In this document: piece after piece, positions 1 through 64,000 of the stretch
How positions within the stretch are numbered: position 1 is the stretch's first letter
Layout of the letters: each line of letters begins with the position of its first letter
From: Ilumatobacteraceae bacterium
GTDB taxonomy: Bacteria > Actinomycetota > Acidimicrobiia > Acidimicrobiales > Ilumatobacteraceae
Direction: 5' to 3'
Length of the DNA stretch: 64,000 bases
Assembly: GCA_044341035.1 (NCBI GenBank)
Contig: JBIISL010000002.1
Span: 16,224 to 80,223 of the forward strand
Program-made: the position numbers and the translations under genes
The notes under the pieces: model-generated
The model's database searches: none
The model's input: only the letters and a program-made list of their open reading frames with translations
Told to the model about the DNA's origin: nothing

Positions 1-351
1 TCCTGCAGCTTCTTGTAATGGAAGACCTGCTGGCACTGCCCACACGGCAGCGGCCGGAACACTGATGACTTCAGCATGTGATCCGAATCCCATTGTGGCA
101 ACAACTGGTTGTCCCTTTGTAAATGCGGTGACGCCTTCGCCAACTTCGCGCACAATGCCCGCGGCTTGATATCCGACGATGTGCGGCTTGGTAGCAAGTG
201 CACCGCCAGTTCTGTTGAGTGTGTCACCACCCTGAATTGCAATTACAGCAACATCAATCAAAACTCCGCCTGGGCGTAATTGTGGCTCTGCCACGTCTTC
301 GTACTTCAGGACCTCAGGTCCGCCAGTCTGGTAATAAACAGCAGCTTTCAT
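1..351 (-). CDS. NADPH:quinone oxidoreductase / zinc-type alcohol dehydrogenase-like protein (MDR superfamily). Only the N-terminal part is present; the 3' end runs off the window.
   Basis: Reverse-strand translation from the ATG at the complement of 349-351 gives MKAAVYYQTGGPEVLKYEDVAEPQLRPGGVLIDVAVIAIQGGDTLNRTGGALATKPHIVGYQAAGIVREVGEGV... This is a typical GroES-like N-terminal domain of MDR oxidoreductases. It is absent from the ORF track because the window edge truncates it. Confidence 0.7.
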   Translation of the reverse strand, partial: MKAAVYYQTGGPEVLKYEDVAEPQLRPGGVLIDVAVIAIQGGDTLNRTGGALATKPHIVGYQAAGIVREVGEGVTAFTKGQPVVATMGFGSHAEVISVPAAAVWAVPAGLPLQEAAG

Positions 352-416
352 ACACGTGACGCTACTAGTCACCACAGATTTACGGTCTATTGGGTAATGC
401 GCAGTTGAGACAGAAC

Positions 417-2057
417 TCAGACGGTGAGAGGCTTTGCAAGACGCAGTGTTGCGAGTTCTGCAGGGGCAGAGAGACCGGCCAGCGCAATGTCGTAATCAGG
501 CAACTCATAAACGTCGCCATCGTCGGTAATCATGATGAACCTGTCGAAGTTGGCGAGGAATGTGCGGTCATGGCTCACTGCAATCACAGTGCCTTCGAAA
601 CCTTCAATTGCGCGCTCGAGAGCTTCAGACGAATCTATATCAAGGTTGTCAGTGGGCTCATCAAGTAACAACACGTTATGGCCAGCAAGTTCGAGGCTCA
701 AAATTTCAAGACGTGCTTTTTGACCGCCGGAAAGTGTTTGAAATTCCTGGCGTGCATTGTTGCGTAGGCCGTAGCGGGCGAGTGCCCCCATTGATTTCTG
801 CTCATCGGACAATCTGTCGCGAACAATCTCAATGCACTCACGCCCGTGGAACTCTGGTCTGTCGTTCACTTGGTTGAACATGCCGACAGAAGTACGTGGC
901 CCAAACGTGATGTCGCCCGTAAGGCCTTCTGCTTTGCCATTCAACGCGTTGAGGAGATGAGTCTTTCCAGTTCCGTTCGGGCCAATGAGGCCGAGCCGTT
1001 CCCCAAAATGCACTTCATCAGAAAAGGGCATGAACAGTTCACCAATGGCAACGGACTCAAACTTCACGACTCGACGAGCAGAGTCGGCACCTCGGAACCG
1101 AACATAAATCTGTTGGTCTGCAACTGGCGGAGGAGGTGGCCCGGCCTTCACAAACTTTTCCCAACGCGTTTCTGCACCATTGGCTTTCGTTGCGTTCTTG
1201 AAGTTCTGTGCCGCACGTTGCTTCATGATTTTCATGTGATGAAACAGTCGGCGCTCTTCATCGTTCCATCGCTTTAGGTCGTCACCTAACAATTCTTGAC
1301 GCTTCTGTCGAGCTTCAGGGAAGGTGACATACGAACCACCATGCACCCACGCACCTGAACCTTCGACAGCAATGATTTTTGTTGCTACGCGTTCCAACAA
1401 TGTGCGGTCGTGGCTCACCATCAAGATCGTGCTCTTGCACGCCTTGATTTGTTCTTCTAGCCAGCCACGAGTCGGAATGTCGAGGTAGTTGTCTGGTTCG
1501 TCAAGGAACAAAACGTCAGCACCAGATGTCAATAACAGGTCAAGAACTAGACGCTTGCGTTCTCCGCCAGATAACTGGCTCACAAGACGAGTCGCAAAGT
1601 TGTCAACGGGTGTCTTCACACTGCGTTGCGCTGATGCTGCCCACTGGGTCTCAAGGTCATATCCACCAAGGTCGCCCCAGTCGCCAAGTGCTTCTGCATA
1701 TTTCATGCCGTCGTCTTCGCCACTCATCATTGCTTTTTCAGCAGCGAACAGTTTCTTGCCGGCTTCGCGCAGTGCAGTTGGTGCAACTTCAATCAGCATG
1801 TCGCGCAAACTGTCATCTGGTCGGCTCATGCCAACGTCCTGAGTCATCTGCAGGAATGTGCCACCAATGCTGAACTCGCCATCATCTGCTTCATACTGGC
1901 CAGTGAGAATCTTCAGGATGGTTGATTTACCAACACCATTAGGACCAACGATTGCTGCGTGCTCACCGGGGGAGACTCCAAAGCTGACATCGAAGAACAA
2001 TTGGTCAGCACCAGGAGGCGAATAGGCCAATTCAGATACGACAATGCTGCTCACCAC
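417..2057 (-). CDS. ABC-F family ATPase (two ABC cassettes, no membrane domain)
   Basis: 546 aa. Two Walker A motifs (GPNGVGKST, GPNGTGKTH) and two ABC signatures (LSGGERKRL, LSGGQKARL), with an inter-domain linker and no TM segments. GTG start at 2057. Confidence 0.9.
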   Translation of the reverse strand: MVSSIVVSELAYSPPGADQLFFDVSFGVSPGEHAAIVGPNGVGKSTILKILTGQYEADDGEFSIGGTFLQMTQDVGMSRPDDSLRDMLIEVAPTALREAGKKLFAAEKAMMSGEDDGMKYAEALGDWGDLGGYDLETQWAASAQRSVKTPVDNFATRLVSQLSGGERKRLVLDLLLTSGADVLFLDEPDNYLDIPTRGWLEEQIKACKSTILMVSHDRTLLERVATKIIAVEGSGAWVHGGSYVTFPEARQKRQELLGDDLKRWNDEERRLFHHMKIMKQRAAQNFKNATKANGAETRWEKFVKAGPPPPPVADQQIYVRFRGADSARRVVKFESVAIGELFMPFSDEVHFGERLGLIGPNGTGKTHLLNALNGKAEGLTGDITFGPRTSVGMFNQVNDRPEFHGRECIEIVRDRLSDEQKSMGALARYGLRNNARQEFQTLSGGQKARLEILSLELAGHNVLLLDEPTDNLDIDSSEALERAIEGFEGTVIAVSHDRTFLANFDRFIMITDDGDVYELPDYDIALAGLSAPAELATLRLAKPLTV

Positions 2058-2092
2058 TCCATTGTGGTGGGAGGGGCATCTGCCTCAAACTA

Positions 2093-2114
2093 AATATATC
2101 TGTACAGGTATATT
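2093..2114. promoter_or_regulatory. Near-perfect 22-bp palindrome (AATATAtCTGTACAGgTATATT). Candidate operator overlapping a TATATT -10-like hexamer directly upstream of the XRE gene.
   Basis: Read directly. The CTGTACAG core is a perfect palindrome, and the flanks match except for one symmetric mismatch pair. TATATT (2109-2114) ends 6 nt before the ATG at 2121 and there is no SD, which fits a leaderless transcript. Confidence 0.4.
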
Positions 2115-2120
2115 AGATGT

Positions 2121-2447
2121 ATGGCTAAAGAGGTGTATTCCCGCAATCTGATTCATACGGCACGAGTGCAGGCTGGTCTAACCCAAGCCGAACTAGCCCG
2201 AATAGGTAAAACGAGTCAGGCTGCAATTTCTGCATATGAATCTGGCAAGAGATCTCCATCTGTTGAAACTCTCTCGAGACTTATTCGGGTAACAGGAATG
2301 GAATTGCGAATGCGACTTTCAGAACCCGACACTCATGACGCATCGCGTAAGTCAGCAGAAAAAATCCTGCCCCGCGCTCAGGTTCGTGCACACATAACTC
2401 GCGAAGGAAAGCGAATTAGTGCACATGGTCGAGGTTCCAAGACTTGA
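2121..2447 (+). CDS. XRE-family helix-turn-helix DNA-binding protein (antitoxin-like)
   Basis: 108 aa. LIHTARVQAGLTQAELARIGKTSQAAISAYESGKRSPSVETLSRLIRVTG is a classic Cro/C1-type HTH. It overlaps the next ORF by about 25 nt. Confidence 0.85.
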   Translation: MAKEVYSRNLIHTARVQAGLTQAELARIGKTSQAAISAYESGKRSPSVETLSRLIRVTGMELRMRLSEPDTHDASRKSAEKILPRAQVRAHITREGKRISAHGRGSKT

Positions 2448-2925
2448 TATCCAAAAACTGTTTGAGGAATTAGAAAAAGAGAAAGTTCAATATGTCGTTA
2501 TCGGTGGAATTGCAGCTCAACAATTAGGCCTACCGGTTCCCGCCACAGTTGATTTAGATATAACACCGAAACGATCGGCAGAGAATTATCGAAGTCTTTC
2601 TCGCTTCTTTGAGAATGTAGGAGCGGCCCTGTTTACTGCTGAAGATGGTGGCACCTGGTTTCCCTATCATCTCCTTGAAAATTGGAGCCAATACAGCACT
2701 CTTCACTTACTCACAAGATTTGGACTACTTGATCTTGTCTTTTCACCAGAAGGTGCCCCATCTGGTTATTCAGAACTGGCTCCTAATTCTCAAGTGCTTA
2801 CTATGGAGTTGCTGAAGATTCGCTTGATAACAGAAAAGCAATGGGTTGCCCTAAAAGTTGCAGCTGGTCGCGAGAAAGATATTGAGCACTTGTCTATGTA
2901 TTACAAAGACAGAAACGAGAACTAG
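2419..2925 (+). CDS. Nucleotidyltransferase-fold-like protein, possible toxin/antitoxin partner of the XRE gene
   Basis: 168 aa. VVIGGIAAQQLG...ATVDLDI resembles the G[GS]-x(n)-DxD minimal nucleotidyltransferase motif. The C-terminal KVAAGREKDIEHL is also seen in this type of small NTase. The start could be GTG 2419 or ATG 2425. The region looks more AT-rich than its flanks by eye. Confidence 0.55.
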   Translation: MHMVEVPRLDIQKLFEELEKEKVQYVVIGGIAAQQLGLPVPATVDLDITPKRSAENYRSLSRFFENVGAALFTAEDGGTWFPYHLLENWSQYSTLHLLTRFGLLDLVFSPEGAPSGYSELAPNSQVLTMELLKIRLITEKQWVALKVAAGREKDIEHLSMYYKDRNEN

Positions 2926-4676
2926 CTTCCTAGTTCCTCGGTGAGTTCTAACCACTGCGTTTCGAGTGATTCAATTGCTGTCTGTAGTGCTGCGAGTTCT
3001 TCGCCCAATGCGGCAAGTTTCTTATGGTCGTTTCCGGCATCAGCGATGTCTTGATACAACGCTGTCTGGCGAGCCGTGCGCTTCGTCATATCTTTTTCAA
3101 CGTTGGCAATCAGTCTGTTCAGTGTGCTTGGGCTACGTGATGACTTCTGCTTGGCAGGTTTGGTCGCAGACGAGCGCTGGTTCGGAGCAGAACGCGGTGT
3201 AGTTGCGCGCGCTGATCGCTGTTGTAGCCATGTTGCAACTCCACCGGGCACCAATGCTGCGCCACCTTCGCCGTCGAGCGCCAAAATCTCTTCCACAGTG
3301 CGGTCAATAAATGCACGGTCGTGACTGACAACCACAACAATGCCTGGCCAGTCGTCAAGGTAATCCTCGAGGGCACGCAAAGTGTCAAGGTCAAGGTCGT
3401 TCGTTGGTTCATCCAACAACAACACGTTGGGTTGTTCAATCAGTGTGAGCAGTAATTGCAAACGGCGACGTTCTCCACCAGACAATGTGCTTAATGGCGC
3501 GAACTGTGCATCACCATCAAACCAGAATCTCTTCATCAAGTTGAGGTCTTCTACTGAAGGAGAGCCTTTGTCGCCTGCAACAACATCACGCACTCGTTTT
3601 GATAAGTCGAGTTCTTTACCCAACTGGTCGTAGTAGCCCACCAATACCGTTTTCCCAATATCAATGGTGCCAACGGTGGGGGTGAGCCGACCAGCAATCA
3701 TGTCGAGCAATGTGCTCTTACCCGCGCCGTTTGGCCCAACAATTCCTAAACGGTCACCCGGTTCCAGTGCATGATCAAATGCGTGCAGTACTTCATGACC
3801 ATCTGGCCATGTGAAGCCCACGCCAAGCATTTCGATTCCTTTTGAACCAAGTCGCTTGCTTCCGAGGTCTAGGCCCAATTCGCCTTGTCGTGCTGGGCCG
3901 TCTGGTTTATTTGCAATCAGCGCTTCAGCAGCTGCAATACGTGCTTTTGGTTTTGCAGTTCGTGCAGGTGCACCACGGCGCAACCATGCAAGTTCCTTCT
4001 TTGCAGCGTTCTTGCGTACTTGCTCTGCTGTTGCGGAGTTCTCTTCACGTTCGGCGCGAGCAGCTAGGTACGCCGCGTAACCAGACCCGGCGTTTTCGCC
4101 AGCAGGAATATGCAAGTACGCATGTCCGCGATCTATTTCCAATACTCGGTTTGTAACACGGTCAAGAACATGACGGTCGTGCGTAACAATGGCAAGTCCA
4201 CCAGGGAAACGCGCGAGCGTCTCTTCAAGGAAACCAATTGCGTCAAGATCTAAATGGTTGGTTGGCTCGTCAAGAATGAGACAGTCCCATTCACCCGCTA
4301 GAAGACGGGCCAATGCAACACGCTTTAACTGTCCACCAGATAGTTCGCGCGTATCGGCTTCCACCATGTCGCCCATGCCAAGTTTGTCCAGCATTGCTTC
4401 GCCTTGCCAGCCACCACCCACTGCATCGCGCACGGTTCCATTCGGCAACACTGGCAATTGTGGCAACACGCCAATGCGCGCTCCACGGCCAGTTCGCACT
4501 ACACCAGCGTCAGGTCGCAATTCGCCAGACAAAATGCGAAACAGTGTGCTCTTGCCGCAACCATTGAGACCAACAACACCCAATCGGTCGCCAGTGCTCA
4601 ACGTAATGGAGACATCTTCGAACAAGGGACGACCAGGACGAGACGCCTTGAGTCCTTCAGCATCAATCAGAATCAT
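2922..4676 (-). CDS. ABC-F family ATPase, Uup-like (C-terminal basic/coiled-coil tail)
   Basis: Walker A motifs GLNGCGKST and GPNGAGKST; signatures LSGGQLKRV and LSGGERRRL; Lys/Arg-rich C-terminal tail with a coiled-coil-like end. The ORF track opens at 4697. I prefer ATG 4676 (MILIDAEGL...), which lies 1 nt after the prfC stop (TGAcATG). Confidence 0.9.
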   Translation of the reverse strand: MILIDAEGLKASRPGRPLFEDVSITLSTGDRLGVVGLNGCGKSTLFRILSGELRPDAGVVRTGRGARIGVLPQLPVLPNGTVRDAVGGGWQGEAMLDKLGMGDMVEADTRELSGGQLKRVALARLLAGEWDCLILDEPTNHLDLDAIGFLEETLARFPGGLAIVTHDRHVLDRVTNRVLEIDRGHAYLHIPAGENAGSGYAAYLAARAEREENSATAEQVRKNAAKKELAWLRRGAPARTAKPKARIAAAEALIANKPDGPARQGELGLDLGSKRLGSKGIEMLGVGFTWPDGHEVLHAFDHALEPGDRLGIVGPNGAGKSTLLDMIAGRLTPTVGTIDIGKTVLVGYYDQLGKELDLSKRVRDVVAGDKGSPSVEDLNLMKRFWFDGDAQFAPLSTLSGGERRRLQLLLTLIEQPNVLLLDEPTNDLDLDTLRALEDYLDDWPGIVVVVSHDRAFIDRTVEEILALDGEGGAALVPGGVATWLQQRSARATTPRSAPNQRSSATKPAKQKSSRSPSTLNRLIANVEKDMTKRTARQTALYQDIADAGNDHKKLAALGEELAALQTAIESLETQWLELTEELGS

Positions 4677-4677
4677 G

Positions 4678-6267
4678 TCAGTCCCGACTGCCCGCAAGAA
4701 TTGGAATCAATGTGAGTGCAGGTTCGTCCGCTTCAAGGCGTTGCAACCTGTATTTACTTTGGAACAGCGCAACAAGTTCGCCATCGCTACGACGCAAGAT
4801 ACGAATGCCACCAATTTCGCGTAAGCGCGGAATTGATTCCTTGTCGGTTATGCGAATCGCTTGATAATCAGCATTCAAAATTTCAGCCGGTGCGTTGAAT
4901 TCATGCTGCAAACGATGAGCCAATACTTCAAACTGCAATTGACCAACGGCGGCAAGCACAGGGTCGGCGTCGCCCATGTCTGGATCGCGCAACACCTGCA
5001 CAACACCTTCTTCGTCAAGCTGTTGCATGCCGCGACGGAACTGTTTGAACTTTGAAGAATCAAGTGGGCGAGCAGTAGCAAACACTTCAGGTGCAAAACG
5101 GGGCAGGGCGGGGAACGACACTGCTTTTCCTGCATGCAATGTGTCACCGATCTGTAAACCAGCCGTGTTGATGAGGCCAATCACATCCCCAGGGAACGCT
5201 TCTTCAATTGTCTCGCGTTCTGAACCGAATGCAGTGGTTGCATACTTCGTACCGACGTTCTTTGCGGTGCGTGCACAATCAACATCCATTCCACGCTCAA
5301 ACTTCCCTGAACAAATTCGTGCAAAGGCAATTCGGTCACGGTGGTTTGGGTCCATGTTGGCCTGAATCTTGAAGATGAACGCCGCAAACTCTGCTTCAAG
5401 TGGGCGATGGTCACCGTCAACGTCTTTACGCGGTGCAGGAGCGGGGGCAAGATCGACAACTGCGTCGAGAAGCATTTGCACACCAAAGTTAGTGATTGCA
5501 GAACCCACAAATACTGGGGTGCTCTCGCCAGCAAGGAAACTTTCAATATCGACATCGGCACCAATGGCATCGAGAAGTCCACATCCATCGAGCGCTTGCT
5601 TCCAAGCAGGGCCTTCGTCGATTGCTGCCTGTTCTGGGCTCACAATTTCTTCTGGTGCAATTGATGAACCGCGTGCAACACGAGTGAACCGTACGAAGTC
5701 ACCGGTACGACGATCAATAACCCCCCGGAAATCACCAGACTGACCAACAGGCCACGTAACAGGAGTGGGGCGCAAACCAATTTGTTGTTCTACTTCGTCT
5801 AACAATTCCAACGGATCACGGCCAGGTCTGTCGTACTTATTGAAGAATGTAATTACGGGAAGGTTTTGCGCACGGCATACTTCAAATAGTTTTAATGTCT
5901 GAGGTTCAATACCTTTGGCAACGTCGAGCACCATGATGACTGCATCAACTGCAGACAACACGCGGTAGGTGTCTTCAGAAAAGTCGCGGTGACCAGGGGT
6001 GTCGAGCAAATTGAACACACAATCGCGATAGGGGAACTGCAACACAGTCGATGAAATAGAGATTCCGCGCTGGCGTTCCATCGCCATCCAGTCAGACGTG
6101 GCGGCACGTCTGTCGCCTCGGGCTTTTACTGCGCCGCCGGTCTGGATAGCGCCTGCATAAAGGAGGAATTTCTCGGTGAGGGTGGTCTTTCCTGCGTCAG
6201 GGTGAGAAATAATGGCAAATGTGCGCCGAGTGGCCGCTTCGCTCAAGATTTCAGGTGATTCAGACAC
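4678..6267 (-). CDS. prfC: Peptide chain release factor 3 (translational GTPase)
   Basis: 529 aa. RRTFAIISHPDAGKTTLTEKFLLYAGAIQTGGAVKARG...ATSDWMAMERQRGISISS...LLDTPGH is the RF3 G-domain signature. Confidence 0.95.
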   Translation of the reverse strand: MSESPEILSEAATRRTFAIISHPDAGKTTLTEKFLLYAGAIQTGGAVKARGDRRAATSDWMAMERQRGISISSTVLQFPYRDCVFNLLDTPGHRDFSEDTYRVLSAVDAVIMVLDVAKGIEPQTLKLFEVCRAQNLPVITFFNKYDRPGRDPLELLDEVEQQIGLRPTPVTWPVGQSGDFRGVIDRRTGDFVRFTRVARGSSIAPEEIVSPEQAAIDEGPAWKQALDGCGLLDAIGADVDIESFLAGESTPVFVGSAITNFGVQMLLDAVVDLAPAPAPRKDVDGDHRPLEAEFAAFIFKIQANMDPNHRDRIAFARICSGKFERGMDVDCARTAKNVGTKYATTAFGSERETIEEAFPGDVIGLINTAGLQIGDTLHAGKAVSFPALPRFAPEVFATARPLDSSKFKQFRRGMQQLDEEGVVQVLRDPDMGDADPVLAAVGQLQFEVLAHRLQHEFNAPAEILNADYQAIRITDKESIPRLREIGGIRILRRSDGELVALFQSKYRLQRLEADEPALTLIPILAGSRD

Positions 6268-6328
6268 TCAAAGAGCCTACGGGCGTTGGGGGAAAGTGAC
6301 CCATCTGAGGGTCACTACAATTTTCGCC

Positions 6329-7801
6329 ATGGCAAAGAACACCTCGGTAATGATGCAGGCAAGCGTGGCGCCTCAGCCGCTGCCACCAATCGACTCCGTT
6401 CGAATCAAAACACAAAAACCGCTACCCGAAACTGAACGCACTTCGAAGATTCATAATCTCACCTTCGAAGGTGGTGGAGCAAAGGGTTACTGCTATATCG
6501 GTGCGCTGCAAGTGTTGGAAGAAAAAGGTATTTACCCACACAATATTCAGCGCGTAGCAGGTACAAGTGTCGGAAGCATGTTTGCATTGCTGGCAGCAAC
6601 CGGGTGTTCTACCGAGTACATGTTGGAGAAAGTACCGGCAGATTTTGAATCAGTTGCCAAAGATGGCTCAGGCGGTCAGTTCCGATCGTTTGCTCGTGCT
6701 GCTCGGCGGCGCGGCATGCACCCAGGCCAGAAGTTGTATGACTTTCTGGGGTCAATCTTGGAAGACACAACGGGAAGTGCGGACATTACATTTGCTCAGC
6801 TGTACGAGCGTTGTGGCCGTGAACTGTGCATTCCTGTTACGAATGTCTCGCGCATGATGACGGAATACTGTCACATCAAGACAACGCCAAACATGCCGGT
6901 TCGAGTTGCGACGCGTATGTCTATGTCTTTGCCCGTGATGTTGCAACCCATCAACCTTGTTTCCGGGCTTGATCGTGTTCTCAATACCGAACCTGAGGTC
7001 TATGTTGATGGTGGTTTGTTGTGCAACAACCCGATTCATGTGTTCGATGGTTGGTGGTTGTCGATGGATCCGAAGGATTCGTTCCTGCGTCGTATGCGTC
7101 CACTGGAACATGCGAGCGAGCACTACCCACGTTCGTCACGCTTCACTCCAAACAATCCACATACTCTCGGGTTCACATTGGTGTCGGCAGACGAGGCGGA
7201 CATCACACGAGGCTGGATGGATCAAGCGGCAACACCAACTCGCCCCAATACGAAGACGGCACTTGCATTTACCGAGAAGGAAATCGAAAAAGCCAAAGGC
7301 CACCAGATGCAAAAGCCAGTACAGAAGCTGCTCGACCATTTTGATGCGTTTGACACCAATGCTGATGGTCGTATCACGCGTGCAGAATTGAATGCCGCAA
7401 TTGCTAGCGGTGGACTCAGCACTGACGAACTCACAACAATCTTTGGAACAACTTCACCAGACCAAATTTTTGATCGTATGAACGTGGCAGGTGATGACGC
7501 AATTGATTTCGGAGAAGTACTGGCATTCCTCGAATCGATCGGGCTTGATGTCACCACGCAATTGGTCGGGTTTCCTGCTCGTCCGCCGAAGAACATGTTG
7601 GAGTTTGCCCTGAACATGCTGGAAGCGGTAACCCGTGATCTCACGCGGGCTAATCAGGGTCTTGGGGACCGTGACCGAATCGTTCCGATTGATACTGACT
7701 ATGTGGGAACCACCACTTTTGATTTAGTGCAGGATGATCTCGATTTCATGGTTGATTCGGGACGCAACCACACCAAGGCCTTTCTTAGCCATCACCGCTA
7801 A
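6329..7801 (+). CDS. Patatin-like phospholipase with a C-terminal EF-hand pair
   Basis: Patatin motifs: FEGGGAKG (oxyanion hole), GTSVG (GxSxG nucleophile) and VDGGLLCNNP (catalytic Asp-Gly). C-terminal canonical EF-hand loop DTNADGRITRAE (7352-7387) plus a degenerate partner NVAGDDAIDFGE (7481-7516). The ORF track opens at 6212, inside prfC. ATG 6329 (MAKNTSV...) avoids that overlap. Confidence 0.85.
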   Translation: MAKNTSVMMQASVAPQPLPPIDSVRIKTQKPLPETERTSKIHNLTFEGGGAKGYCYIGALQVLEEKGIYPHNIQRVAGTSVGSMFALLAATGCSTEYMLEKVPADFESVAKDGSGGQFRSFARAARRRGMHPGQKLYDFLGSILEDTTGSADITFAQLYERCGRELCIPVTNVSRMMTEYCHIKTTPNMPVRVATRMSMSLPVMLQPINLVSGLDRVLNTEPEVYVDGGLLCNNPIHVFDGWWLSMDPKDSFLRRMRPLEHASEHYPRSSRFTPNNPHTLGFTLVSADEADITRGWMDQAATPTRPNTKTALAFTEKEIEKAKGHQMQKPVQKLLDHFDAFDTNADGRITRAELNAAIASGGLSTDELTTIFGTTSPDQIFDRMNVAGDDAIDFGEVLAFLESIGLDVTTQLVGFPARPPKNMLEFALNMLEAVTRDLTRANQGLGDRDRIVPIDTDYVGTTTFDLVQDDLDFMVDSGRNHTKAFLSHHR

Positions 7802-7810
7802 TCTTGCGAG

Positions 7811-10252
7811 ATGAGTAAGCACGTAGAGCAACTTCTTGACCAAATGTCACTAGCCGAGCAGGTCTCCTTGCTGGCTGGTCGCAATATGTGGAACACGGTG
7901 CCAAACGATCGCATTGGGTTAGAAAAGATGCGGGTCAGTGATGGTCCTGGTGGAGTTCGTGGAAGCAAGTTCGACGGGCCATCGTCTATGAACGTGCCGT
8001 GCGGAACTGCAATTGCAGCATCATGGGATACAGCGCTTGTGCGCGAGATTGGTGAGTTGTTAGGCAGAGAAGTAGTTGCAAAGGGTGCACGTGTTCATCT
8101 TGCCCCTACTATCAACTTGCATCGCACCCCAATTGGTGGTCGCAACTTTGAATGCATGAGTGAAGACCCGTATCTCACTGCAATTACTGCTCGCGAATAT
8201 GTCTTGGGCGTGCAATCGCAAGGCGTTGCTAGCTGCATCAAGCATTTCGTGGGTAATGACACAGAATTTGAACGCATGACCATTGATTCTCAGATTGATG
8301 AGCGCACACTGCGTGAGATGTACTTGTTGCCCTTTGAACATGCAGTTCGTGATGCTCAGGTCATGTCAATCATGACTAGTTATAACCGAATCAACGGCCC
8401 GTACGCTGCGGATTCCACATGGCTACTGCGTGATGTGTTGCGTGGAGAGTGGAACTTTGATGGCATGGTAGTTAGCGACTGGTTTGGTCTTCATTCAACT
8501 GTTGAAGGTGTAGTGGCTGGGCTAGACCTTGAGATGCCGGGCCCAACATTGCATCGCGGAGATGCACTAGTTGCAGCCGTAGAGCGCGGCGAAGTTTCCG
8601 CAGATCTTGTTCGTGACTGCGCACGCAACATTCTGAATCTGATGGAACGTACGGGTGGAACGGATGTGCCGCCCGTACCAGAAATTTCTCGCACAGATGC
8701 CGATGACATGGCGACTCTGCGTCGCGCCTCATCATCAGCGATGGTGTTGTTGCGAAATGAGAGCATCGGTGACGCCCCAGTGTTGCCACTTGATGTGCGA
8801 GGCGTAACTTCAATCGCAGTTCTCGGGCCGAATGCTTCACGCGGCATGGTTCAGGGCGGCGGAAGTGCTCATGTAACTCCCACTCGTGAATCACACCCAC
8901 TTGATGCAATAACAGAGCGTCTCGGTTCCTCTGTACGCATTGAACACTCAGCGGGTTGCAATATAAATAAAAAGTTGCCAGAGATTGATGCACGACTTCT
9001 ACAAAATGTTTCCCTTGACTATTACCGTGACCCGGCGGAACTTGATGATGCAAAATCAGTCCCCGCAGAGTCGGGAACTACTGGTGTATTCCGACTTATT
9101 TGGGCAGGCGATCCGCTGAATCGGCGTGAACCTAACTTCGCTTTTGGTGCGCGCCTGGCAGCACAATTGACTCCTGATCAGACTGGTGAATGGGTATTTA
9201 GCATCGAATCAGTTGCGCCAGTACGCGTCATCATTGACGGTGTAATTGTTCTTGACAATGCAGATGTTCCTGCAGGCGGATCTTTTTTCGGAATGGGCAA
9301 GCCCGAAACTCTCGTCACAATCAATTTGGAAGCAGGGCGTACATATTCGTTCGTTATAGAACTTCGCCACACACCTACTGGTGCAGGCTTGAGCGGTTTG
9401 ACAATCGGAGCAATGGGGCCGCAACTTGAAAACATGATGGAGGAAGCAATCTCCATTGCTGCCTCGTGCGATGTAAGCATCGTGGTCGTCGGTACAAACG
9501 ACGACTGGGAAAGCGAAGGTTGGGATCGCGACACGATTGCGTTGCCAGGTGAACAGGACGAATTGGTTTTTGAAGTAGCAAAGGTCAGCAAGCGCACCAT
9601 CGTTGTCGTTAATGCCGGATCTCCAGTATCGATGCCGTGGCTAGATGATGTTGAAGCCGTTATCTATGCATGGTTCCCGGGACAAGAGTTTGGTGATGCA
9701 TTAGTTGATCTATTGGTGGGCGATGTTGAACCATCAGGACGCCTTCCCGTCACTCTTCCTCGACGACTTGAAGACACGCCAGCATTCGAACACCACCCTG
9801 GACGCAATGGTGTTGCCAAATACCTTGAGGGTCGACTGATCGGATACCGGTGGTATGACACTGTTGGCCGTGAGCCGATGTTCCCATTCGGATTTGGTCT
9901 TGGTTACGCAGACGTCAAAATCATTGATGCCTCGAAATCAGGTACTCATGGTGTTGATGTAGCAGTCAGAAACGAGTCGGCACGTGCTGGTGTGCAGGTA
10001 ATACAGGTGTATGCACATCGCAAAGACCGTAATGGGCTTCCTAGTGATGAGCCCGACCAAAAATTAGTCGGCTATTCACGAGTGAAAGTGGCTGCAAATG
10101 GCACCACCATGTTGCACATTGATCTTGACCCAGACGCATACCGCATGTGGGACACCGAAACCTCTGCGTGGACTCAGTGGACTGGCAATATTGAACTACG
10201 CGTTGGTACAAGCTCACGCCACATTGCGCATCGCATCGCGATCACGTTGTAA
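7811..10252 (+). CDS. Glycoside hydrolase family 3 beta-glucosidase with a PA14-like insert
   Basis: 813 aa. KHFVGNDTEFERMTIDS and the nucleophile region GMVVSDWFG are typical of GH3. A beta-sandwich insert of about 150 aa (FSIESVAPVRVIIDGVIVLDN...) sits before the C-terminal domains. Confidence 0.9.
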   Translation: MSKHVEQLLDQMSLAEQVSLLAGRNMWNTVPNDRIGLEKMRVSDGPGGVRGSKFDGPSSMNVPCGTAIAASWDTALVREIGELLGREVVAKGARVHLAPTINLHRTPIGGRNFECMSEDPYLTAITAREYVLGVQSQGVASCIKHFVGNDTEFERMTIDSQIDERTLREMYLLPFEHAVRDAQVMSIMTSYNRINGPYAADSTWLLRDVLRGEWNFDGMVVSDWFGLHSTVEGVVAGLDLEMPGPTLHRGDALVAAVERGEVSADLVRDCARNILNLMERTGGTDVPPVPEISRTDADDMATLRRASSSAMVLLRNESIGDAPVLPLDVRGVTSIAVLGPNASRGMVQGGGSAHVTPTRESHPLDAITERLGSSVRIEHSAGCNINKKLPEIDARLLQNVSLDYYRDPAELDDAKSVPAESGTTGVFRLIWAGDPLNRREPNFAFGARLAAQLTPDQTGEWVFSIESVAPVRVIIDGVIVLDNADVPAGGSFFGMGKPETLVTINLEAGRTYSFVIELRHTPTGAGLSGLTIGAMGPQLENMMEEAISIAASCDVSIVVVGTNDDWESEGWDRDTIALPGEQDELVFEVAKVSKRTIVVVNAGSPVSMPWLDDVEAVIYAWFPGQEFGDALVDLLVGDVEPSGRLPVTLPRRLEDTPAFEHHPGRNGVAKYLEGRLIGYRWYDTVGREPMFPFGFGLGYADVKIIDASKSGTHGVDVAVRNESARAGVQVIQVYAHRKDRNGLPSDEPDQKLVGYSRVKVAANGTTMLHIDLDPDAYRMWDTETSAWTQWTGNIELRVGTSSRHIAHRIAITL

Positions 10253-10255
10253 AAC

Positions 10256-11542
10256 TTACGCCGGCAATATTGCACGGCGCACAGGTCGATCCCAACCAGG
10301 TTGTCCTGTTGGTTTCGGACTCGGCCACATGCCGGGACCCATTTCCAAAATGCCGTGGTGTGTTGAGTAATCTCCGAGCAGGTTCAGGAAGGGCACTGCA
10401 TCGAAATGTTCAGGTCCGTGAACACCTGTTGCTTTCCAATCACCCTTTGCTAACAACTCAAGAGCTACTACTGGGCACACTGCTGTTTGCCACAGCACCG
10501 CTTGAGAGCCCCACTCGCGCATTGTGGTTTCGTTATCTGCAACGTGGTACAGGTACACCTCACGTGGGGCACCGTCGTATATGCCACGTACCCATGTGCC
10601 GGCACATGTCTTTCCGTGCATGAGGTGACCAAGTTTTGCAGGGTTCGGCAATACTGCTGCCAGTACGTCACGTGGAGACACGGACGCATTGCCAACTTGA
10701 ATCTTTTCTTTCGAATCAAGACCCAAATACGCAAAAGTTTTCAACCAGTCAATGAATTCGGCACCAAGACCATATTTGAATGTGACGCGACTGCAATCCA
10801 CCTCGCGCGGAATCAGAAGAACTTCTTCATGTTCTACGTTTACGCATTCAACAGGGCCGATGCCGGCAGGGAAGTGAAACACTTCTGGCTCACTAAAGCA
10901 ATCTGTGGTGTACAAACCGCGATCCTTCTCCCACACAATCGGCGGGTTCAGACATTCTTCAATGGTGGTCCAAATAGAAAATGTTGGCGCAAAGTCGTAT
11001 CCATCAATTGACAAGTTGGATCCGTCGCGCACTCCCATTTCATGTACTTCGTCAAACAAATGATCTGCGGCGTATCGAGCAAAGATGTCGCTAAGCCCTG
11101 GTTCAACGCCCATGCCAACTAGTGCAAGTAAGCCACGCTCTTTCCATTCGTCGTGAGCCGCCAATTGTGCATGTCCCAACGTGATGCCCACTTCTTCGTA
11201 TGGGTTTGTCGGGTGAGGCTCGCTTAGGTTCATAGCCATGTCTAGGTAGTTGCACTTCGCAGTAAAACATGCCTCAAAAATTGGCTCATTAAATCGCGGG
11301 TCACAAGCGTTAATCACGATGTCTGCTTTGGTGCGAGTAATCAGCGCGATAAGTGCTTTCACATCGCCAGCATCAACTGTTTCTGCAGAGAATTTCCCAG
11401 GATCATCAAGCTCGGCCACCGCTTGTTCCGCGCGCTCCCGCGAAATGTCGGCCAACACAAAGGAGTCAAAGAACCCCCGAGTCTCAGCAATAGAGGCCAT
11501 TGAGGCCCCAACTCCACCAGCTCCCACGACGAGGATATTCAT
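10256..11542 (-). CDS. Saccharopine dehydrogenase family NAD(P)-binding protein
   Basis: MNILVVGAGGVGASMASIAE... is a Rossmann GxGxxG at the N-terminus. Overall length and layout fit Sacchrp_dh N+C domains. The ORF track opens at GTG 11563; ATG 11542 is preferred. Confidence 0.8.
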   Translation of the reverse strand: MNILVVGAGGVGASMASIAETRGFFDSFVLADISRERAEQAVAELDDPGKFSAETVDAGDVKALIALITRTKADIVINACDPRFNEPIFEACFTAKCNYLDMAMNLSEPHPTNPYEEVGITLGHAQLAAHDEWKERGLLALVGMGVEPGLSDIFARYAADHLFDEVHEMGVRDGSNLSIDGYDFAPTFSIWTTIEECLNPPIVWEKDRGLYTTDCFSEPEVFHFPAGIGPVECVNVEHEEVLLIPREVDCSRVTFKYGLGAEFIDWLKTFAYLGLDSKEKIQVGNASVSPRDVLAAVLPNPAKLGHLMHGKTCAGTWVRGIYDGAPREVYLYHVADNETTMREWGSQAVLWQTAVCPVVALELLAKGDWKATGVHGPEHFDAVPFLNLLGDYSTHHGILEMGPGMWPSPKPTGQPGWDRPVRRAILPA

Positions 11543-11612
11543 GATACTTCCAGCACTATGCACACGTGATTGTGTGATTTCAATGTTGGTCTAGGTTACC
11601 CCAGCCCCTTGA

Positions 11613-12125
11613 TCAGATTTGGCCACCGAGATGAACAGCAAGATCTTCAATGAATTGACGTTGAGTTCCCGCTTCGGGCCCAGCCATTGGGCGATGTTCG
11701 CGTATGTGTGCGAGTGCATCATTGGAATTCATTCCCAACATCATCAATAGGGCGGTACCCGTAGTACCAGCTCTGCCAATTCCAGCTGCGCAGTGCACTA
11801 CAAGAGATTGCCCATTAATGAGGTAGTCAGTCAACATCGATACAAAATCATAAATTTCATCGAATTCGGGGTATGACAAATCGTCAATGGGGTTCCATAT
11901 TCCGCGTGCCCCAGCGTGCATTTGGTGCCATTCGACATATGTGGGGTATCTGTCAGTTAGTTCGTGTTCTTGCACCAGGCAAACGGCAATGGCGTCGTCA
12001 CACTCAGCTAAAACTTCTTCAACGTTTGGGCCGATGTAATGCTTGCCGCATAGGAAGAGTCGTCCTGTTGCCGTTGGCAGTGGAATTTCATGAATGCCAC
12101 CATTGGTATTGAATGGTTGATTCAT
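11613..12125 (-). CDS. Cys-based protein tyrosine / dual-specificity phosphatase
   Basis: 170 aa with the active-site P-loop VVHCAAGIGRAGT (HCx5R). Its start overlaps the stop of the upstream monooxygenase by 4 nt (ATGA). Confidence 0.8.
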   Translation of the reverse strand: MNQPFNTNGGIHEIPLPTATGRLFLCGKHYIGPNVEEVLAECDDAIAVCLVQEHELTDRYPTYVEWHQMHAGARGIWNPIDDLSYPEFDEIYDFVSMLTDYLINGQSLVVHCAAGIGRAGTTGTALLMMLGMNSNDALAHIREHRPMAGPEAGTQRQFIEDLAVHLGGQI

Positions 12126-14023
12126 GGAGTGACTACATATTCAGACTGATCAAAGTCGTGCGTCATTTTCCAGTAATCAACGAATCGCCAGGGCATTGGT
12201 GAAAAGACCCTGCCTTGTGCATTGCGGTACCAACTGTGTAATCCAGGGTGTGACCACACCAATTCATTGTGTTCATCATCAATACGTTCGTTATATTCAT
12301 CGTGCACAGCGGTGAGCACTTCAAGGCTTGTTATGTTTTGCTCGACCATTGACACAAGGCAGTCTGAGATGTATCGCATGGCACATTCAGCTTGGAAGAT
12401 AATGCTGCCTCCGTGTGCAACAAAAGTATTTGGGCCTACCAACATAAACATGTTCGGATAATCAGGAACCGTGATGCCAAGGTATGCCTTTGGGTTATCT
12501 GTGCTCCACACCTCACGCAATGCTGTTCCGGATTTGCCACGTATGTCAATTGGGGAAAGAAGGTTTCCAGCTTGAAAACCGGTGGCAAGGATGATCACAT
12601 CAAAATCAGCTGAAGTCCCTGATGCATCAACAATTCCAGTAGCACTGATGTGGTCAACTGCTTCGGGAACAAGGTGCACACTGTTGCGTCGCAGGGTAGG
12701 AAACCATTCGTTATCGACCAACATTCGTTTTCCATATGGGGGATATGTAGGTAGACATTTCTCAACCAGATCGGAGCGACCATCCAATTCAGTGAGGATG
12801 AAATCAGTCATCTGTTCGCGGTGACGGTCGTTATGACGGTTCATTGATCGATCGGGGTATGGCCATTCAGGGTCGCGCCGCAATGTACTCAGAAGACCAT
12901 CACCAAATCGCCAGAACAAACCAAAGCGGTACCACTCTGCATAGAAGGGAACATTCTCTAGCAACCATTTGGTGCTGTCTGAAACAGTGCGGTGATAATC
13001 AGAGTTCGGGCGAATCCATTGGGGCGAGCGTTGATAAATGGTTACGTCGCCTGCAGTGTCAGCAACAGAGCGCATGAATTGCATGGCGCTTGCACCTGTA
13101 CCAATTACCGCCACTCGTTTGCCTGCAAGATCTATGGAGTGGTCCCATTGGGAGGAATGAAACCACGCTCCGGTGAAGTTTTCAATACCTTGCGCTGGTG
13201 CCAGGTTTGGTCTGTTGAGTTGACCTACTGCAGTAATTACTATTGGGAATTCTTCACTGCGTGTGTTTCTGGCAGTAATGATTGATGCAGTCCAAGTTTT
13301 TCTGTCGTTGTTCCAGTGCAAAGACGAGACTTCAGTTGAGAATTGCATATTGGAGATGATGTTGTGGCGGTCTGCAACATCATGTGCATATTGAGATATC
13401 TCGGCTCGTTTGGAAAAGTAATTGTTCCAGCGCGAGTTAGGTGCAAATGAATAGGAATAAAAATGGTTGGGAGTGTCGACGCCGGCTTCGGGGTAGTTGT
13501 TGTCAAACCATGTGCCGCCGATGTCAGGGTTTTTCTCCACCACTACATATGGAATTCCCAGTTGGCTCAGTTTGATGGCGGCGCATATTCCTGCAAACCC
13601 AGCACCAATAACGAGCACACGAAAACCCTCGGGCAACTCAGGTGGAATTGCTGTTGACCAATGAACATCACGATCAACGAACCCCAGTTCCTCTAAGAGC
13701 ATTGGTGCATATTCGGGGGCCACTTGTTCGGCCACACATGTGCGCATCATTTTGACAAACAGTTCGTTATTGATGTCGGTGGGCACTGTGCGTGTGCCGG
13801 CATTCAGCTCGTCAAGAACTGCTGCCAATGCTGTGCGGACTTCTTGCTGTGCTTCATCAGAGAGCCCGCCAGTTTCATCGTGAAACAAGTTGGTATCACG
13901 GCGGGGAAGGTAGGGCTCGCGCAGCCACTTCTCATCGCCCGTAAGTTGAACAAGACACATAAGAAGGGTGGGAATCGACGCTTCTGCGAATACAGAACTG
14001 GTGGTCGAACTCATAGTTCTCAC
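12122..14023 (-). CDS. Flavin-dependent Baeyer-Villiger-type monooxygenase with an N-terminal extension of about 130 aa
   Basis: 633 aa. FAD GxGxxG (VIGAGFAGICAA), GGTWFDNNYPEAGVDTP, the BVMO fingerprint FTGAWFHSSQWDH (FxGxxxHxxxW[PD]) and a second Rossmann motif, VAVIGTGASA. Confidence 0.9.
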   Translation of the reverse strand: MRTMSSTTSSVFAEASIPTLLMCLVQLTGDEKWLREPYLPRRDTNLFHDETGGLSDEAQQEVRTALAAVLDELNAGTRTVPTDINNELFVKMMRTCVAEQVAPEYAPMLLEELGFVDRDVHWSTAIPPELPEGFRVLVIGAGFAGICAAIKLSQLGIPYVVVEKNPDIGGTWFDNNYPEAGVDTPNHFYSYSFAPNSRWNNYFSKRAEISQYAHDVADRHNIISNMQFSTEVSSLHWNNDRKTWTASIITARNTRSEEFPIVITAVGQLNRPNLAPAQGIENFTGAWFHSSQWDHSIDLAGKRVAVIGTGASAMQFMRSVADTAGDVTIYQRSPQWIRPNSDYHRTVSDSTKWLLENVPFYAEWYRFGLFWRFGDGLLSTLRRDPEWPYPDRSMNRHNDRHREQMTDFILTELDGRSDLVEKCLPTYPPYGKRMLVDNEWFPTLRRNSVHLVPEAVDHISATGIVDASGTSADFDVIILATGFQAGNLLSPIDIRGKSGTALREVWSTDNPKAYLGITVPDYPNMFMLVGPNTFVAHGGSIIFQAECAMRYISDCLVSMVEQNITSLEVLTAVHDEYNERIDDEHNELVWSHPGLHSWYRNAQGRVFSPMPWRFVDYWKMTHDFDQSEYVVTP

Positions 14024-14070
14024 CTTATGACATGAACTTAGGGCGCTGATTGGTTGGTCTATTATTTGGC

Positions 14071-14358
14071 ATGGCCAATGGACTTCATAACCCGCTCGAA
14101 TGGATTCGCCTCATTCGTACCAATTTTCGTCGACTAGTGATTTTGATAGTCGGTGGAGTGGTGCTGTTGGCCGGAGTCGCAATGTTGGTGTTGCCTGGCC
14201 CAGGCATAGTTGTCATCATTGCTGGGTTGGCAATTTTGGCAAAGGAATTTACGTGGGCAGAACGCACGCTTGATAAGGCAAAACTGCAGGCGTCGAAAGC
14301 CACGAACAAAGTAAAGGGCACGCGTGTTTTGAAACGCAAGTCCTCTGGGACTTCTTAA
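14071..14358 (+). CDS. Small PGPGW-motif membrane protein
   Basis: Two hydrophobic helices with LVLPGPGIVVIIAGLAILAKEF, which matches the PGPGW family motif. The ORF track opens at TTG 14050; ATG 14071 is preferred but uncertain. Confidence 0.65.
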   Translation: MANGLHNPLEWIRLIRTNFRRLVILIVGGVVLLAGVAMLVLPGPGIVVIIAGLAILAKEFTWAERTLDKAKLQASKATNKVKGTRVLKRKSSGTS

Positions 14359-14369
14359 TCCTTATCTAA

Positions 14370-18312
<3,943 letters not shown>

Positions 18313-18316
<4 letters not shown>

Positions 18317-19161
18317 ACCAGCGCACGCAGACGTGTTGCAACGTCTGCTGGGTCAACGGGGTTAAAGAATTCGCCACTTGCCACTTCAACACCAGCAATA
18401 AATCTGGGTAAACCTGGCGCGCGCCACGGAGACACAATTTCGATGTTGAACCAAGCTTCTGGCCACTCATTATGTGAACGCGGCGCTTGGTTAATCCACA
18501 TCATGTAGGGAAGTGGCGCATCAAAGAGTTCATCAAGTGCCGCAAACACTCGAACCAATGTTGAGGCAAGAATCGCGCGGTCGATGGCGTTCATTTCAGC
18601 AAGGTCAGTAATGCGGTGCACAGGTGCAATACGAAGTGACACGGGGTAGACCGCTGCATATTCGCTGTACACACGCCATCCATCAATTTCAAGAATGAGA
18701 AGTTCACCAGATGCAACCTCAGGTTCCCAACCCGCAGCAATCATGCGCGCTGGGCGTGGAGGAACATGATCAAACGCGTAGATCTGACCATGAGGATGCG
18801 AAATAGTTGCGCCAATCTCTGCGCCACGGTTTTCAAACACAATGACGTACTCGCCGTTTGGCATGGCTTGCAATGCTTGCGTGCGTTCCGCCCACAGATT
18901 CACGACCGACAGTGCTTCGTCGTCCGTCAATGTTCCGAATGTTGCTTCATGGTTAGGGGAATACAACACAACTTCGCAGTAACCCTCTTCCAATGCTGGC
19001 CAACGGTTTGCAAAAGCCCGTACCGAATATGGATCGGGAGATTCCAGCCCGCCCACGCAAAACGGACATCCGGCGATTGGCAAGTTAGGCCTGTTCTGGC
19101 GGTCAGCCACCACGTGCACCACAGTGCCGAGATACGTATCGGTGCGAATCTCTTTAGTCAT
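18313..19161 (-). CDS. galT: Galactose-1-phosphate uridylyltransferase (short HIT-type)
   Basis: 282 aa. CPFC zinc-site motif and HIT-like active site SHPHGQIYAF. Sits immediately upstream of galK. Confidence 0.85.
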
Positions 19162-19241
19162 CTATTCCATTCTGTCAGTTCTCGTGAGCGTCTGCTGAAA
19201 ACAATGAGCCACACTTCTACAGCGAAGTAATTACTACTGAT

Positions 19242-20186
19242 TTATGGGTGCTTTGCGATGCCGTCAAGAATCTGAGCCACGCGAATCGAATCTGCACTAG
19301 ACACAATCCAACCTGCATCGCCAGCAATTACTTGGCTGACGTTTTCTACCATTTCAACAAAAGCGTTAGTGATGGGGAACTCTTCACGAACTCCATTGAC
19401 CAGTAGGGAACTGGTTTCATTCCACGTTGTAAATGACTCGCCTGCATCAGTGCTGATCTGCCCCTCAGAACCTTGAACAATGAACTGCTGATTGCTCGGT
19501 AATGCAAATGAACTCACAGCGTGCGCAGTGACGCCGTTGTTGATAAACACGCTTACATCGGTAGTCAGGTCAATACCGGTCGGCCCCACTGTGCGCTCAA
19601 GTTTCGAAATTGATAAAACAGTGGCACCGTGGGTCAGTGCTACCCAAGCGTGGGCTTGGTAACAACCCACATCTAGCAGAGCCCCGCCGCCCATTGATGG
19701 GTTAAGCCGGTAGTTGTCAGTCATTTCAGACGTGAAAGTGAACGCAGTCTCAATGTGTTCGATATCGCCGATTTCACCACTGGTAACAAGGTGAACCATG
19801 CGAGCAAAACGTGGGTGCCATCTGCCCCATACTGCTTCAATAAGTAATCGGCCATTGCGTGCGGCCGAATCAAACATTGCCGCTGTCTCGGCAGCATTCA
19901 GGCCAAGGGGCTTTTCACAAAGAACATGCTTGCCAGCTTTGAGCGACTTTGTTACCCATTCAATATGTTGGCTGTTCGACAAACTGATGTAGACAGCATC
20001 AACGGATTCATCTGCCAAAAGATCGAGGTAGGTTGCATGAACTCGTTCAGGTTCAAGAGTCGCTGATCTTTTCTCATCACGACTCGCAACTGCGTACAGG
20101 TTTGCTCCGCGTGACGCGTGCACTGCTGGGGCTAATCCACGACTGGCGACAAAGCCGGCGCCAAGGAAGCCCCAGTTCACCGTCAT
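19242..20186 (-). CDS. Gfo/Idh/MocA family oxidoreductase
   Basis: 314 aa. N-terminal Rossmann region (WGFLGAGFVASRG), the EKP motif (VLCEKPLG) and the typical family length. Confidence 0.8.
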   Translation of the reverse strand: MTVNWGFLGAGFVASRGLAPAVHASRGANLYAVASRDEKRSATLEPERVHATYLDLLADESVDAVYISLSNSQHIEWVTKSLKAGKHVLCEKPLGLNAAETAAMFDSAARNGRLLIEAVWGRWHPRFARMVHLVTSGEIGDIEHIETAFTFTSEMTDNYRLNPSMGGGALLDVGCYQAHAWVALTHGATVLSISKLERTVGPTGIDLTTDVSVFINNGVTAHAVSSFALPSNQQFIVQGSEGQISTDAGESFTTWNETSSLLVNGVREEFPITNAFVEMVENVSQVIAGDAGWIVSSADSIRVAQILDGIAKHP

Positions 20187-20189
20187 TAG

Positions 20190-21218
20190 TTATGACCGTC
20201 GAAGCGATGGGGTGACAGGCATCGCATTTTGAACGGCTGATTGTTCGGCGGCCTGCATGATTGCCACAACATTGCGAGACTGCAACGCATTGACTTCCAT
20301 TGGAGTTCCATTATTAATGAACTCAACAATGGAACGGTGGAATTCGTATGGCTGCAGTGGCTGCAGCAGCGCAACGCGCGACGTTCCATCAATGTGGTGC
20401 ACGGTCAAGATTGCGGGTAAGTCGGCGACCGCTGGCTCACCAGTTGGGTCCCAATCACCAATGATCGCGCCCTCGGTACCAAGAACGTAGAACTTCGGCT
20501 TACGAGCAGCAGCCAAATCAGAATGAACAAAAGTTGCTTGCTTGCCTGTTGTGAAGGTCACCGTTACATGTGCGTGGTCAGCATTGGTTGCATGGGTCCA
20601 TACGCGTTTGTGGTTTTGCCCGCTGACATGAGCAACATCGTCAGGAATGATGTTCAGAATCTGATCAAGGAAATGGCTTCCCCAGTCGAAAATTGCACCA
20701 CCTGATACCTCAGCGTTTGAGTGCCAATAATCGCATGGGCGTGAGTACCCACCCACAAAACTGTCGTAGTGATACACATCACCAATTTCGCCTGAGCGAA
20801 TTATTTCACGCATTGTCACAAAGTCATCATCAAATCTGCGGTTCTGGTACACCACCAACATGAGCTTCTTAGCTGAGGCAAGCGAAATCAATTCATCACA
20901 CTGATCTGCGGTAAGCGCCATTGGCTTTTCAAGGACCACATGAATGCCACGCGACAGCGATTCTTTAGCCCACTGAAAGTGACTATTTGGGGGAGTCGAA
21001 ACAACAACAAGATCAAGAAGGCCAGAATCAAGCATTTCAGTTGCATCACTGAACGTTGTGGCCTGCGGGGCAAGTTCAAGGGCCGCCGCAACCCGTTCCG
21101 GGTTTGTGTCGCACACTGCTAAAAGTTCAAGACCATCTGTGTTTTGGACTGCCTGGTTATGTTCGTGTCCAATTGCGCCATAAGCAAGGAGACCTACGCA
21201 AATAGTGCCTGATTTCAT
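20190..21218 (-). CDS. Gfo/Idh/MocA family oxidoreductase
   Basis: 342 aa. VGLLAYGAIGHEH Rossmann region and VVLEKPMA motif. There is a 3-nt gap to the downstream paralogue. Confidence 0.8.
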   Translation of the reverse strand: MKSGTICVGLLAYGAIGHEHNQAVQNTDGLELLAVCDTNPERVAAALELAPQATTFSDATEMLDSGLLDLVVVSTPPNSHFQWAKESLSRGIHVVLEKPMALTADQCDELISLASAKKLMLVVYQNRRFDDDFVTMREIIRSGEIGDVYHYDSFVGGYSRPCDYWHSNAEVSGGAIFDWGSHFLDQILNIIPDDVAHVSGQNHKRVWTHATNADHAHVTVTFTTGKQATFVHSDLAAARKPKFYVLGTEGAIIGDWDPTGEPAVADLPAILTVHHIDGTSRVALLQPLQPYEFHRSIVEFINNGTPMEVNALQSRNVVAIMQAAEQSAVQNAMPVTPSLRRS

Positions 21219-21277
21219 CGCCTTGAACCCTATCTGGGCCTTGTGTATAAGCGAAAACTACAGCTATGTCCCTATTG

Positions 21278-21826
21278 TCACACTGGAGAAGTCTTTGAGG
21301 CGTTCTTGCTAATAGTCAGCAGTTGGCGGCGCAGCATGAAGCCGTCACCAGGGCCAAGAATGAGCTTTTCGAACAGCGAACCAAATGGAAAGTTGGCGAG
21401 AGAGCGCATACGGGTTACTAGACGGGTTCCTTGCGGATCATCGCGTAGTTCATACGCCAGAGTGAAGTGCAGTTTCGGCGATTTCTTGCCGAGAGATTTG
21501 ATTTCCAGAACAAAGTGTCGCGGTGCCTCGACAATGGCAGCGGTAAATGAAATTGGTCCAGACGGTACTTTGTCTCCCGCTTCAACTGTTTGCCATTCAT
21601 CATGAATAGAGGTTGCACTCTTGCGACCAAGGTTGTCTAGCCAGTCGTAGCTGTACCAACCGGCGCGTCCAAAACCCATCTGGCGAATCCATGGAAAGAC
21701 ATCTTGCGGGGGAGCACTAATGGTTATGGAGCGTGTCGCAATCAGTGTTGTGTCATCGCACAAGTTGTCTCCGATAACAGCGCTTTCAATCTCTTCGGTT
21801 GTTGCGCCCCAGAATTGATACATCAT
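21278..21826 (-). CDS. SRPBCC-fold (START/Bet v1-like) family protein
   Basis: 182 aa. SITISAPPQDVFPWIRQMGFGRAGWYSYDWLDNLG is the pattern I associate with actinobacterial SRPBCC proteins. Confidence 0.65.
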   Translation of the reverse strand: MMYQFWGATTEEIESAVIGDNLCDDTTLIATRSITISAPPQDVFPWIRQMGFGRAGWYSYDWLDNLGRKSATSIHDEWQTVEAGDKVPSGPISFTAAIVEAPRHFVLEIKSLGKKSPKLHFTLAYELRDDPQGTRLVTRMRSLANFPFGSLFEKLILGPGDGFMLRRQLLTISKNASKTSPV

Positions 21827-22046
21827 GACAGAGTGAAGAGTAACAACATTCAGCTCTAGAGCAATTGTCTTTCACTAGCAACACGACATACGTATTGACA
21901 TCCTTGATGCAAATGCCAAGCGCCAAAACGTTCAGTGTGATCGTGATTAATGAGGTGCCACATGACTCAATACGTTCCACGTTCTAGTCGGTTGGTCGTA
22001 AGTCAAATCGCGGTCTTCTGGTACTTCACGGTCGATTTTGATGCTT

Positions 22047-22075
22047 TTGCTGTGAATTGAATAGAAAATATTTTC
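22047..22075 (+). promoter_or_regulatory. Candidate sigma70-type promoter (TTGCTG-16 nt-TATTTT) overlapped by a perfect 12-bp palindrome, GAAAATATTTTC (22064-22075)
   Basis: Read directly from the 540-bp AT-richer intergenic region between the divergent SRPBCC and giant genes. If used, it implies a leader of about 285 nt. No experimental support. Confidence 0.25.
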
Positions 22076-22366
22076 TGACTCTCACTGAGAGGATTTTGAG
22101 CACTGTGAGCAAACAAAGAGTGCAACTATTTATATAAGTCCTGCCCGATAAGGAATACAGAGAGCACCTCAACCTCGAGTCAAACTTGAGGGTTTATAAC
22201 TTGCGTGTTTATCCACACCTAAAACTTCGCAAACCCAATCCAGTAACAGGTTTTCAGATTTTTTGTTCTTTTAAACAGCCCTAGGATTTTTAGGGAACGT
22301 CAGACGGAAAGTCCATTCCAGCTGGCGTTTCGTACCAAAAAATCACATCCACGAAGGGCGAACATC

Positions 22367-25300
22367 GTGAAACTTTTAATACTGGGTGGGTCCTTTCCTA
22401 CCCCGACTTCTGCGGCAAGCAGAACGTCGGTCATCAATCAACTCAATCGAGAAGCACGACGTGTAATGCGCGTCGTGCTTGCACTCTTTATTGCAGCTTC
22501 AACTGCACTGCCATTCATGCCGTCAATGATCGCCCTCGCTGACGTCACGAATAACAACAACAACGTTGCGCCTGGTACGAGCAACAACAACAGTTCGAAC
22601 GGATCGCCCGTCGGTACGAACAACACCATCACTCCAACTGTCACACCAGTAACAACTCCTAGCCGCACAACACCGCCCGTTGCGTTGCCATCAGTTCCAT
22701 CTGGACTGTTAGTGGCACCTGATAATCAGAAACTCACGCTGAGTTGGGATACCCCTGACGTCAACGAGAAGATCTCTGGCTACGCAGTGTCGTGGAGTCT
22801 GGACGGACGTACATGGACGCCCAATTCTCAGGCGCGAACATCAACGAACACTTCAGTGGTACTTGAGGGTCTGACGAATGGCGTCGTTGTCTATGTGCAA
22901 GTAGCGGCTATTAACTCATCGGGCACCGGAGGCAGTATCTCTACGTCTGGTATCCCTGCTGCGCTTGCAAGCGCTCCGCGCGGAGCGGCCGTGGTTGCGA
23001 CTCCTGCCAGTGGGGCTCCATATGCGGATGCTGTTCTGGCAAACAGCCCGGCCGGATTTTGGCAGTTTGGGGATGACCCATCACACACCATTGCTGACAA
23101 CTTGGGCACCGGAACCCTGACTGGAATTCCGGCTTTCGGGATGCCAGCGCCGATCGGTGGAATGATCGCGGGGTATCTGCAAGGCAAAGAACTGACATCA
23201 AATGTGTCGGTTGGTGGCTCGTTCACTCTTGAGGGATGGATTAATCCTTCAACGATCAATGGGGATGCCGCAACTGTTGCTCACGTCGGCGACACGACAA
23301 ATGGTTCGTACATGCGAGTGACTCCGAGCGGAGCTCTGCAATTTGTGGGCTTTGCAAATGGTGTCGCTTCAAAGGTGGAATCTGTGCGTGGACTTGTTCC
23401 CTCTGGTAGCTGGTCGTATTTGGTTGCGACATATAGCGCTGGTGAAGTGGTGTTGTACGTGAACGGGGAACGCGTTGGTGCAGGAACCTCTGCTGGAACG
23501 GGTGGCGTATTTGTAATTGGTGGCGCGAACGATTCGGGATTCACATACACAGGTTCTGTTGCCAACTTCGCGGTGTATTCCACTGTGCTGGTCGCATCTG
23601 ATGTGAGTGCGCATTGGACTGCAGCTAACTACCAATTGGGAACAGGAAACATTCCGTCTGCGCGCGCAGGTGACGCATTTGTCATTGTCGAATGGACTTC
23701 ACCGGTTTCTGATGGTGGTTCGCGTATTCTCGGCTACAACGTGCAAGTGAATACTCCTGCAGGTTGGGTTGATGCAATTAGCAATACCTTCTCTTCTTCG
23801 ACTTCGGCATTTGTGACACAGCTGGAAGACGGCACACGTTTGTCGAATGGAACGGCCTACCAATTCCGAGTTCGCGCAGTTACGAGTGTTGGCGCCGGAA
23901 ATGCAAGTGAAGCAGTTACTGCTACGCCACGCGGATTGGCCGCTGCACCAACAGAGTTTGGGGTATCAGTACCGACACTTGGCAATGTGACTTTTAGTTG
24001 GAGTGCACCATTGAATGATGGTGGATTTGCAGTAACCGGATATCGCATTGAGATATCGAGTGACAACTCATCCTGGCGTACATATGCATCGGCAAGTGCT
24101 GACACAACAACATTCACCATGGGAGATGTTGTGACCGGAACTCCATTTGCTGATGAGGTGTACTACTTCCGTGTACGCGCTGAATCTTCAGCTGGTGCAG
24201 GTCAAACTTCTGTAGGTATTTCTGTTGCGCCACTGCGCGTTGAGCAACCTGTACAAACGCAATCTGTTTTGGTAGATAATGGTCAACCGTCTCTTGCGTT
24301 CGCAGGGGAGCAGTCTGTACTGTCCGCCGAGGCAGTAATCATTGAGTCTGTTGTGCGTGCTTATGCAACGGGCGGAGTACCTGGACGCGTTGAGTCGTTG
24401 GTAGCAACTGCAACAAACGGTGGCATCACGTTGACATGGGCTACGCCTACTGATCTTGGCAGTGGCGCCGTTACGTCTTACGTTGTGCAGTCATCAACTG
24501 ATGGCGCCGTATGGACCAATGTGAACGCAAGTGCTACATCGCCGTATGCAATTACTGCATTAACAGCTGGCACTCAGTACGTGTATCGCGTCTATGCCGT
24601 TAATGCAACAGGTACAGGAACTCCTACGTCTGTCATTGCTATAGCTGGTGGAAACACCGCAGGAAACTATGCCTCAGCGCCTACAGGAAGTAACGCGACT
24701 GCAGGATCTATTCCTGTTTCTGGAACTGGCAATACGGCGTCGTACACAACCGCTGTTCTTGCAGATACTCCAACCGGATTCTGGACATTGAGTGACGCTT
24801 CGGGCGCAACTTCAGTTACAGATTCTGGCAGCGCGGGAGTTTCAGGTACGACAACCTCTGTCACCTTGGGTGGAACAACGAACTATTCGCCATTGGCGAC
24901 TAGTCAGTTGGCTGCTTCATTCAATGGAACATCATCAAAGATTGTTGTTCCCGATAATGCCGCGTGGAACAGTAACAATCTGACAGCAGAGGCATGGATC
25001 AAGCCTGCGGCTACCCAAGTTACAAACTGGGGTTCTGTTGTTTCTCGTAACACCGGTAGCAACGGGTGGTGGGTTGAAGTGACTAGTGCAGGTCAACTGT
25101 GGGGTTATGTCAATGGCGTTTCCCTGATTACTGCATCTGGAGTAATCAGTCCGAACAAGTGGCAACACATTGCAATGACATACAACGGCAATGCCATCAA
25201 TTTGTATGTCAACGGCGTTGTTGTGGCAACAATTGCTGCGCCAAACATTGCAACCCAGACTTTAGGAACTCCAATCCAAATTGGCACACGCAACACAACT

Positions 25301-28300
25301 GCAATGAACTTCTTCAGTGGCCTGATTAGTAATGTCGCGCTGTACAACACCGCTCTCAGTGATGCACGAATTCAGAATCATGTACAAGCTGGTGGCTATG
25401 CGGCAAACACTGTGTCTGCGCCAACTGTTATTGCAGGCGATGGAGTAGCCACATTGACGTGGACTGCCCCTGCGTATGCGAATGGTGCCATTACCGGATA
25501 CGAAATTCAGACCGCACCTGCAATTTCTGGCGGTGCGGTTGCAAACGTGTCGGTTTGGACAACCGTTGCAACCTCCACTGCAACATCATCAACGGTGTCC
25601 CAGACAATGGCGGCGAGTGGTGGAACCTCCTTCCGGGTGCGAGCCGTTACTTCGAACGGTGCGGGCCAGTGGAGTATTCCGGCTCAGACATATGTCTTTA
25701 GCAATCCAACGCCACCAACCAACTTGTCAGCAACTTCTTCTTCAAACAATCAAGTAACACTTACTTGGGTCGCACCAATTACAACATCTTCACGTTTCAC
25801 AATTCAGACAATCACGGGCTATCGCATCGAGACAAGTTCGAACGGCGGGGTGACATGGTCAACCATTACGCCAAGCACTGGTTCTACCGCATTGACATAT
25901 GTCATCGATGGTGTTGCAAATGGTGTTTCTCGTTTGTTCCGTGTAGCTGCACTGACCGCATCGACTACTGGTGCATTCGCCTCTATTTCGGTGACACCAG
26001 GAGCTGTTGCTAGTTCGCCGCGAAACTTCACTGCAACGGGAACAGGGGACGGATCTCTTTCATTGTCGTGGACTGCGCCTTTGAATACAGGTGGATCGCC
26101 AATCCTTAGCTACATCCTCGATTACTGCACCTCGGCTGGATGTACTGCCTCAATCGTGATTGACTCTGGTGTTCCAGCATCGGCAACGTCGTACAACGTG
26201 ACTGGAATGTTGAATCAACAGGGCGGCATTACGTTCCGTCTGCGTGCGGTCACTGCATCGGGTACAGGAGATGCTGCAACGGTTGTTGGTCGAACCGCGC
26301 CTCAGGTCAGTGCGCCGAACGCACTCACCGCCGTTGCTGACGTGACATGGGAAGGATTGTCAAACCAGGCGTATCTCACATGGTCAGCGCCCACCTTGTT
26401 GTACGGACAGACAGTTGTCGGTTATCAGTATGAACAGTCGTCAGACGGCGGCGCAACATGGATCGTTCTGAACAATCTCATCACGAGCTCAACCTTGGCG
26501 GCTTACGTTCAGGGTCTCTCTGCTGGAACGACCTATCAGTTCCGTGTTGCTGCGCGTACGTCGCAAGGTCTTGGCTTGTACAACTACGTATCTGTAACTC
26601 CCACAGGCAGCTCGACATACTCAGGATCAATTGCGAGTGCTCCGGTGAACTTACGGGCCACTGTTGATGGCGCTTCAACTGTTCTACTTACATGGGCTGC
26701 GCCTACGTATACGGGCGGGCTTCCACTTCTTGGATATCGCATCAAGTATCTGAGCACCGTTGATCCTGCAGCTGCGACCACAGGCGTAGTAGATACTTTG
26801 GTGCCTGCAGGAGTGACCTCGTATCGACTAAGTGGTCTGCCGACAGGTTCTAACTACTTTGTTCGCGTGACACCGGTAACGGCGGTTGGCGAAGGCAACT
26901 ACGCAGCGGTCGGCTTTGTTCAGTACGACACACCTTCCTCACCTCGCACTCTGACAAGCACGCCAGGAGATGGAACTGTCACATTGGCGTGGACGACTGT
27001 TGGCACAACGGGTGGTTACAACGTGTACGGATATCGCGTGGAGCAATCGGGCGATGGGGTGAATTGGACTGTTCTGACGCTTGACACTTCGGCATTGTCG
27101 TTCACGGCGCGCGGACTTAATAATGGAAGCACATATCAATTCCGTGTTGCAGCTGTCACCGCTGTTGGAATTGGTGATTATGCAAACATCGTCTCGACTC
27201 CGTTTGCTGTCCCCAATGCGCCATTGAATCTGATTGCGACTCCTGGTAACGAACAAGTGACGTTGACGTGGACTGCACCTGCCAATAACGGAAGTGCAAT
27301 TACTCAGTACATCGTTGAAACATCAGTCGACCAAGGTTCTACATGGAGCGAGACCGCGCGCGTTGTCGGCGCTACGAACACCACCTTCACGCACACTGGT
27401 CTCTTTAACGGTGGCCAGCATGGTGTGAATTGGTACTACATGTATCGGGTGAGGGCAGTGAATAATGCGGGTACTGGCCCCGTGAGTACTTCAGCTCAGA
27501 CAAATCCTGGGAACACGCCTTCAAGCGTGGCTGCTTTGGATGGCACGGCGTATAACTCTATGGTGCACCTCACCTGGACGTGCTGCTTGGGAGACACTTC
27601 AAGAGGGTCGTACTACGTCGGACCATCTCTTGCTGTTGTTGCGTACCGCATTGAACAAAGCACGGACGGCGGAGCAACCTGGCAGTTCATTCTTGATCGA
27701 CCTGTTGCGTATAGCTGGGTACGTATTTCCGCATTACGTAATGGCGTCGCGTATCAATTCCGAGTAAGCGCAATCAACAGCATTGGAGTCGGAACGCCAT
27801 CCGTCATCACGGTAACTCCATCAACAACTCCCGATTCGCCAACAAACATGGCAGTGGTGACGACAGCATCGGGCACATCTGCAACGGCGACAGTGACATG
27901 GACTGCACCAGTAACCGACGGAGGATTACCTCTCACTGGGTACCGTGTGCGTTGGTGTGCAACTGCAAACTGCAACCCCACCACGGTGATCTCGGAAGCC
28001 CTGAGTCCCACCACGTACTCATTTGTTGTGAGTGGGCTGTCCACCGGCACTCCGTACAACATCAGTGTTGAGGCACGAAATGCCAATGGTTTCTCCGTCT
28101 ACCAAACACAGATACCAGTTTTCCCTGTTGGCTTGCCCACTGCGGTAACAGCGTTAACAACATCAGTTGCGAACACGGTCACCATTACTAACCCAGATGG
28201 AACGACAGGAACAGGTACGTACTTGACGGTGTCGTGGACTGAACCAAATGCAACAAGTGGCATCCCAGTGTTTTACAAAGTCGAACTCAGCGCAGACTCT

Positions 28301-31300
28301 GGAAGTACATGGACAACTCTTACCGACGAAACAACATCTCTGGAACAGCGGTGGGCGCCGAATCCGGCTCTAGCGGGCACGCAAGTGCAGTTCCGAGTGA
28401 CGCCGACAAACTTTGCCGGCACTGGACCTTCTACAACAGTTACTGCATCGGTGCCTCTGCAAAGTATTGCGGGGCCGCCAAGTAAACCGAGTCCGCCGAC
28501 CTTGTTGTCGGCAATGAGGGGTGACCAACAAGTCACACTTTCTTGGGCCCTCCCAGTGGCGACGGGGGGGCTCCCCGTCACCGGTTACAAGGTGGAGTAT
28601 TCCTCCTCGAGTAGCACGACTGGCTTTATAACAATTAACAACAACACGGCGACCAGCCCATTCGTCATTACAGGTCTTACAAACAACATCAGCTACTGGT
28701 TCCGCGTGAGCGCCGTGAGCGCAGCGGGAACAGGTACTACTGCAATAACCGCAACAGTTGTAAATGGTGCTCCAGCGGCACCAAGTGCCTTCGCATACAC
28801 AGCAACTGCCAATGCACAATCAACTCTTTCGTGGACAGCACCCTCCACAAGTTCAACGGGTGGTGCGATGGCAGGTCTCAATGGCTATCGCATTGAGCAA
28901 AGCATCGATGGTGGATCCATCTGGACACTTCTCACAGCATCGACAAGTGCAGTGGCCAGTGGAATTACCGTCACACCTCCCGCAACTGGCGTCACAATTC
29001 GTTACCGCGTTGCGGCGATAGCAGATGGCCAACGTGGTGATTGGGCCTATGTGTCTGCAACGGGAACCTCCACCCTTGCTGGAGTTTTGGCATTATCTGC
29101 AACAGCAACATCGAACAGTGTGACGTTGTCATGGGGCGCACCTGCGGGTGGCGCTGCCGTTTCCGGCTACAAGATTGAACGCTGTTTGTATTCAGGCACA
29201 ACGTGCGGTGCGTACACATTACTGGTGGCTTCACAAACTGGTCTCACCTACCCAGACACGACTCCGGTTTACGGCTCGGTGTATGGATACAGAGTCACGG
29301 CAAATTCGACCGCAAATCTCGCATCAATCTTGCCGGTACACGTAGTGGGTTCGCCCGGTTCAGTGACAGGTCTCGTTTCAACTCCAGGTAGCGAGATAGT
29401 TGATCTTGCGTGGGTCGCTCCAACGCAATCTCCAGCTCCTGTGATTTTGGGCTATCGCGTCGAAATCTGCTCGAGCGCATGCGCATCGAGTTCTGCTGTA
29501 TGGACGTTCCTTCGTGATGGAGGGACGTCGTTGGCTGCCCATATAGATGGACTCACTAATGGAGTGTCATACACAATTCGTGTGGTCGCTCGTAATGCAT
29601 GGGGACTGAGTACGCCGGTGACAACAACATTTACGCCACGTGGTGCACCAGCTTCACCCGGCACATTGACGGCAACACCTGGAAACCGTCAAGTGACTTT
29701 GAACTGGACTACGCCGACAAATAATGGTGGTAGTCCGATTATTGGATACAAGGTTGAATACGGCACCAACTCAGCATTTGCAGGGTTGAACGTGGTTTCC
29801 TCATTATCTGATCCAAATAGCACTTCGTTTGTAGTTACTGGTTTGAACAATGCAACGTCGTATTGGTTCCGAGTGTCGGCTGTTTCTGGTGTTGCTACTT
29901 CTGCTGGTCAACTCACATCAGCAATTCCTGTGGGTGTGCCAACAGCGCCCGTTTCTGCAACGGTGACAACAACGCTCACTGTTCGCAATGCGTTATTCGT
30001 GAACTGGGGAGCACCGTCAAATAATGGTGGTAGTGCAGTTGTTGGATACCGAATTGAACAGAGCACCGATGGAACTAACTGGACTACTGCAGTTGCGAAC
30101 ACTGGCACCACGACCCAGTGGTCCGCGCGTGGTCTCACCAATGGTCAGGCGTATCAATTCCGCATCTCAGCCATGAATAGCAATGGATACGGAACACCAA
30201 CAACTGTGTCTGGTACGCCAATGTTTGCCCCGTCGATACCGTTGAATCAGAACGTTATTGCAGGAGATCGCCGCGCCACTGTTTCATGGTCCGCGCCTGC
30301 AGATAATGGTGGCTCACCAATTTCTGGTTATCGCATTGAAGCCTGTGTTGAATCAAGTGCGAATTACTGCACAAATGCCGGTGTATTTGCAGTAGTGAAT
30401 GCAAACACTGGTCTCGTGAATAGCTACACGATGACTGGGCTAACGAACGGCACTTTGTACGGAATACGCGTATATGCGATCAATGATGTTGATATGAACT
30501 CGTATCAGTATGCATATGAATATCTTCTTGTGCGACCTTCATCTACACCAATCGCTCCGAATACCACCTACACGACAACAGGTAACCGTTATGTCATATT
30601 GAATTGGGGCGGTGCAACAGCCAATGGCTACGTGATTACTGGGTACAAGGTGGAGCAGACTGCTGACAACGGCGCAACCTGGACAACAATCTCAACATCA
30701 GTGAGTGGAACTACGGTCCCTGAAACGTTGCGGATTAATGGTCTTACGAATGGTGTTGTATACGGATACCGCGTGAGTGCAATTAGCTATGCGGGTGTTG
30801 GTCTTCCTAGTGGTATCGCTTATGGCACGCCGCGTATGACTACTTCTGCTGGCGTTCCAAACTTGCGTGCAACCGTGGGTGACTCGCGTATTTCACTGAC
30901 ATGGAGTTCTCCAACTGATACCGCAGGCGCAGCAATCGTTGGATACCGCATTGAGTATGTTGCGGCTGGAACGACGACGGTGGTTACAGAAAATACCTTG
31001 TCTTTGTCTACGAACTACACAGTGTTTGGTCTGACCAATGGAATTTCGTACACCCTTAAGGTGTACCCAGTAACTTCTAACGGCTACACAAATGCCGGCG
31101 AAGTCGTTGCACGACCACAAACCATTGCACAAGCACCACGTGAATTCATGTCGGTGTGGGGTGATCGCCAAGTGTCTTTGAGGTGGACTGCACCCGCTGC
31201 AGCGGGAGCCAATGTTGACCAGATCTTTGGTTACAAATTGGAACAGAGTACAGATGGTGCAACATGGAGCCCGATGGCAACCGTGAACCCGAGCGTAGTG

Positions 31301-34300
31301 AGCTACGTGGTAACCGGTCTTACAAATGGAGTGAACTATTCGTTCCGAATTTCAATGGTGACCACAGTGGGTCAAGGGGCGAGTTCTGTCACTTCATCGA
31401 CGCCGTTCGGCACACCGTCTGCTGTGCAGGATCTGGTGGGTATAGGTGGAGACCGCAAGGTGGACCTCTCATGGAATGCGCCAGCAGATCTCGGTGGAGG
31501 AAATGTTGTTGGATATCGCGTCTTCATTTATTGCGCCAGCGGTTCTGACAGTGGTGTGGGTACGGGCTGTGGTCCATACACAGTTAATACATACACGTTG
31601 ATTGCGGCCAACATTTCTCCGGCACAGCGCAGCTTGACAGTGAATGGCCTCATCAACGGAACCAACTATTTGTTCCTTGTACAGCCGTTAACAGGTGTGA
31701 ACACCGCACTGAACACATGGATCACGTGTGAGGGTTACTTCCGAGATGGTCAAAGTGCGCCACTGGCAACCGACACTGCGCGATGCTCACAGTATTCGCG
31801 TGTTCTGTGGATCACGCCAATGGGTAGTCCCTCGGCACCAAAGGGTCTGAATGTCATGACTGCACCGTCTGGCTCAAGCACAAAAGCATCGGTCACTGCG
31901 ACGTTGACATGGACAGCTCCCGATTGGACGGGTGGTGATTACATCAATGGTTACCGCATTGAACAATCGACAGACGGAATGACATGGACAACGTTGACAG
32001 CAAACACTGGCTACCGTCTCACCTTGACATACACCGTTGCTGGCCTCGTGCCCGGGACTCGCTATTTGTACCGAGTGTCCGCAATTGGTTCGCTTGGTGC
32101 AGTGGGCGTGGGTTCAGTAGTAACAACTGGCTCGTTGGTTGCTTCTGATGCGCCACAAGGTCTCGTGATTACTCGTGTGAACAACAGCAATACTGCACAA
32201 TTGAGCTGGACTGCACCTGCGTACACGGGTGGTTCCAGTGTTATTGGTTACAAGATCGAACGTCTGCTTTCTGCAGTGTGGTATGTCGTTACTCCGAACA
32301 CCGGAAACACGAATACAACATTCACAATCGACGGTCATGATGCTGGAACTGCTCTCAACGTTCGTGTATCAGCAGTAACTAGTGCTGGTGCAGGTGACAC
32401 TGCAATGGCGATTCTTGAAGTTGGTGGCGTGACAAATGGTGGATTGCGGTTCACCACCACTGTTGGTAACGGATTTGCAGATATTGGATGGTCAGGAACA
32501 GCAGCATTTACTCCAACTTCGTACAAGATGGAATACCGCGTTGTTGGCAATGCGATCTGGACTTTGGTAACCGCTGACATGGGCGCGACAACGTCGTATC
32601 GACTCGGTGGTCTCTCTAATGGCGTCAGTTATGAAGTGCGCGTGACGCCGATATACACCGTGAGTGGTGTCACTTCGTATGGAACGGCAAGTAATACATT
32701 CATAGTTCCTGCGAATGTTGCAAGCGCTCCCGCAAACTTGAGTGCTACCACCGGCAATGCCATGACCACTCTCACTTGGACAGCTCCTGCTGACCTTGGC
32801 GGTGGATCTGTCATTGGTTACAAGATTGAGCAGTCAACCACCAGTGCAACCACCGGTTATGTAGTTCTCACCGCGAATACAGGCTCGAATGCATTGAGCT
32901 ATGACGTTCGTGGCATTAGCAATGGAACACAACATTGGTTCCGTGTGTCGGCGATTACAACTTTGACTGCAGGTGTTGCCGGTGCAACATCGTTCGTCAG
33001 CGTCACGCCAGTACTTCCTGGCCGTGCTGTGGGAACAATTTCTGCAGCACCTGGTAATACAACTGCGTTGCTGACATGGTCAGCACCACAGTATGACGAT
33101 GTGAATACTGATTTCATTGGTTATCGCATTGAGCGCTCTACGGATGGAATCAACTTCACAACGTTGTCAGCAAATGTTGGCAAGGTGCTCACGTACACCG
33201 CGACCGGTTTAACAAACGGAACTCCTTATTGGTTCCGCATTGTCACATTGGGACAACTAGTTGATGGTGGAAGTTCTGTAATTTCAACAGTGCCTGCTGC
33301 CTACAGCGCAAAACTCGGATCACTCACGGCAACTATTTCTGACCGCACAGTAACTCTGAATTGGACTCGCCCAGCCGATACCGGTGGACTGCCATTAATC
33401 GGATACATGATTTCTCGGTGTTACTACGCCGCTAGCACTTACTGCGACATGTCGAGTACCAACTACTGGTACTACTACTGGTCACATTCATTCCGTGGCA
33501 TCAACGATGCAATAACGGGCATCGCATTTGTCGGCCCGGATGCAACATCTTTCACGTTTAATGCAGATACTGCTGACTTCTATCGTGTTGTGCCTGTCAC
33601 TGGCACTGGTGTGTGGATTGGTACAACAGGTTCGACGTACTCGAACTTCCCGAATGCGTCGATGGTCTACGCGGCATGGTGGGGTGTTCCGTCGCAAGTG
33701 AATGGCATGAAGATCACCACCAACTCGCCAGGTGGCGTTGGCGCTGCAAACAGCATGTTGTACTTTGACTGGACAGCGCCAACTATTTTGGGTAACGGAA
33801 CCATTAGTGGTTACGACGTTGAGCAGAGCAACGACGGTGGACTCACGTGGATTTCACTGGGTCGTACCAAATTGACGAACCAATACGTATCAGGTGTTTC
33901 TGCCGGAACTTCTGTAGTTCTGCGCGTTCGTGCCGTGAACGAATATGGAGTTGGGCCTTGGAGTTCTGTGACGTCGTCGTGGGCTGCAAACCCCACTTCT
34001 CCTCGCACTCCAAACATCACAGTTGTGGGTGGACGTATGACTTTCACCTGGGCGTCACCAGAAAACACAAGTGCCATGGGTGTTCAGGGATATGAAGTGC
34101 AGTACAACCTGGCTGGAACATGGAACACGTATACGGGCACTGGTGCTGGCTTTACTGCTACGTCATTGCAGTGGAATGCACCCGATAACACCTATTACAC
34201 AAACATGCAGTGGCGTGTGCGCACAGTCACCGTGAATGCAGCGAACACCACTCTTTATTCCGATTGGGCAACTGCAAGTGGCAATATTTTGGGCACGGCT

Positions 34301-37300
34301 AATGCTCCGTACACAACAGTCACCCCAGCGAATGGCAACGTGACTCTGAACTGGAATGCCCCCACAGATCTTGGCGGTGGAACTTTGATGTCGTATCGCG
34401 TGGATCACAGTACTGATGGCGTGACCTGGGTTGCTGATGGAACGACGACGTTGACTTCGATGGTTGTTCGAGGTCTTACAAACGGCACCAACTATCGCTT
34501 CCGTGTGACGCCCGTGACAACACAAGGCGACGGAACCGCCGCAGTTCTAACAGGTACGCCATTCGGCCCATCCAGTGCACCATCGTTGTTGCGCGCTAAT
34601 TCTGGTGATGGTTTTGTCACTGTTAACTGGAATGTGCCAACGAATTCCGGTGGATTGCCGATTGCGGGATATCAGATTGATTTGTGCACTTTCGCATCGT
34701 GCACATGGACTACCTATGTACGTAACTCTGGTTCAGCGAGCACTAACACGTATACGTTCTCTGGTCTGACCAATGGGACGCGATACCAGGCTCGTGTGAG
34801 TGCAGTAACGGGTGCATGTGATGAAACATTGACTGACACTGTTGCTTCTTGTAACTATTACGGTGCAACAGTGCTGTCTACGCCAGCAACAGTTCCGTCT
34901 GCTCCGCAGAGTATTACTGCTTCGGTAACTACTAATACCTATGGCGTTCCGACAGCCAGTGGCACCGTGACTTTGAACTGGGCGGCTCCGGCCTCTACTG
35001 GTGGTCAAACTATCTACGGTTATATGTTGGAACAGAGCACCGATGCGGGAACATCGTGGACAGTGATCAATGCAAACCTAGGAACTAACGATGGGGTTCC
35101 ATTGTTAACCGCAACTTTGACTGGCCTGATACCAGGCACGGTGTATACCTACCGCGTTACCCCATTGACTTCTGAAGGAATGGGTGCATCATCGACAACA
35201 TCGATTGTTGCGCCTTCGTGGCCAGCGACAAGCACAGTTCCGAACATGGTGGGTGGGGCAGTAGTGACAACCACTGCAACTGCAATCACTGTGACATGGA
35301 GAACGCCAGTAGCTCCTCTGCCAACGGGATACAAGGTGGAGATCTCTGCAGTTGGTGGAACATTTGTTGCGGCATGGGGAACCTGGGCTGGTCAGACAAC
35401 GTCTGCCAATATGGCGGCTACTACAACTACTGTTGGCGCTGGTGTTACCAGTGTGACCATTGTTGGTAGTGCTGGTAGCCCAACGTCACTGACGACAGGT
35501 GCTTCGAAATACGTCCGAATTACCCCAACGAATGCTGCGGGAAGCGCAACAGCAACTGTGGTGAATGCGACCCCAATGTCTATTGCAACTGCAGTACGTC
35601 CAACGTCTGCAACCGCGGGTGATAGTCAAGTGGCTCTTGTCTGGGCTGCTCCAACGTCAAATGGTGGATTTGTAGTCAATTCGTATCGCATGGAGTATTC
35701 GACTGACGGGGCCCCTTGGACAACATTGACGCTCGATGCTTCGGGAACCTCGTACACAGTGAAGGGATTAACAAACGGAACGCCTTACACATTCCGCATG
35801 GCTGCAATAACTTCAGCCGGGCTTGGTGCGTGGGGAACTTTCACTTCAGTAACTCCAGCGCGTATCCCGTTGTCGCCACTCAACATTGTTGTAACTGGTG
35901 GGGACAAAAGGGCAACGCTTTCATGGGCGGCGCCAACATCAAATGGTGGATCTGCAATTACCGGGTATGCGATTTATCGAAACAACGTTTTGATCACCAC
36001 CGTCTCCGCTTCGACTCTGACTTATGTGGATACCAACAGCACTACTGGTCTTACGAACGGAACGTCGTACTACTGGTCAGTTCGTGCAGTGAATGCAATT
36101 GGCGAGTCAGTCTCGAGCAATGTGTACGGAACTCCGTATTCACAAATTGGGGCACCAACAGGTGTTTTGGCTGTGCGTGGAAATCGTCAAGTCACTGTGT
36201 CGTGGACTGCTCCAGCAAATACCACCGGATTTACTCTCACTGGTTACCAGGTGGAGCGCAGTGTTAACGGTTCAACGTGGACCCTTGACTCAATGGTTAC
36301 TGCATCTCCAGTCACAATTACTAATCTCACAAACGGTGTCATCTATTACTTCAGGGTGACGGCGTACGTGAATGGGGGGCCGTCAGCAAGCCCAGGTGGT
36401 CTGGGCGTTGTGAGTGCCGCCGCATCCGCAACGCCAATGACAGCGGCAACAGCACCGACATCCTTTACTGCCATAAGCGGTAATGGTTCGGTGGCGCTGT
36501 CTTGGTCGGCACCTCAAGATCCAGGCGGCGCTCCCGTGTCGGCCTATCAGATCAACCAGTGTCTTGTTGTCCTTGGCGGAGCGCAATGCAATGTGGCAGG
36601 TCAGTACTCAACAATCGTTACTTCAACAAACTCGACAGGCACCACGTACACGGTGTCTGGTCTTACCAACGGCAGCACGTATTACTTCACTGTTTCAGCG
36701 ATTACGTCATTTGGTGTCGGAACTGCATCGTACATCTACGCAACAAATGCAACGCCAGGTACAACACCGACTGCCGTCCAGGCTCTCGACGCATTGCCAG
36801 GTGATGGCCGTTCAATGGTGACGTGGACAGCCCCCGCAAGCAATGGTGGATACACCTTGATGGGTTACAAAGTAGAGCGTTCTTCCGATAACGGAACAAC
36901 ATGGGTATTACTCAATATCTCGACTAACTACACGTACTACAACGACACCTCTGTGATGAATGGTGTGACTTACACCTATCGCGTCTCTGCGCAAAACGCT
37001 TTGGGGTACGGAACGCCGATGACTACAGCGGTTATTCCATTTGGCCCCGCTGCAGCGCCGGCGAACCTTTCGACTGTTGCAGGTAATGCGCAAGCAACCA
37101 TTAATTGGTCGGTGCCATCAGTTGATGGCGGAACAGCGATCCTTGGTTACAAAGTAGAACAGTCCACGAATAACTCGACATGGACCGTTCTTTCTGCGAA
37201 CGCTGGACTTGGAACTTCGTTTGTGGCCACAGGTCTGACAAATGGAACGCCGTACTATTTCCGCGTCACTGCAGTGACTGCCTTTGCAACCAATACAAGC

Positions 37301-40300
37301 AGTACTGCGACAGCTCTGCCATTGGCCACAGCTACAGCACCAACTTCCTTTGCGGCATCGATTGATGCAACAGGTGGAGTAGTTCTCACGTGGGCGGCTC
37401 CATCATCTAATGGTGGATCAGCAATTTCCTATTACGTAGTACAGCGTTCAACAAATGGGTCAACCTGGGTCGACGTAGCTCAACCAAGCGGATTGACCAC
37501 AACAGTTAATGGTCTGACATTAGGCACTGGCTACAGCTTCCGAATTGCAGCAATTACTTCAGTTGGAACTGGGTCTTATGCAACTGCATCAGCAACCCCA
37601 GTGTCGAACCCCGGCGCCCCGCAGAACTTGGTAGCAAGTATCGACGCGAACGGTGTCGTTACTCTTACCTGGGCCACCCCAGCAAATAATGGAGGAAGCG
37701 CGATTGTTGGTTATGCAATCGAGCGTTGTAACAACACGCAGAACTCTTGTACGCCAGCAACTGTTGTGACGACAACATGTCCATCAACAACGGCCTTCTG
37801 CGTGGTTAATGCGAACAATGGGGGTTCAACAACTGCCGTCGTACAGCCAACTGCTGGCTCTACTGTGATGACGTTCGCTGTTACTACCTTGACATCAGTG
37901 AACTCGGCAACGGGTCTCGCTACGTCACGGCAGGTTTCTGGAGGACTTATTACTGTCGTTGTGCCGCAACTAACGGTAACAACAACTGCAAGTGCGCCAA
38001 CAAACTTGGTCGCAACAGCTGGTAACGCCAGTACATCACTTGCTTGGACAGTTCCATCATCATTGGGATCGCCGGTACCAGGTTCCTATACCTACACGTT
38101 GCAACGCAGCACCGACAACTCAAACTGGACAACAGTGAGTTCTACAATCACGAGCGCAACATTGACCTACTCAGATACTGGTCTCACAAATGGAACGGTG
38201 TACTACTACCGCATTGCAGCTGTCAGTTCTGCAGGCACCGGCGCTTATGCAGCTACTTCCGCGCGTCCATTTACAACTGCTTCCGCTCCGGCGAGCATCA
38301 CGGCGGCATTGCAAGATGCTGCTGTTCTCATTACATGGACAGCACCAACTTCAACCGGCGGGTTGTCTGTTACGAACTATGTCCTTGATGTGTGTACAAC
38401 AAGTGCAGTTGCGTGTGTTGCTGGAGCATCAACTGGATTCACTACTGTTTCCGGCACAGTGCCGACAGACTCGTTGTCCTATGTCGTTTCTGGTCTGACC
38501 AACGGCACCCAATATTGGTTCCGCGTACGAGCTGTTACGTCAGCCGGTAATGGAACAGGCATTGTTGCAACTGCAACTCCGGGTGGTGCGCCATCAGCTG
38601 TTGTTGCTCTCACGACAACTGCCGCAAATACAGGCAATGTTGCATTGTCATGGACAGCTCCCGCCACAAATGGCTCAGCCATCACTGGTTACAAGGTGGA
38701 AATGTGCACAGCGAACTGTGCGACAAACGGAACGTTCACCCTTCTCGGTACTACAACGGCCTTAACGCCATTCGTCTCGAGTCCATTGCCTAACTTCACC
38801 TGCACATCAATCACTGCTTGTTCTGCAAATGCAGGGCTCGCGGGTCTTATCAATGGAACTAGCACCACCTTCCGCGTTTCGGCCATCAATGCCATCGGAA
38901 CTGGTTACGGTTCGCTTGCGGTGGCTGTCCCGTTCACGTTGGCAGCGTCGCCAACAGGCTCTGCAGGAACAATTACTGCTAACCCGACAAATGCCGACAA
39001 CTATGGTGCGTCTGTCACGACTGATGCGCCAACACTGTGGTACCGCCTCAACAACGCATCGGGCGCAACAGCTGTGACCGATGCATCGGGAACACCGCGT
39101 ACCAGCACTGTAGGTTCCTCGGTGACATTCAATGGAAATGCTGGCTCACCATTCGGTGGCACAAGCGGGTCTGCAACATTCAACGGCGCTGCTGGCTCAG
39201 CTGCTGCATACCCAACAGTGGCACCAACTACACCAATCAACTTGGCGGGTGCTATCTCAACGCTTTCAGGCAATGATCTGAAAATTTCAGGTTCAGTCAC
39301 TTTGGAAGCATGGATAAAGCCTGCTGCAGGTGCGTCAAATAGATGGCAGACGATTGTTTCGCGTGGCAATAGTGGTGTAAGCACTCGTAACTACGGCTTG
39401 TTTATAAATGGATCACAGGTTTACTTTGGTTTCAATACCAGTGCTGGTTTGCAAGGTGCTTTCACTCAATCAGGTGTCGCAGAAGCAAGTGTGTGGTCGC
39501 ATCTCGTAGGTGTCTTTGATCAGACAACTGGCCTAGTCCGAATCTATGTCAACGGCCAGTTGCAAGCATCAGCGTTTGCAACACAATCGGGTGCATTGGT
39601 GACTTCTGCAGTGGGTGAAGTATTGATTGGTAATAGCTACAACGCAGATGCACCTACACCGTTCTTTGCAGGTCAGATGAGCGAAGTAGCGATCTATAAC
39701 AAGGCCGTGACCGGTGCACGCATTCTTGCGCACTACAACGCATCGGGAATCGCTGCGCAGGGCAAGACTGCTCCGTCGGTTACGCCAAACGGTTCAAGCC
39801 TCACTCTCAACTGGACAGCGCCAACAAATACGGGTGGTCTCGCTATCACTGGTTACAAGATTGACTATGTCTTGCCTTCGACCGCAATTGCTGCGAATAC
39901 GGGTGCTGCATGGTCAGTATTGATTGCCGATATTGGCTCAACAAGCACTACATATACATTGAATAGCGCCGTGACGTCTGCACTGGGACAGGGCTATATG
40001 TTCCAGGTGAGCGCAATTACATCTGCGGGTGTGGGTGCATCGTCACTGCCTGTTGGTCCAATTGGCACGGCAGCAGCACCAAGTGAACCGCGTTCGTTTG
40101 CTGCAGTCGGGGGAACAGCACAGGTAGCACTTACGTGGACGGCCCCGGCCAGTACTGGCGGTCTTACTGTTAGTGGTTACACCATTGAGCGCAGTGCAGA
40201 TAACGGCATCACTTGGACATCGGTGGGTGCTACAACAGCCTCGTCACCGTTCGTCACGGGAGCAGTCCCTGGATTCACATGTTCTGCTATCGCTGCATGT

Positions 40301-43300
40301 ATTGATGGGACAACTGCAATGTTGCCTGGCGCATCATTCCAGTACCGAATCGCTGCTATCACGCCTGCTGGCAATAGCAGTTACTCAGTTGCATCTGCTG
40401 GCCCTGCAAACACGGTGACAGCACTTCTTGCAGTTGCTGGTAATGCACAAGTCAGTCTCAGTTGGGACATCATGCCAACAACGGCTGGTCAAACTGTTGC
40501 CGGATACTTCGTTGAATACTGCACGGGTACGTGTACCGCGACAACGGGCACCTACACCGCTGTCACTGCAATTGCAGGTGCACCGACAAACGGCACAACT
40601 CCGAATAGCTACATCACAGCAACCGGTCTGACTAATGGCACCATCTACACATTCCGTGTCCGTGCTGTCTATGGCGCCAGCAATACGCGTGGTCCGGCAG
40701 TCATCGTTACCGGCATGCCGGTTGCGAGTGCACAGATCAGCGTTCAGTTATTGAATTCCACAGCTTCCACTACAACAATGGCATTGAACTGGCTTGCCCC
40801 TGTGGCAGTGGTGGGTAACACAATTGCTGGTTACTTAGTGGAGTACTGCGCTGCAAACTGTGGTGTTGCAGGAGCAACGTTTACAACAGCAACACCTGTA
40901 GCGGGCACGCCAACTGGTGCAACAACCACATTGTTGTCGTACAACATCGCTGGATTAACAACAAACAATACGTACGCCTTCCGAGTCACGCCAGTATTGG
41001 TAGCTGGTTCAACTGGCGTAGCAAGTCCATCAGTTGTTTTCGACACGCCAACTGCTTCGGTTGATGCACCAACTGCAATGCAGGCAGCTGGTCGCTTGAA
41101 CAGTGTCTATGTTTCATGGGCTCCTCCTGCTACACGCGGTGGATACCCAATCCTTGGTTATCGCGTGGAATACCGCGTGAACAACACCGGTAACTGGGTC
41201 ACTGCTACCACTAACTCGTATTCATCAACTCCGAATTATGCGGTCGCAGGTTTGACAGCAGGAGTGACATATGGATTCCAAGTCACTGCACTGACGGCAG
41301 CTGGACCAGGTGCAACTAGCGCACCCGTTACCGGGGTTCCATTTGGGGCAGCTGCTGCACCAACAAACCTCCGTGCATCTGCATCTAGTGGACAAGCAGC
41401 AATTCAATGGGAGACACCAACAAGCAATGGTGGAAATACCATCACTGGCTATCGCATTGAATCGAGTGTCGATGGCGGAACGACATGGAGTGATGAGGTT
41501 GCAAATACAAACAGTGTTGCTACCGCCTACACCTTGACCGGTCTCGACAACGGTGTCACTGTTCTTATTCGTGTGAGCGCGGTAACTTCTGCAGGTAGCG
41601 GTCAGGTATCAAACGTGGCCCCGGCAATTCCAAGTGCACCAGCATCTGCGCCAACCAATGTGTCTGCAATTGTCGGTAACGCTCAGGCAGTTCTCACTTG
41701 GACTGCTCCAGCAGATACGGGCGGGTTACCTGTTACTGGTTACATGATTGAACGTTCCGCTGATGGAACAACATGGTCAACAGTGACTGCAAACTCGGGC
41801 AACCCTGTTCCTGCATCAGTGCAATCGGGTCTGACCAACGGCGAGACATATCAATTCCGCATCTCGGCAATAACTGCCGGTGGTACCGGAGTTGCAAGTG
41901 CACCATTTACCGTGAAGCCGTATACAACGCCATCGGCACCAACATCTTTTGTGGCGCAACCGAGCGACGGCCAGATCACCATGACATGGGGAGTGCCAGC
42001 TGTAGATGGTGGTGCAGTAGTTAGTGATTACCGCGTTGAACAATCCCTCGATGGTGGCATCACTTGGACCGCTGCGGCAACAAGCACGGGAGGTACTCGC
42101 CAAGCAACAATTACGGGTCTCACAAACGGCACTCCGATTCTGTTGCGTGTCTTTGCTTTAAACACTGCCGGTGTAGGAACTCCAACACAGTCGATCAGCA
42201 CCTCGGCCTACACAATTCCCGCTGCTCCAAATGCACTTGTGGCATCTGGAGCGAATGCTTCTGTCTTGTTGTCATGGACTGCACCAACCAACACCAACGG
42301 TTCGCCAGTTTCTGGTTACAAGGTGGAGCGTTCTATTGATGCAGGCACAACATGGACTGTGGCGATTGCCAACACTGGCAACTCGGGTACCAATGTTGTT
42401 GTGAATGATCTGACAAACGGAACTGCATATGCTTTCCGTGTAAGTGCGATTAACGCAGCTGGGGCTGGCGATGCGTCTGGTTCGACTGGCGCAACACCAA
42501 TGACAACTGCGAGTGCACCAACAGCAGTGACTGGAACGGGTGGAGATACAACGGCGACGATTTCCTGGTCACTACCAACTATTGATGGTGGAACAGCGAT
42601 TACTGATTACAACGTTGAGCGATCGAGCGATGGTGGAGTGACCTGGACATCCGTGGCAAGCAATATTGTTGGCACTTCGTATAGCGACACAGCACTCACA
42701 AATGGAATTACGTACTTGTACCGGGTCAGTGCTGTGAATGCAGCAGGAACTGGATCCAGTAGTGCTGGTGTTGCAGTTGTTGCTGCAGCGCGAGCTGGTG
42801 CATCAACAGGACTAGTGGCAACTTCTGGTAGTGGCTCCGTCATCTTGTCGTGGGTTTCTCCAACTGATACAGGTGGTGCTGCAATCACTGGCTACTTCAT
42901 TGAGATCTCAGAAGACAGTGGTGACACATGGGCAACAGCAATCGCAAATACGAACACTTCGGCAGCATTTGCTGTAGTGAGCAATTTGGCTGAGGGTCAG
43001 CTGTATTCCTTCCGTATCTCTGCAATCAATGCTGCAGGCATCGGAACCACCAGCACGAATGTTGATGGAACGCCAGTCATTGTCTCCAGTGTTGTGCTGT
43101 CAGGTACAGCAAACAGTGAAAATGTTTCTCTGACATGGACAGCGCCAACAGACATTGTTCAAACTGGTTACGTTGTTGAGAAGTCGGCTGACGGAATCAC
43201 ATGGACTCCGGCAATGTTGAACCCAGGTGCAAATGCCACAAGCGGTACTGCATCAGGCTTGACAAACGGAACGGTGTACTTCTTCCGTATCCAGGTTGTC

Positions 43301-46300
43301 ACCGCTGGCGGTCCTGCTTCGAGTTACTCGAATTACCTCGCACTTGTTCCACGTGGATTGGCTGGCGCACCGTCAGCGCTGACCGCCGTGGCAGGGGACA
43401 CCCAGGTCACATTACGTTGGGTTGCTCCAGTATCGGATGGTGGAACAGCTATCAGCGGATACAAGATTGAGTACAGCGCTAATGCCGGAACGTCTTGGAC
43501 AACTGCAACCGCAACAACTGGTAACCAAGCAGTTCTTTACACCGTGACTGGCCTTACGAATGCCACTGCATACACATTCCGTGTTTCGGCAGTGAACGCA
43601 GTAGGCGCGGGTACTGCAAGTGCAACTGCTGCTGGCACACCTTTCACCATCCCCGGAACATCAAACTCGGTGACCACGACTGCTGGAACAGCGCAAGTTG
43701 TTCTGAACTGGGTTGCTCCAGCAAGCAATGGCGGAAGCGTCATTACTGCTTATGTGGTTCAGATGACATCTGATGGTGGTGCAACATGGTCCACGCTCAC
43801 TGCATCCACTACTGCACTTACTTACACGGCAACTGGATTAACAAATGGAACTACGTATGCGTTCCGTGTGGCAGCAAAAAACCTTGCTGGTACTGGCGTT
43901 ACAACAAACCCAGTCACTTCGACTCCATTCGAAGCGCCCAACGCTCCAACAGCGCTTTCAGCAGTGGCAGGGGACACCTCTGTCTCGATTTCCTGGACTG
44001 CGCCAACAAACGTTGCTTCGACGGCAATCGTTGGCTACAAGGTGGAGAAGTCAGCAAACGCTGGAACTACTTGGAGTATTGCAACTGCAAACACAGCATC
44101 AAACTTGACCAACTACACGGTGACTGGATTAACAAATGGCACGGCCTACGCATTACGAGTAACTGCGTTGATCTCAGCCGGTCCAGGTGCGGCGTCTGCT
44201 TCAGTAAATGCGACTCCGTTTGGTGTACCAAGTGCACCACAGAGCATCGTTGTTGTATCAAGTGATTCACAAGTCACTATTTCATGGGCGGCGCCAGTAT
44301 CAAATGGTGGAAGCGTGCTGACCGGATACATCGTGCAGATCTCCACCGATGGTGGTGCAACATTTACTGATGCGGTGACGACAACTAGCACGAGCGTCTC
44401 TATTGGAAGCCTGACTAACGGAACTAGTTATGTGTTCCGTGTTGTTGCTGTGAATGCAGCCGGCAATGGCATCGTTAGTGGTACGACATCGGGTACTCCG
44501 TTTACGTCTCCAGGTGCACCAACATCACCACAGGCAGTCGGTGGAACAAATGAAGTAGTTCTCTCTTGGACCGCACCTTCATCAACTGGTGGAAGCGCGT
44601 TGGTGGGTTACCGGATTGAGCGCAGCTCAAATGGCGGAACTTCTTGGACCACAGTTGTTTCGAACACCGGTTCAACAGCAACTGCCTTCACTGTAGGCAA
44701 TCTCTCTGCCGGTGTGGTGTACACATTCCGCATTGCAGCCGTCACTAATGGTGGCTTTGGTACATACAGCGTGAACTTCACGGGTTCAGCAGTGGGTCTC
44801 GCAACAGCACCGGGTTCTTTGACCGCGAACGCTGCAACAAGTCAGGTGACATTGTCATGGACAGCTCCTACCTCTACTGGCGGAAGCACTGTTGCCACCT
44901 ATGTGGTGGAAAAGAGCGCAGACGGCGGCGTCACGTGGTCCACCGTGACAACAGCTGCAACAGGAACCTCTTACGTGGTTACCGGACTTACAAATGCAAC
45001 AACATACTCCTTCCGGGTGAGTGCAGTTAATGCGAGTGGTGCAGGTATTTCATCTGCGCCAGCAACAGCAACGCCATTCACAACTCCAGATGCGCCAACC
45101 GGACTTTCCGTAATCGCAGCAACATCGCAAGCTGTTTTGGTGTGGACAACACCAGCAAGTGATGGAGGAACCTCAATTACCGGTTACAAGGTGGAGCAAT
45201 CCACTGACGGTGGCACAACGTGGACATCGCTAGTTGCGAATACTGGTTCTGCATCAACGGTCTATGTGGTCTCTGGCCTCACTAATGGAAGTGCGTATCG
45301 ATTCCGTGTTAGTGCAATTAACTCTGCAGGTATTGGAATCGCATCAACGATCGCAACCGCAACGCCATCTGGTACTGCAACAGCTCCACGATCTTTGATC
45401 GCGACCGCGTCTGATGGCCAGGTTGCACTCGCATGGGTAGCACCTTCTTCCACGGGCGGTAATCCAGTGACTGGTTACTCCATTGAAGTGAGTTCTAATG
45501 GCGGCACATCGTGGACAACCCTGATCGCCGACACCGCTTCAACTACAACGAGTTATAGCGCAACTGGTCTTTCTAACGGAACGACGTATGCGTTCCGAGT
45601 ATCTGCAATCAATATCAATGGTGTTGGTGCCGTGAGCTCGCCCGCTTCTGCTGCACCTTTCACAACGCCGGGACAAGTCCCTGCAATCACAACTACCGCT
45701 GGCAATGCACAGGTGCTTCTCTCTTGGACAGCACCAACGACTGATGGTGGTGGCGCGATTTCCGGCTACAAGATTGAACGCTCTGCAGACTCTGGTGCAA
45801 CCTGGTCAACCTTGACAGCGAACACCAATTCGGCTGCAACGAACTACACAGCTTCAGCTCTAATCAATGGAACTGTGTATTCATTCCGTGTTTCGGCAGT
45901 GAATGGCGCTGGCACCGGTACAGCCAGTTCTAGCGAAACTGCAACCCCATTCGCTGGTGCTGCTGCGCCAACTGCTTTGAGCGCAACTCCATCCAGCACT
46001 CAAGTGGTGTTGTCCTGGACTGCCCCGAGTGCAACTGGTGGATCTGCAATTGTCGGTTATCGCATTGAATCCACTGTGAACGGTGGAACCTCCTGGTCAA
46101 TAGTTGTTGCTGATACTGCATCAACGGCAACGTCGTACATCGCAATCGCACTAACTAATGGCCAGCAATATGGTTTCCGCGTTAGTGCAATCAATGGTGC
46201 AGGCGTAGGCGTTGCCAGTGCAGTTGCTACCTCCACTCCGTTTACTGTCGCCTCCGCACCAGTGTCGGTAGTGGCAACGCCTGCTGATACGCAGGTTCTC

Positions 46301-49300
46301 TTGACATGGGTCGCTGGTGCATCAAATGGTGCATCAATCACGGGTTATGTCATCGAATTTTCTAGCGATGCTGGTGCAACATGGTCAACAGTTTCTGCAA
46401 ATACAAATTCAGGACTGACTCGCTACACCGTGATAGGGCTCACAAACGGAATGTCGTACACATTCCGTGTTGCTGGTATTAACCAGGCAGGAACTGGTAC
46501 TTCCACTTCGAGTAGCGCAACTGTTCCTGCGGGAGCGCCGTCTGCACCGTTGTCGTTGGTTGTTGCTCCGGGCAACACTGCTGCAACATTGACATGGACA
46601 GCACCATCAACTGATGGTGGTTCGCCAATCATTGGATACCGCATTGAACGTTCGGTGAACTCGGGTGCAACCTGGACAATAGTGGTTGCAGACTCTGCTT
46701 CTTCCAGCACTTCCTACACCGCAACTGGTCTCACGAATGGTGCTAGTTACAACTTCCGCGTTAGTGCGCTGAACGCTGTAACGGTCGGCGCTTCAAGTCT
46801 TGCTGGTTCAGTAGTTCCTGCTGGTGTGCCGGTAGCGCCAACGTCGTTGTCAGCAACTGCAACAAATACAGCAGTTGTTCTCGTATGGACGCGTCCGCTG
46901 AATGATGGGGGCAATGCAATTGTTGGCTATTTGGTGGAGACATCTAGTGATGGTGGCGCCAACTGGACAACTGCAATTGCAAATACAAACTCAACAGTTA
47001 CATCCACAACAGTTACTGGTCTCACGAACGGTTCGCTATACAGTTTCCGCATCAGCGGTATTAATGCTGTGGGTTCTGGCGCAGCCAGCACTGTCATCAC
47101 AGCAACTCCTGCAAGTGTCCCAACTGTTGCGCAAAACCTCATTGCAACAGCATCAAATGGTCAAGTAGAACTGTCGTGGACTGCGCCAGCAACGAACGGT
47201 GGCAGCAGTGTTACTGGTTATCGCATTGAGCGTTCGACTGATGGCATCACGTGGAATACCATCTCATCTGGCACTGCGGCAACTACCTACACCGTTACTG
47301 GATTGACGAACGGTTCTACGTATATGTTCCGCCTTGCTGCAACCAACGCAATTGGTGACAGCGCGATGACGGCTGCAGTCACTGCTAGTCCAGCGGCTTC
47401 TGCAACTGCCCCTCAAACATTCGTTGCCACAGTAGGGGATCGTGCTGCCACATTGACATGGGCTGCTCCAGCATCAAATGGCGGTATGCCTGTCCTTTCC
47501 TATGTGATCGAGCGCCTAAATAGTGATGGTTCCACGTGGGCTGCTGAAGCAAGTGGTGTCGTTGGTTACGGATACTCCGTAACTGGTCTGACGAACTTTG
47601 TTGGGTACATGTTCCGTGTCGCCGCGATCACTACTTCAGGGAAAGGTGCGTGGGCAACAATGTCCAGTCCAGTCACCCCATTCCGTGCACCGCCGTCTCC
47701 AGAAACACCAGCAGTGCCAGATGCACCAACAGCGGTAACAACCACTGTTGAGTCGGGCCAAACATCAATTGTCTGGACTACTCCTGCAAGCGATGGTGGT
47801 GCTGCCATTTCTAGTTACATCGTGGAACGCTCCACAAACGGAGGCACTTCATGGACAACGGTTGCTAACACAATGGCGACGTCGTTTATTGCAACAGGTC
47901 TTACAAACGGCGCGACGTACATCTTCCGAGTCACGGCTGCGAACTCGGTTGGCAATGGCTTGCCAAGTGTTATGGCCGTCGTAACGCCAGCAACACTCGC
48001 AGCGGCGCCGACCAACATTTCCATCTCGACTGGTAATGGTCTCTTGTCCTTCTCGTGGCTCGCACCTGCAAGCACCGGTGGAATGCCAGTTGTTTCGTAT
48101 GTTGTTGAAACCTCAGCAACAGGTACAAGTGGTTGGAATACTGCAAGCACAGGGTCTCCTTCAACGTCATTGGTGATTGATGGCCTTACAAATGGCACAC
48201 CTCTCCACATGCGAGTTGCTGCTGTAACAGCAATTGGACAAGGTGCGTGGGCCACTGCAGTTGGCACACCAAGCATTGGTGCAGTTGCGGGAATCTCAAC
48301 CAATGTGGTTGCAACTCCGGGTGCTGGCCAGGTCGCATTGACATGGACTGCTCCGGTAGCTAAGGGTGGATCACCAATCACTGGCTATCTCATTGAGAAG
48401 TCTCTCGATGGAAACTCGTGGATGGTTGTTACTTCCAATACCGGAAGCTCACTGACTTCGTACAACGTCACAGGCTTGGCAAATGGAACAACCACATACT
48501 TGCGCGTGAGCGCAATCAACGGTGCTGGAAGTGGTTTGCCGACGGGTGCTGTCACGGTTACGCCGTTGACTACAGCGAATGCTCCTCAAACCCTTATTGC
48601 CACAGCCGGTAATACACAAGCATCACTTGCATGGGTAGCGCCTACCGATAACGGTGGATCTGCAATTACGGGTTACACCATTCAGGTGTCATCGAACTCT
48701 GGTGCAACCTGGAGCAACATGGCAAATGTGGTGGGTACTTCTTACACCGCAACAGGACTCACCAATGGCACCAGTTATGCATTCCGTGTTCTTGCAATTA
48801 ATGCTGGTGGTGCAGGTAGTGCATCGGCTCCCGATGTAGCCGTGCCATTTGCAACGTCAAGTGCAGTGCGCAACCTTCTGGTTGCTGTTGCAGATAGCCA
48901 AGTCACTGCAAGTTGGACCGCACCTCTATCCAATGGTGGTTCTGCTATCAGCGGATACCGCGTTGCATACAGCACTGATAACGGCACAACTTTCTCTGCA
49001 GACACTGTTGTCAACGGAACAACAGCAGTCATAACGGGCCTGACAAATGGGTCAGCAGTAGTTGTTCGAGTCATTCCAGTGAACGCAGCAGGAAACGGAG
49101 CATCAACATCATCAGCTGCTGCGACACCACGCACAGTTGCTGCGGCTGCATCTGCAGTTGTAGCAACAGCAGGAAATGGGCAAGTCAGTCTCAGTTGGGT
49201 TGCACCAACGGATAATGGTGGATCTGCAGTAACGGGTTACTACGTTGAACGCGCGGTAGGTGCTGGAGGATTGTGGACTCGTATCGCAACCGTCACCACT

Positions 49301-52300
49301 ATGTCGCATGTTGCAACAGGCCTCACAAATGGCACGACGTATGTTTTCCGCATCTTGGCAACAAATGCCGCAGGTGCAGGTGCTGCAACAGAGCAAGTAC
49401 TAGCAACGCCGTCTACAACTCCAGGTGCTCCAACTTCAGTGGCAACTGTTGCCGGTGATGGGTTTGTTACCTTGACATGGGTTGCTCCAACTTCAAACGG
49501 TGGTACAACTGTCACGTCGTACCTCATTGAGAAGTCAACTGACGGAACAATGTGGACAACAGCGGCAACAACATCGGCTCGTGAATTTACGGTGACTGGT
49601 TTGGCAAACGGAACTTCATACCGTTTCCGTATCAGTGCAGAAAATGCTGCGGGTACTGGTGCATCGGCACAAGCAAGTTCCACTGTCACGCCAAGTGCAA
49701 AGGCCACGGCTCCAACATCGGTGACTGCGACCCCATCAAATGGCGCAATCGCATTGGCCTGGGGAGCACCAACTGATACCGGTGGTTCTGCCTTGACGGG
49801 TTACATCGTTGAACAAAGTGTTGACGGGGGTATGACATGGACAACCGCAGCAACAACTGCAACACCATCGACATCGCTGACTGGCTTGACCAACGGAACG
49901 ACCTACTCGTATCGAGTTCGTGCGAACAACTCCATCGGGTCAGGCGCTGCATCAACTGTTATGACAACTACGCCGTTCACGGTTCCAGGCGCACCACGCA
50001 ACGTTGCGTCCTTCGCCGGTGATAAGGAAGTTCTTCTCACGTGGGGAGCGCCACTAAACACCGGTGGTTCGGTCATCACCGGTTACGTTGTGCAACAGTC
50101 CACGAATGGAACAACATGGACAACTGTTGAAATGCCATCGGTTGCTTCAACAACAATCACTGGTTTGACCAACGGTACGACCTATTCATTCCGCGTGTTT
50201 GCAGTAAATGCTGCCGTTACAAATATCAATAACATCGCAACATCTGGAGCAACCGCTTCATCTGTTGTAACGGGGATTCCGAAGACAACAGCATCGGCAC
50301 CACAATCGCTGACACCTGTTTCTGGGGATCGTCAGATCTCACTGTCGTGGACAGCGCCAGTTGATAACGGTGGCGTGGCTCTCACCGGTTACAGCGTCCA
50401 GCGTTCAGCTGATGGTGGGCGCACTTGGACAACTGCAGTTTCGACAGCATCTTCAGTGCTGACCGCGACAATTAATGGTCTTACCAATGGCGTTGCATAT
50501 GTATTCCGTGTTGCTGCAATCAATGCGGCCGGTGTGGGCGCGGCAGGTACATGGGTGACAGCTGCACCTGTAGCTGCGCCAGCAGCACCTGCTTCCGTCT
50601 CTGCAACCGCTTCGGCGTCAAGTGCAACTCTGAATTGGTCACCTCCAGTCGACAATGGTGGTGCATCCATTATTGGTTATCGGATTGAGCAATCAGAAGA
50701 TGGTGGATCAACGTGGGGGACCGCCGTCCAATTGGGCGCCACAGTTCAAGCGCAGTCAGTGCGCAAACTGACATTGGATAATGCAGGTCTTTCTACTTCG
50801 ACTTCTTTACAGGTCACTGGCCTTCAATCTGGTCGCTCCTACCTATTCCGTGTGCAGGCGTATTCAGTTGTTGGCGAGAGCCCATGGAATCAAGTTGCAG
50901 TCAAGGTTGGCTTGGCCCCAACTACACCGGGCACACCAAAGTTGACTCCGTCAAAAACTTCAGTTGTGGTGTCATGGGCAGCGTCAACTGCAGCGGGTGT
51001 ACCTAAATACACAGTGCAGCGTTCCAATGATGGCGGCAAGACGTGGACAGATGTGGTGACCACGAGCGAGACGACTATCACTGATGATGGTTTAACCTCT
51101 GACGCTTCGTATTCATATCGAGTATTTGCCGAATATGCGGGCATGACCTCCAGTAAGTCTGGCGCCACCACTACTAAAACTCTGATACCTGCTGAATCAG
51201 TTCCAAATCCAACATTCGAAATCAACTTGGTATTGCGTTCAGACGTGGTTCCCACTTCTCGTAACTTCACTGTTGCAGGTGCAAATTTGAAAGGTGCTTC
51301 TTTAGTGAAGTTGTACCTTGCAGAAGTGCTTGCTACGCCCGCAGTTAACTCCGCGGCACTTCATAGGCGTGTTTTTTCAGCATTGGGTCCTGAAACGCTT
51401 CTTACGACCGCAACCGTAAATAAAGACGGCACGTTTGTGGCAACAGCCAGTTTGCCAGCCTCGCTAGCAAAAGGTAATTACAGAATTACTGCCAGAGGAA
51501 CAGCATTCAATGGTGATCCTGTGACTTCATCTGCTGATTTCGTTGTTCCGGCCGACTGGGCAGAAATTCTTAATCCGTCGACGCCTTCGACTTCAACAAC
51601 TTCAACAACTTCAACAACATCAACAACGTCGACGACTTCGACCACGGTTCCCGCAGTAACCCCGATAGTTCCGCCCAAGGCAACGCCGGGTGGTGCGCCA
51701 TTCGATCCGAAGAGCGATCCGAAGGGCGTCGTTGGTCTCGCTGGTCAAGCAGCGGTGTTAGCTGCATTGCTGGCGGCTGGAGCAGCAAAACGTGGCAAAA
51801 AAGAAGATGAAGAATCAGGCGATGATGAAGATCGCGGTTCAGGAGACATCTCTGATACCGCGGTGAAATTCCGAAAGACTGATGTCGATGGTTCTAACGA
51901 CGCAATTCAGCCACGGACCACACGATGGCTAGATAAGTGGTCATTAAAGTCCCCACACCGTCTGGTGCAATCGTCGCCACTACTTGCTCGTCTTGTTGTG
52001 GATGGAACGTACCTTCGTTCACTGTTGGGCATCTTCTGGTTGGCATTGCCGTTCGCAGGAGTTGTCCTCGGAATCCTTTCCGCAGTAGATACGGAATTCA
52101 ATATTGTGATGCCCGCATTTGCGTTGCTCGTTTCGATCTTAATTTTGGGAATTCTTGATGCGTTCTCTGGTCTTCTTGGAGTACTGGTCTTTGCGGTACT
52201 CGCCGGAATCGGAGGAGGATTCACTTCGTCTGATTCCCTCCGAGGAATGCTGGGACTGTGTGCATTCTCTCTTGGAGTGCCACTGATTGCGACAGCATCA

Positions 52301-53020
52301 CGACCGTTCTTCCGCGCAAGTGATGGAACATCTCAGATTTGGAACCGGACGGTTGACTTCTTCTTGGTCACACTGTTCGGTGCCTTGGCTGCCGGTGGAA
52401 TGTTTGGCTCACTGCCTGGCCTCACCGGCTTCAAACCTTCATATGCAGATCGTGGAGACACGATTCAACTGATTGCTTTAGGAATGCTCATTGTTCGAAT
52501 TGGACTCGAGTATCTCGCACGCAATGCAACGTCGGGACGATTCAAGTCAATTCATCCCGATGAGCTTTCGGATCCTTCGTTGGTGCAGAAAATTACTTCA
52601 ATCATTGGTCGTTCCGCAGTGTTCGCATTTGTCGCCGTTATCTTCATCGGCAATAACTGGGCACTGTGGGTGGGAACAGCGTTGTACATGATTCCAAAGT
52701 TCGTAGATCTCGTGTCCGATAGTTTCTTGAACTTTGCAAAGTTGCATCGCTTCTTGCCTCGAGGCATTTTCAAGGTTGTCTTCATCATGTTTATTGCACG
52801 CTGGTGGGGCTCAGTAGTGGCTGACCAAGTAACCGACCCGGATCAAATGATCAAGGTTGGTTTTGTGCTGCTTGGTCTGCCTGGGCTGATAGCGGGAATC
52901 GCATCTTGGTTTGGTCGAGAAGGCGGCGATTGGAGGAGTTCGAAACTTACACGTGTGCTTGGAGCAGTACTCCTCGTCATCGGAATTCTGATGGTTAGAG
53001 GAGTTCTCTTCAACTTCTGA
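22367..53020 (+). CDS. Giant (10,217 codons) surface protein: signal-like N-terminus, about 87 fibronectin-III-like modules, 3 LamG-like domains, an Ig-like domain, and a C-terminal polytopic membrane anchor
   Basis: One open frame of 30,654 nt. N-terminal hydrophobic segment MRVVLALFIAASTALPFMPSMIALA|DV. Modules of about 95 aa repeat the FN3 hallmarks (L[TS]W..P..[DN]GG..I.GY.[IV]E.S.DGG.TW ... GLTNGT.Y.FRV.A.N..G.G). The start is ambiguous: GTG 22367 (GAAGGG 8 nt upstream) or ATG 22466, just before the hydrophobic segment. Confidence 0.95.
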   Translation: MKLLILGGSFPTPTSAASRTSVINQLNREARRVMRVVLALFIAASTALPFMPSMIALADVTNNNNNVAPGTSNNNSSNGSPVGTNNTITPTVTPVTTPSRTTPPVALPSVPSGLLVAPDNQKLTLSWDTPDVNEKISGYAVSWSLDGRTWTPNSQARTSTNTSVVLEGLTNGVVVYVQVAAINSSGTGGSISTSGIPAALASAPRGAAVVATPASGAPYADAVLANSPAGFWQFGDDPSHTIADNLGTGTLTGIPAFGMPAPIGGMIAGYLQGKELTSNVSVGGSFTLEGWINPSTINGDAATVAHVGDTTNGSYMRVTPSGALQFVGFANGVASKVESVRGLVPSGSWSYLVATYSAGEVVLYVNGERVGAGTSAGTGGVFVIGGANDSGFTYTGSVANFAVYSTVLVASDVSAHWTAANYQLGTGNIPSARAGDAFVIVEWTSPVSDGGSRILGYNVQVNTPAGWVDAISNTFSSSTSAFVTQLEDGTRLSNGTAYQFRVRAVTSVGAGNASEAVTATPRGLAAAPTEFGVSVPTLGNVTFSWSAPLNDGGFAVTGYRIEISSDNSSWRTYASASADTTTFTMGDVVTGTPFADEVYYFRVRAESSAGAGQTSVGISVAPLRVEQPVQTQSVLVDNGQPSLAFAGEQSVLSAEAVIIESVVRAYATGGVPGRVESLVATATNGGITLTWATPTDLGSGAVTSYVVQSSTDGAVWTNVNASATSPYAITALTAGTQYVYRVYAVNATGTGTPTSVIAIAGGNTAGNYASAPTGSNATAGSIPVSGTGNTASYTTAVLADTPTGFWTLSDASGATSVTDSGSAGVSGTTTSVTLGGTTNYSPLATSQLAASFNGTSSKIVVPDNAAWNSNNLTAEAWIKPAATQVTNWGSVVSRNTGSNGWWVEVTSAGQLWGYVNGVSLITASGVISPNKWQHIAMTYNGNAINLYVNGVVVATIAAPNIATQTLGTPIQIGTRNTTAMNFFSGLISNVALYNTALSDARIQNHVQAGGYAANTVSAPTVIAGDGVATLTWTAPAYANGAITGYEIQTAPAISGGAVANVSVWTTVATSTATSSTVSQTMAASGGTSFRVRAVTSNGAGQWSIPAQTYVFSNPTPPTNLSATSSSNNQVTLTWVAPITTSSRFTIQTITGYRIETSSNGGVTWSTITPSTGSTALTYVIDGVANGVSRLFRVAALTASTTGAFASISVTPGAVASSPRNFTATGTGDGSLSLSWTAPLNTGGSPILSYILDYCTSAGCTASIVIDSGVPASATSYNVTGMLNQQGGITFRLRAVTASGTGDAATVVGRTAPQVSAPNALTAVADVTWEGLSNQAYLTWSAPTLLYGQTVVGYQYEQSSDGGATWIVLNNLITSSTLAAYVQGLSAGTTYQFRVAARTSQGLGLYNYVSVTPTGSSTYSGSIASAPVNLRATVDGASTVLLTWAAPTYTGGLPLLGYRIKYLSTVDPAAATTGVVDTLVPAGVTSYRLSGLPTGSNYFVRVTPVTAVGEGNYAAVGFVQYDTPSSPRTLTSTPGDGTVTLAWTTVGTTGGYNVYGYRVEQSGDGVNWTVLTLDTSALSFTARGLNNGSTYQFRVAAVTAVGIGDYANIVSTPFAVPNAPLNLIATPGNEQVTLTWTAPANNGSAITQYIVETSVDQGSTWSETARVVGATNTTFTHTGLFNGGQHGVNWYYMYRVRAVNNAGTGPVSTSAQTNPGNTPSSVAALDGTAYNSMVHLTWTCCLGDTSRGSYYVGPSLAVVAYRIEQSTDGGATWQFILDRPVAYSWVRISALRNGVAYQFRVSAINSIGVGTPSVITVTPSTTPDSPTNMAVVTTASGTSATATVTWTAPVTDGGLPLTGYRVRWCATANCNPTTVISEALSPTTYSFVVSGLSTGTPYNISVEARNANGFSVYQTQIPVFPVGLPTAVTALTTSVANTVTITNPDGTTGTGTYLTVSWTEPNATSGIPVFYKVELSADSGSTWTTLTDETTSLEQRWAPNPALAGTQVQFRVTPTNFAGTGPSTTVTASVPLQSIAGPPSKPSPPTLLSAMRGDQQVTLSWALPVATGGLPVTGYKVEYSSSSSTTGFITINNNTATSPFVITGLTNNISYWFRVSAVSAAGTGTTAITATVVNGAPAAPSAFAYTATANAQSTLSWTAPSTSSTGGAMAGLNGYRIEQSIDGGSIWTLLTASTSAVASGITVTPPATGVTIRYRVAAIADGQRGDWAYVSATGTSTLAGVLALSATATSNSVTLSWGAPAGGAAVSGYKIERCLYSGTTCGAYTLLVASQTGLTYPDTTPVYGSVYGYRVTANSTANLASILPVHVVGSPGSVTGLVSTPGSEIVDLAWVAPTQSPAPVILGYRVEICSSACASSSAVWTFLRDGGTSLAAHIDGLTNGVSYTIRVVARNAWGLSTPVTTTFTPRGAPASPGTLTATPGNRQVTLNWTTPTNNGGSPIIGYKVEYGTNSAFAGLNVVSSLSDPNSTSFVVTGLNNATSYWFRVSAVSGVATSAGQLTSAIPVGVPTAPVSATVTTTLTVRNALFVNWGAPSNNGGSAVVGYRIEQSTDGTNWTTAVANTGTTTQWSARGLTNGQAYQFRISAMNSNGYGTPTTVSGTPMFAPSIPLNQNVIAGDRRATVSWSAPADNGGSPISGYRIEACVESSANYCTNAGVFAVVNANTGLVNSYTMTGLTNGTLYGIRVYAINDVDMNSYQYAYEYLLVRPSSTPIAPNTTYTTTGNRYVILNWGGATANGYVITGYKVEQTADNGATWTTISTSVSGTTVPETLRINGLTNGVVYGYRVSAISYAGVGLPSGIAYGTPRMTTSAGVPNLRATVGDSRISLTWSSPTDTAGAAIVGYRIEYVAAGTTTVVTENTLSLSTNYTVFGLTNGISYTLKVYPVTSNGYTNAGEVVARPQTIAQAPREFMSVWGDRQVSLRWTAPAAAGANVDQIFGYKLEQSTDGATWSPMATVNPSVVSYVVTGLTNGVNYSFRISMVTTVGQGASSVTSSTPFGTPSAVQDLVGIGGDRKVDLSWNAPADLGGGNVVGYRVFIYCASGSDSGVGTGCGPYTVNTYTLIAANISPAQRSLTVNGLINGTNYLFLVQPLTGVNTALNTWITCEGYFRDGQSAPLATDTARCSQYSRVLWITPMGSPSAPKGLNVMTAPSGSSTKASVTATLTWTAPDWTGGDYINGYRIEQSTDGMTWTTLTANTGYRLTLTYTVAGLVPGTRYLYRVSAIGSLGAVGVGSVVTTGSLVASDAPQGLVITRVNNSNTAQLSWTAPAYTGGSSVIGYKIERLLSAVWYVVTPNTGNTNTTFTIDGHDAGTALNVRVSAVTSAGAGDTAMAILEVGGVTNGGLRFTTTVGNGFADIGWSGTAAFTPTSYKMEYRVVGNAIWTLVTADMGATTSYRLGGLSNGVSYEVRVTPIYTVSGVTSYGTASNTFIVPANVASAPANLSATTGNAMTTLTWTAPADLGGGSVIGYKIEQSTTSATTGYVVLTANTGSNALSYDVRGISNGTQHWFRVSAITTLTAGVAGATSFVSVTPVLPGRAVGTISAAPGNTTALLTWSAPQYDDVNTDFIGYRIERSTDGINFTTLSANVGKVLTYTATGLTNGTPYWFRIVTLGQLVDGGSSVISTVPAAYSAKLGSLTATISDRTVTLNWTRPADTGGLPLIGYMISRCYYAASTYCDMSSTNYWYYYWSHSFRGINDAITGIAFVGPDATSFTFNADTADFYRVVPVTGTGVWIGTTGSTYSNFPNASMVYAAWWGVPSQVNGMKITTNSPGGVGAANSMLYFDWTAPTILGNGTISGYDVEQSNDGGLTWISLGRTKLTNQYVSGVSAGTSVVLRVRAVNEYGVGPWSSVTSSWAANPTSPRTPNITVVGGRMTFTWASPENTSAMGVQGYEVQYNLAGTWNTYTGTGAGFTATSLQWNAPDNTYYTNMQWRVRTVTVNAANTTLYSDWATASGNILGTANAPYTTVTPANGNVTLNWNAPTDLGGGTLMSYRVDHSTDGVTWVADGTTTLTSMVVRGLTNGTNYRFRVTPVTTQGDGTAAVLTGTPFGPSSAPSLLRANSGDGFVTVNWNVPTNSGGLPIAGYQIDLCTFASCTWTTYVRNSGSASTNTYTFSGLTNGTRYQARVSAVTGACDETLTDTVASCNYYGATVLSTPATVPSAPQSITASVTTNTYGVPTASGTVTLNWAAPASTGGQTIYGYMLEQSTDAGTSWTVINANLGTNDGVPLLTATLTGLIPGTVYTYRVTPLTSEGMGASSTTSIVAPSWPATSTVPNMVGGAVVTTTATAITVTWRTPVAPLPTGYKVEISAVGGTFVAAWGTWAGQTTSANMAATTTTVGAGVTSVTIVGSAGSPTSLTTGASKYVRITPTNAAGSATATVVNATPMSIATAVRPTSATAGDSQVALVWAAPTSNGGFVVNSYRMEYSTDGAPWTTLTLDASGTSYTVKGLTNGTPYTFRMAAITSAGLGAWGTFTSVTPARIPLSPLNIVVTGGDKRATLSWAAPTSNGGSAITGYAIYRNNVLITTVSASTLTYVDTNSTTGLTNGTSYYWSVRAVNAIGESVSSNVYGTPYSQIGAPTGVLAVRGNRQVTVSWTAPANTTGFTLTGYQVERSVNGSTWTLDSMVTASPVTITNLTNGVIYYFRVTAYVNGGPSASPGGLGVVSAAASATPMTAATAPTSFTAISGNGSVALSWSAPQDPGGAPVSAYQINQCLVVLGGAQCNVAGQYSTIVTSTNSTGTTYTVSGLTNGSTYYFTVSAITSFGVGTASYIYATNATPGTTPTAVQALDALPGDGRSMVTWTAPASNGGYTLMGYKVERSSDNGTTWVLLNISTNYTYYNDTSVMNGVTYTYRVSAQNALGYGTPMTTAVIPFGPAAAPANLSTVAGNAQATINWSVPSVDGGTAILGYKVEQSTNNSTWTVLSANAGLGTSFVATGLTNGTPYYFRVTAVTAFATNTSSTATALPLATATAPTSFAASIDATGGVVLTWAAPSSNGGSAISYYVVQRSTNGSTWVDVAQPSGLTTTVNGLTLGTGYSFRIAAITSVGTGSYATASATPVSNPGAPQNLVASIDANGVVTLTWATPANNGGSAIVGYAIERCNNTQNSCTPATVVTTTCPSTTAFCVVNANNGGSTTAVVQPTAGSTVMTFAVTTLTSVNSATGLATSRQVSGGLITVVVPQLTVTTTASAPTNLVATAGNASTSLAWTVPSSLGSPVPGSYTYTLQRSTDNSNWTTVSSTITSATLTYSDTGLTNGTVYYYRIAAVSSAGTGAYAATSARPFTTASAPASITAALQDAAVLITWTAPTSTGGLSVTNYVLDVCTTSAVACVAGASTGFTTVSGTVPTDSLSYVVSGLTNGTQYWFRVRAVTSAGNGTGIVATATPGGAPSAVVALTTTAANTGNVALSWTAPATNGSAITGYKVEMCTANCATNGTFTLLGTTTALTPFVSSPLPNFTCTSITACSANAGLAGLINGTSTTFRVSAINAIGTGYGSLAVAVPFTLAASPTGSAGTITANPTNADNYGASVTTDAPTLWYRLNNASGATAVTDASGTPRTSTVGSSVTFNGNAGSPFGGTSGSATFNGAAGSAAAYPTVAPTTPINLAGAISTLSGNDLKISGSVTLEAWIKPAAGASNRWQTIVSRGNSGVSTRNYGLFINGSQVYFGFNTSAGLQGAFTQSGVAEASVWSHLVGVFDQTTGLVRIYVNGQLQASAFATQSGALVTSAVGEVLIGNSYNADAPTPFFAGQMSEVAIYNKAVTGARILAHYNASGIAAQGKTAPSVTPNGSSLTLNWTAPTNTGGLAITGYKIDYVLPSTAIAANTGAAWSVLIADIGSTSTTYTLNSAVTSALGQGYMFQVSAITSAGVGASSLPVGPIGTAAAPSEPRSFAAVGGTAQVALTWTAPASTGGLTVSGYTIERSADNGITWTSVGATTASSPFVTGAVPGFTCSAIAACIDGTTAMLPGASFQYRIAAITPAGNSSYSVASAGPANTVTALLAVAGNAQVSLSWDIMPTTAGQTVAGYFVEYCTGTCTATTGTYTAVTAIAGAPTNGTTPNSYITATGLTNGTIYTFRVRAVYGASNTRGPAVIVTGMPVASAQISVQLLNSTASTTTMALNWLAPVAVVGNTIAGYLVEYCAANCGVAGATFTTATPVAGTPTGATTTLLSYNIAGLTTNNTYAFRVTPVLVAGSTGVASPSVVFDTPTASVDAPTAMQAAGRLNSVYVSWAPPATRGGYPILGYRVEYRVNNTGNWVTATTNSYSSTPNYAVAGLTAGVTYGFQVTALTAAGPGATSAPVTGVPFGAAAAPTNLRASASSGQAAIQWETPTSNGGNTITGYRIESSVDGGTTWSDEVANTNSVATAYTLTGLDNGVTVLIRVSAVTSAGSGQVSNVAPAIPSAPASAPTNVSAIVGNAQAVLTWTAPADTGGLPVTGYMIERSADGTTWSTVTANSGNPVPASVQSGLTNGETYQFRISAITAGGTGVASAPFTVKPYTTPSAPTSFVAQPSDGQITMTWGVPAVDGGAVVSDYRVEQSLDGGITWTAAATSTGGTRQATITGLTNGTPILLRVFALNTAGVGTPTQSISTSAYTIPAAPNALVASGANASVLLSWTAPTNTNGSPVSGYKVERSIDAGTTWTVAIANTGNSGTNVVVNDLTNGTAYAFRVSAINAAGAGDASGSTGATPMTTASAPTAVTGTGGDTTATISWSLPTIDGGTAITDYNVERSSDGGVTWTSVASNIVGTSYSDTALTNGITYLYRVSAVNAAGTGSSSAGVAVVAAARAGASTGLVATSGSGSVILSWVSPTDTGGAAITGYFIEISEDSGDTWATAIANTNTSAAFAVVSNLAEGQLYSFRISAINAAGIGTTSTNVDGTPVIVSSVVLSGTANSENVSLTWTAPTDIVQTGYVVEKSADGITWTPAMLNPGANATSGTASGLTNGTVYFFRIQVVTAGGPASSYSNYLALVPRGLAGAPSALTAVAGDTQVTLRWVAPVSDGGTAISGYKIEYSANAGTSWTTATATTGNQAVLYTVTGLTNATAYTFRVSAVNAVGAGTASATAAGTPFTIPGTSNSVTTTAGTAQVVLNWVAPASNGGSVITAYVVQMTSDGGATWSTLTASTTALTYTATGLTNGTTYAFRVAAKNLAGTGVTTNPVTSTPFEAPNAPTALSAVAGDTSVSISWTAPTNVASTAIVGYKVEKSANAGTTWSIATANTASNLTNYTVTGLTNGTAYALRVTALISAGPGAASASVNATPFGVPSAPQSIVVVSSDSQVTISWAAPVSNGGSVLTGYIVQISTDGGATFTDAVTTTSTSVSIGSLTNGTSYVFRVVAVNAAGNGIVSGTTSGTPFTSPGAPTSPQAVGGTNEVVLSWTAPSSTGGSALVGYRIERSSNGGTSWTTVVSNTGSTATAFTVGNLSAGVVYTFRIAAVTNGGFGTYSVNFTGSAVGLATAPGSLTANAATSQVTLSWTAPTSTGGSTVATYVVEKSADGGVTWSTVTTAATGTSYVVTGLTNATTYSFRVSAVNASGAGISSAPATATPFTTPDAPTGLSVIAATSQAVLVWTTPASDGGTSITGYKVEQSTDGGTTWTSLVANTGSASTVYVVSGLTNGSAYRFRVSAINSAGIGIASTIATATPSGTATAPRSLIATASDGQVALAWVAPSSTGGNPVTGYSIEVSSNGGTSWTTLIADTASTTTSYSATGLSNGTTYAFRVSAININGVGAVSSPASAAPFTTPGQVPAITTTAGNAQVLLSWTAPTTDGGGAISGYKIERSADSGATWSTLTANTNSAATNYTASALINGTVYSFRVSAVNGAGTGTASSSETATPFAGAAAPTALSATPSSTQVVLSWTAPSATGGSAIVGYRIESTVNGGTSWSIVVADTASTATSYIAIALTNGQQYGFRVSAINGAGVGVASAVATSTPFTVASAPVSVVATPADTQVLLTWVAGASNGASITGYVIEFSSDAGATWSTVSANTNSGLTRYTVIGLTNGMSYTFRVAGINQAGTGTSTSSSATVPAGAPSAPLSLVVAPGNTAATLTWTAPSTDGGSPIIGYRIERSVNSGATWTIVVADSASSSTSYTATGLTNGASYNFRVSALNAVTVGASSLAGSVVPAGVPVAPTSLSATATNTAVVLVWTRPLNDGGNAIVGYLVETSSDGGANWTTAIANTNSTVTSTTVTGLTNGSLYSFRISGINAVGSGAASTVITATPASVPTVAQNLIATASNGQVELSWTAPATNGGSSVTGYRIERSTDGITWNTISSGTAATTYTVTGLTNGSTYMFRLAATNAIGDSAMTAAVTASPAASATAPQTFVATVGDRAATLTWAAPASNGGMPVLSYVIERLNSDGSTWAAEASGVVGYGYSVTGLTNFVGYMFRVAAITTSGKGAWATMSSPVTPFRAPPSPETPAVPDAPTAVTTTVESGQTSIVWTTPASDGGAAISSYIVERSTNGGTSWTTVANTMATSFIATGLTNGATYIFRVTAANSVGNGLPSVMAVVTPATLAAAPTNISISTGNGLLSFSWLAPASTGGMPVVSYVVETSATGTSGWNTASTGSPSTSLVIDGLTNGTPLHMRVAAVTAIGQGAWATAVGTPSIGAVAGISTNVVATPGAGQVALTWTAPVAKGGSPITGYLIEKSLDGNSWMVVTSNTGSSLTSYNVTGLANGTTTYLRVSAINGAGSGLPTGAVTVTPLTTANAPQTLIATAGNTQASLAWVAPTDNGGSAITGYTIQVSSNSGATWSNMANVVGTSYTATGLTNGTSYAFRVLAINAGGAGSASAPDVAVPFATSSAVRNLLVAVADSQVTASWTAPLSNGGSAISGYRVAYSTDNGTTFSADTVVNGTTAVITGLTNGSAVVVRVIPVNAAGNGASTSSAAATPRTVAAAASAVVATAGNGQVSLSWVAPTDNGGSAVTGYYVERAVGAGGLWTRIATVTTMSHVATGLTNGTTYVFRILATNAAGAGAATEQVLATPSTTPGAPTSVATVAGDGFVTLTWVAPTSNGGTTVTSYLIEKSTDGTMWTTAATTSAREFTVTGLANGTSYRFRISAENAAGTGASAQASSTVTPSAKATAPTSVTATPSNGAIALAWGAPTDTGGSALTGYIVEQSVDGGMTWTTAATTATPSTSLTGLTNGTTYSYRVRANNSIGSGAASTVMTTTPFTVPGAPRNVASFAGDKEVLLTWGAPLNTGGSVITGYVVQQSTNGTTWTTVEMPSVASTTITGLTNGTTYSFRVFAVNAAVTNINNIATSGATASSVVTGIPKTTASAPQSLTPVSGDRQISLSWTAPVDNGGVALTGYSVQRSADGGRTWTTAVSTASSVLTATINGLTNGVAYVFRVAAINAAGVGAAGTWVTAAPVAAPAAPASVSATASASSATLNWSPPVDNGGASIIGYRIEQSEDGGSTWGTAVQLGATVQAQSVRKLTLDNAGLSTSTSLQVTGLQSGRSYLFRVQAYSVVGESPWNQVAVKVGLAPTTPGTPKLTPSKTSVVVSWAASTAAGVPKYTVQRSNDGGKTWTDVVTTSETTITDDGLTSDASYSYRVFAEYAGMTSSKSGATTTKTLIPAESVPNPTFEINLVLRSDVVPTSRNFTVAGANLKGASLVKLYLAEVLATPAVNSAALHRRVFSALGPETLLTTATVNKDGTFVATASLPASLAKGNYRITARGTAFNGDPVTSSADFVVPADWAEILNPSTPSTSTTSTTSTTSTTSTTSTTVPAVTPIVPPKATPGGAPFDPKSDPKGVVGLAGQAAVLAALLAAGAAKRGKKEDEESGDDEDRGSGDISDTAVKFRKTDVDGSNDAIQPRTTRWLDKWSLKSPHRLVQSSPLLARLVVDGTYLRSLLGIFWLALPFAGVVLGILSAVDTEFNIVMPAFALLVSILILGILDAFSGLLGVLVFAVLAGIGGGFTSSDSLRGMLGLCAFSLGVPLIATASRPFFRASDGTSQIWNRTVDFFLVTLFGALAAGGMFGSLPGLTGFKPSYADRGDTIQLIALGMLIVRIGLEYLARNATSGRFKSIHPDELSDPSLVQKITSIIGRSAVFAFVAVIFIGNNWALWVGTALYMIPKFVDLVSDSFLNFAKLHRFLPRGIFKVVFIMFIARWWGSVVADQVTDPDQMIKVGFVLLGLPGLIAGIASWFGREGGDWRSSKLTRVLGAVLLVIGILMVRGVLFNF
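23018..23640 (+). other. LamG/concanavalin-A-like jelly-roll insert 1 of the giant protein
   Basis: PYADAVLANSPAGFWQFGDDP ... FTLEGWINPS ... GSVANFAVYSTVLVASDVSAHW. This start/middle/end pattern recurs in all three inserts and matches what I know of Laminin_G_3-type domains. Confidence 0.7.
24740..25400 (+). other. LamG/concanavalin-A-like insert 2
   Basis: SYTTAVLADTPTGFWTLSDASG ... LTAEAWIKPA ... GLISNVALYNTALSDARIQNHV. Confidence 0.7.
38998..39750 (+). other. LamG/concanavalin-A-like insert 3
   Basis: NYGASVTTDAPTLWYRLNNASG ... VTLEAWIKPAAG ... GQMSEVAIYNKAVTGARILAHYN. Confidence 0.7.
41050..50900 (+). repeat. Regular, cysteine-free sub-array of about 34 FN3-like modules (period about 288 nt)
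   Basis: From ...DAPTAMQAAGRLNSVYVSW... to ...SYLFRVQAYSVVGES, each module follows the same template: AP..L.A..G..Q..L.WTAP...GGS.ITGY.IE.S.DGG.TW......T.....T.TGLTNGT.Y.FRVSA.N.AG.G. Confidence 0.8.
51577..51647 (+). repeat. In-frame 9-nt tandem repeat (ACTTCAACA-like units) encoding STSTTSTTSTTSTTSTT
   Basis: tcgacgccttcgacttcaacaacttcaacaacttcaacaacatcaacaacgtcgacgacttcgaccacg, read directly. It lies between the Ig-like domain and the first C-terminal TM helix. Confidence 0.85.
51728..53017 (+). other. C-terminal membrane module of the giant protein: a TM helix, a charged acidic linker, then a domain of about 10 hydrophobic helices
   Basis: VVGLAGQAAVLAALLAAGAA followed by KRGKKEDEESGDDEDRGSGD. 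From about 52020 onward there are successive hydrophobic stretches of about 20 aa (LLGIFWLALPFAGVVLGILSAV, IVMPAFALLVSILILGILDAF, GLLGVLVFAVLAGIGGGF, ... VLGAVLLVIGILMVRGVLF). I found no LPXTG-like motif. Confidence 0.75.
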
Positions 53021-53059
53021 TGTAGTTGCCTACACTATTGACGAGTAATAGGAGACTTT

Positions 53060-53461
53060 ATGAGCGTGCCATTGTTTGTAGCAACAGAAATTGGTCACAC
53101 CTTGCTCGATGAAAACACGTGGATGCCCACAGTCACCATTGATGTATCGCAGTCGCCCGAAGTTGCAGACCTTGCGCGAGTGCACGCTGTAGAGGGAATA
53201 GGAAATGTCAGTACCCACGCAATTCGCGAAGATGACACCGTTCTAGTTGGAGTGCAATTGACAATTCCGGTGCAGGCGACATTTGCGGTGGCTTTTAGTT
53301 ATGAATTACACCGAGAGTTTCTGAATGAAGTAGCAGATGCAGGCAGTCTTGTATTCGCAACAACAGATACGGAAACCGCGCACGAAGAGCGTCCACTGTG
53401 GCTTAGCGTTGACATTGACGGAGCCGCCTTACGTCAAACGTTGCGCGTCAATAACGATTAA
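53060..53461 (+). CDS. Small acidic hypothetical protein (133 aa, no Lys, no signal peptide), probably co-transcribed with the giant gene
   Basis: Strong SD (TAGGAGAC) 5-6 nt upstream of ATG 53060. It lies 39 nt after the giant-gene stop with no hairpin between them. No family recognised. Confidence 0.6.
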   Translation: MSVPLFVATEIGHTLLDENTWMPTVTIDVSQSPEVADLARVHAVEGIGNVSTHAIREDDTVLVGVQLTIPVQATFAVAFSYELHREFLNEVADAGSLVFATTDTETAHEERPLWLSVDIDGAALRQTLRVNND

Positions 53462-53677
53462 TTACGCCGCAAAAGCGCCAGATGGAAGATCAGTTTCGCC
53501 ATCGGCAATTGCCGCCTCTTTTCCTCGAAGCCATTTCTTGCTGGTTTCATCGACGATAGTTACATCATCTGAGAAGAACTCAAAGAATGGTTCAGGTTGC
53601 AAACGGTCGAATGTTGCAAACGCATCAATGATGATTTGAGCTTGTGGTGATGTAGTCATAAACGGACTGTACGGCAC
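53462..53677 (-). CDS. Short ORF, possibly a truncated NTF2/SnoaL-like fragment; doubtful gene
   Basis: 71 aa (or 65 aa from ATG 53659). IIIDAFATFDRLQPEPFFEFFSDDVTIVDETSKKWLRGKEA resembles the first half of an NTF2-like domain. The ORF is about half the usual length, has no SD, and abuts the convergent gene with no spacer. Confidence 0.3.
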   Translation of the reverse strand: MPYSPFMTTSPQAQIIIDAFATFDRLQPEPFFEFFSDDVTIVDETSKKWLRGKEAAIADGETDLPSGAFAA

Positions 53678-53727
53678 TACTTAACCGATTACTGGCGAAA
53701 AAATTTCCGTGCGGTGATGAATCGGTT

Positions 53728-53757
53728 CATCCCACTACTTAAGGAGGTAGTGGGATG
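53728..53757. other. Perfect 11-bp stem hairpin (CATCCCACTAC / GTAGTGGGATG, 8-nt loop) nested in further repeats
   Basis: Read directly. The loop plus the 3' arm contain AAGGAGG followed by a 4-codon mini-ORF (ATG AAA CGA AAC TGA). An 8-bp inverted pair (AACCGATT 53684-53691 / AATCGGTT 53720-53727) and a 10-nt direct repeat of CACTACTTAA (53676, 53733) flank it. Confidence 0.5.
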
Positions 53758-53773
53758 AAACGAAACTGATTGC

Positions 53774-54013
53774 CTACGCGAGTTTTGTCATCTGACGTGA
53801 GATAACAGATCCAGCAAGTACGTATGGCGTTCCCTTAAGGAACAGTGGCAGCCATTCTGGGCTTGCCGACCATGAAGCCTCTGCTGCCTCGGCAGCTGCA
53901 GCATTTACGAGGATTGGGCGTCTTTCGCATCTCGAATCCGAGCAAGTGAATGGTGGGCAACTACCCAGAAAGTTGTGGCAGATGCTCATCCGAATCTCCG
54001 AATGCTCGGTCAA
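53774..54013 (-). CDS. Hypothetical 79-aa ORF with four N-terminal Cys residues; doubtful gene
   Basis: Only the ORF and a Cys cluster (CHNFLGSCPPFTCSDSRC). No family recognised and no clear SD. Confidence 0.3.
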   Translation of the reverse strand: MTEHSEIRMSICHNFLGSCPPFTCSDSRCERRPILVNAAAAEAAEASWSASPEWLPLFLKGTPYVLAGSVISRQMTKLA

Positions 54014-54067
54014 GCTGTTATGAGAAACGCAATCGCATAACCAAAGCAGAAGCTTTTAAGAATCTGT

Positions 54068-54105
54068 ATCTGCGTATTCGTTTGAATTAAGACGAATACG
54101 CAGAT
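54068..54105 (-). terminator. 14-bp perfect stem hairpin spanning the stop codon of the serine-hydrolase gene (terminator-like, no clear U-tract)
   Basis: ATCTGCGTATTCGT - ttgaattaag - ACGAATACGCAGAT. The right arm encodes the last codons (…TSAYSS*). Confidence 0.5.
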
Positions 54106-55253
54106 GTTTGGAAGTCAAAGAAATGACCAGATGTTGCCGCATCAAAGAACGGAAGTACTTGGCTCAGATAGCAACCTGCGATACCGGTTGTCTTGTCGAT
54201 CCAGAAGTAACTGTTGAACGCGCCCGCCCAAGTGAGTGCACCAGCAGGACATCCGTTTGGTAGTGGTTCTTCGTTGATCAAGAAGGTCAGTCCCCACGAC
54301 TTAGGTAGGCCTGGATAGAAATCACAGTCACTGAAAAACGCAGGGTTCGCAGACTTCAATTCGGTTACGCGAATATCACCCATCTGATTCGTCGCCATTT
54401 GAGCAACAGTTTCTGCGCCAAGTACGCGGGTACCCTCAAGTTCTCCGTCATTGAGAATCATGCGCAGGAATCGTGAATAGTCACTCATTGTTGAAAACAA
54501 TCCGCCGCCGCCACTGTCAAACTCAGAAGTTCCAGCCGACGGCATTTGAAATGACATGAAAGAAGAATCTGGTGTGCGGAGATGAAGAGACGCTTTTCGC
54601 TCCAGCATGTTTGGGGTGCACGCGAAACTTGTGTCAATCATTCCTAGAGGCTCTAGGAGATGTTCAGTGAAGTAATCACCAAGTTTTGATTTTGTAACCC
54701 GTTCGAGAATTATTCCAGCCCAATCAATGCCGATTCCGTAAAGCCATTTCGTTCCTGGGTCAAACATAAGAGGAGTATTGAGAGAGGCGAGACGGCCTGT
54801 AGACATTCGCGGTGCATCAATTACTTCAAACCACTTGTCAAGGTTCGGGTCTGTGAAGTCGTATGCATAGCCAGAGGTATGGGTCAACAAATTGCGCAGC
54901 GTGACCTGTGATCGAGCATCACGCAAGACTGGCTGGCCCGCGTCATCAAAGCCTTCAAGTACGCGCGGTGTCGCAAGCTCTGCACAATACCTTTCTGCTG
55001 GAGCATCAAGATCAAGATGACCTTGCTCCACCAACTGCATCACTGCTGCGCCGGTTATTGCTTTGGTCATCGAAGCTATGGCGCCCACAGTGTCAGTAGT
55101 CATGACGTCACCTGAACCGACTGTTCGTTCACCGGCTGAACCGAGGTAGGTCAAACCCTTTTTGTCTACCAATGCAGCAACCACTCCGGGCACGTGGCCA
55201 TTCTTTACGCCTGTTGCAAGCAGATCATCAAGTCTTTGTTTCATGTTCATCAC
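54087..55253 (-). CDS. Serine hydrolase of the beta-lactamase/transpeptidase fold (class C / esterase-like)
   Basis: 388 aa. SxxK nucleophile motif in GAIASMTKAITGAAVMQL. The length and the later YxN-like region (SGYAYD) are typical of this family. Confidence 0.85.
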   Translation of the reverse strand: MMNMKQRLDDLLATGVKNGHVPGVVAALVDKKGLTYLGSAGERTVGSGDVMTTDTVGAIASMTKAITGAAVMQLVEQGHLDLDAPAERYCAELATPRVLEGFDDAGQPVLRDARSQVTLRNLLTHTSGYAYDFTDPNLDKWFEVIDAPRMSTGRLASLNTPLMFDPGTKWLYGIGIDWAGIILERVTKSKLGDYFTEHLLEPLGMIDTSFACTPNMLERKASLHLRTPDSSFMSFQMPSAGTSEFDSGGGGLFSTMSDYSRFLRMILNDGELEGTRVLGAETVAQMATNQMGDIRVTELKSANPAFFSDCDFYPGLPKSWGLTFLINEEPLPNGCPAGALTWAGAFNSYFWIDKTTGIAGCYLSQVLPFFDAATSGHFFDFQTSAYSS

Positions 55254-55407
55254 TACCTCTTATATATGACGTCAGTATCAATTGGCAGACTACTCGCAAC
55301 TAGCAGGTCCCATTTTGGGCGGTAGGGGAATAGACCACATTTCACATCTTGTACATCTGTTGTCGTGCCTTGCTTGCATTGCGCATGGCATATACATTCG
55401 ATATAAC

Positions 55408-56076
55408 ATGAGAAAAAGAACAAAAGTTGTATCAGTATTCGCACTCTTTCTTTTGAGTGGAACAGCGGGCACTCAGAAATATGTTTCATCGCAGATAACT
55501 TCACGCGTGGAACGAGAGATGCCGAAGGCATCAGGCGTGCGAGCTTCTATCCCACTGGCAGATTTGCCTAGCAATATCGCATCTGACTCAATCAAGTCAG
55601 TAATCGTCGACATTGATAGTTATTTCCTCAAAGAAAACAACACAAATACTTCGCTGAAAATCACTGCTAAGAACATCAGTAAATCCAAACCCACACTTAT
55701 TGGATCATTAGACGTAACGGCCACAATCCCTGAATCAACGCTGGTCGAATCAGCAGAATTCAATAATCCAAGAATTGTGGGGGACACACTGCAAGTCTCC
55801 GTGGGTCCAGGTGGTGCAGGAACTGCGGTATTGATTCCAAGATATTCAAACAACGAGCTCTATTTTGAAATTCAAAGTATCTCATTTATGGACAGAGAAA
55901 TTCCTGCGTCGTCCTTACCTTCAGATTTGCAAAGTCAGATCAAAACCAGGAGCCAGCGGAGCCTGGCGCCTCCTAAAGGGCTGAAAGTACAGTCTGTTTC
56001 ACTAAGCAGCAAAGGTCTTTCCCTTAATATGCTCGGAAGCAATGTCCAGTTGGCCAATTTGGGCTCAGCGCTATAG
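55408..56076 (+). CDS. Membrane-anchored or secreted hypothetical protein, possibly DUF2993/LmeA-like
   Basis: MRKRTKVVSVFALFLLSGTAG is a signal/anchor. It is followed by ...QITSRVEREMPKASGVRASIPLADLPSNIASDSIKSVIVDIDSY..., which resembles the N-terminal pattern of LmeA-type proteins. The ORF track opens at 55282; ATG 55408 precedes the hydrophobic segment. Confidence 0.5.
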   Translation: MRKRTKVVSVFALFLLSGTAGTQKYVSSQITSRVEREMPKASGVRASIPLADLPSNIASDSIKSVIVDIDSYFLKENNTNTSLKITAKNISKSKPTLIGSLDVTATIPESTLVESAEFNNPRIVGDTLQVSVGPGGAGTAVLIPRYSNNELYFEIQSISFMDREIPASSLPSDLQSQIKTRSQRSLAPPKGLKVQSVSLSSKGLSLNMLGSNVQLANLGSAL

Positions 56077-56084
56077 GAGCAATC

Positions 56085-56519
56085 ATGAATTTAGATATCA
56101 ATAAAGTATTTCCAACGGACCCTTCAATTTTCGAAGGCTTTCAATTTGTTCGGATTGTCGCGGCGTTGCTTCTACTGCTGGTGGTGGTGCGTAGTTGTAT
56201 TCACTTGTTTGCAGCTGATGGCGGAGCTCAGCGCATCGCAGGCATAGACACTTCTGTCGAAGGTGGAAAGAACATCATTGCCATGTTCCATCAATGGGGA
56301 GCGATACAGCTGATTCTTGGCGCGCTTCTTATTGTGCTGTTTTTTCGCTATCCGGGCTTAACACCATTGATCGTGCTCACTCTTGCGTTTGACCCAGTCA
56401 TGCGGTTTGTTGCCAGCCGTGTCTTGAGCGTGACCTCTACAAGAACTCCTCCCGGCGCAAAGTTAAACGCTCCCGCGTTCGTGGTCCTCACGTTGCTTTT
56501 CATTGCCTCAATCGCGTAG
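56085..56519 (+). CDS. Small integral membrane protein (about 4 TM), unknown family
   Basis: 144 aa with four hydrophobic stretches (FVRIVAALLLLLVVV, AIQLILGALLIVLFF, LTPLIVLTLAF, FVVLTLLFIASIA). It begins 8 nt after the upstream gene. Confidence 0.6.
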   Translation: MNLDINKVFPTDPSIFEGFQFVRIVAALLLLLVVVRSCIHLFAADGGAQRIAGIDTSVEGGKNIIAMFHQWGAIQLILGALLIVLFFRYPGLTPLIVLTLAFDPVMRFVASRVLSVTSTRTPPGAKLNAPAFVVLTLLFIASIA

Positions 56520-56534
56520 TTCCAAACCTCAGAA

Positions 56535-59189
56535 TTAGGGTAGTGGCCGTACCCAAATGTGCATCTGGCCCTTCTCTAATGGAGAAGTAGGTAACCGATC
56601 TAACGAAAAAAGTGCGCTCTTGCCGGGTCCCAGAACAGTTCCTGCGGGTACTTGCGAATTCAGACTGGGCAACTTCACGCCGGAGATGTCAATAGCCACA
56701 GATTCTGAGTTACTGATGGTGACAACTGATTCTCCTGTCAGTGCATACGCCACAATGTCCTTTTGCATCGGCGGTAGCAACTTTGATTCGGCACCAATTA
56801 GCAAGTCTCTCTTAGGAATGAAGTACTGGTTGAGCAAAACGTCTTGACCTTTTTGCATTGAGTACTGCTCTCCATACGTGTACCAAATTTTTCGGTCACG
56901 TTGCGCGTCGTCTCGTAAGAGCGGCTCCCAGTACTTGAGCCTCTCCTCTACGAAGCCCTCTTTCAAAAACTGATCAGCCAAAGTTCTGGTTCGGCGGTCA
57001 AGCATTTCGCGCAGTTCGGGCGTCTTCAGGAACAACCGTCCTAAACGGTTGCCTTCCATGTAGCTCATGTAGCTACTTGCTGATACCTCTTCACATAGGG
57101 AATTGCAGCCTGCAGCAACACGACGACCAAAGTTCAGGTCAAAGTCGATCGGCACTAAGCGCCATTTCTTATCAGCTGGGTCAACAAGCAACAAGTGGTT
57201 TTTGTGTTCCCATTCCAGATGCTGAGCCACTCGCATAGTGGCGATCGCTTCAATTACTTGAGGCACATCAACATGCGTGTACACAAATGAAAGAACTTCA
57301 TCCTTATTGTCATTGTTCACCTGTGAAATCAGCTCACGGACTTCATCAACATGTTTCAGCCAACGCTGCGTTCGGCGTTGGTACCGGCCTCGCATTTCTG
57401 AGTCGGGGAAATCTAATTGGTTGAGGTTCAATGTTGCCTGACGGTCTGATTTAAAGGACGTTGCTGAATCTGAGAAACCAAATTTTTCGCGCCAGCGGCC
57501 GTCTGGCTGTTCTTGGTATAGGTATAGCCCGTAAAACTCGTTGTTCTTTTCGAACCGAAGTGGAAAGACTTGTTGTCCGATACCCCCGCCCAATTGTTGT
57601 AACTCGCTCGTCAATATCTCTCGCATAAAAGACTTATCTGTTACAGCAGAGTTCAAGGCGAATTCATTTACCGGCTCTTTAAGCAGCCCACCTAAGTTTG
57701 TTTCATACCCAGCAGGTAAGACAACTTTCCATTTTCGTTTTTGATTGAGTCGTGATTGATTACCTTTGATCCGGATCATTGCTCGATCAAAAACCTCGCC
57801 ATCGAATGCAATCACAGTGGGATAACCGTTGTCACCGTATAGATCTCTATCGTTATAAATACGCTCATAATTAGCATCTTTAACGAACCATGAAAGCTGC
57901 GGAAGTTGACTTTCTTTTTCCGATGTCACCACTGTTCCGCGATAGGACATTCCGTCACCAGCGCGCGGCCAACTTCCTCGGTCTATTTCTCCTGCGTTGG
58001 AAACACGAAAACGAATCAGAGTTCCTTCGGGCTGCATCGGAATTGCGGCTACCCATCGGCCGTTGCCACCACCAACCATTGGAGTTTTTACTTCAGGTTC
58101 GAAATTCAACTTGTAGTGAAGCATGGCAATGTCTCCGTCACGCATCGATGCCGTTACTTCTACTTCTTGACTTGGCAGTGGTGACTTTGTGAAAGCAACA
58201 TCATCAAAAGTGCTGAGGTACTGCTTTTCGGAAGCGGCTGTAGTGATACCAGGCGATGGTGTCGCGGCTTCCCAGTTTCCAGGCTCTGTGCCCCACAGGC
58301 GGCCGTTACGACGGTGAAGCGACATGCCATAGCCATCAGCCGTTGCTGGCCACTGATTGTTGTCTTCGAAATAAACAACGTCTTGTTTCTTTTTGGCAGC
58401 ATCAAGTAACTGAACAACACCATTGCCATTACTGAGTTGCTGCTCTGAGAATCCAATCACCGCTTTCGTTTCATTTGGGCCCAATACATCAGTTGCAGCG
58501 AAACAGAAGTTAACTTCCGGCATGCACCAACCCGATAGCGACACTTGTGCTGAAGAAATATTGGTGACTTCAATAAACTCTTCGGCAGGGTTGTCGTTTG
58601 CTGGGTGATAGTGGATCTCTGTCATCACCACAGATGCCGAGTCATTTAACTGTTTGCGAAAATTTACGTCGTACTTGATGCCTGGCGACGGAACGTCGGC
58701 CATCCATTGAAGTGGAACGCTCACCAATGGATCAGCCGTCAACCTATGTAACGAATGACCGCGCCCATCAGCAGACTCTGGCCACGGTTTCTGGGTGGCA
58801 TATTGCACTTCATCGACAACGTTGTCAACTGAATCTATGAGTTGAAGTGGCTCACCAGAGTTGGCCAATGTGCCCGCAAAATCTTTACCAGTGACAACAA
58901 TGACCTCACCACCGCGCAAGACAGTCTTTTCTGTGAAACAGAAATCGACACCCTTTAAGCACCAGCGAGTCAGCGCGACATCACTGGTCCCATTGTTAGT
59001 GATCTCAAAGAAATCCTCAGTGTCCAGATTTGATAGATCGTGATAATTCAACTCCGAGATAAACACTTGATTCGCGAGTCGAGAAACACCGTCTTTTGCC
59101 CCAGAAAAACGCGGAATCAGAAGCACTGACGAGGCAAGTGCAACCATTAGGGCTATCCCAGCTGATATTTGGGTGGCTCTGCGACTCAC
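56535..59189 (-). CDS. CotH-family atypical kinase with an N-terminal signal/anchor and lamin-tail (LTD) domains
   Basis: 884 aa. Two LTD-like segments (VFISELNYHD...EDFFEITNNGTSDVALTRWCL and VMTEIHYHPANDNPAEEFIEVTNISSAQVSLSGWCM). CotH core motifs IRIKGNQSRLNQKRKWKV and WRLVPIDFDLNFG. Hydrophobic N-terminus ISAGIALMVALASSVLLI. Confidence 0.85.
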   Translation of the reverse strand: MSRRATQISAGIALMVALASSVLLIPRFSGAKDGVSRLANQVFISELNYHDLSNLDTEDFFEITNNGTSDVALTRWCLKGVDFCFTEKTVLRGGEVIVVTGKDFAGTLANSGEPLQLIDSVDNVVDEVQYATQKPWPESADGRGHSLHRLTADPLVSVPLQWMADVPSPGIKYDVNFRKQLNDSASVVMTEIHYHPANDNPAEEFIEVTNISSAQVSLSGWCMPEVNFCFAATDVLGPNETKAVIGFSEQQLSNGNGVVQLLDAAKKKQDVVYFEDNNQWPATADGYGMSLHRRNGRLWGTEPGNWEAATPSPGITTAASEKQYLSTFDDVAFTKSPLPSQEVEVTASMRDGDIAMLHYKLNFEPEVKTPMVGGGNGRWVAAIPMQPEGTLIRFRVSNAGEIDRGSWPRAGDGMSYRGTVVTSEKESQLPQLSWFVKDANYERIYNDRDLYGDNGYPTVIAFDGEVFDRAMIRIKGNQSRLNQKRKWKVVLPAGYETNLGGLLKEPVNEFALNSAVTDKSFMREILTSELQQLGGGIGQQVFPLRFEKNNEFYGLYLYQEQPDGRWREKFGFSDSATSFKSDRQATLNLNQLDFPDSEMRGRYQRRTQRWLKHVDEVRELISQVNNDNKDEVLSFVYTHVDVPQVIEAIATMRVAQHLEWEHKNHLLLVDPADKKWRLVPIDFDLNFGRRVAAGCNSLCEEVSASSYMSYMEGNRLGRLFLKTPELREMLDRRTRTLADQFLKEGFVEERLKYWEPLLRDDAQRDRKIWYTYGEQYSMQKGQDVLLNQYFIPKRDLLIGAESKLLPPMQKDIVAYALTGESVVTISNSESVAIDISGVKLPSLNSQVPAGTVLGPGKSALFSLDRLPTSPLEKGQMHIWVRPLP

Positions 59190-59228
59190 ATCATCAGTGT
59201 AGCGAGGTGACTAACATGGATAATTAGT

Positions 59229-59795
59229 ATGAACGAACTTGACCTGCCCCGCATTCTTCAAGATTTTTCGATCAACATCGTTGCCATTCTCATTCTCGCG
59301 TTCTTTGTTTATTACCGTCGCTATCGCCGTCGTGATGCAACTGTGGGTTACATTGCCACAAACGTGAGTTTGTTTGTTGTTGCTGCAGCTCTCTCATCTT
59401 CAACCACCCTGAATGTGGGCGTTGGGTTTGGGCTATTCGCGGTTCTTTCAATTGTGCGCCTTCGTTCCGACGAGGCGACTCAGTCTGAAATTGGCTACAC
59501 AATGGTGTCTCTCGTTATTGGCCTCATGACTGGGCTTCCTGGTCTTGACACCGACATCAAGATTACGTTTTCGGTGCTTCTCGTGTTGACCATGTTTATT
59601 GTTGACCATCCCTCTCTTCTTAAACCCCAGCAATATCAACGTCTGCGGGTTGAGTTAGATCGCATCATCACCAACGAAAAGGAATTAACTGCGTTCGTTG
59701 AGGAGAGAATTACCGGAAAAGTCAAACGGCTCACAGTTACCGAGATTGATTTTGTGAGAGAAACCATGCGACTTGACGTACGTGCAGATACGTAA
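59229..59795 (+). CDS. DUF4956-like membrane protein
   Basis: 188 aa. INIVAILILAFFVYYRRYRRR and GFGLFAVLSIVRLRSDEATQSEIGYTMVSLVIGLMTG match the conserved DUF4956 core (…LSIVRFR…) as I remember it. Confidence 0.75.
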   Translation: MNELDLPRILQDFSINIVAILILAFFVYYRRYRRRDATVGYIATNVSLFVVAAALSSSTTLNVGVGFGLFAVLSIVRLRSDEATQSEIGYTMVSLVIGLMTGLPGLDTDIKITFSVLLVLTMFIVDHPSLLKPQQYQRLRVELDRIITNEKELTAFVEERITGKVKRLTVTEIDFVRETMRLDVRADT

Positions 59796-60550
59796 TGGAC
59801 CCTCTGGCGCAATTTGCACCTATCTCTCTTGAAGAATTGACCGTTCGGGCAGAACTGCTTCGACGCTTTGATACGAAATACATCGTTCCGCTGCAGCGAA
59901 TTGAAGATGTGTACGCTGCTCTGTCAGACAGCACTCTGATACTTGAAAACGACGGCAGGCGGGTCACTTCATATGTCACCGCGTATTTCGACAGCGAAGA
60001 CTTGCATACATACTTTGATCATCTCAAGAAACGGCGCAAGCGTTTCAAGATACGAACTCGTTACTACGCAGAATCGACCAACGGTTTTCTAGAGATCAAA
60101 ATCAAGATGCCACGGGGCCAAACCCAAAAAGTTCGCTGGCCACTTGATGTCTCTCAAGCAGGATCACAACTATCAGACGAACATAGAGAATTGCTTAATG
60201 AGGCTCTGCAGAGTTCTTTGTACCAGCCACTCTCGCATCAGTACCGCCAAACATTGACAACTACGTTCTCCAGAACCACGCTTTTTGATCCCGCCACACT
60301 TGAGCGCATCACCATTGATTTTGATCTGCTCGCATCGTCAGATGGGGCCTCAGTTGAACTTGGCCACAGACACGCAATTATTGAGATCAAGTCTCCGACG
60401 CAGGTGGGTCACACCCATCGAATTTTCACCCATCTCGGAATTCGCCCAGTCAGTGTCAGTAAGTACTGCGTTGCGATGACAGCGTTGCACCCCGAGCACC
60501 GAGGCACACCATGGCGCAAAGCCTTACGAGTACTGCGGGCTACCGAGTAA
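59795..60550 (+). CDS. VTC-domain (triphosphate-tunnel, polyphosphate-polymerase-like) protein
   Basis: 251 aa. RFDTKYIVP, YFDSEDLHTYFDHLKKRRKRFKIRTRYY and GFLEIKIK are the beta-strand/basic-tunnel pattern of bacterial VTC/CYTH-like proteins. The start overlaps the DUF4956 stop (TAATG). Confidence 0.75.
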   Translation: MDPLAQFAPISLEELTVRAELLRRFDTKYIVPLQRIEDVYAALSDSTLILENDGRRVTSYVTAYFDSEDLHTYFDHLKKRRKRFKIRTRYYAESTNGFLEIKIKMPRGQTQKVRWPLDVSQAGSQLSDEHRELLNEALQSSLYQPLSHQYRQTLTTTFSRTTLFDPATLERITIDFDLLASSDGASVELGHRHAIIEIKSPTQVGHTHRIFTHLGIRPVSVSKYCVAMTALHPEHRGTPWRKALRVLRATE

Positions 60551-60565
60551 TTCGAAGCACTGAAT

Positions 60566-61678
60566 TTACGTACGCGCGTAGATCTTAATGAGACCGCTGT
60601 AGCAAGCAACCCATACTTGATTCAAAGTGGGTTCGAACGTTACGCCTATGGGATGTGGCGGAGTAAAAATGCGCTGAGTCACCTTCATTGTTGCAGTGGA
60701 GACGACCGTCATTGTCCCTGATTGATAATTCACAACGTAGAGGGCATCGCCTTCGGGAGAGATTGCCATCGTTCTCGGCTCAGTACCTGTCACCACACGT
60801 TTCAGAAGTCGGCCAGTTGCGGCATCGTGAGATGTAAGCACTGACGACAAGTTGTGCGAGACATACAACGTGAGTCCATCGGGACTCAGAACAATGTGTC
60901 GCGGAGTATTTGCCGCTGAGCGCCATTTACGGAGTGCAAACGTTGTTAGATCAATTGTGCCCAGTTGACCAGCACCCATCACAGTGATGTAAGCCTTTGA
61001 ACTGTCGTGTGCAACAACGATTCCACGTGGATACCGGCCAACTTTGATTGTCTTCACCACTTGAAAGGTTGCCAGATCAACGATGCTGACGGAATATGAG
61101 CACCAATTGGAAACGAGTGCGTACTTATTATCGGGACTAACTGCTACAGACTTCGGCACCTCGCCAACTTCCACAGCTGCTTCCACTGCCATGGTCGTCA
61201 TATTCACCCGATAAAGGAAACCATTGTCAAATTTTGCGCTTTCAGAACACTTATCAAAACCCTGCCGAACGAACCCCGGACCAGTCATGTAGTAGTTGGA
61301 CACATATGCATATGCGCCATCAGGACTGAATGCAGCCTCCACAGGTGAACCTTGTGCAATGCCAGAGCCCTTTCGCCCTAATTTTTCAAGAGGAAGTGAG
61401 TCAGAGATGCGCTTCAACATCTGACCCTTTGCGTTGAAAACGCTGATGCCATGCGTGTACATCATGTTCTGCGCAATCACTAGCCCTGTTGAAGATGCAA
61501 CAACAGACTTAGGCGACATGCTCGTGCCGCCAACGGTCTTCACTAGTTTGAGCCGCGCTGGTTTTGCTGAGACGAGAGAAGCCGATGCGGAGTTAGTCCC
61601 GAAGGATGGGATAAGGGCAGCCATTAATACGAATACACATGCGGTCCGATTCATTTTCGGCAGTATTGAACGCAACAT
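60566..61678 (-). CDS. Secreted beta-propeller protein (YVTN/YncE-like repeats)
   Basis: 370 aa with a signal-like N-terminus (ACVFVLMAALIPSFGTNSASA). It has repeated [S/A]PDG..[AL]YV[SV]N blades (FSPDGAYAYVSNY, VSPDNKYALVSNW, LSPDGLTLYVSHN, ISPEGDALYVVNY). Confidence 0.7.
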   Translation of the reverse strand: MLRSILPKMNRTACVFVLMAALIPSFGTNSASASLVSAKPARLKLVKTVGGTSMSPKSVVASSTGLVIAQNMMYTHGISVFNAKGQMLKRISDSLPLEKLGRKGSGIAQGSPVEAAFSPDGAYAYVSNYYMTGPGFVRQGFDKCSESAKFDNGFLYRVNMTTMAVEAAVEVGEVPKSVAVSPDNKYALVSNWCSYSVSIVDLATFQVVKTIKVGRYPRGIVVAHDSSKAYITVMGAGQLGTIDLTTFALRKWRSAANTPRHIVLSPDGLTLYVSHNLSSVLTSHDAATGRLLKRVVTGTEPRTMAISPEGDALYVVNYQSGTMTVVSTATMKVTQRIFTPPHPIGVTFEPTLNQVWVACYSGLIKIYART

Positions 61679-62079
61679 GGAACGATGGTATCAACGAGGA
61701 TTCATCAATCCAGTACTGCGTTACTTCGCCACATGGGACCCACCCAATTGCAACCCCAAACCACGCACCTAACTATTAGAGCGAAACTCGTGCGTCCTAA
61801 CGCCGATTTTGCGCAGGAATAAGCCTGTCAACAGGGATGTTTCCTTGTTTCTTTCTACTCTGTGAGCACTCCAGTAGCCTCTATATAGATGACGTGAGGT
61901 GTGTCGGCGAATTTCGCACCACATTTCGCACCATCCCCGCCTTCGTGAGGCTGGTGCGTAATTCCAAACCCCAATGCTGGCGGGGTAATGACTGGGGTTT
62001 CAGTAAACGTTTGGAACGCGAAACGACGTTTTTTGGAACGCGGCATTCTTGTTCTTCAGGTCAGTGAATAGTCAAAGCC

Positions 62080-63531
62080 TCAGGTGATTGATGTTGTAGT
62101 TGCTGTCCAGCCCACTGGCATGAGGGGAGCAAGAAATGACTCTGAGGAGATTGATCCTTTTGCTTGACCGGCTTTCCAGATGTTGTATTTACTATCTGAA
62201 TACTGACTAAAAAATTCAGTGACCTTTAGGTGAAGTTCTTCAACGACATGTGAATATTTAGGTTGATCAGCCACGTTCTGTGTTTGTAATGGATCGCTCG
62301 TGTGGTCGAAGAGAACGTTTGGCCCCGCCCCCGGAAGACGACACCAATAAGAGAATTGCTCTGTCCGTACTCCGCGGGACTCTTCTTGTTCAAAAAATAC
62401 TTCGCTGCGCTGATGATCTTCGCCTTGAAGTAGTGCCTTAAAAGAGGTGCCAGCTGACTGGTCAAATCGACGCGTAGTCCCAACCATGTCGAGAACTGTT
62501 GATGGTAGGTCGATTTGGCTACACAGCGCATCCGATACGTAATCGTTCGGCACTGAAGGGTGGCGCACGATGAAGGGGATTCGCACAGCGGCATCATATA
62601 AATGAGACGGGCGCGTCTGGATGGTGTGTCCCCATAGCCCGTGCTGCCCATACAGGTTGGCTTGATCTGCTGTGTAGATCACGATTGTGTCCTCGAGCAG
62701 GTTCTTGTCTTTTAGTGCCGAGACAATTTTGCCTACGCCATCATCGACAATTGCAATTTGTGCACAGACATTGGCCATTGATGCGGGGTCATTGTGCATC
62801 CTCATCAAGTTGTACAGCATGTGTCGGCTGTAACGATTCGGATCATCGGGGCCCCGAATCAGACTCAACATCTCGTCCGAGATTGCTGTGCGCGGAAAGG
62901 TATCGAACTTTTTGTCGACGAACATTTCATAGAAGCGATTACGGAAATCTGGACCAAGATTGGTCGGAGGTAGCAAATACGGTGCGTCGTAGTTGACCAT
63001 CAAAAAGAATGGATGGTCGCCACGTTCTTCGATGTAATCGACTGCTCTCTCAGTGAAAAAGTCAACAATGTGTCTGTCGTTAACCTCGTATTCTTCGCCG
63101 TGATCAATGACTTGGTTGTAGTAGAAGTCCTCAGTATGGCCACGAACAAATGTGACAGTTTCGTCAAAACCAGGAATCGGGACTCGTGGTTGACCAAGAT
63201 GGTGTTTGCCGACCATGGCGGTGTGATAGCCAGCACCTTGGAGAACTGTTGCTAGCGATTCAAATTCTTGAATCGCAGACCAAGTATCTGGCCAATTTCG
63301 CAAATCCACATCTCGCAACCAACTGTGAACACCATGTTGTGAAGGCATGAGCCCAGTCAAAAGAGAAGCTCGCCCCGGCGAACACATCCCATTGGTGCAA
63401 TAGAACCGTGTCAAAGTGGTTCCGTGCTTCGCAAGGTCGTCGATATGAGGGGTGTACACCTCATGGTTGCCGTAACAACCGAGCAAGTCTGGCGGCTGAT
63501 TGTCAGCAGTAATCAGAACAATATTTGTCAT
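62080..63531 (-). CDS. Cys-type sulfatase (formylglycine-dependent), no signal peptide
   Basis: NIVLITADNQ metal-binding start and the CxPxR motif in NGMCSPGRASLLTG. The ORF track opens at 63657, inside the upstream gene; ATG 63531 (MTNIVLITADN) lies 7 nt after that gene's stop. Confidence 0.9.
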   Translation of the reverse strand: MTNIVLITADNQPPDLLGCYGNHEVYTPHIDDLAKHGTTLTRFYCTNGMCSPGRASLLTGLMPSQHGVHSWLRDVDLRNWPDTWSAIQEFESLATVLQGAGYHTAMVGKHHLGQPRVPIPGFDETVTFVRGHTEDFYYNQVIDHGEEYEVNDRHIVDFFTERAVDYIEERGDHPFFLMVNYDAPYLLPPTNLGPDFRNRFYEMFVDKKFDTFPRTAISDEMLSLIRGPDDPNRYSRHMLYNLMRMHNDPASMANVCAQIAIVDDGVGKIVSALKDKNLLEDTIVIYTADQANLYGQHGLWGHTIQTRPSHLYDAAVRIPFIVRHPSVPNDYVSDALCSQIDLPSTVLDMVGTTRRFDQSAGTSFKALLQGEDHQRSEVFFEQEESRGVRTEQFSYWCRLPGAGPNVLFDHTSDPLQTQNVADQPKYSHVVEELHLKVTEFFSQYSDSKYNIWKAGQAKGSISSESFLAPLMPVGWTATTTSIT

Positions 63532-63538
63532 GAGTTTG

Positions 63539-64000
63539 TCATGAACGAGACTTAGCAATGACGCGGTCTGCGGCGAGGTATCCAGACGAAATTGCTCCAT
63601 CCATATAACCATTCCACTCTGCAGCAGTTTCTGTTCCAGCCCATTCAACGAGACCAAATGGGCGGCAGAGTTCTTCGCCTAGTTGTGTCCACACTCCAGG
63701 CCCGAGGTGGCCTCCGTAGCAACCGCCACTCCATTGTTCTGCAGTCCAGTCAAGCTCGACTACTTCAATAGGTGATGCAGCTGCTGGGCCGAACAAGTCC
63801 ACCAACGTATTGAGGAAAATCTCGCGTCGTTCTTGAATGCTTAACGAAGATGCCTTTCGTGCATGCGCACCTTCAAAGAATCCCAACAACATTCCGGATC
63901 GACCATCTGGTGGGGAATTATCGAAAGTGATGGAGACAGGGTGATCAAGAGAGACGCCGAAGCCCGCCATGTTGTCGTCTCGCCAAAACGGTGTTTCATA
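63539..64000 (-). CDS. Flavin-containing amine oxidase (monoamine-oxidase-like). Only the C-terminal part is present; the 5' end lies beyond the window.
   Basis: The frame stays open to the window edge (…YETPFWRDDNMAGFGVSLD…). The C-terminal VEWAGTETAAEWNGYMDGAISSG is the typical FAD-contact end of amine oxidases. Confidence 0.75.
   Translation of the reverse strand, partial: YETPFWRDDNMAGFGVSLDHPVSITFDNSPPDGRSGMLLGFFEGAHARKASSLSIQERREIFLNTLVDLFGPAAASPIEVVELDWTAEQWSGGCYGGHLGPGVWTQLGEELCRPFGLVEWAGTETAAEWNGYMDGAISSGYLAADRVIAKSRS

What the first reader, a model, noticed from the sequence alone, without database searches (positions are those of the whole stretch)
22367..53020. Uninterrupted 30.65-kb gene encoding a 10,217-residue FN3/LamG surface protein (nearly half the window)
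There is no stop codon for 30,654 nt in one frame, and the translation is coherent throughout. The order is:
1. signal-like N-terminus;
2. Asn/Thr/Pro linker;
3. about 87 FN3-like modules;
4. three LamG-like lectin-type inserts within the array;
5. an Ig-like domain;
6. an STT linker;
7. a membrane anchor.
This places it among the largest bacterial proteins. At the usual length of about 3.5 nm per FN3 domain, the extended array would be on the order of 0.3 micrometre, which is cell-scale. I recognise no dedicated secretion system (T1SS, T5SS, T7SS), sortase or glycosylation genes in the window, so export presumably relies on Sec. Function is open: adhesion to particles or polysaccharide, a spacer or protective fibril layer, or a phage or grazer decoy. 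Module similarity is at the motif level. I did not see long identical nucleotide repeats, which argues against an assembly artefact.
Basis: partly seen in the sequence, partly recalled or inferred. Interest (0 to 1): 0.9.

Follow-up and report, generated by a model that had tools for sequence, protein, structure and literature searches.

The report
Giant membrane-rooted FN3 fibril protein
A single 30.65-kb gene of a freshwater actinobacterium (family Ilumatobacteraceae) really does encode a 1-megadalton, roughly cell-length surface fibre of 87 FN3 modules and three lectin-like domains, and it ends not in a simple anchor but in a conserved, uncharacterised 10-11-helix membrane domain that defines an unnamed family of actinobacterial surface proteins.

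Summary
ORF 22367..53020 (+) is open for 10,217 codons. It contains 87 FN3 modules and three Laminin_G_3 inserts (after modules 1, 4 and 48), followed by an Ig-like domain, an (STT)n/Pro linker and membrane segments.

It is neither an assembly artefact nor a pseudogene:
- The modules are only 35% identical on average (maximum 60%).
- There are no long nucleotide repeats.
- Independent assemblies are collinear at both ends.
- dN/dS against an Ilumatobacteraceae MAG ortholog is about 0.09 over 1,384 residues of the array, with no indel.

The last ~430 residues are a conserved module: a juxtamembrane PFDPxSDPK motif, TM1, a basic cluster, a cytoplasmic DRGSGD(V/I)SD motif and a ~370-aa polytopic domain. 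AlphaFold2 models the polytopic domain at pLDDT 92.7. It has no Pfam or NCBIfam hit, no PDB sequence hit, and no Foldseek match at E <= 0.001 (best 0.44; TM-score at most 0.22).

About 650 clusters (50% identity) carry this domain, almost always at the C-terminus, behind variable Ig/FN3/lectin ectodomains of 0.5 to 2.8 kaa. The named members are all Actinomycetota.

Best reading: a Sec-exported, membrane-rooted, lectin-tipped fibril. The activity of the root domain is unknown. I rate it a new variant of a known kind, of moderate interest.

The parts
22142..22366 (+). Conserved upstream leader or promoter region with three conserved hairpins. Its function is not established.
   Evidence: It aligns at nucleotide level with the regions upstream of orthologs L010, L011 and L012, whereas sequence further upstream does not align. 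The RNAalifold consensus has 40 pairs, only 2 of them compensatory, with n = 4. The MFE z-score is -2.59. There is no Rfam hit.
22367..53020 (+). The whole giant gene: 10,217 codons plus stop, about 1.03 MDa, pI 5.6.
   Evidence: dN/dS is 0.10 against L001 over 2,006 aligned codons.
22367..22540 (+). Signal peptide with a long conserved n-region (aa 1-58). It runs from the GTG start through a 33-aa extension (..SVINQLNREARR..) and the h-region VVLALFIAASTALPFMPSMIALA to the predicted cleavage site ALA|DV.
   Evidence: The GTG and an upstream GA(A/G)GGG box are conserved in four orthologs. In L012 the internal ATG (codon 34) is CTG, so it cannot be the start there. P0335 carries the same extension. 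The cleavage site is inferred by eye; SignalP was not run.
22541..22675 (+). Asn/Thr/Pro-rich low-complexity linker (aa 59-103).
   Evidence: Read directly from the sequence.
22676..22945 (+). FN3 module 1 (aa 104-193).
   Evidence: Self-HMM. Pfam fn3.
22946..23638 (+). Insert 1, containing a Laminin_G_3 (ConA-like lectin/glucanase fold) domain (aa 194-424).
   Evidence: PF13385, E = 8.5e-21.
23639..24634 (+). FN3 modules 2-4 (aa 425-756).
24635..25396 (+). Insert 2, containing a Laminin_G_3 domain (aa 757-1010).
   Evidence: PF13385, E = 5.4e-28.
25397..38917 (+). FN3 modules 5-48 (aa 1011-5517). This is the more divergent part of the array and holds most of the paired cysteines.
   Evidence: Forty of the 41 Cys lie in the ectodomain as 20 close pairs between aa 1254 and 6165 (modules 7-52 and two gaps between them).
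38918..39751 (+). Insert 3, containing a Laminin_G_3 domain (aa 5518-5795).
   Evidence: PF13385, E = 8.8e-25.
39752..51172 (+). FN3 modules 49-87 (aa 5796-9602). Modules 53-87 are more uniform (42% mean identity) and contain no cysteine.
   Evidence: Modules 73-87 are collinear with L001, with no indel.
51173..51574 (+). Membrane-proximal Ig-like beta-sandwich (aa 9603-9736).
   Evidence: AF2 strands with pLDDT 79-88. Foldseek's best hits are Ig-like adhesin repeats (6xi3, RbmA, SiiE) at E about 1e-3 to 3e-2. A domain at this position is conserved across the family. It is the most divergent part against L001, at 58% identity.
51575..51727 (+). (STT)6 and Pro-rich linker ending in the conserved juxtamembrane motif PFDPKSDPK (aa 9737-9787). 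It probably spans the cell wall.
   Evidence: Sequence. The motif is conserved in relatives. An [FY][DN]P-type motif is present in 159 of 273 relatives.
51728..51784 (+). TM1 (aa 9788-9806), directly followed by the basic cluster KRGKK.
   Evidence: Hydropathy 1.97. Aligned in relatives.
51785..51913 (+). Predicted cytoplasmic charged loop with the conserved motif DRGSGD(I/V)SD(T/V)AVK (aa 9807-9849).
   Evidence: The location is inferred from the positive-inside rule.
51914..53017 (+). Conserved C-terminal polytopic domain (aa 9850-10217): two amphipathic helices followed by about 10 membrane helices. Nearly invariant polar residues include D9931, R10044 and E10048, and the motif SRPxRR.
   Evidence: AF2 pLDDT 92.7, pTM 0.89. 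No Pfam, NCBIfam or PDB sequence hit. Best Foldseek PDB match E = 0.44, TM-score at most 0.22. 650 clusters carry the domain. It is C-terminal in 294 of 307 relatives. dN/dS 0.079. No internal repeat.

Best explanation
The window carries one real, functional gene of a freshwater Ilumatobacteraceae (Acidimicrobiia) bacterium.

Its product is made with an N-terminal Sec-type signal peptide that has a conserved long n-region. About 9,700 residues are threaded across the cytoplasmic membrane (inferred). Translocation stops at TM1, and the C-terminal ~370-residue polytopic domain is then inserted into the membrane (inferred).

The result is a fibril rooted in the cytoplasmic membrane. A Ser/Thr/Pro linker and one Ig-like domain cross the wall. 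Beyond them, 87 FN3 modules form a stalk about 0.3 micrometre long. Two ConA-like (Laminin_G_3) domains sit near the distal N-terminal tip and a third sits at mid-length.

The most likely role is glycan or particle binding at a distance from the cell, that is an adhesin or capture fibre (inferred from the domain types and their positions).

The root module is the defining, conserved part of an unnamed Actinomycetota family. It consists of the Ig-like domain, the PFDPxSDPK motif, TM1, a basic cluster, the DRGSGDVSD loop and the polytopic domain. Its invariant polar residues and its conserved cytoplasmic motif argue that it does more than hold the protein in the membrane. Its activity is unknown.
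For: A real gene under selection.
- The ORF and its chance probability.
- Against the Lake Mendota Ilumatobacteraceae MAG contig L001, residues 8219-10217 are collinear at 78.6% identity.
- pN = 0.13 against pS = 0.65, so dN/dS is about 0.09 in the FN3 part and 0.08 in the polytopic part. There is no indel across 1,466 aligned residues.
- N-terminal orthologs (92%, 75% and 71% identity) are also collinear.

Not a repeat artefact.

Domains.

Extracytoplasmic ectodomain.
- A signal peptide is present.
- Forty of the 41 cysteines lie in the ectodomain as 20 close pairs.
- The basic cluster follows TM1.

The root module is a conserved family.
- 60 close homologs.
- 650 clusters at E <= 1e-3, 306 of them at E <= 1e-30.
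- The domain ends within 15 residues of the C-terminus in 294 of 307 relatives.
- The ectodomains vary: Big_3_5, Big_13, fn3, MBG/NIDO, L-type lectin.
- Complete members with signal peptides range from about 534-558 aa (P0191, P0058) to 2,758 aa (P0179, FN3 plus lectin).
- The named members are Actinomycetota: Ilumatobacteraceae, Solirubrobacteraceae and Dactylosporangium.

Unknown fold and family.

Conserved polar residues and motifs.
Against: - There is no expression, localisation or binding data of any kind.
- Topology and export route are inferred from sequence rules only. SignalP and DeepTMHMM were not available, and the kinked helix pair at aa 9918-9948 leaves the helix count (10 or 11) and the loop sides ambiguous.
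- Laminin_G_3 is a broad fold family, so glycan binding is not demonstrated.
- No full-length ortholog exists in the databases searched. Every relative is cut by a contig end or scaffold gap, so conservation of the total module number is unknown.
- dS is near saturation, so the dN/dS value is approximate.
- No conserved neighbouring genes give functional context.
Confidence: 0.62

Rival explanations
1. The C-terminal module is only a passive, extra-strong anchor. Ten or eleven helices simply resist pull-out of a 1-MDa fibre, and the domain has no other activity.
For: The domain is always C-terminal, behind surface-type ectodomains of any size. It has no recognisable catalytic or transporter family signature and no internal repeat of the kind typical of transporters. 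No conserved partner genes were found.
Against: A passive anchor would not be expected to keep invariant or nearly invariant Asp, Glu and Arg residues (D87, R200 and E204 in domain numbering) and Pro/Gly positions across about 650 clusters that fall to 25-30% identity. Nor would it keep a conserved cytoplasmic DRGSGDVSD motif. Members with a single Ig domain (about 534-640 aa) carry the same large domain, although they bear no large load.
Confidence: 0.22
2. The module acts as a sorting or processing device in cis. The PFDPxSDPK motif, TM1 and the basic cluster would be a tripartite sorting signal. The attached polytopic domain would cleave it or transfer the ectodomain to the wall, or release it, as exosortase, archaeosortase or rhombosortase do in trans.
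For: The motif-helix-basic cluster arrangement is conserved immediately upstream of the polytopic domain. An [FY][DN]P-type motif is found in 159 of 273 relatives. No sortase gene and no C-terminal LPXTG are present.
Against: No Cys, Ser or His is conserved that could serve as a nucleophile; the conserved polar residues are D, E and R. There is no similarity to exosortase, rhombosortase or any NCBIfam sorting-system model or to any PDB fold. No member was found with the signal and the polytopic domain split into two genes; the apparent short or split forms were frameshifts or scaffold gaps. Any type I stop-transfer helix has this general shape.
Confidence: 0.08
3. The protein is a sensor. The long tether transmits mechanical load or ligand binding to the polytopic domain and its cytoplasmic loop, an analogy to polycystin-1 or adhesion receptors.
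For: The general layout fits: a long Ig-type ectodomain, TM1, a conserved cytoplasmic motif and a conserved multi-helix bundle with buried charged residues.
Against: This is an analogy only. No channel, kinase, GGDEF or other signalling domain is present. There is no fold match to channels or receptors. No conserved signalling gene lies next to family members.
Confidence: 0.06
4. The ORF is an assembly artefact (collapsed or chimeric repeats) or a decaying, non-functional gene.
For: It is highly repetitive at the motif level. All database relatives are fragments.
Against: No repeat exceeds motif-level identity and modules are at most 60% identical. Orthologous modules (80% identity) are far more alike than paralogous ones. 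Both ends are collinear in independent assemblies. pN is much lower than pS. There is no stop in 10,217 codons.
Confidence: 0.02

Closest known systems
Ebh / Embp giant surface proteins of staphylococci (from my own knowledge, not tested here beyond domain content)
   Same: They are about 1 MDa and about 10,000 aa, from a monoderm bacterium. They have an N-terminal signal peptide with a special extended n-region (YSIRK type), a rod of about a hundred repeated modules some hundreds of nm long, and a C-terminal membrane-spanning segment followed by a charged region instead of an LPXTG sortase signal.
   Different: Ebh repeats are helical FIVAR/GA modules, not FN3. Its anchor is a single helix, not a conserved polytopic domain. 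No FIVAR, GA or DUF1542 matches occur here. There is no sequence relationship.
RTX-type giant adhesins exported by T1SS (MpIBP, LapA, SiiE); knowledge of the family is from memory
   Same: The design principle is the same: a long stalk of about 50-120 Ig-like modules that projects ligand-binding (lectin-like) domains far from the cell. The Ig-like domain of the tail has weak Foldseek hits to such repeats (6xi3, 2yn3).
   Different: The polarity and the machinery are opposite. Those proteins are secreted C-terminus first by T1SS, are retained by an N-terminal plug in the outer membrane, and carry RTX repeats. Here there is an N-terminal Sec signal and a C-terminal membrane root. There is no RTX nonapeptide, no HemolysinCabind match and no T1SS gene.
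LPXTG/sortase-anchored Gram-positive surface proteins
   Same: N-terminal signal peptide, repeated Ig/FN3-type stalk, Ser/Thr/Pro wall-spanning linker, hydrophobic helix plus basic cluster.
   Different: There is no LPXTG near the helix; the only LPxTG strings lie inside FN3 modules at aa 1854, 2069 and 6454. The helix is not C-terminal but is followed by 410 more residues. There is no sortase in the window.
Giant predicted proteins surveyed in metagenomes (West-Roberts et al., bioRxiv 10.1101/2023.11.21.568195) and Giant1-5 of Apilactobacillus kunkeei (PMC12863079)
   Same: These are very large, mostly extracellular, repeat-rich predicted proteins that fragment short-read assemblies. Actinobacteriota are named as a phylum rich in such genes.
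   Different: The Omnitrophota giants carry many transmembrane regions and SecA-like domains along their length. This protein has one clean architecture with a single C-terminal membrane module. I found no description of this module in the papers searched.
Polycystin-1 (analogy only, from memory)
   Same: A very long ectodomain of Ig-like repeats followed by a C-terminal bundle of about 11 helices.
   Different: There is no sequence or fold similarity. It is eukaryotic. No GPS or PLAT domains are present.

Membership tests
Fibronectin type III domain (Pfam PF00041) | Significant match to the fn3 profile above the gathering score. | tested here: met
   E = 6.8e-295 with 35 stretches and E = 0 with 42 stretches in the two halves, against a cut-off of 25 bits. 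The self-HMM delimits 87 modules.
Laminin_G_3 / ConA-like lectin-glucanase superfamily (Pfam PF13385) | Significant match above the gathering score (27.6 bits). | tested here: met
   Three domains score 75.1, 98.5 and 88.0 bits.
Laminin_G_3 / ConA-like lectin-glucanase superfamily (Pfam PF13385) | Carbohydrate binding by the domain. | not testable with these tools
   This needs glycan arrays or structures with ligand.
LPXTG sortase substrates | An LPXTG-type motif immediately before a C-terminal hydrophobic helix and basic tail at the end of the protein. | tested here: not met
   There is no LPxTG or LAxTG within the last 3,000 residues. The helix at aa 9788-9806 is followed by 411 residues. 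There is no NCBIfam sorting-signal hit.
LPXTG sortase substrates | A sortase gene in the genome. | tested here: inconclusive
   None is present in the 64-kb window. The rest of the genome was not available.
T1SS RTX adhesins | RTX nonapeptide repeats, a C-terminal secretion signal, and adjacent ABC/MFP/TolC genes. | tested here: not met
   The regex GGxGxDxUx finds no match. There is no HemolysinCabind match. The ABC proteins in the window are soluble ABC-F types.
Tat substrates | A twin-arginine motif of the type RRx[FGAVML][LITMVF] before the h-region. | tested here: not met
   The n-region has RRVMRV (RRAMRV or RRALRV in orthologs). The position after the first hydrophobic residue is Arg. 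The consensus is recalled from memory.
Unnamed actinobacterial 'C-terminal polytopic root' family (defined here) | A ~370-aa polytopic domain matching the family profile and lying at the extreme C-terminus. | tested here: met
   The window's domain seeded the searches. Relatives score up to E = 1e-244, with 650 clusters found. The domain is C-terminal in 294 of 307 relatives.
Unnamed actinobacterial 'C-terminal polytopic root' family (defined here) | The upstream elements: an Ig-like domain, a Pro/Thr linker, the [FY][DN]PxS[DE]P motif, TM1, a basic cluster and the [DE]RGSG[DE][VI]SD cytoplasmic motif. | tested here: met
   All are present in the window protein and aligned with relatives. The motifs are conserved mainly in the closer clade: 159 of 273 and 125 of 307 relatives.
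Exosortase / archaeosortase / rhombosortase-like processing enzymes | Profile match and a conserved catalytic Cys (or a Ser/His pair). | tested here: not met
   There is no Pfam or NCBIfam hit. No Cys, Ser or His is among the nearly invariant columns of the broad alignments. One Ser is invariant in the closer 39-sequence alignment. No fold match was found.

The most novel reading that the evidence does not exclude
The conserved C-terminal module (juxtamembrane motif, TM1, DRGSGDVSD loop and the ~370-aa polytopic domain of unmatched predicted fold) would be a new kind of actinobacterial surface-protein root with an activity of its own. That activity might be assisting export or assembly of its own ectodomain, processing it at the PFDPxSDPK motif, or coupling the cell-length tether to the cytoplasm. 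If so, it would be a sortase-independent display system spread across Actinomycetota, and this 10,217-aa protein would be its largest complete member seen in these searches.
Probability: 0.25. Interest if true: 0.75.

Novelty: new variant of a known kind. Interest (0 to 1): 0.52.

Why it matters
Freshwater Acidimicrobiia (the acIV lineage, a label from my own knowledge) are abundant, small planktonic bacteria. Here one of them spends 30.65 kb on a single gene for a fibre about 0.3 micrometre long, which is of the order of cell length. If their genomes are about 1.5-3 Mb (from my own knowledge), that is roughly 1-2% of the genome. The gene is kept under strong purifying selection, with no indel over 1,466 aligned residues. 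This implies that the fibre's length and each of its modules matter for fitness, for example in particle or polymer capture, cell spacing, or interactions with grazers and phages.

The practical gain is twofold:
1. The window supplies a complete gene model for a gene that breaks every assembly found in the searched collections.
2. It shows that the constant part of the family is a well-modelled membrane domain that no curated library describes. That gives a concrete, experimentally tractable target, because short family members of about 540-640 aa also exist, for learning how these monoderm bacteria display proteins without LPXTG/sortase.

Tried and rejected
1. Internal ATG (codon 34, nt 22466) as the true start. 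This was suggested by the annotated start of ortholog P0337 and by mostly non-synonymous differences in the extension. I rejected it because in L012 that codon is CTG, while the GTG at 22367 and its GA(A/G)GGG box are conserved in all four orthologs.

2. Short, stand-alone or ectodomain-less family members (P0021, P0050, P0317, P0329, P0320, P0332). These turned out to be artefacts of scaffold N-gaps, frameshifts in Pro-rich linkers, or miscalled starts. The upstream frames encode signal peptides and Ig/FN3 domains.

3. Known family or fold for the polytopic domain.
- Pfam at E <= 10 and NCBIfam at E <= 1 gave nothing.
- Pfam on 76 relatives gave nothing.
- PDB sequence and profile searches gave nothing for the domain.
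- Foldseek against PDB gave only Ig hits with the whole-tail model, and a best E of 0.44 with the high-confidence domain model.
- No AlphaFold DB library was available.

4. Internal duplication in the polytopic domain (the transporter-like inverted repeat). hhalign of the two halves gave a probability of 1.5%.

5. Conserved gene neighbours. None was found. The SRPBCC gene next to the start of the gene in the window lies downstream of the gene's end in L001, and contexts differ in L002, L003 and L010.

6. Riboswitch or known RNA upstream. Rfam gave no hit in the window. There were no sigma-70-like promoter or terminator matches beyond chance.

7. An exact-pattern scan of metagenome contigs for the leader hairpin gave 0 hits.

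8. Literature on this protein or domain. Nothing specific was found.

9. The window's own source record. Its beta-lactamase product is not on record.
Full report
1. THE OBSERVATION

At the window's base composition a stop is expected every 22 codons or so. The chance of an open run of this length is about 1e-207, and the other five frames over the same DNA carry 263-552 stops each. The product is about 1.03 MDa with pI 5.6. Thr, Ala, Gly, Ser and Val make up 60% of the residues.

2. ANATOMY

Array and inserts. Pfam fn3 matches 35 and 42 stretches in the two 5,000-residue halves. A profile iterated on the protein itself delimits 87 modules of about 90 residues, separated by 3-10 residue joints. 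Three long gaps interrupt the array: after module 1 (aa 194-424), after module 4 (aa 757-1010) and after module 48 (aa 5518-5795). Each is a Laminin_G_3 (ConA-like) domain with a ~90-130 residue lead-in, at E = 8.5e-21, 5.4e-28 and 8.8e-25. Two lectin-type domains therefore sit near the N-terminal end and one sits at mid-length.

Cysteines. Forty of the 41 cysteines lie in the ectodomain as 20 close pairs (i to i+1..19). All fall between aa 1254 and 6165, in modules 7-52 and two gaps between them. None is in modules 53-87. This pattern is what disulfide-stapled loops in an extracytoplasmic protein would give (inference).

N-terminus. It reads MKLLILGGSFPTPTSAASRTSVINQLNREARRVMRVVLALFIAASTALPFMPSMIALA|DV, followed by an Asn/Thr/Pro-rich linker.

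Tail (aa 9603-10217). It contains, in order:
- a beta-sandwich (AF2 pLDDT 79-88), whose best Foldseek matches are Ig-like repeats of large adhesins, RbmA and SiiE at E about 1e-3 to 3e-2;
- an (STT)6 plus Pro-rich linker;
- the motif PFDPKSDPK;
- a hydrophobic helix (aa 9788-9806);
- KRGKK;
- an acidic loop containing DRGSGDISDTAVK;
- about 370 residues with two amphipathic helices and about ten membrane helices.

3. IS IT REAL?

Modules share 35% identity on average and 60% at most. Modules 53-87 are more alike (42%) than modules 1-52 (31%). At DNA level only motif-sized stretches recur, 35-79 nt and mostly 60-75% identical. Repeat collapse or chimerism is therefore not expected.

A scan of 185,579 species-representative genomes with the tail found one locus, L001, a contig of an Ilumatobacteraceae MAG from Lake Mendota. 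Its open frame runs off the contig start and is collinear with window residues 8219-10217 at 78.6% identity.

Codon comparison gives pN = 0.13 against pS = 0.65. dN/dS is about 0.09 in the FN3 part, 0.08 in the polytopic domain and 0.15 in the linker/loop. The Ig-like domain is the most divergent part at 58% identity. Across 1,466 aligned residues, covering modules 73-87 and the first part of the Ig-like domain, there is not one indel. Orthologous modules are thus much more alike than paralogous ones. The array is old, stable and under purifying selection module by module.

N-terminal orthologs of 92%, 75% and 71% identity exist as well. All are cut by contig ends. No full-length relative is present in the collections I could search.

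4. START CODON AND LEADER

I first suspected that the internal ATG (codon 34) was the true start. I withdrew that for two reasons. In ortholog L012 that codon is CTG. The GTG at 22367, preceded by GA(A/G)GGG, is conserved in all four orthologs, and so is the 33-residue extension in frame. The signal peptide thus has a conserved long n-region.

The ~225 nt upstream are also conserved at nucleotide level and can form three conserved hairpins (MFE z = -2.59). With four sequences only two pairs show compensatory change, so this remains an aside. Rfam has no match anywhere in the window.

5. THE C-TERMINAL MODULE IS A FAMILY

The tail finds 60 homologs in the 5.8-billion-protein collection. Those that carry names are called 'hypothetical protein' or are named after their FN3 part. 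An exhaustive HMMER scan of 1.84 billion cluster representatives finds 650 clusters at E <= 1e-3, 544 at E <= 1e-10 and 306 at E <= 1e-30. Among 307 retrieved proteins with the complete domain, it ends within 15 residues of the C-terminus in 294.

What lies in front of the domain varies:
- Big_3_5, Big_13, fn3 or ALK/LTK glycine-rich domains;
- MBG plus NIDO in a cultured Dactylosporangium (P0295, 1,419 aa);
- FN3 plus an L-type lectin domain in a complete 2,758-aa protein with a signal peptide (P0179);
- a single small Ig-like domain in complete proteins of about 534-640 aa.

Named sources are Actinomycetota only: Ilumatobacteraceae, Solirubrobacteraceae, Dactylosporangium and 'Actinomycetota bacterium' MAGs.

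Apparent members without an ectodomain, or 'short' versions of the close relatives, proved to be artefacts of scaffold gaps, frameshifts in Pro-rich linkers, or miscalled starts.

The juxtamembrane motif, TM1, the basic cluster and the cytoplasmic [DE]RGSG[DE][VI]SD motif align across the closer clade and occur in 125-159 of about 300 relatives.

6. WHAT THE POLYTOPIC DOMAIN IS NOT

- It has no Pfam hit even at E <= 10 and no NCBIfam hit at E <= 1.
- None of 76 relatives has a Pfam match there.
- Sequence and profile searches of all PDB chains give nothing for it.
- With a 76-sequence alignment AlphaFold2 gives a confident model (pLDDT 92.7, pTM 0.89). Foldseek against 350,542 PDB chains returns no match at E <= 0.001; the best is E = 0.44, with TM-scores of 0.22 or less.
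- The two halves are not related to each other (hhalign probability 1.5%), so the usual transporter-type internal repeat is absent.

Nearly invariant positions are Asp, Glu, Arg, Pro and Gly: LDAxxG, SRPxRR, WxRxxD, RxxLE. No Cys, Ser or His is conserved in the broad alignments that would suggest a sortase-like or rhomboid-like nucleophile.

I could not search predicted-structure databases of cellular proteins. 'No known fold' therefore means 'none among solved structures'.

7. SURROUNDINGS

The neighbours are ordinary metabolic and housekeeping genes:
- two ABC-F proteins, RF3, a patatin/EF-hand protein, GH3 and GH2 glycosidases, galK, galT, two GFO/IDH/MocA oxidoreductases and an SRPBCC protein upstream;
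- a beta-lactamase-fold protein, a CotH/LTD protein with DUF4956 and VTC genes, and a sulfatase downstream.

No secretion system, sortase or glycosyltransferase is present. G+C of the gene (0.50-0.54) is close to that of the flanks (0.47-0.52). Gene order around relatives is not conserved, so no partner gene can be proposed.

8. HOW IT MOST LIKELY WORKS

Shown: the architecture, its conservation, the purifying selection, the family, and the lack of any known anchor or secretion signature.

Inferred:
- Sec-dependent export started by the extended signal peptide.
- Stop-transfer at TM1, with the basic cluster and acidic loop in the cytoplasm.
- Insertion of the polytopic domain.
- The Ser/Thr/Pro linker and Ig-like domain spanning the wall of this monoderm.
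- A stalk of 87 x ~3.5 nm, about 0.3 micrometre, presenting ConA-like domains at its far end and middle.

I commit to a membrane-rooted, lectin-tipped adhesin or capture fibril. My confidence is about 0.85 for the localisation and architecture and about 0.45 for the binding role, 0.62 overall.

For the root domain, I consider an active role (assembly/export help, processing or signalling) somewhat more likely than a purely passive anchor, because polar residues and a cytoplasmic motif are conserved even in members with one small ectodomain. None of the specific activities has direct support.

9. COMPARISON AND NOVELTY

In design the protein works like the giant stalk adhesins: RTX adhesins such as MpIBP, LapA and SiiE, and most closely the staphylococcal Ebh, which is also about 10,000 aa, Sec-exported and held by a C-terminal membrane segment (from my own knowledge).

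It is not a member of any of those families. There is no RTX repeat, no T1SS, no LPXTG at the C-terminus, and no FIVAR or GA modules.

Proteins over 10,000 aa are documented in several phyla including Actinobacteriota, with maxima above 85,000 aa (bioRxiv 10.1101/2023.11.21.568195). Size alone is therefore not novel.

What is new is the complete gene model for this lineage, and the recognition that its root is a widespread, unnamed, confidently modelled membrane domain with no solved relative. I rate it a new variant of a known kind, interest 0.52.

Noticed in passing
window 22142-22366 (and L010 9665-9901, L011 355-571, L012 1665-1901): The ~225 nt upstream of the giant gene are conserved at nucleotide level among four orthologs of 71-92% protein identity. 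They can form three conserved hairpins, including CCTCGAGT-CAA-ACTTGAGG at about 22173-22191. MFE z = -2.59, but only 2 compensatory pairs with n = 4. There is no Rfam match. This could be a promoter or leader element for a 30-kb transcript.
   Followed up: partly
window 22367-22465: The signal peptide has a conserved 33-residue N-terminal extension (..SVINQLNRE.RR..). A 27-nt stretch (TCGGTCATCAATCAACTCAATCGAGAA) is invariant in three of the four orthologs. It recalls the extended signal peptides of very large autotransporters and the YSIRK signals of Gram-positive giants (a comparison from memory).
   Followed up: partly
window 25397-40900 (aa 1254-6165): All 40 ectodomain cysteines come as 20 close pairs, and all lie in modules 7-52 and two gaps between them. 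The more uniform modules 53-87 have none. This suggests two sub-arrays of different age or mechanical design.
   Followed up: partly
L002, L004, L005, L006, L009 (database relatives): Many 'short' proteins of this family in public collections are fragments created by scaffold N-gaps or by frameshifts in Pro-rich linkers. Gene callers then fill the skipped giant ORF with small spurious minus-strand genes.
   Followed up: yes
L010 and L011 (both GCA_026393575.1): One MAG holds two different N-terminal fragments of this gene, 75% and 92% identical to the window. This means either a strain mixture in the bin or two paralogous giant genes.
   Followed up: no
window 21278-21826 (-) versus L001 10956-11489 (-): The SRPBCC-type gene lies just upstream of the giant gene's start in the window. 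In L001 its 71%-identical homolog lies 5 kb downstream of the giant gene's end, so the giant gene or its flank has been rearranged between relatives.
   Followed up: partly
window 56535-60550: A CotH-kinase protein with two lamin-tail domains (884 aa, - strand) sits next to DUF4956 and VTC-domain genes (+ strand). I recall this trio recurring together in bacteria, linked to polyphosphate.
   Followed up: no
window 53021-54086 and 55282-56076: About 1 kb downstream of the giant gene has no convincing gene; a 133-aa ORF at 53060-53461 has no family hit and no homolog in the fetched loci. A 264-aa ORF at 55282-56076 has no Pfam or NCBIfam match either.
   Followed up: partly
window 6212-7801: A patatin-like phospholipase fused to EF-hand calcium-binding motifs (529 aa), an uncommon combination in bacteria.
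   Followed up: no

Follow-up and report, generated by a model that had tools for sequence, protein, structure and literature searches.

The 64,000-nucleotide stretch of DNA analysed here (the window) encodes a giant fibre protein of a freshwater, monoderm actinobacterium (Ilumatobacteraceae, acIV lineage). This protein ends in an undescribed membrane module, for which neither Pfam nor NCBIfam has an entry and no solved structure offers a match. The module is conserved and genetically linked to fibres, either fused to them or encoded by a gene next to theirs, which suggests that very large proteins can be mounted on the cell membrane in a manner not yet described. In our judgement, the chance is about even that the last ~600 residues form a membrane base dedicated to holding or docking the Sec-exported fibre.

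Architecture of the giant protein and its C-terminal unit

The start codon of the giant ORF is listed as GTG at 22367, and Met34 at 22466 is the likelier start (Table 1). The signal peptide would be cleaved between MRVVLALFIAASTALPFMPSMIALA and DV, a sequence lacking the Cys of a lipobox, and Pfam scans of the entire 10,217-aa protein found no SLH domains. A regular-expression scan of the last 700 aa detected neither LPXTG nor LAXTG, NPXTG or LPXTA; the only loose LPXTG-like match was LPFAG, which lies within TM1. The first C-terminal membrane helix, TM0, has 410 more residues C-terminal to it and does not form a terminal helix with a short basic tail. These results bear out the initial sequence-only reading, which had found no LPXTG-like motif and had set the protein apart from those with sortase, lipobox or S-layer-type anchors. 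They also agree with its claim that the membrane part is covalently attached, as the ORF is uninterrupted and free of frameshifts within the window.

Table 1 Features of the giant gene and its product
Feature	Position	Strand	Evidence or remark
Giant ORF, 10,217 aa	22367..53020	+	No internal stop over 10,217 codons
Probable N-terminal Sec signal peptide MRVVLALFIAASTALPFMPSMIALA (aa 34-58)	22466..22540	+	Hydropathy peak aa 33-55
Extracellular fibre: at least 59 FN3 and two Laminin_G_3 domains	22541..51202	+	Pfam scans
Membrane-proximal Ig-like beta-sandwich (aa 9613-9727)	51203..51547	+	AF2 strands E6-115; family consensus
Thr/Ser/Pro-rich spacer (LNPSTPSTSTTSTTSTT...PPKATPGG)	51569..51694	+	Low pLDDT
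Juxtamembrane collar APFDPKSDPKG	51695..51727	+	Family motif P-[YF]-[DN]-P-x-[SD]-[ED]-P
TM0 stop-transfer helix VVGLAGQAAVLAALLAAGAA, out to in	51728..51787	+	42% Gly/Ala/Ser across family
Charged, disordered 73-aa cytoplasmic linker, amphipathic helices at its end (TTRWLDKW...SPLLARLVVDG)	51788..52006	+	
Polytopic membrane module (aa 9881-10217, 337 aa), ten helical hydrophobic segments	52007..53017	+	
Kinked helix pair H2a/H2b, probable re-entrant hairpin from outside	52118..52210	+	DSSP break, loop charges
Cytoplasmic RPFFR loop, then W-x-R-x-x-D	52301..52357	+	Arg9994, Asp9997 invariant
Conserved outer-face loop LPGLTGF	52412..52432	+	
R-x-x-L-E in TM5	52496..52510	+	Arg10044, Glu10048 invariant
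Conserved outer-face turn FIGNNWALW, TM6-TM7	52643..52669	+	

The conserved base unit consists, in this order, of an Ig-like domain, the collar P-[YF]-D-P-x-S-[ED]-P, TM0, a cytoplasmic linker and the module. According to the family consensus, the Ig-like domain is conserved jointly with the membrane module. When a 605-aa model was used as the Foldseek query, it matched only Ig-like folds (adhesin extender, RbmA, CopC) via the membrane-proximal domain, and these matches were weak (best E 1.8e-3, none at E ≤ 0.001). Across 185 sequences, the collar columns contain Y/F in 76%, the first Pro in 79%, the second Pro in 66% and Asp/Asn in 57%. GDPH-like autocleavage of a D-P bond at the collar was considered and dropped, since the Asp is not invariant and the residue after it is variable. 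As the sequence-only reading had described, a single TM helix precedes a charged segment: a 19-residue Kyte-Doolittle scan placed a single hydrophobic stretch at aa 9788-9806 (nt 51728-51784), followed by KRGKKEDEESGDDEDRGSGD... The linker contains on average 11.3 K+R and 11.2 D+E in the family, and linker residues 196-225 of the model have a pLDDT below 50.

The Kyte-Doolittle hydrophobic segments of the module span aa 9886-10215, and AlphaFold2 confidently predicted ten long helices for the last 373 aa (mean pLDDT 85.2, pTM 0.80). This hydrophobic pattern does not arise by chance, since hundreds of homologues have kept the domain. The mean number of K+R per loop in 185 sequences alternates along the module (3.8/0.8/2.4/0.1/2.1/0.2/2.4/0.5, after 11.3 in the linker). 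The ten or so helices proposed earlier are present in the model, but the charge statistics argue for nine membrane crossings and one re-entrant hairpin after TM0, with a probable Nout-Cout orientation, rather than for ten crossings. The DSSP break between H2a and H2b comprises one residue only, at model residue 87, and both flanking loops contain ~0 K+R. TM0 would pack against the bundle.

The kink between H2a and H2b carries Asp9931 (52157-52159, motif LDAFSG), which is invariant in the family. Conserved cytoplasmic motifs of the family are RPFRR, R-x-x-L-E, LPRG and GD-x-S-x-x-WR-x-P, and no family column contains an invariant Cys, His or Ser. An internal repeat or inverted symmetry was not found when the N-half was compared with the C-half (hhalign probability 0.07). 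The conservation pattern of the buried Asp and of the cytoplasmic-side Arg/Asp/Arg/Glu cluster, together with the probable re-entrant hairpin, suggests a second activity, which might consist in binding an ion, lipid or wall precursor. It is plausible that the invariant buried Asp, Arg and Glu make the module more than a passive anchor.

The module family and its natural split forms

The sequence-only reading could not assign the hydrophobic region to a family, and neither could we: the module had no match in Pfam, NCBIfam, PDB sequences or PDB folds. No significant hit emerged when the C-terminus of the window protein and 43 + 19 family members were compared with Pfam and NCBIfam; TMEM174 alone recurred (E ~2e-3, 10 members) and was read as compositional. 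Searching PDB sequences with the family profile gave nothing above noise (E ≥ 0.36). Foldseek on the predicted structure, a comparison that the sequence-only reading had suggested, detected no match for the module alone in PDB and BFVD (best E 0.89 and 0.43, respectively; TM-score ≤ 0.23). For exosortase/archaeosortase (EpsH), no Pfam or NCBIfam match was obtained at E ≤ 1, and Cys and His are absent from the invariant columns. For rhomboid/rhombosortase, invariant Ser or His, a profile match and a fold match were all lacking. GT-C glycosyltransferases and O-antigen-ligase-like proteins gave no Pfam match (e.g., PMT, Wzy_C) and no Foldseek match in the PDB (best E 0.89), which presumably includes GT-C structures. 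MFS proteins had no Pfam match, Foldseek matched them at E > 1 with TM-score ≤ 0.21, and a 6+6 repeat was not present (hhalign 0.07). Literature searches found no description of the ten-helix module.

The family comprises at least 569 clusters at 50% identity (E ≤ 1e-30) from Actinomycetota, Chloroflexota and Dormibacterota, with roughly 1,700 homologues at E ≤ 1e-10, and its freshwater hosts include Ilumatobacteraceae (acIV), Nanopelagicaceae (acI) and Rhodoluna-like Luna bacteria. The arrangement, which had been called unusual, is instead the rule in Ilumatobacteraceae. The window protein scores 543 bits in hmmsearch with the module profile and carries the LDAFxG Asp, RPFRR, W-x-R-x-x-D, LPGLTG, R-x-x-L-E and FIGNxW in this order at its C-terminus. 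Module-bearing proteins are 340 to 5,995 aa long, and in 198 of 214 full-length matches the module ends no more than 10 aa from the C-terminus. The ectodomains joined to it include fn3, BNR, beta-helix and Big_3_5, many with signal peptides, and the minimal form, found in Chloroflexia (L053) and Dormibacterota (P0084), consists of a signal peptide, one Ig-like domain and the module. Some genomes possess two module copies with different ectodomains (L016/L031; L026/L050).

A scan with the FIGNNWALW turn as pattern yielded 49 genome loci. In 30 of 44 related genome loci, the frame encoding the module contained no stop codon as far upstream as the fetched sequence reached, and in 17 of these the match was preceded by 1,000 aa or more; at locus L008 the open stretch was 3,643 aa. 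Among the fused loci there is no conserved downstream or neighbouring gene, and local synteny occurs between close relatives only. In some public contigs (L005, L006, L007, L140) the frame breaks near the fibre-module junction, and four members (P0300, P0449, P0452, P0455) bear the JGI label 'MFS family permease'.

A search for free-standing homologues, also proposed in the sequence-only reading, was productive: in other lineages the module is a separate gene adjoining the fibre gene, which ties it to the fibre rather than setting it apart. In all 69 Nanopelagicaceae-type loci, the module gene lies directly 3' of a gene for a secreted, anchor-less protein, and in 65 of them the two genes overlap by 4 nt (ATGA). 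The shortest of the secreted proteins has 225 aa and the longest more than 5,805 aa; they end in ATVTGLKPGQKVKVTV and a K-rich stretch before the stop codon. Fibre proteins in split forms carry their own signal peptides.

The position of the Nanopelagicaceae split is inside the Ig-like domain, and the conserved C-terminal hairpin of the fibre appears, from profile alignment, to supply the missing strands of the module's Ig-like domain. The profile-profile alignment with the fused Ig-like domain grew from 34 to 64 columns with the true tail only, whereas reversed or other tails did not extend it; the gain was modest, at 2.7 score units. The fibre tail alone aligned at the A/B-strand positions 27-43 of the fused domain. 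With a single-sequence HMM, the gain for the split Ig-like domain was only 1-3 bits, and in most of ten loci the top-scoring shuffled tails did as well as or better than the observed score.

The split is located in the cytoplasmic linker in a Rhodoluna-like lineage (L142, L143), where collar, TM0 and linker form the C-terminal end of the upstream protein (1,885 aa); this form is represented by one lineage and two assemblies and is 1 nt away from the fused frame. P0413 was rejected as a second linker split, being a fused gene cut by the contig end. As the fibre protein of the linker-split lineage has a TM helix of its own, the module must add more than hydrophobic anchoring.

Proposed role and alternative readings

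As a membrane base, the C-terminal unit would work as follows. The N-terminal signal peptide would start Sec export of the ~9,750-aa FN3/LamG fibre until TM0 halts transfer, so that the ~73-aa charged linker would remain cytoplasmic. The later helices would then insert and leave the C-terminus outside. TM0 would join the bundle, and the Ig-like domain and the collar would rest on its outer face, formed by the hairpin Asp, LPGLTGF and FIGNNW. The base would then serve as a wide foot that bears the load or, for a fibre made as a separate polypeptide, as a docking socket engaged by strand complementation.

A plain anchor would need neither the Asp, Arg, Asp, Arg and Glu that are invariant across three phyla nor a re-entrant hairpin. 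We considered that the module could be an active membrane machine of new fold, either a dedicated or single-turnover sorting enzyme that cuts the collar or a force- or ligand-gated transducer in which the split juxtamembrane Ig-like domain would correspond to the non-covalent NTF/CTF junction of adhesion GPCRs. This is possible, if improbable; if true, it would add a new class of envelope machinery to the most abundant freshwater Actinomycetota (acI, acIV, Luna). Taken separately, the sorting or processing enzyme seems unlikely to us. It would follow exosortase/rhombosortase-like logic, in cis or on a dedicated partner, take collar, TM0 and charged tail as a tripartite sorting signal, cleave near P-[YF]-D-P and release the fibre or transfer it to the wall or to a lipid. 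The motif ~6 residues outside the membrane, the TM helix and the basic residues do resemble C-terminal sorting signals, and at L142 the fibre protein ends in this signal while the gene downstream of it, translationally coupled, encodes the module, an order also seen in dedicated sortase/target pairs. Conserved acidic residues, including the buried Asp reachable from outside, could be catalytic, but there is no invariant Cys, His or Ser, and neither the Pfam and NCBIfam profiles of exosortase, rhomboid, CPBP, S2P and prepilin-peptidase families nor known folds gave a match. Conservation of the collar is no more than moderate (Asp/Asn 57%, Pro 79%), the 'tail' of ~75 aa has its own conserved motifs, unlike the short tails of sorting signals, and a fused enzyme would perform a single turnover.

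A signal-transducing or channel module, which would report fibre tension or ligand binding to the cytoplasm by analogy to adhesion GPCRs and polycystin-1, is in our view quite unlikely; the sequence-only reading had raised a channel or mechanosensor among its suggestions. No similarity to channel, GPCR or mechanosensitive families was found (best Foldseek E 0.89, TM-score ≤ 0.23), and the module has neither a cytoplasmic output domain nor a conserved signalling gene nearby. Such a role would make sense of the invariant intramembrane Asp at the probable re-entrant hairpin, the conserved charged cluster and the cytoplasmic motifs, and the beta-sandwich split of Nanopelagicaceae recalls the non-covalent NTF/CTF of GAIN domains, although the GPCR/polycystin analogy is conceptual only. 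The tight genetic linkage of the module to giant secreted proteins would also fit an export or assembly device for the ectodomain, one of the functions beyond anchoring that the sequence-only reading had envisaged. While a function beyond anchoring is plausible in view of the invariant buried residues, an export role is very improbable, because the fused module is made last, after ~9,800 aa have already engaged with Sec via the fibre's own signal peptide. The fibres of split forms likewise have their own signal peptides, and there is no similarity to SecDF, YidC, ABC or T7SS components. Finally, the 'MFS family permease' labels and the frame breaks near the junction could mean that the module is an ordinary transporter or permease fused by chance, or that the fusion is an assembly or frameshift artefact. 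This is hardly tenable, given fusion or adjacency in hundreds of independent sequences from three phyla, the lack of an MFS or other transporter match in Pfam, the poor Foldseek scores with MFS proteins (E > 1, TM-score ≤ 0.21) and the lack of an internal repeat.

Comparison with known systems and significance

The proposed membrane base shares elements with several known systems. Giant Gram-positive proteins with single-pass C-terminal anchors, such as Staphylococcus aureus Ebh, possess a signal peptide, a long stalk, a TM helix and a charged tail, and do not use sortase. The window protein has the same signal peptide, repetitive stalk, TM helix and charged cytoplasmic segment and is likewise sortase-free. 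It differs in that TM0 is preceded by a conserved Ig-like domain and collar and followed by a conserved 337-aa polytopic bundle, and in that this unit forms its own family and can be a separate gene. In the exosortase/PEP-CTERM, archaeosortase/PGF-CTERM and rhombosortase/GlyGly-CTERM systems, a polytopic protein has as its partner a C-terminal signal of motif, TM helix and charged tail, and dedicated enzyme/target gene pairs exist. This pairing resembles the arrangement described here, which differs by the absence of sequence or fold similarity and of conserved Cys/Arg/His or Ser/His catalytic residues, and by the usual fusion of the module to its 'substrate'.

In eukaryotes, adhesion GPCRs and polycystin-1 combine a giant Ig-repeat ectodomain with a polytopic domain via a juxtamembrane beta-domain that may occur as two non-covalently associated pieces. 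The layout of the window protein can be seen as analogous, but its host is bacterial, and there is no homology and no GAIN or GPS motif. T1SS RTX adhesins (LapA, MpIBP) belong to diderms, and a dedicated terminal module engages a membrane protein, with N-terminal retention in an outer-membrane channel. Here, too, a dedicated module at one end would keep a giant repetitive adhesin at the envelope, in this case in a monoderm, after Sec export and with a C-terminal base in the inner membrane. Donor-strand complementation is known from chaperone-usher pili and other split beta-domains. In Nanopelagicaceae, the C-terminal beta-hairpin of the fibre appears to complete an incomplete Ig-like domain in a similar way; the difference is that two strands from another gene product would complete a membrane-tethered domain, as judged from profile alignment alone. 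Sortase/LPXTG attachment is the default anchor of actinobacterial fibrillar adhesins (Monzon et al. 2021, PMC8286594). It shares with the window protein the C-terminal attachment of stalk-like proteins and the layout of motif, TM helix and basic residues, whereas in the window protein LPXTG is missing, the TM helix is not terminal and attachment would be to the membrane and not to peptidoglycan.

About half of fibrillar-adhesin-like proteins are without a known anchor (PMC8286594), and the module would fill this gap for hundreds of surface proteins of Actinomycetota, Chloroflexota and Dormibacterota. Nanopelagicaceae, Ilumatobacteraceae and Luna bacteria are dominant freshwater bacterioplankton, in which surface structures are thought to matter against grazers. 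A study of Nanopelagicales linked cell-surface microdiversity to predation avoidance (PMC12817590); for grazing resistance it refers to Tarao et al. 2009. Such surface structures may also play a role against phages. Defining the family would correct the fragmentation of giant ORFs by gene callers as well as 'MFS permease' annotations, and the natural split forms are ready constructs for testing how a 10,000-residue fibre stays on the membrane. The 30.6-kb gene would take up ~1.5% of a ~2 Mb genome (a related MAG contig has 2,023,427 bp), a cost that implies strong selection. Its neighbours in the window are metabolic genes: a gal operon, lacZ, a gene for a beta-lactamase fold and CotH.

The C-terminal membrane module and its base unit

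The giant gene of the window is a single ORF without internal stops, and in aa 1-9,800 of its product Pfam recognized at least 59 fn3 matches and two Laminin_G_3 domains. The N-terminus carries a hydrophobic signal-like segment. Since the mechanical GTG start places 33 residues before a typical Met and signal peptide, the annotated length could be 10,184 instead of 10,217 aa; Met34 is the probable true start. A Kyte-Doolittle scan of the C-terminal end detected a single hydrophobic helix (TM0), directly followed by KRGKKEDEESGDDEDRGSGD... and then by a series of hydrophobic segments, the polytopic module, of which the window has one copy. No LPXTG-type motif was present within the last 700 aa. 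The sequence-only reading had described this end in the same way (TM helix, charged segment, hydrophobic run, no LPXTG-like motif), and both its description and its coordinates were borne out.

Coordinates of features in the window and in related genome loci (L-numbers)
Feature	Position	Strand	Remarks
Giant ORF	window 22367..53020	+	10,217 codons
Residues before Met	window 22367-22465	+	GTG start at 22367
Probable start	window 22466	+	Met34
Signal-like segment	aa 33-55	+
Spacer	window 51569-51694	+	(T-S-T)n / Pro-rich, between Ig-like domain and collar
TM0	window 51728-51784	+	aa 9788-9806
Hydrophobic segments	aa 9886 to 10215	+
H2a/H2b helix pair	window 52118..52210	+	31 residues
GH2/gal cluster	window 14409-21218		immediately upstream of giant gene
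CotH protein	window 56535-59189	-	884 aa
Gene directly after free-standing module	L001 7524-8561; L002 7655-8728		345-357 aa, no Pfam match
Overlapping frames	L005 1244-1544; L007 9812-10011; L006 10001-10022; L140 8001-8058		overlaps of ~20-300 nt, just upstream of or inside base unit
Antisense-annotated loci	L007 1-10011; L008 3-10934		open + strand frames of 3,323 aa (L007) and 3,643 aa (L008)

In alignments the module was found together with an Ig-like domain (consensus V-x-V-x-G-x-G-F-x-P-N-S-x-V-x-V-W ... G-x-H-x-L-T), a variable Thr/Ser/Pro spacer, a collar, TM0 and a charged linker of ~75 aa with the C-terminal motif S-P-L-x-A-R-x-x-x-D-G-x-Y-L-R. The collar reads P-[YF]-[DN]-P-x-[SD]-[ED]-P; among 185 sequences, 76% carry the Y/F, 79% the first and 66% the second of two prolines. 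Among the residues of the module that are invariant or nearly so are the Asp of LDAFxG, RPFRR, W-x-R-x-x-D, LPGLTG, R-x-x-L-E, FIGNxW and P-R-G. In the minimal form, found in Chloroflexia (L053) and Dormibacterota (protein P0084), a signal peptide is followed by a single Ig-like domain and the remaining elements, ~660 aa in total. The spacer varies widely in length and composition among homologues; that of the window looks like an O-glycosylation-type linker.

For the topology we placed the fibre outside and the linker inside and counted K+R per loop over 185 sequences: 11.3 for the linker, 0.1, 0.0, 3.8, 0.8, 2.4, 0.1, 2.1, 0.2 and 2.4 for loops 1-2 to 9-10 in order, and 0.5 for the C-tail. 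Because the loops on both flanks of the H2a/H2b pair are free of K and R, this pair, which is kinked at the invariant Asp9931, must return outside for the alternation to fit. By the positive-inside rule, the protein would thus comprise TM0, nine crossings and one re-entrant hairpin, with the C-terminus outside and an Arg/Asp/Arg/Glu cluster near the cytoplasmic face.

Search for a known family or fold

The last 473 aa of the window protein had no match in Pfam and NCBIfam at E<=1, and neither had further members of the family, scanned one by one in sets of 43 and 19; the family profile found nothing among PDB sequences. AlphaFold2, supplied with a 71-sequence alignment, modelled the last 373 aa confidently as ten long helices (mean pLDDT 85.2, pTM 0.80), in line with the roughly ten hydrophobic helices counted previously. 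Foldseek left this model unmatched among 350,542 PDB chains (best E 0.89, probability <=0.16, TM-score <=0.23) and likewise in BFVD, and no internal repeat was detected between the N- and C-halves of the module. The earlier statement that the region could not be assigned to a family thus held in all these searches, and none of the membership tests run for known anchor, enzyme or transporter families placed the module in one. The name 'MFS family permease', given by JGI to four family members (P0300, P0449, P0452, P0455), is not backed by any similarity to MFS in profile, repeat or fold. A second model, of the last 605 aa, contained in addition to the bundle a membrane-proximal beta-sandwich weakly similar to adhesin extender, RbmA and CopC-type Ig-like folds (best Foldseek E 1.8e-3); the stretch from TM0 to the bundle was disordered.

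Distribution of the family and its split forms

A word-indexed search returned 88 homologues, all labelled 'hypothetical' and none with a Pfam domain. When 1.84 billion cluster representatives were searched in full with an HMM, 569 proteins matched at E<=1e-30, 1,699 at E<=1e-10 and 5,292 at E<=1e-3, the last tier possibly containing matches to the Ig-like domain alone. Lengths among the top matches listed ranged from 333 to 5,995 aa. In 198 of 214 full-length matches (top HMM matches listed plus the 88 homologues), no more than 10 residues followed the end of the module; many family members had clear signal peptides, and their ectodomains were diverse, including fn3, BNR, beta-helix and Big_3_5. 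The scan of GTDB species genomes gave 49 loci, nearly all from lake MAGs of Ilumatobacteraceae or other Acidimicrobiia, the closest being 86-88% identical to the window, which makes Ilumatobacteraceae the most likely family of the window as well; named members from other groups include Nanopelagicaceae, Rhodoluna, Marmoricola, Solirubrobacteraceae, Chloroflexia and Dormibacterota. Of 44 genome loci, 30 had a module frame that stayed open as far back as the locus began, 17 of them with at least 1,000 aa upstream of the match, and some genomes had two module copies with differing ectodomains. MAG records labelled 'Bifidobacterium' (L021, L040, L044), 'Limnohabitans' (L036) and 'Flavobacteriia' (L057) carry Ilumatobacteraceae-type module genes (40-61% identity over the best aligned segment), which suggests mislabelled or contaminated bins. 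Public annotation of L007 and L008 shows many small antisense 'genes' instead of the giant ORFs; the called product covers only the last 613-664 aa, so that database members appear ~600 aa long.

In Nanopelagicaceae-type loci the module is part of free-standing proteins of 534-596 aa (signal peptide, short ectodomain, Y-D-P collar, TM0, linker, module). A secreted protein without TM anchor (225 aa to >5,805 aa) was encoded directly before the module gene in all 69 loci examined, including a complete Nanopelagicaceae genome (L058) and the more distant L001, L002 and L059, with an ATGA overlap of the two genes in 65. The C-terminus of this upstream protein is conserved (..A-T-[VI]-[ST]-G-L-K-P-G-Q-K-[VI]-K-V-T-V and a Lys-rich tail). 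The mature ectodomain of the free-standing protein matches only the C-terminal strands of the fused Ig-like domain (profile positions ~58-92 of 97-101), and the upstream tail aligns at its A/B-strand positions. In profile-profile comparisons, adding the true tail extended the alignment from 34 to 64 columns and raised the score from 30.6 to 33.3 (E 1e-5), reversed or unrelated tails did not lengthen it, and the tail alone hit positions 27-43 (P 0.04). With single sequences the HMM gain was 1-3 bits, and in most of ten loci the best shuffled tails scored as high as the observed one or higher. The split point coincides with a long low-confidence B-C loop in the model of the window's Ig-like domain. 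These alignments and the position of the break suggest, without proving it, that the fibre docks on the module protein by completing its Ig-like domain. Free-standing Nanopelagicaceae proteins have an invariant two-Cys element, F-C-K-D...W-D-x-x-C-P, after the half domain (A4 positions 73-87); fused forms lack it, and it may be an addition, stabilised by a disulfide, that makes up for the split. In the related loci L001 and L002, the protein encoded directly after the module gene is a possible third component for that lineage; HlyIII and rpsL-rpsG come next, and L002 has an additional 421-aa Gly_rich_2 protein.

A different split was found in a Rhodoluna-like lineage, where the gene for a module-only protein of 378 aa (P0416) overlaps by 4 nt with that for a 1,885-aa protein ending in ..APVAFDPMTSPEG, an Ala/Gly-rich TM0, a Ser/Gly linker and ..SFWN*. 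As the upstream protein retains TM0 and linker, this split lies within the cytoplasmic linker; it is known from one lineage in two assemblies and is one nucleotide away from the fused frame. A second candidate was rejected as a fused gene interrupted by a contig end. The frame breaks near the junction in four other loci (table) may be assembly errors or real gene breaks.

Role of the module and surroundings of the giant gene

The best-supported reading is that the module is a dedicated membrane base, which would hold the fibre on the membrane in the fused form and dock it in the split form; its position, the variety of its cargo, genomes with more than one copy, the existence of split forms and the missing sortase signal all fit. 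Three features argue that this base provides more than hydrophobic mass: its polar core is invariant, a re-entrant hairpin is probable, and in the linker-split form the fibre has a TM helix already. Ebh is an example of a giant Gram-positive protein with a single-pass C-terminal anchor; such anchors and sortase/LPXTG anchoring are functionally closest to the module, but homologous to it in neither case. Exosortase-type systems resemble it in gene-pair logic, and polycystin-1 and adhesion GPCRs resemble the window protein in layout, again without homology.

An export device for its own ectodomain, one of the options named in the sequence-only reading, is unlikely, since the module is synthesised last and the fibres carry their own Sec signals. 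Two more active readings are possible but less probable. One is a sorting enzyme acting on a collar/TM0 signal; the module has no conserved Cys, His or Ser and no fold match. The other is a transducer with a logic analogous to that of adhesion GPCRs, against which stands the absence of an output domain and of partner genes. Overall, we regard an active machine of a new kind as improbable, though not far-fetched. Anchoring of surface fibres to the membrane is known, whereas the protein family and fold that would realise it here are undescribed relative to Pfam, NCBIfam and PDB. About half of fibrillar-adhesin-like proteins have no known anchor (Monzon et al., PMC8286594), and in a survey of giant genes (bioRxiv 10.1101/2023.11.21.568195) TM regions are mentioned, the module is not.

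Near the giant gene, another secreted protein is encoded, with two Lamin-tail domains, a CotH kinase-like domain and an N-terminal signal/TM segment, and with neither a C-terminal TM helix nor LPXTG. The upstream cluster comprises a LacZ-type GH2 beta-galactosidase, galK, galT and two GFO/IDH/MocA oxidoreductases. On the downstream side, synteny is not shared even with the 86-88% identical relatives, which is consistent with a location of the giant gene in a variable region.
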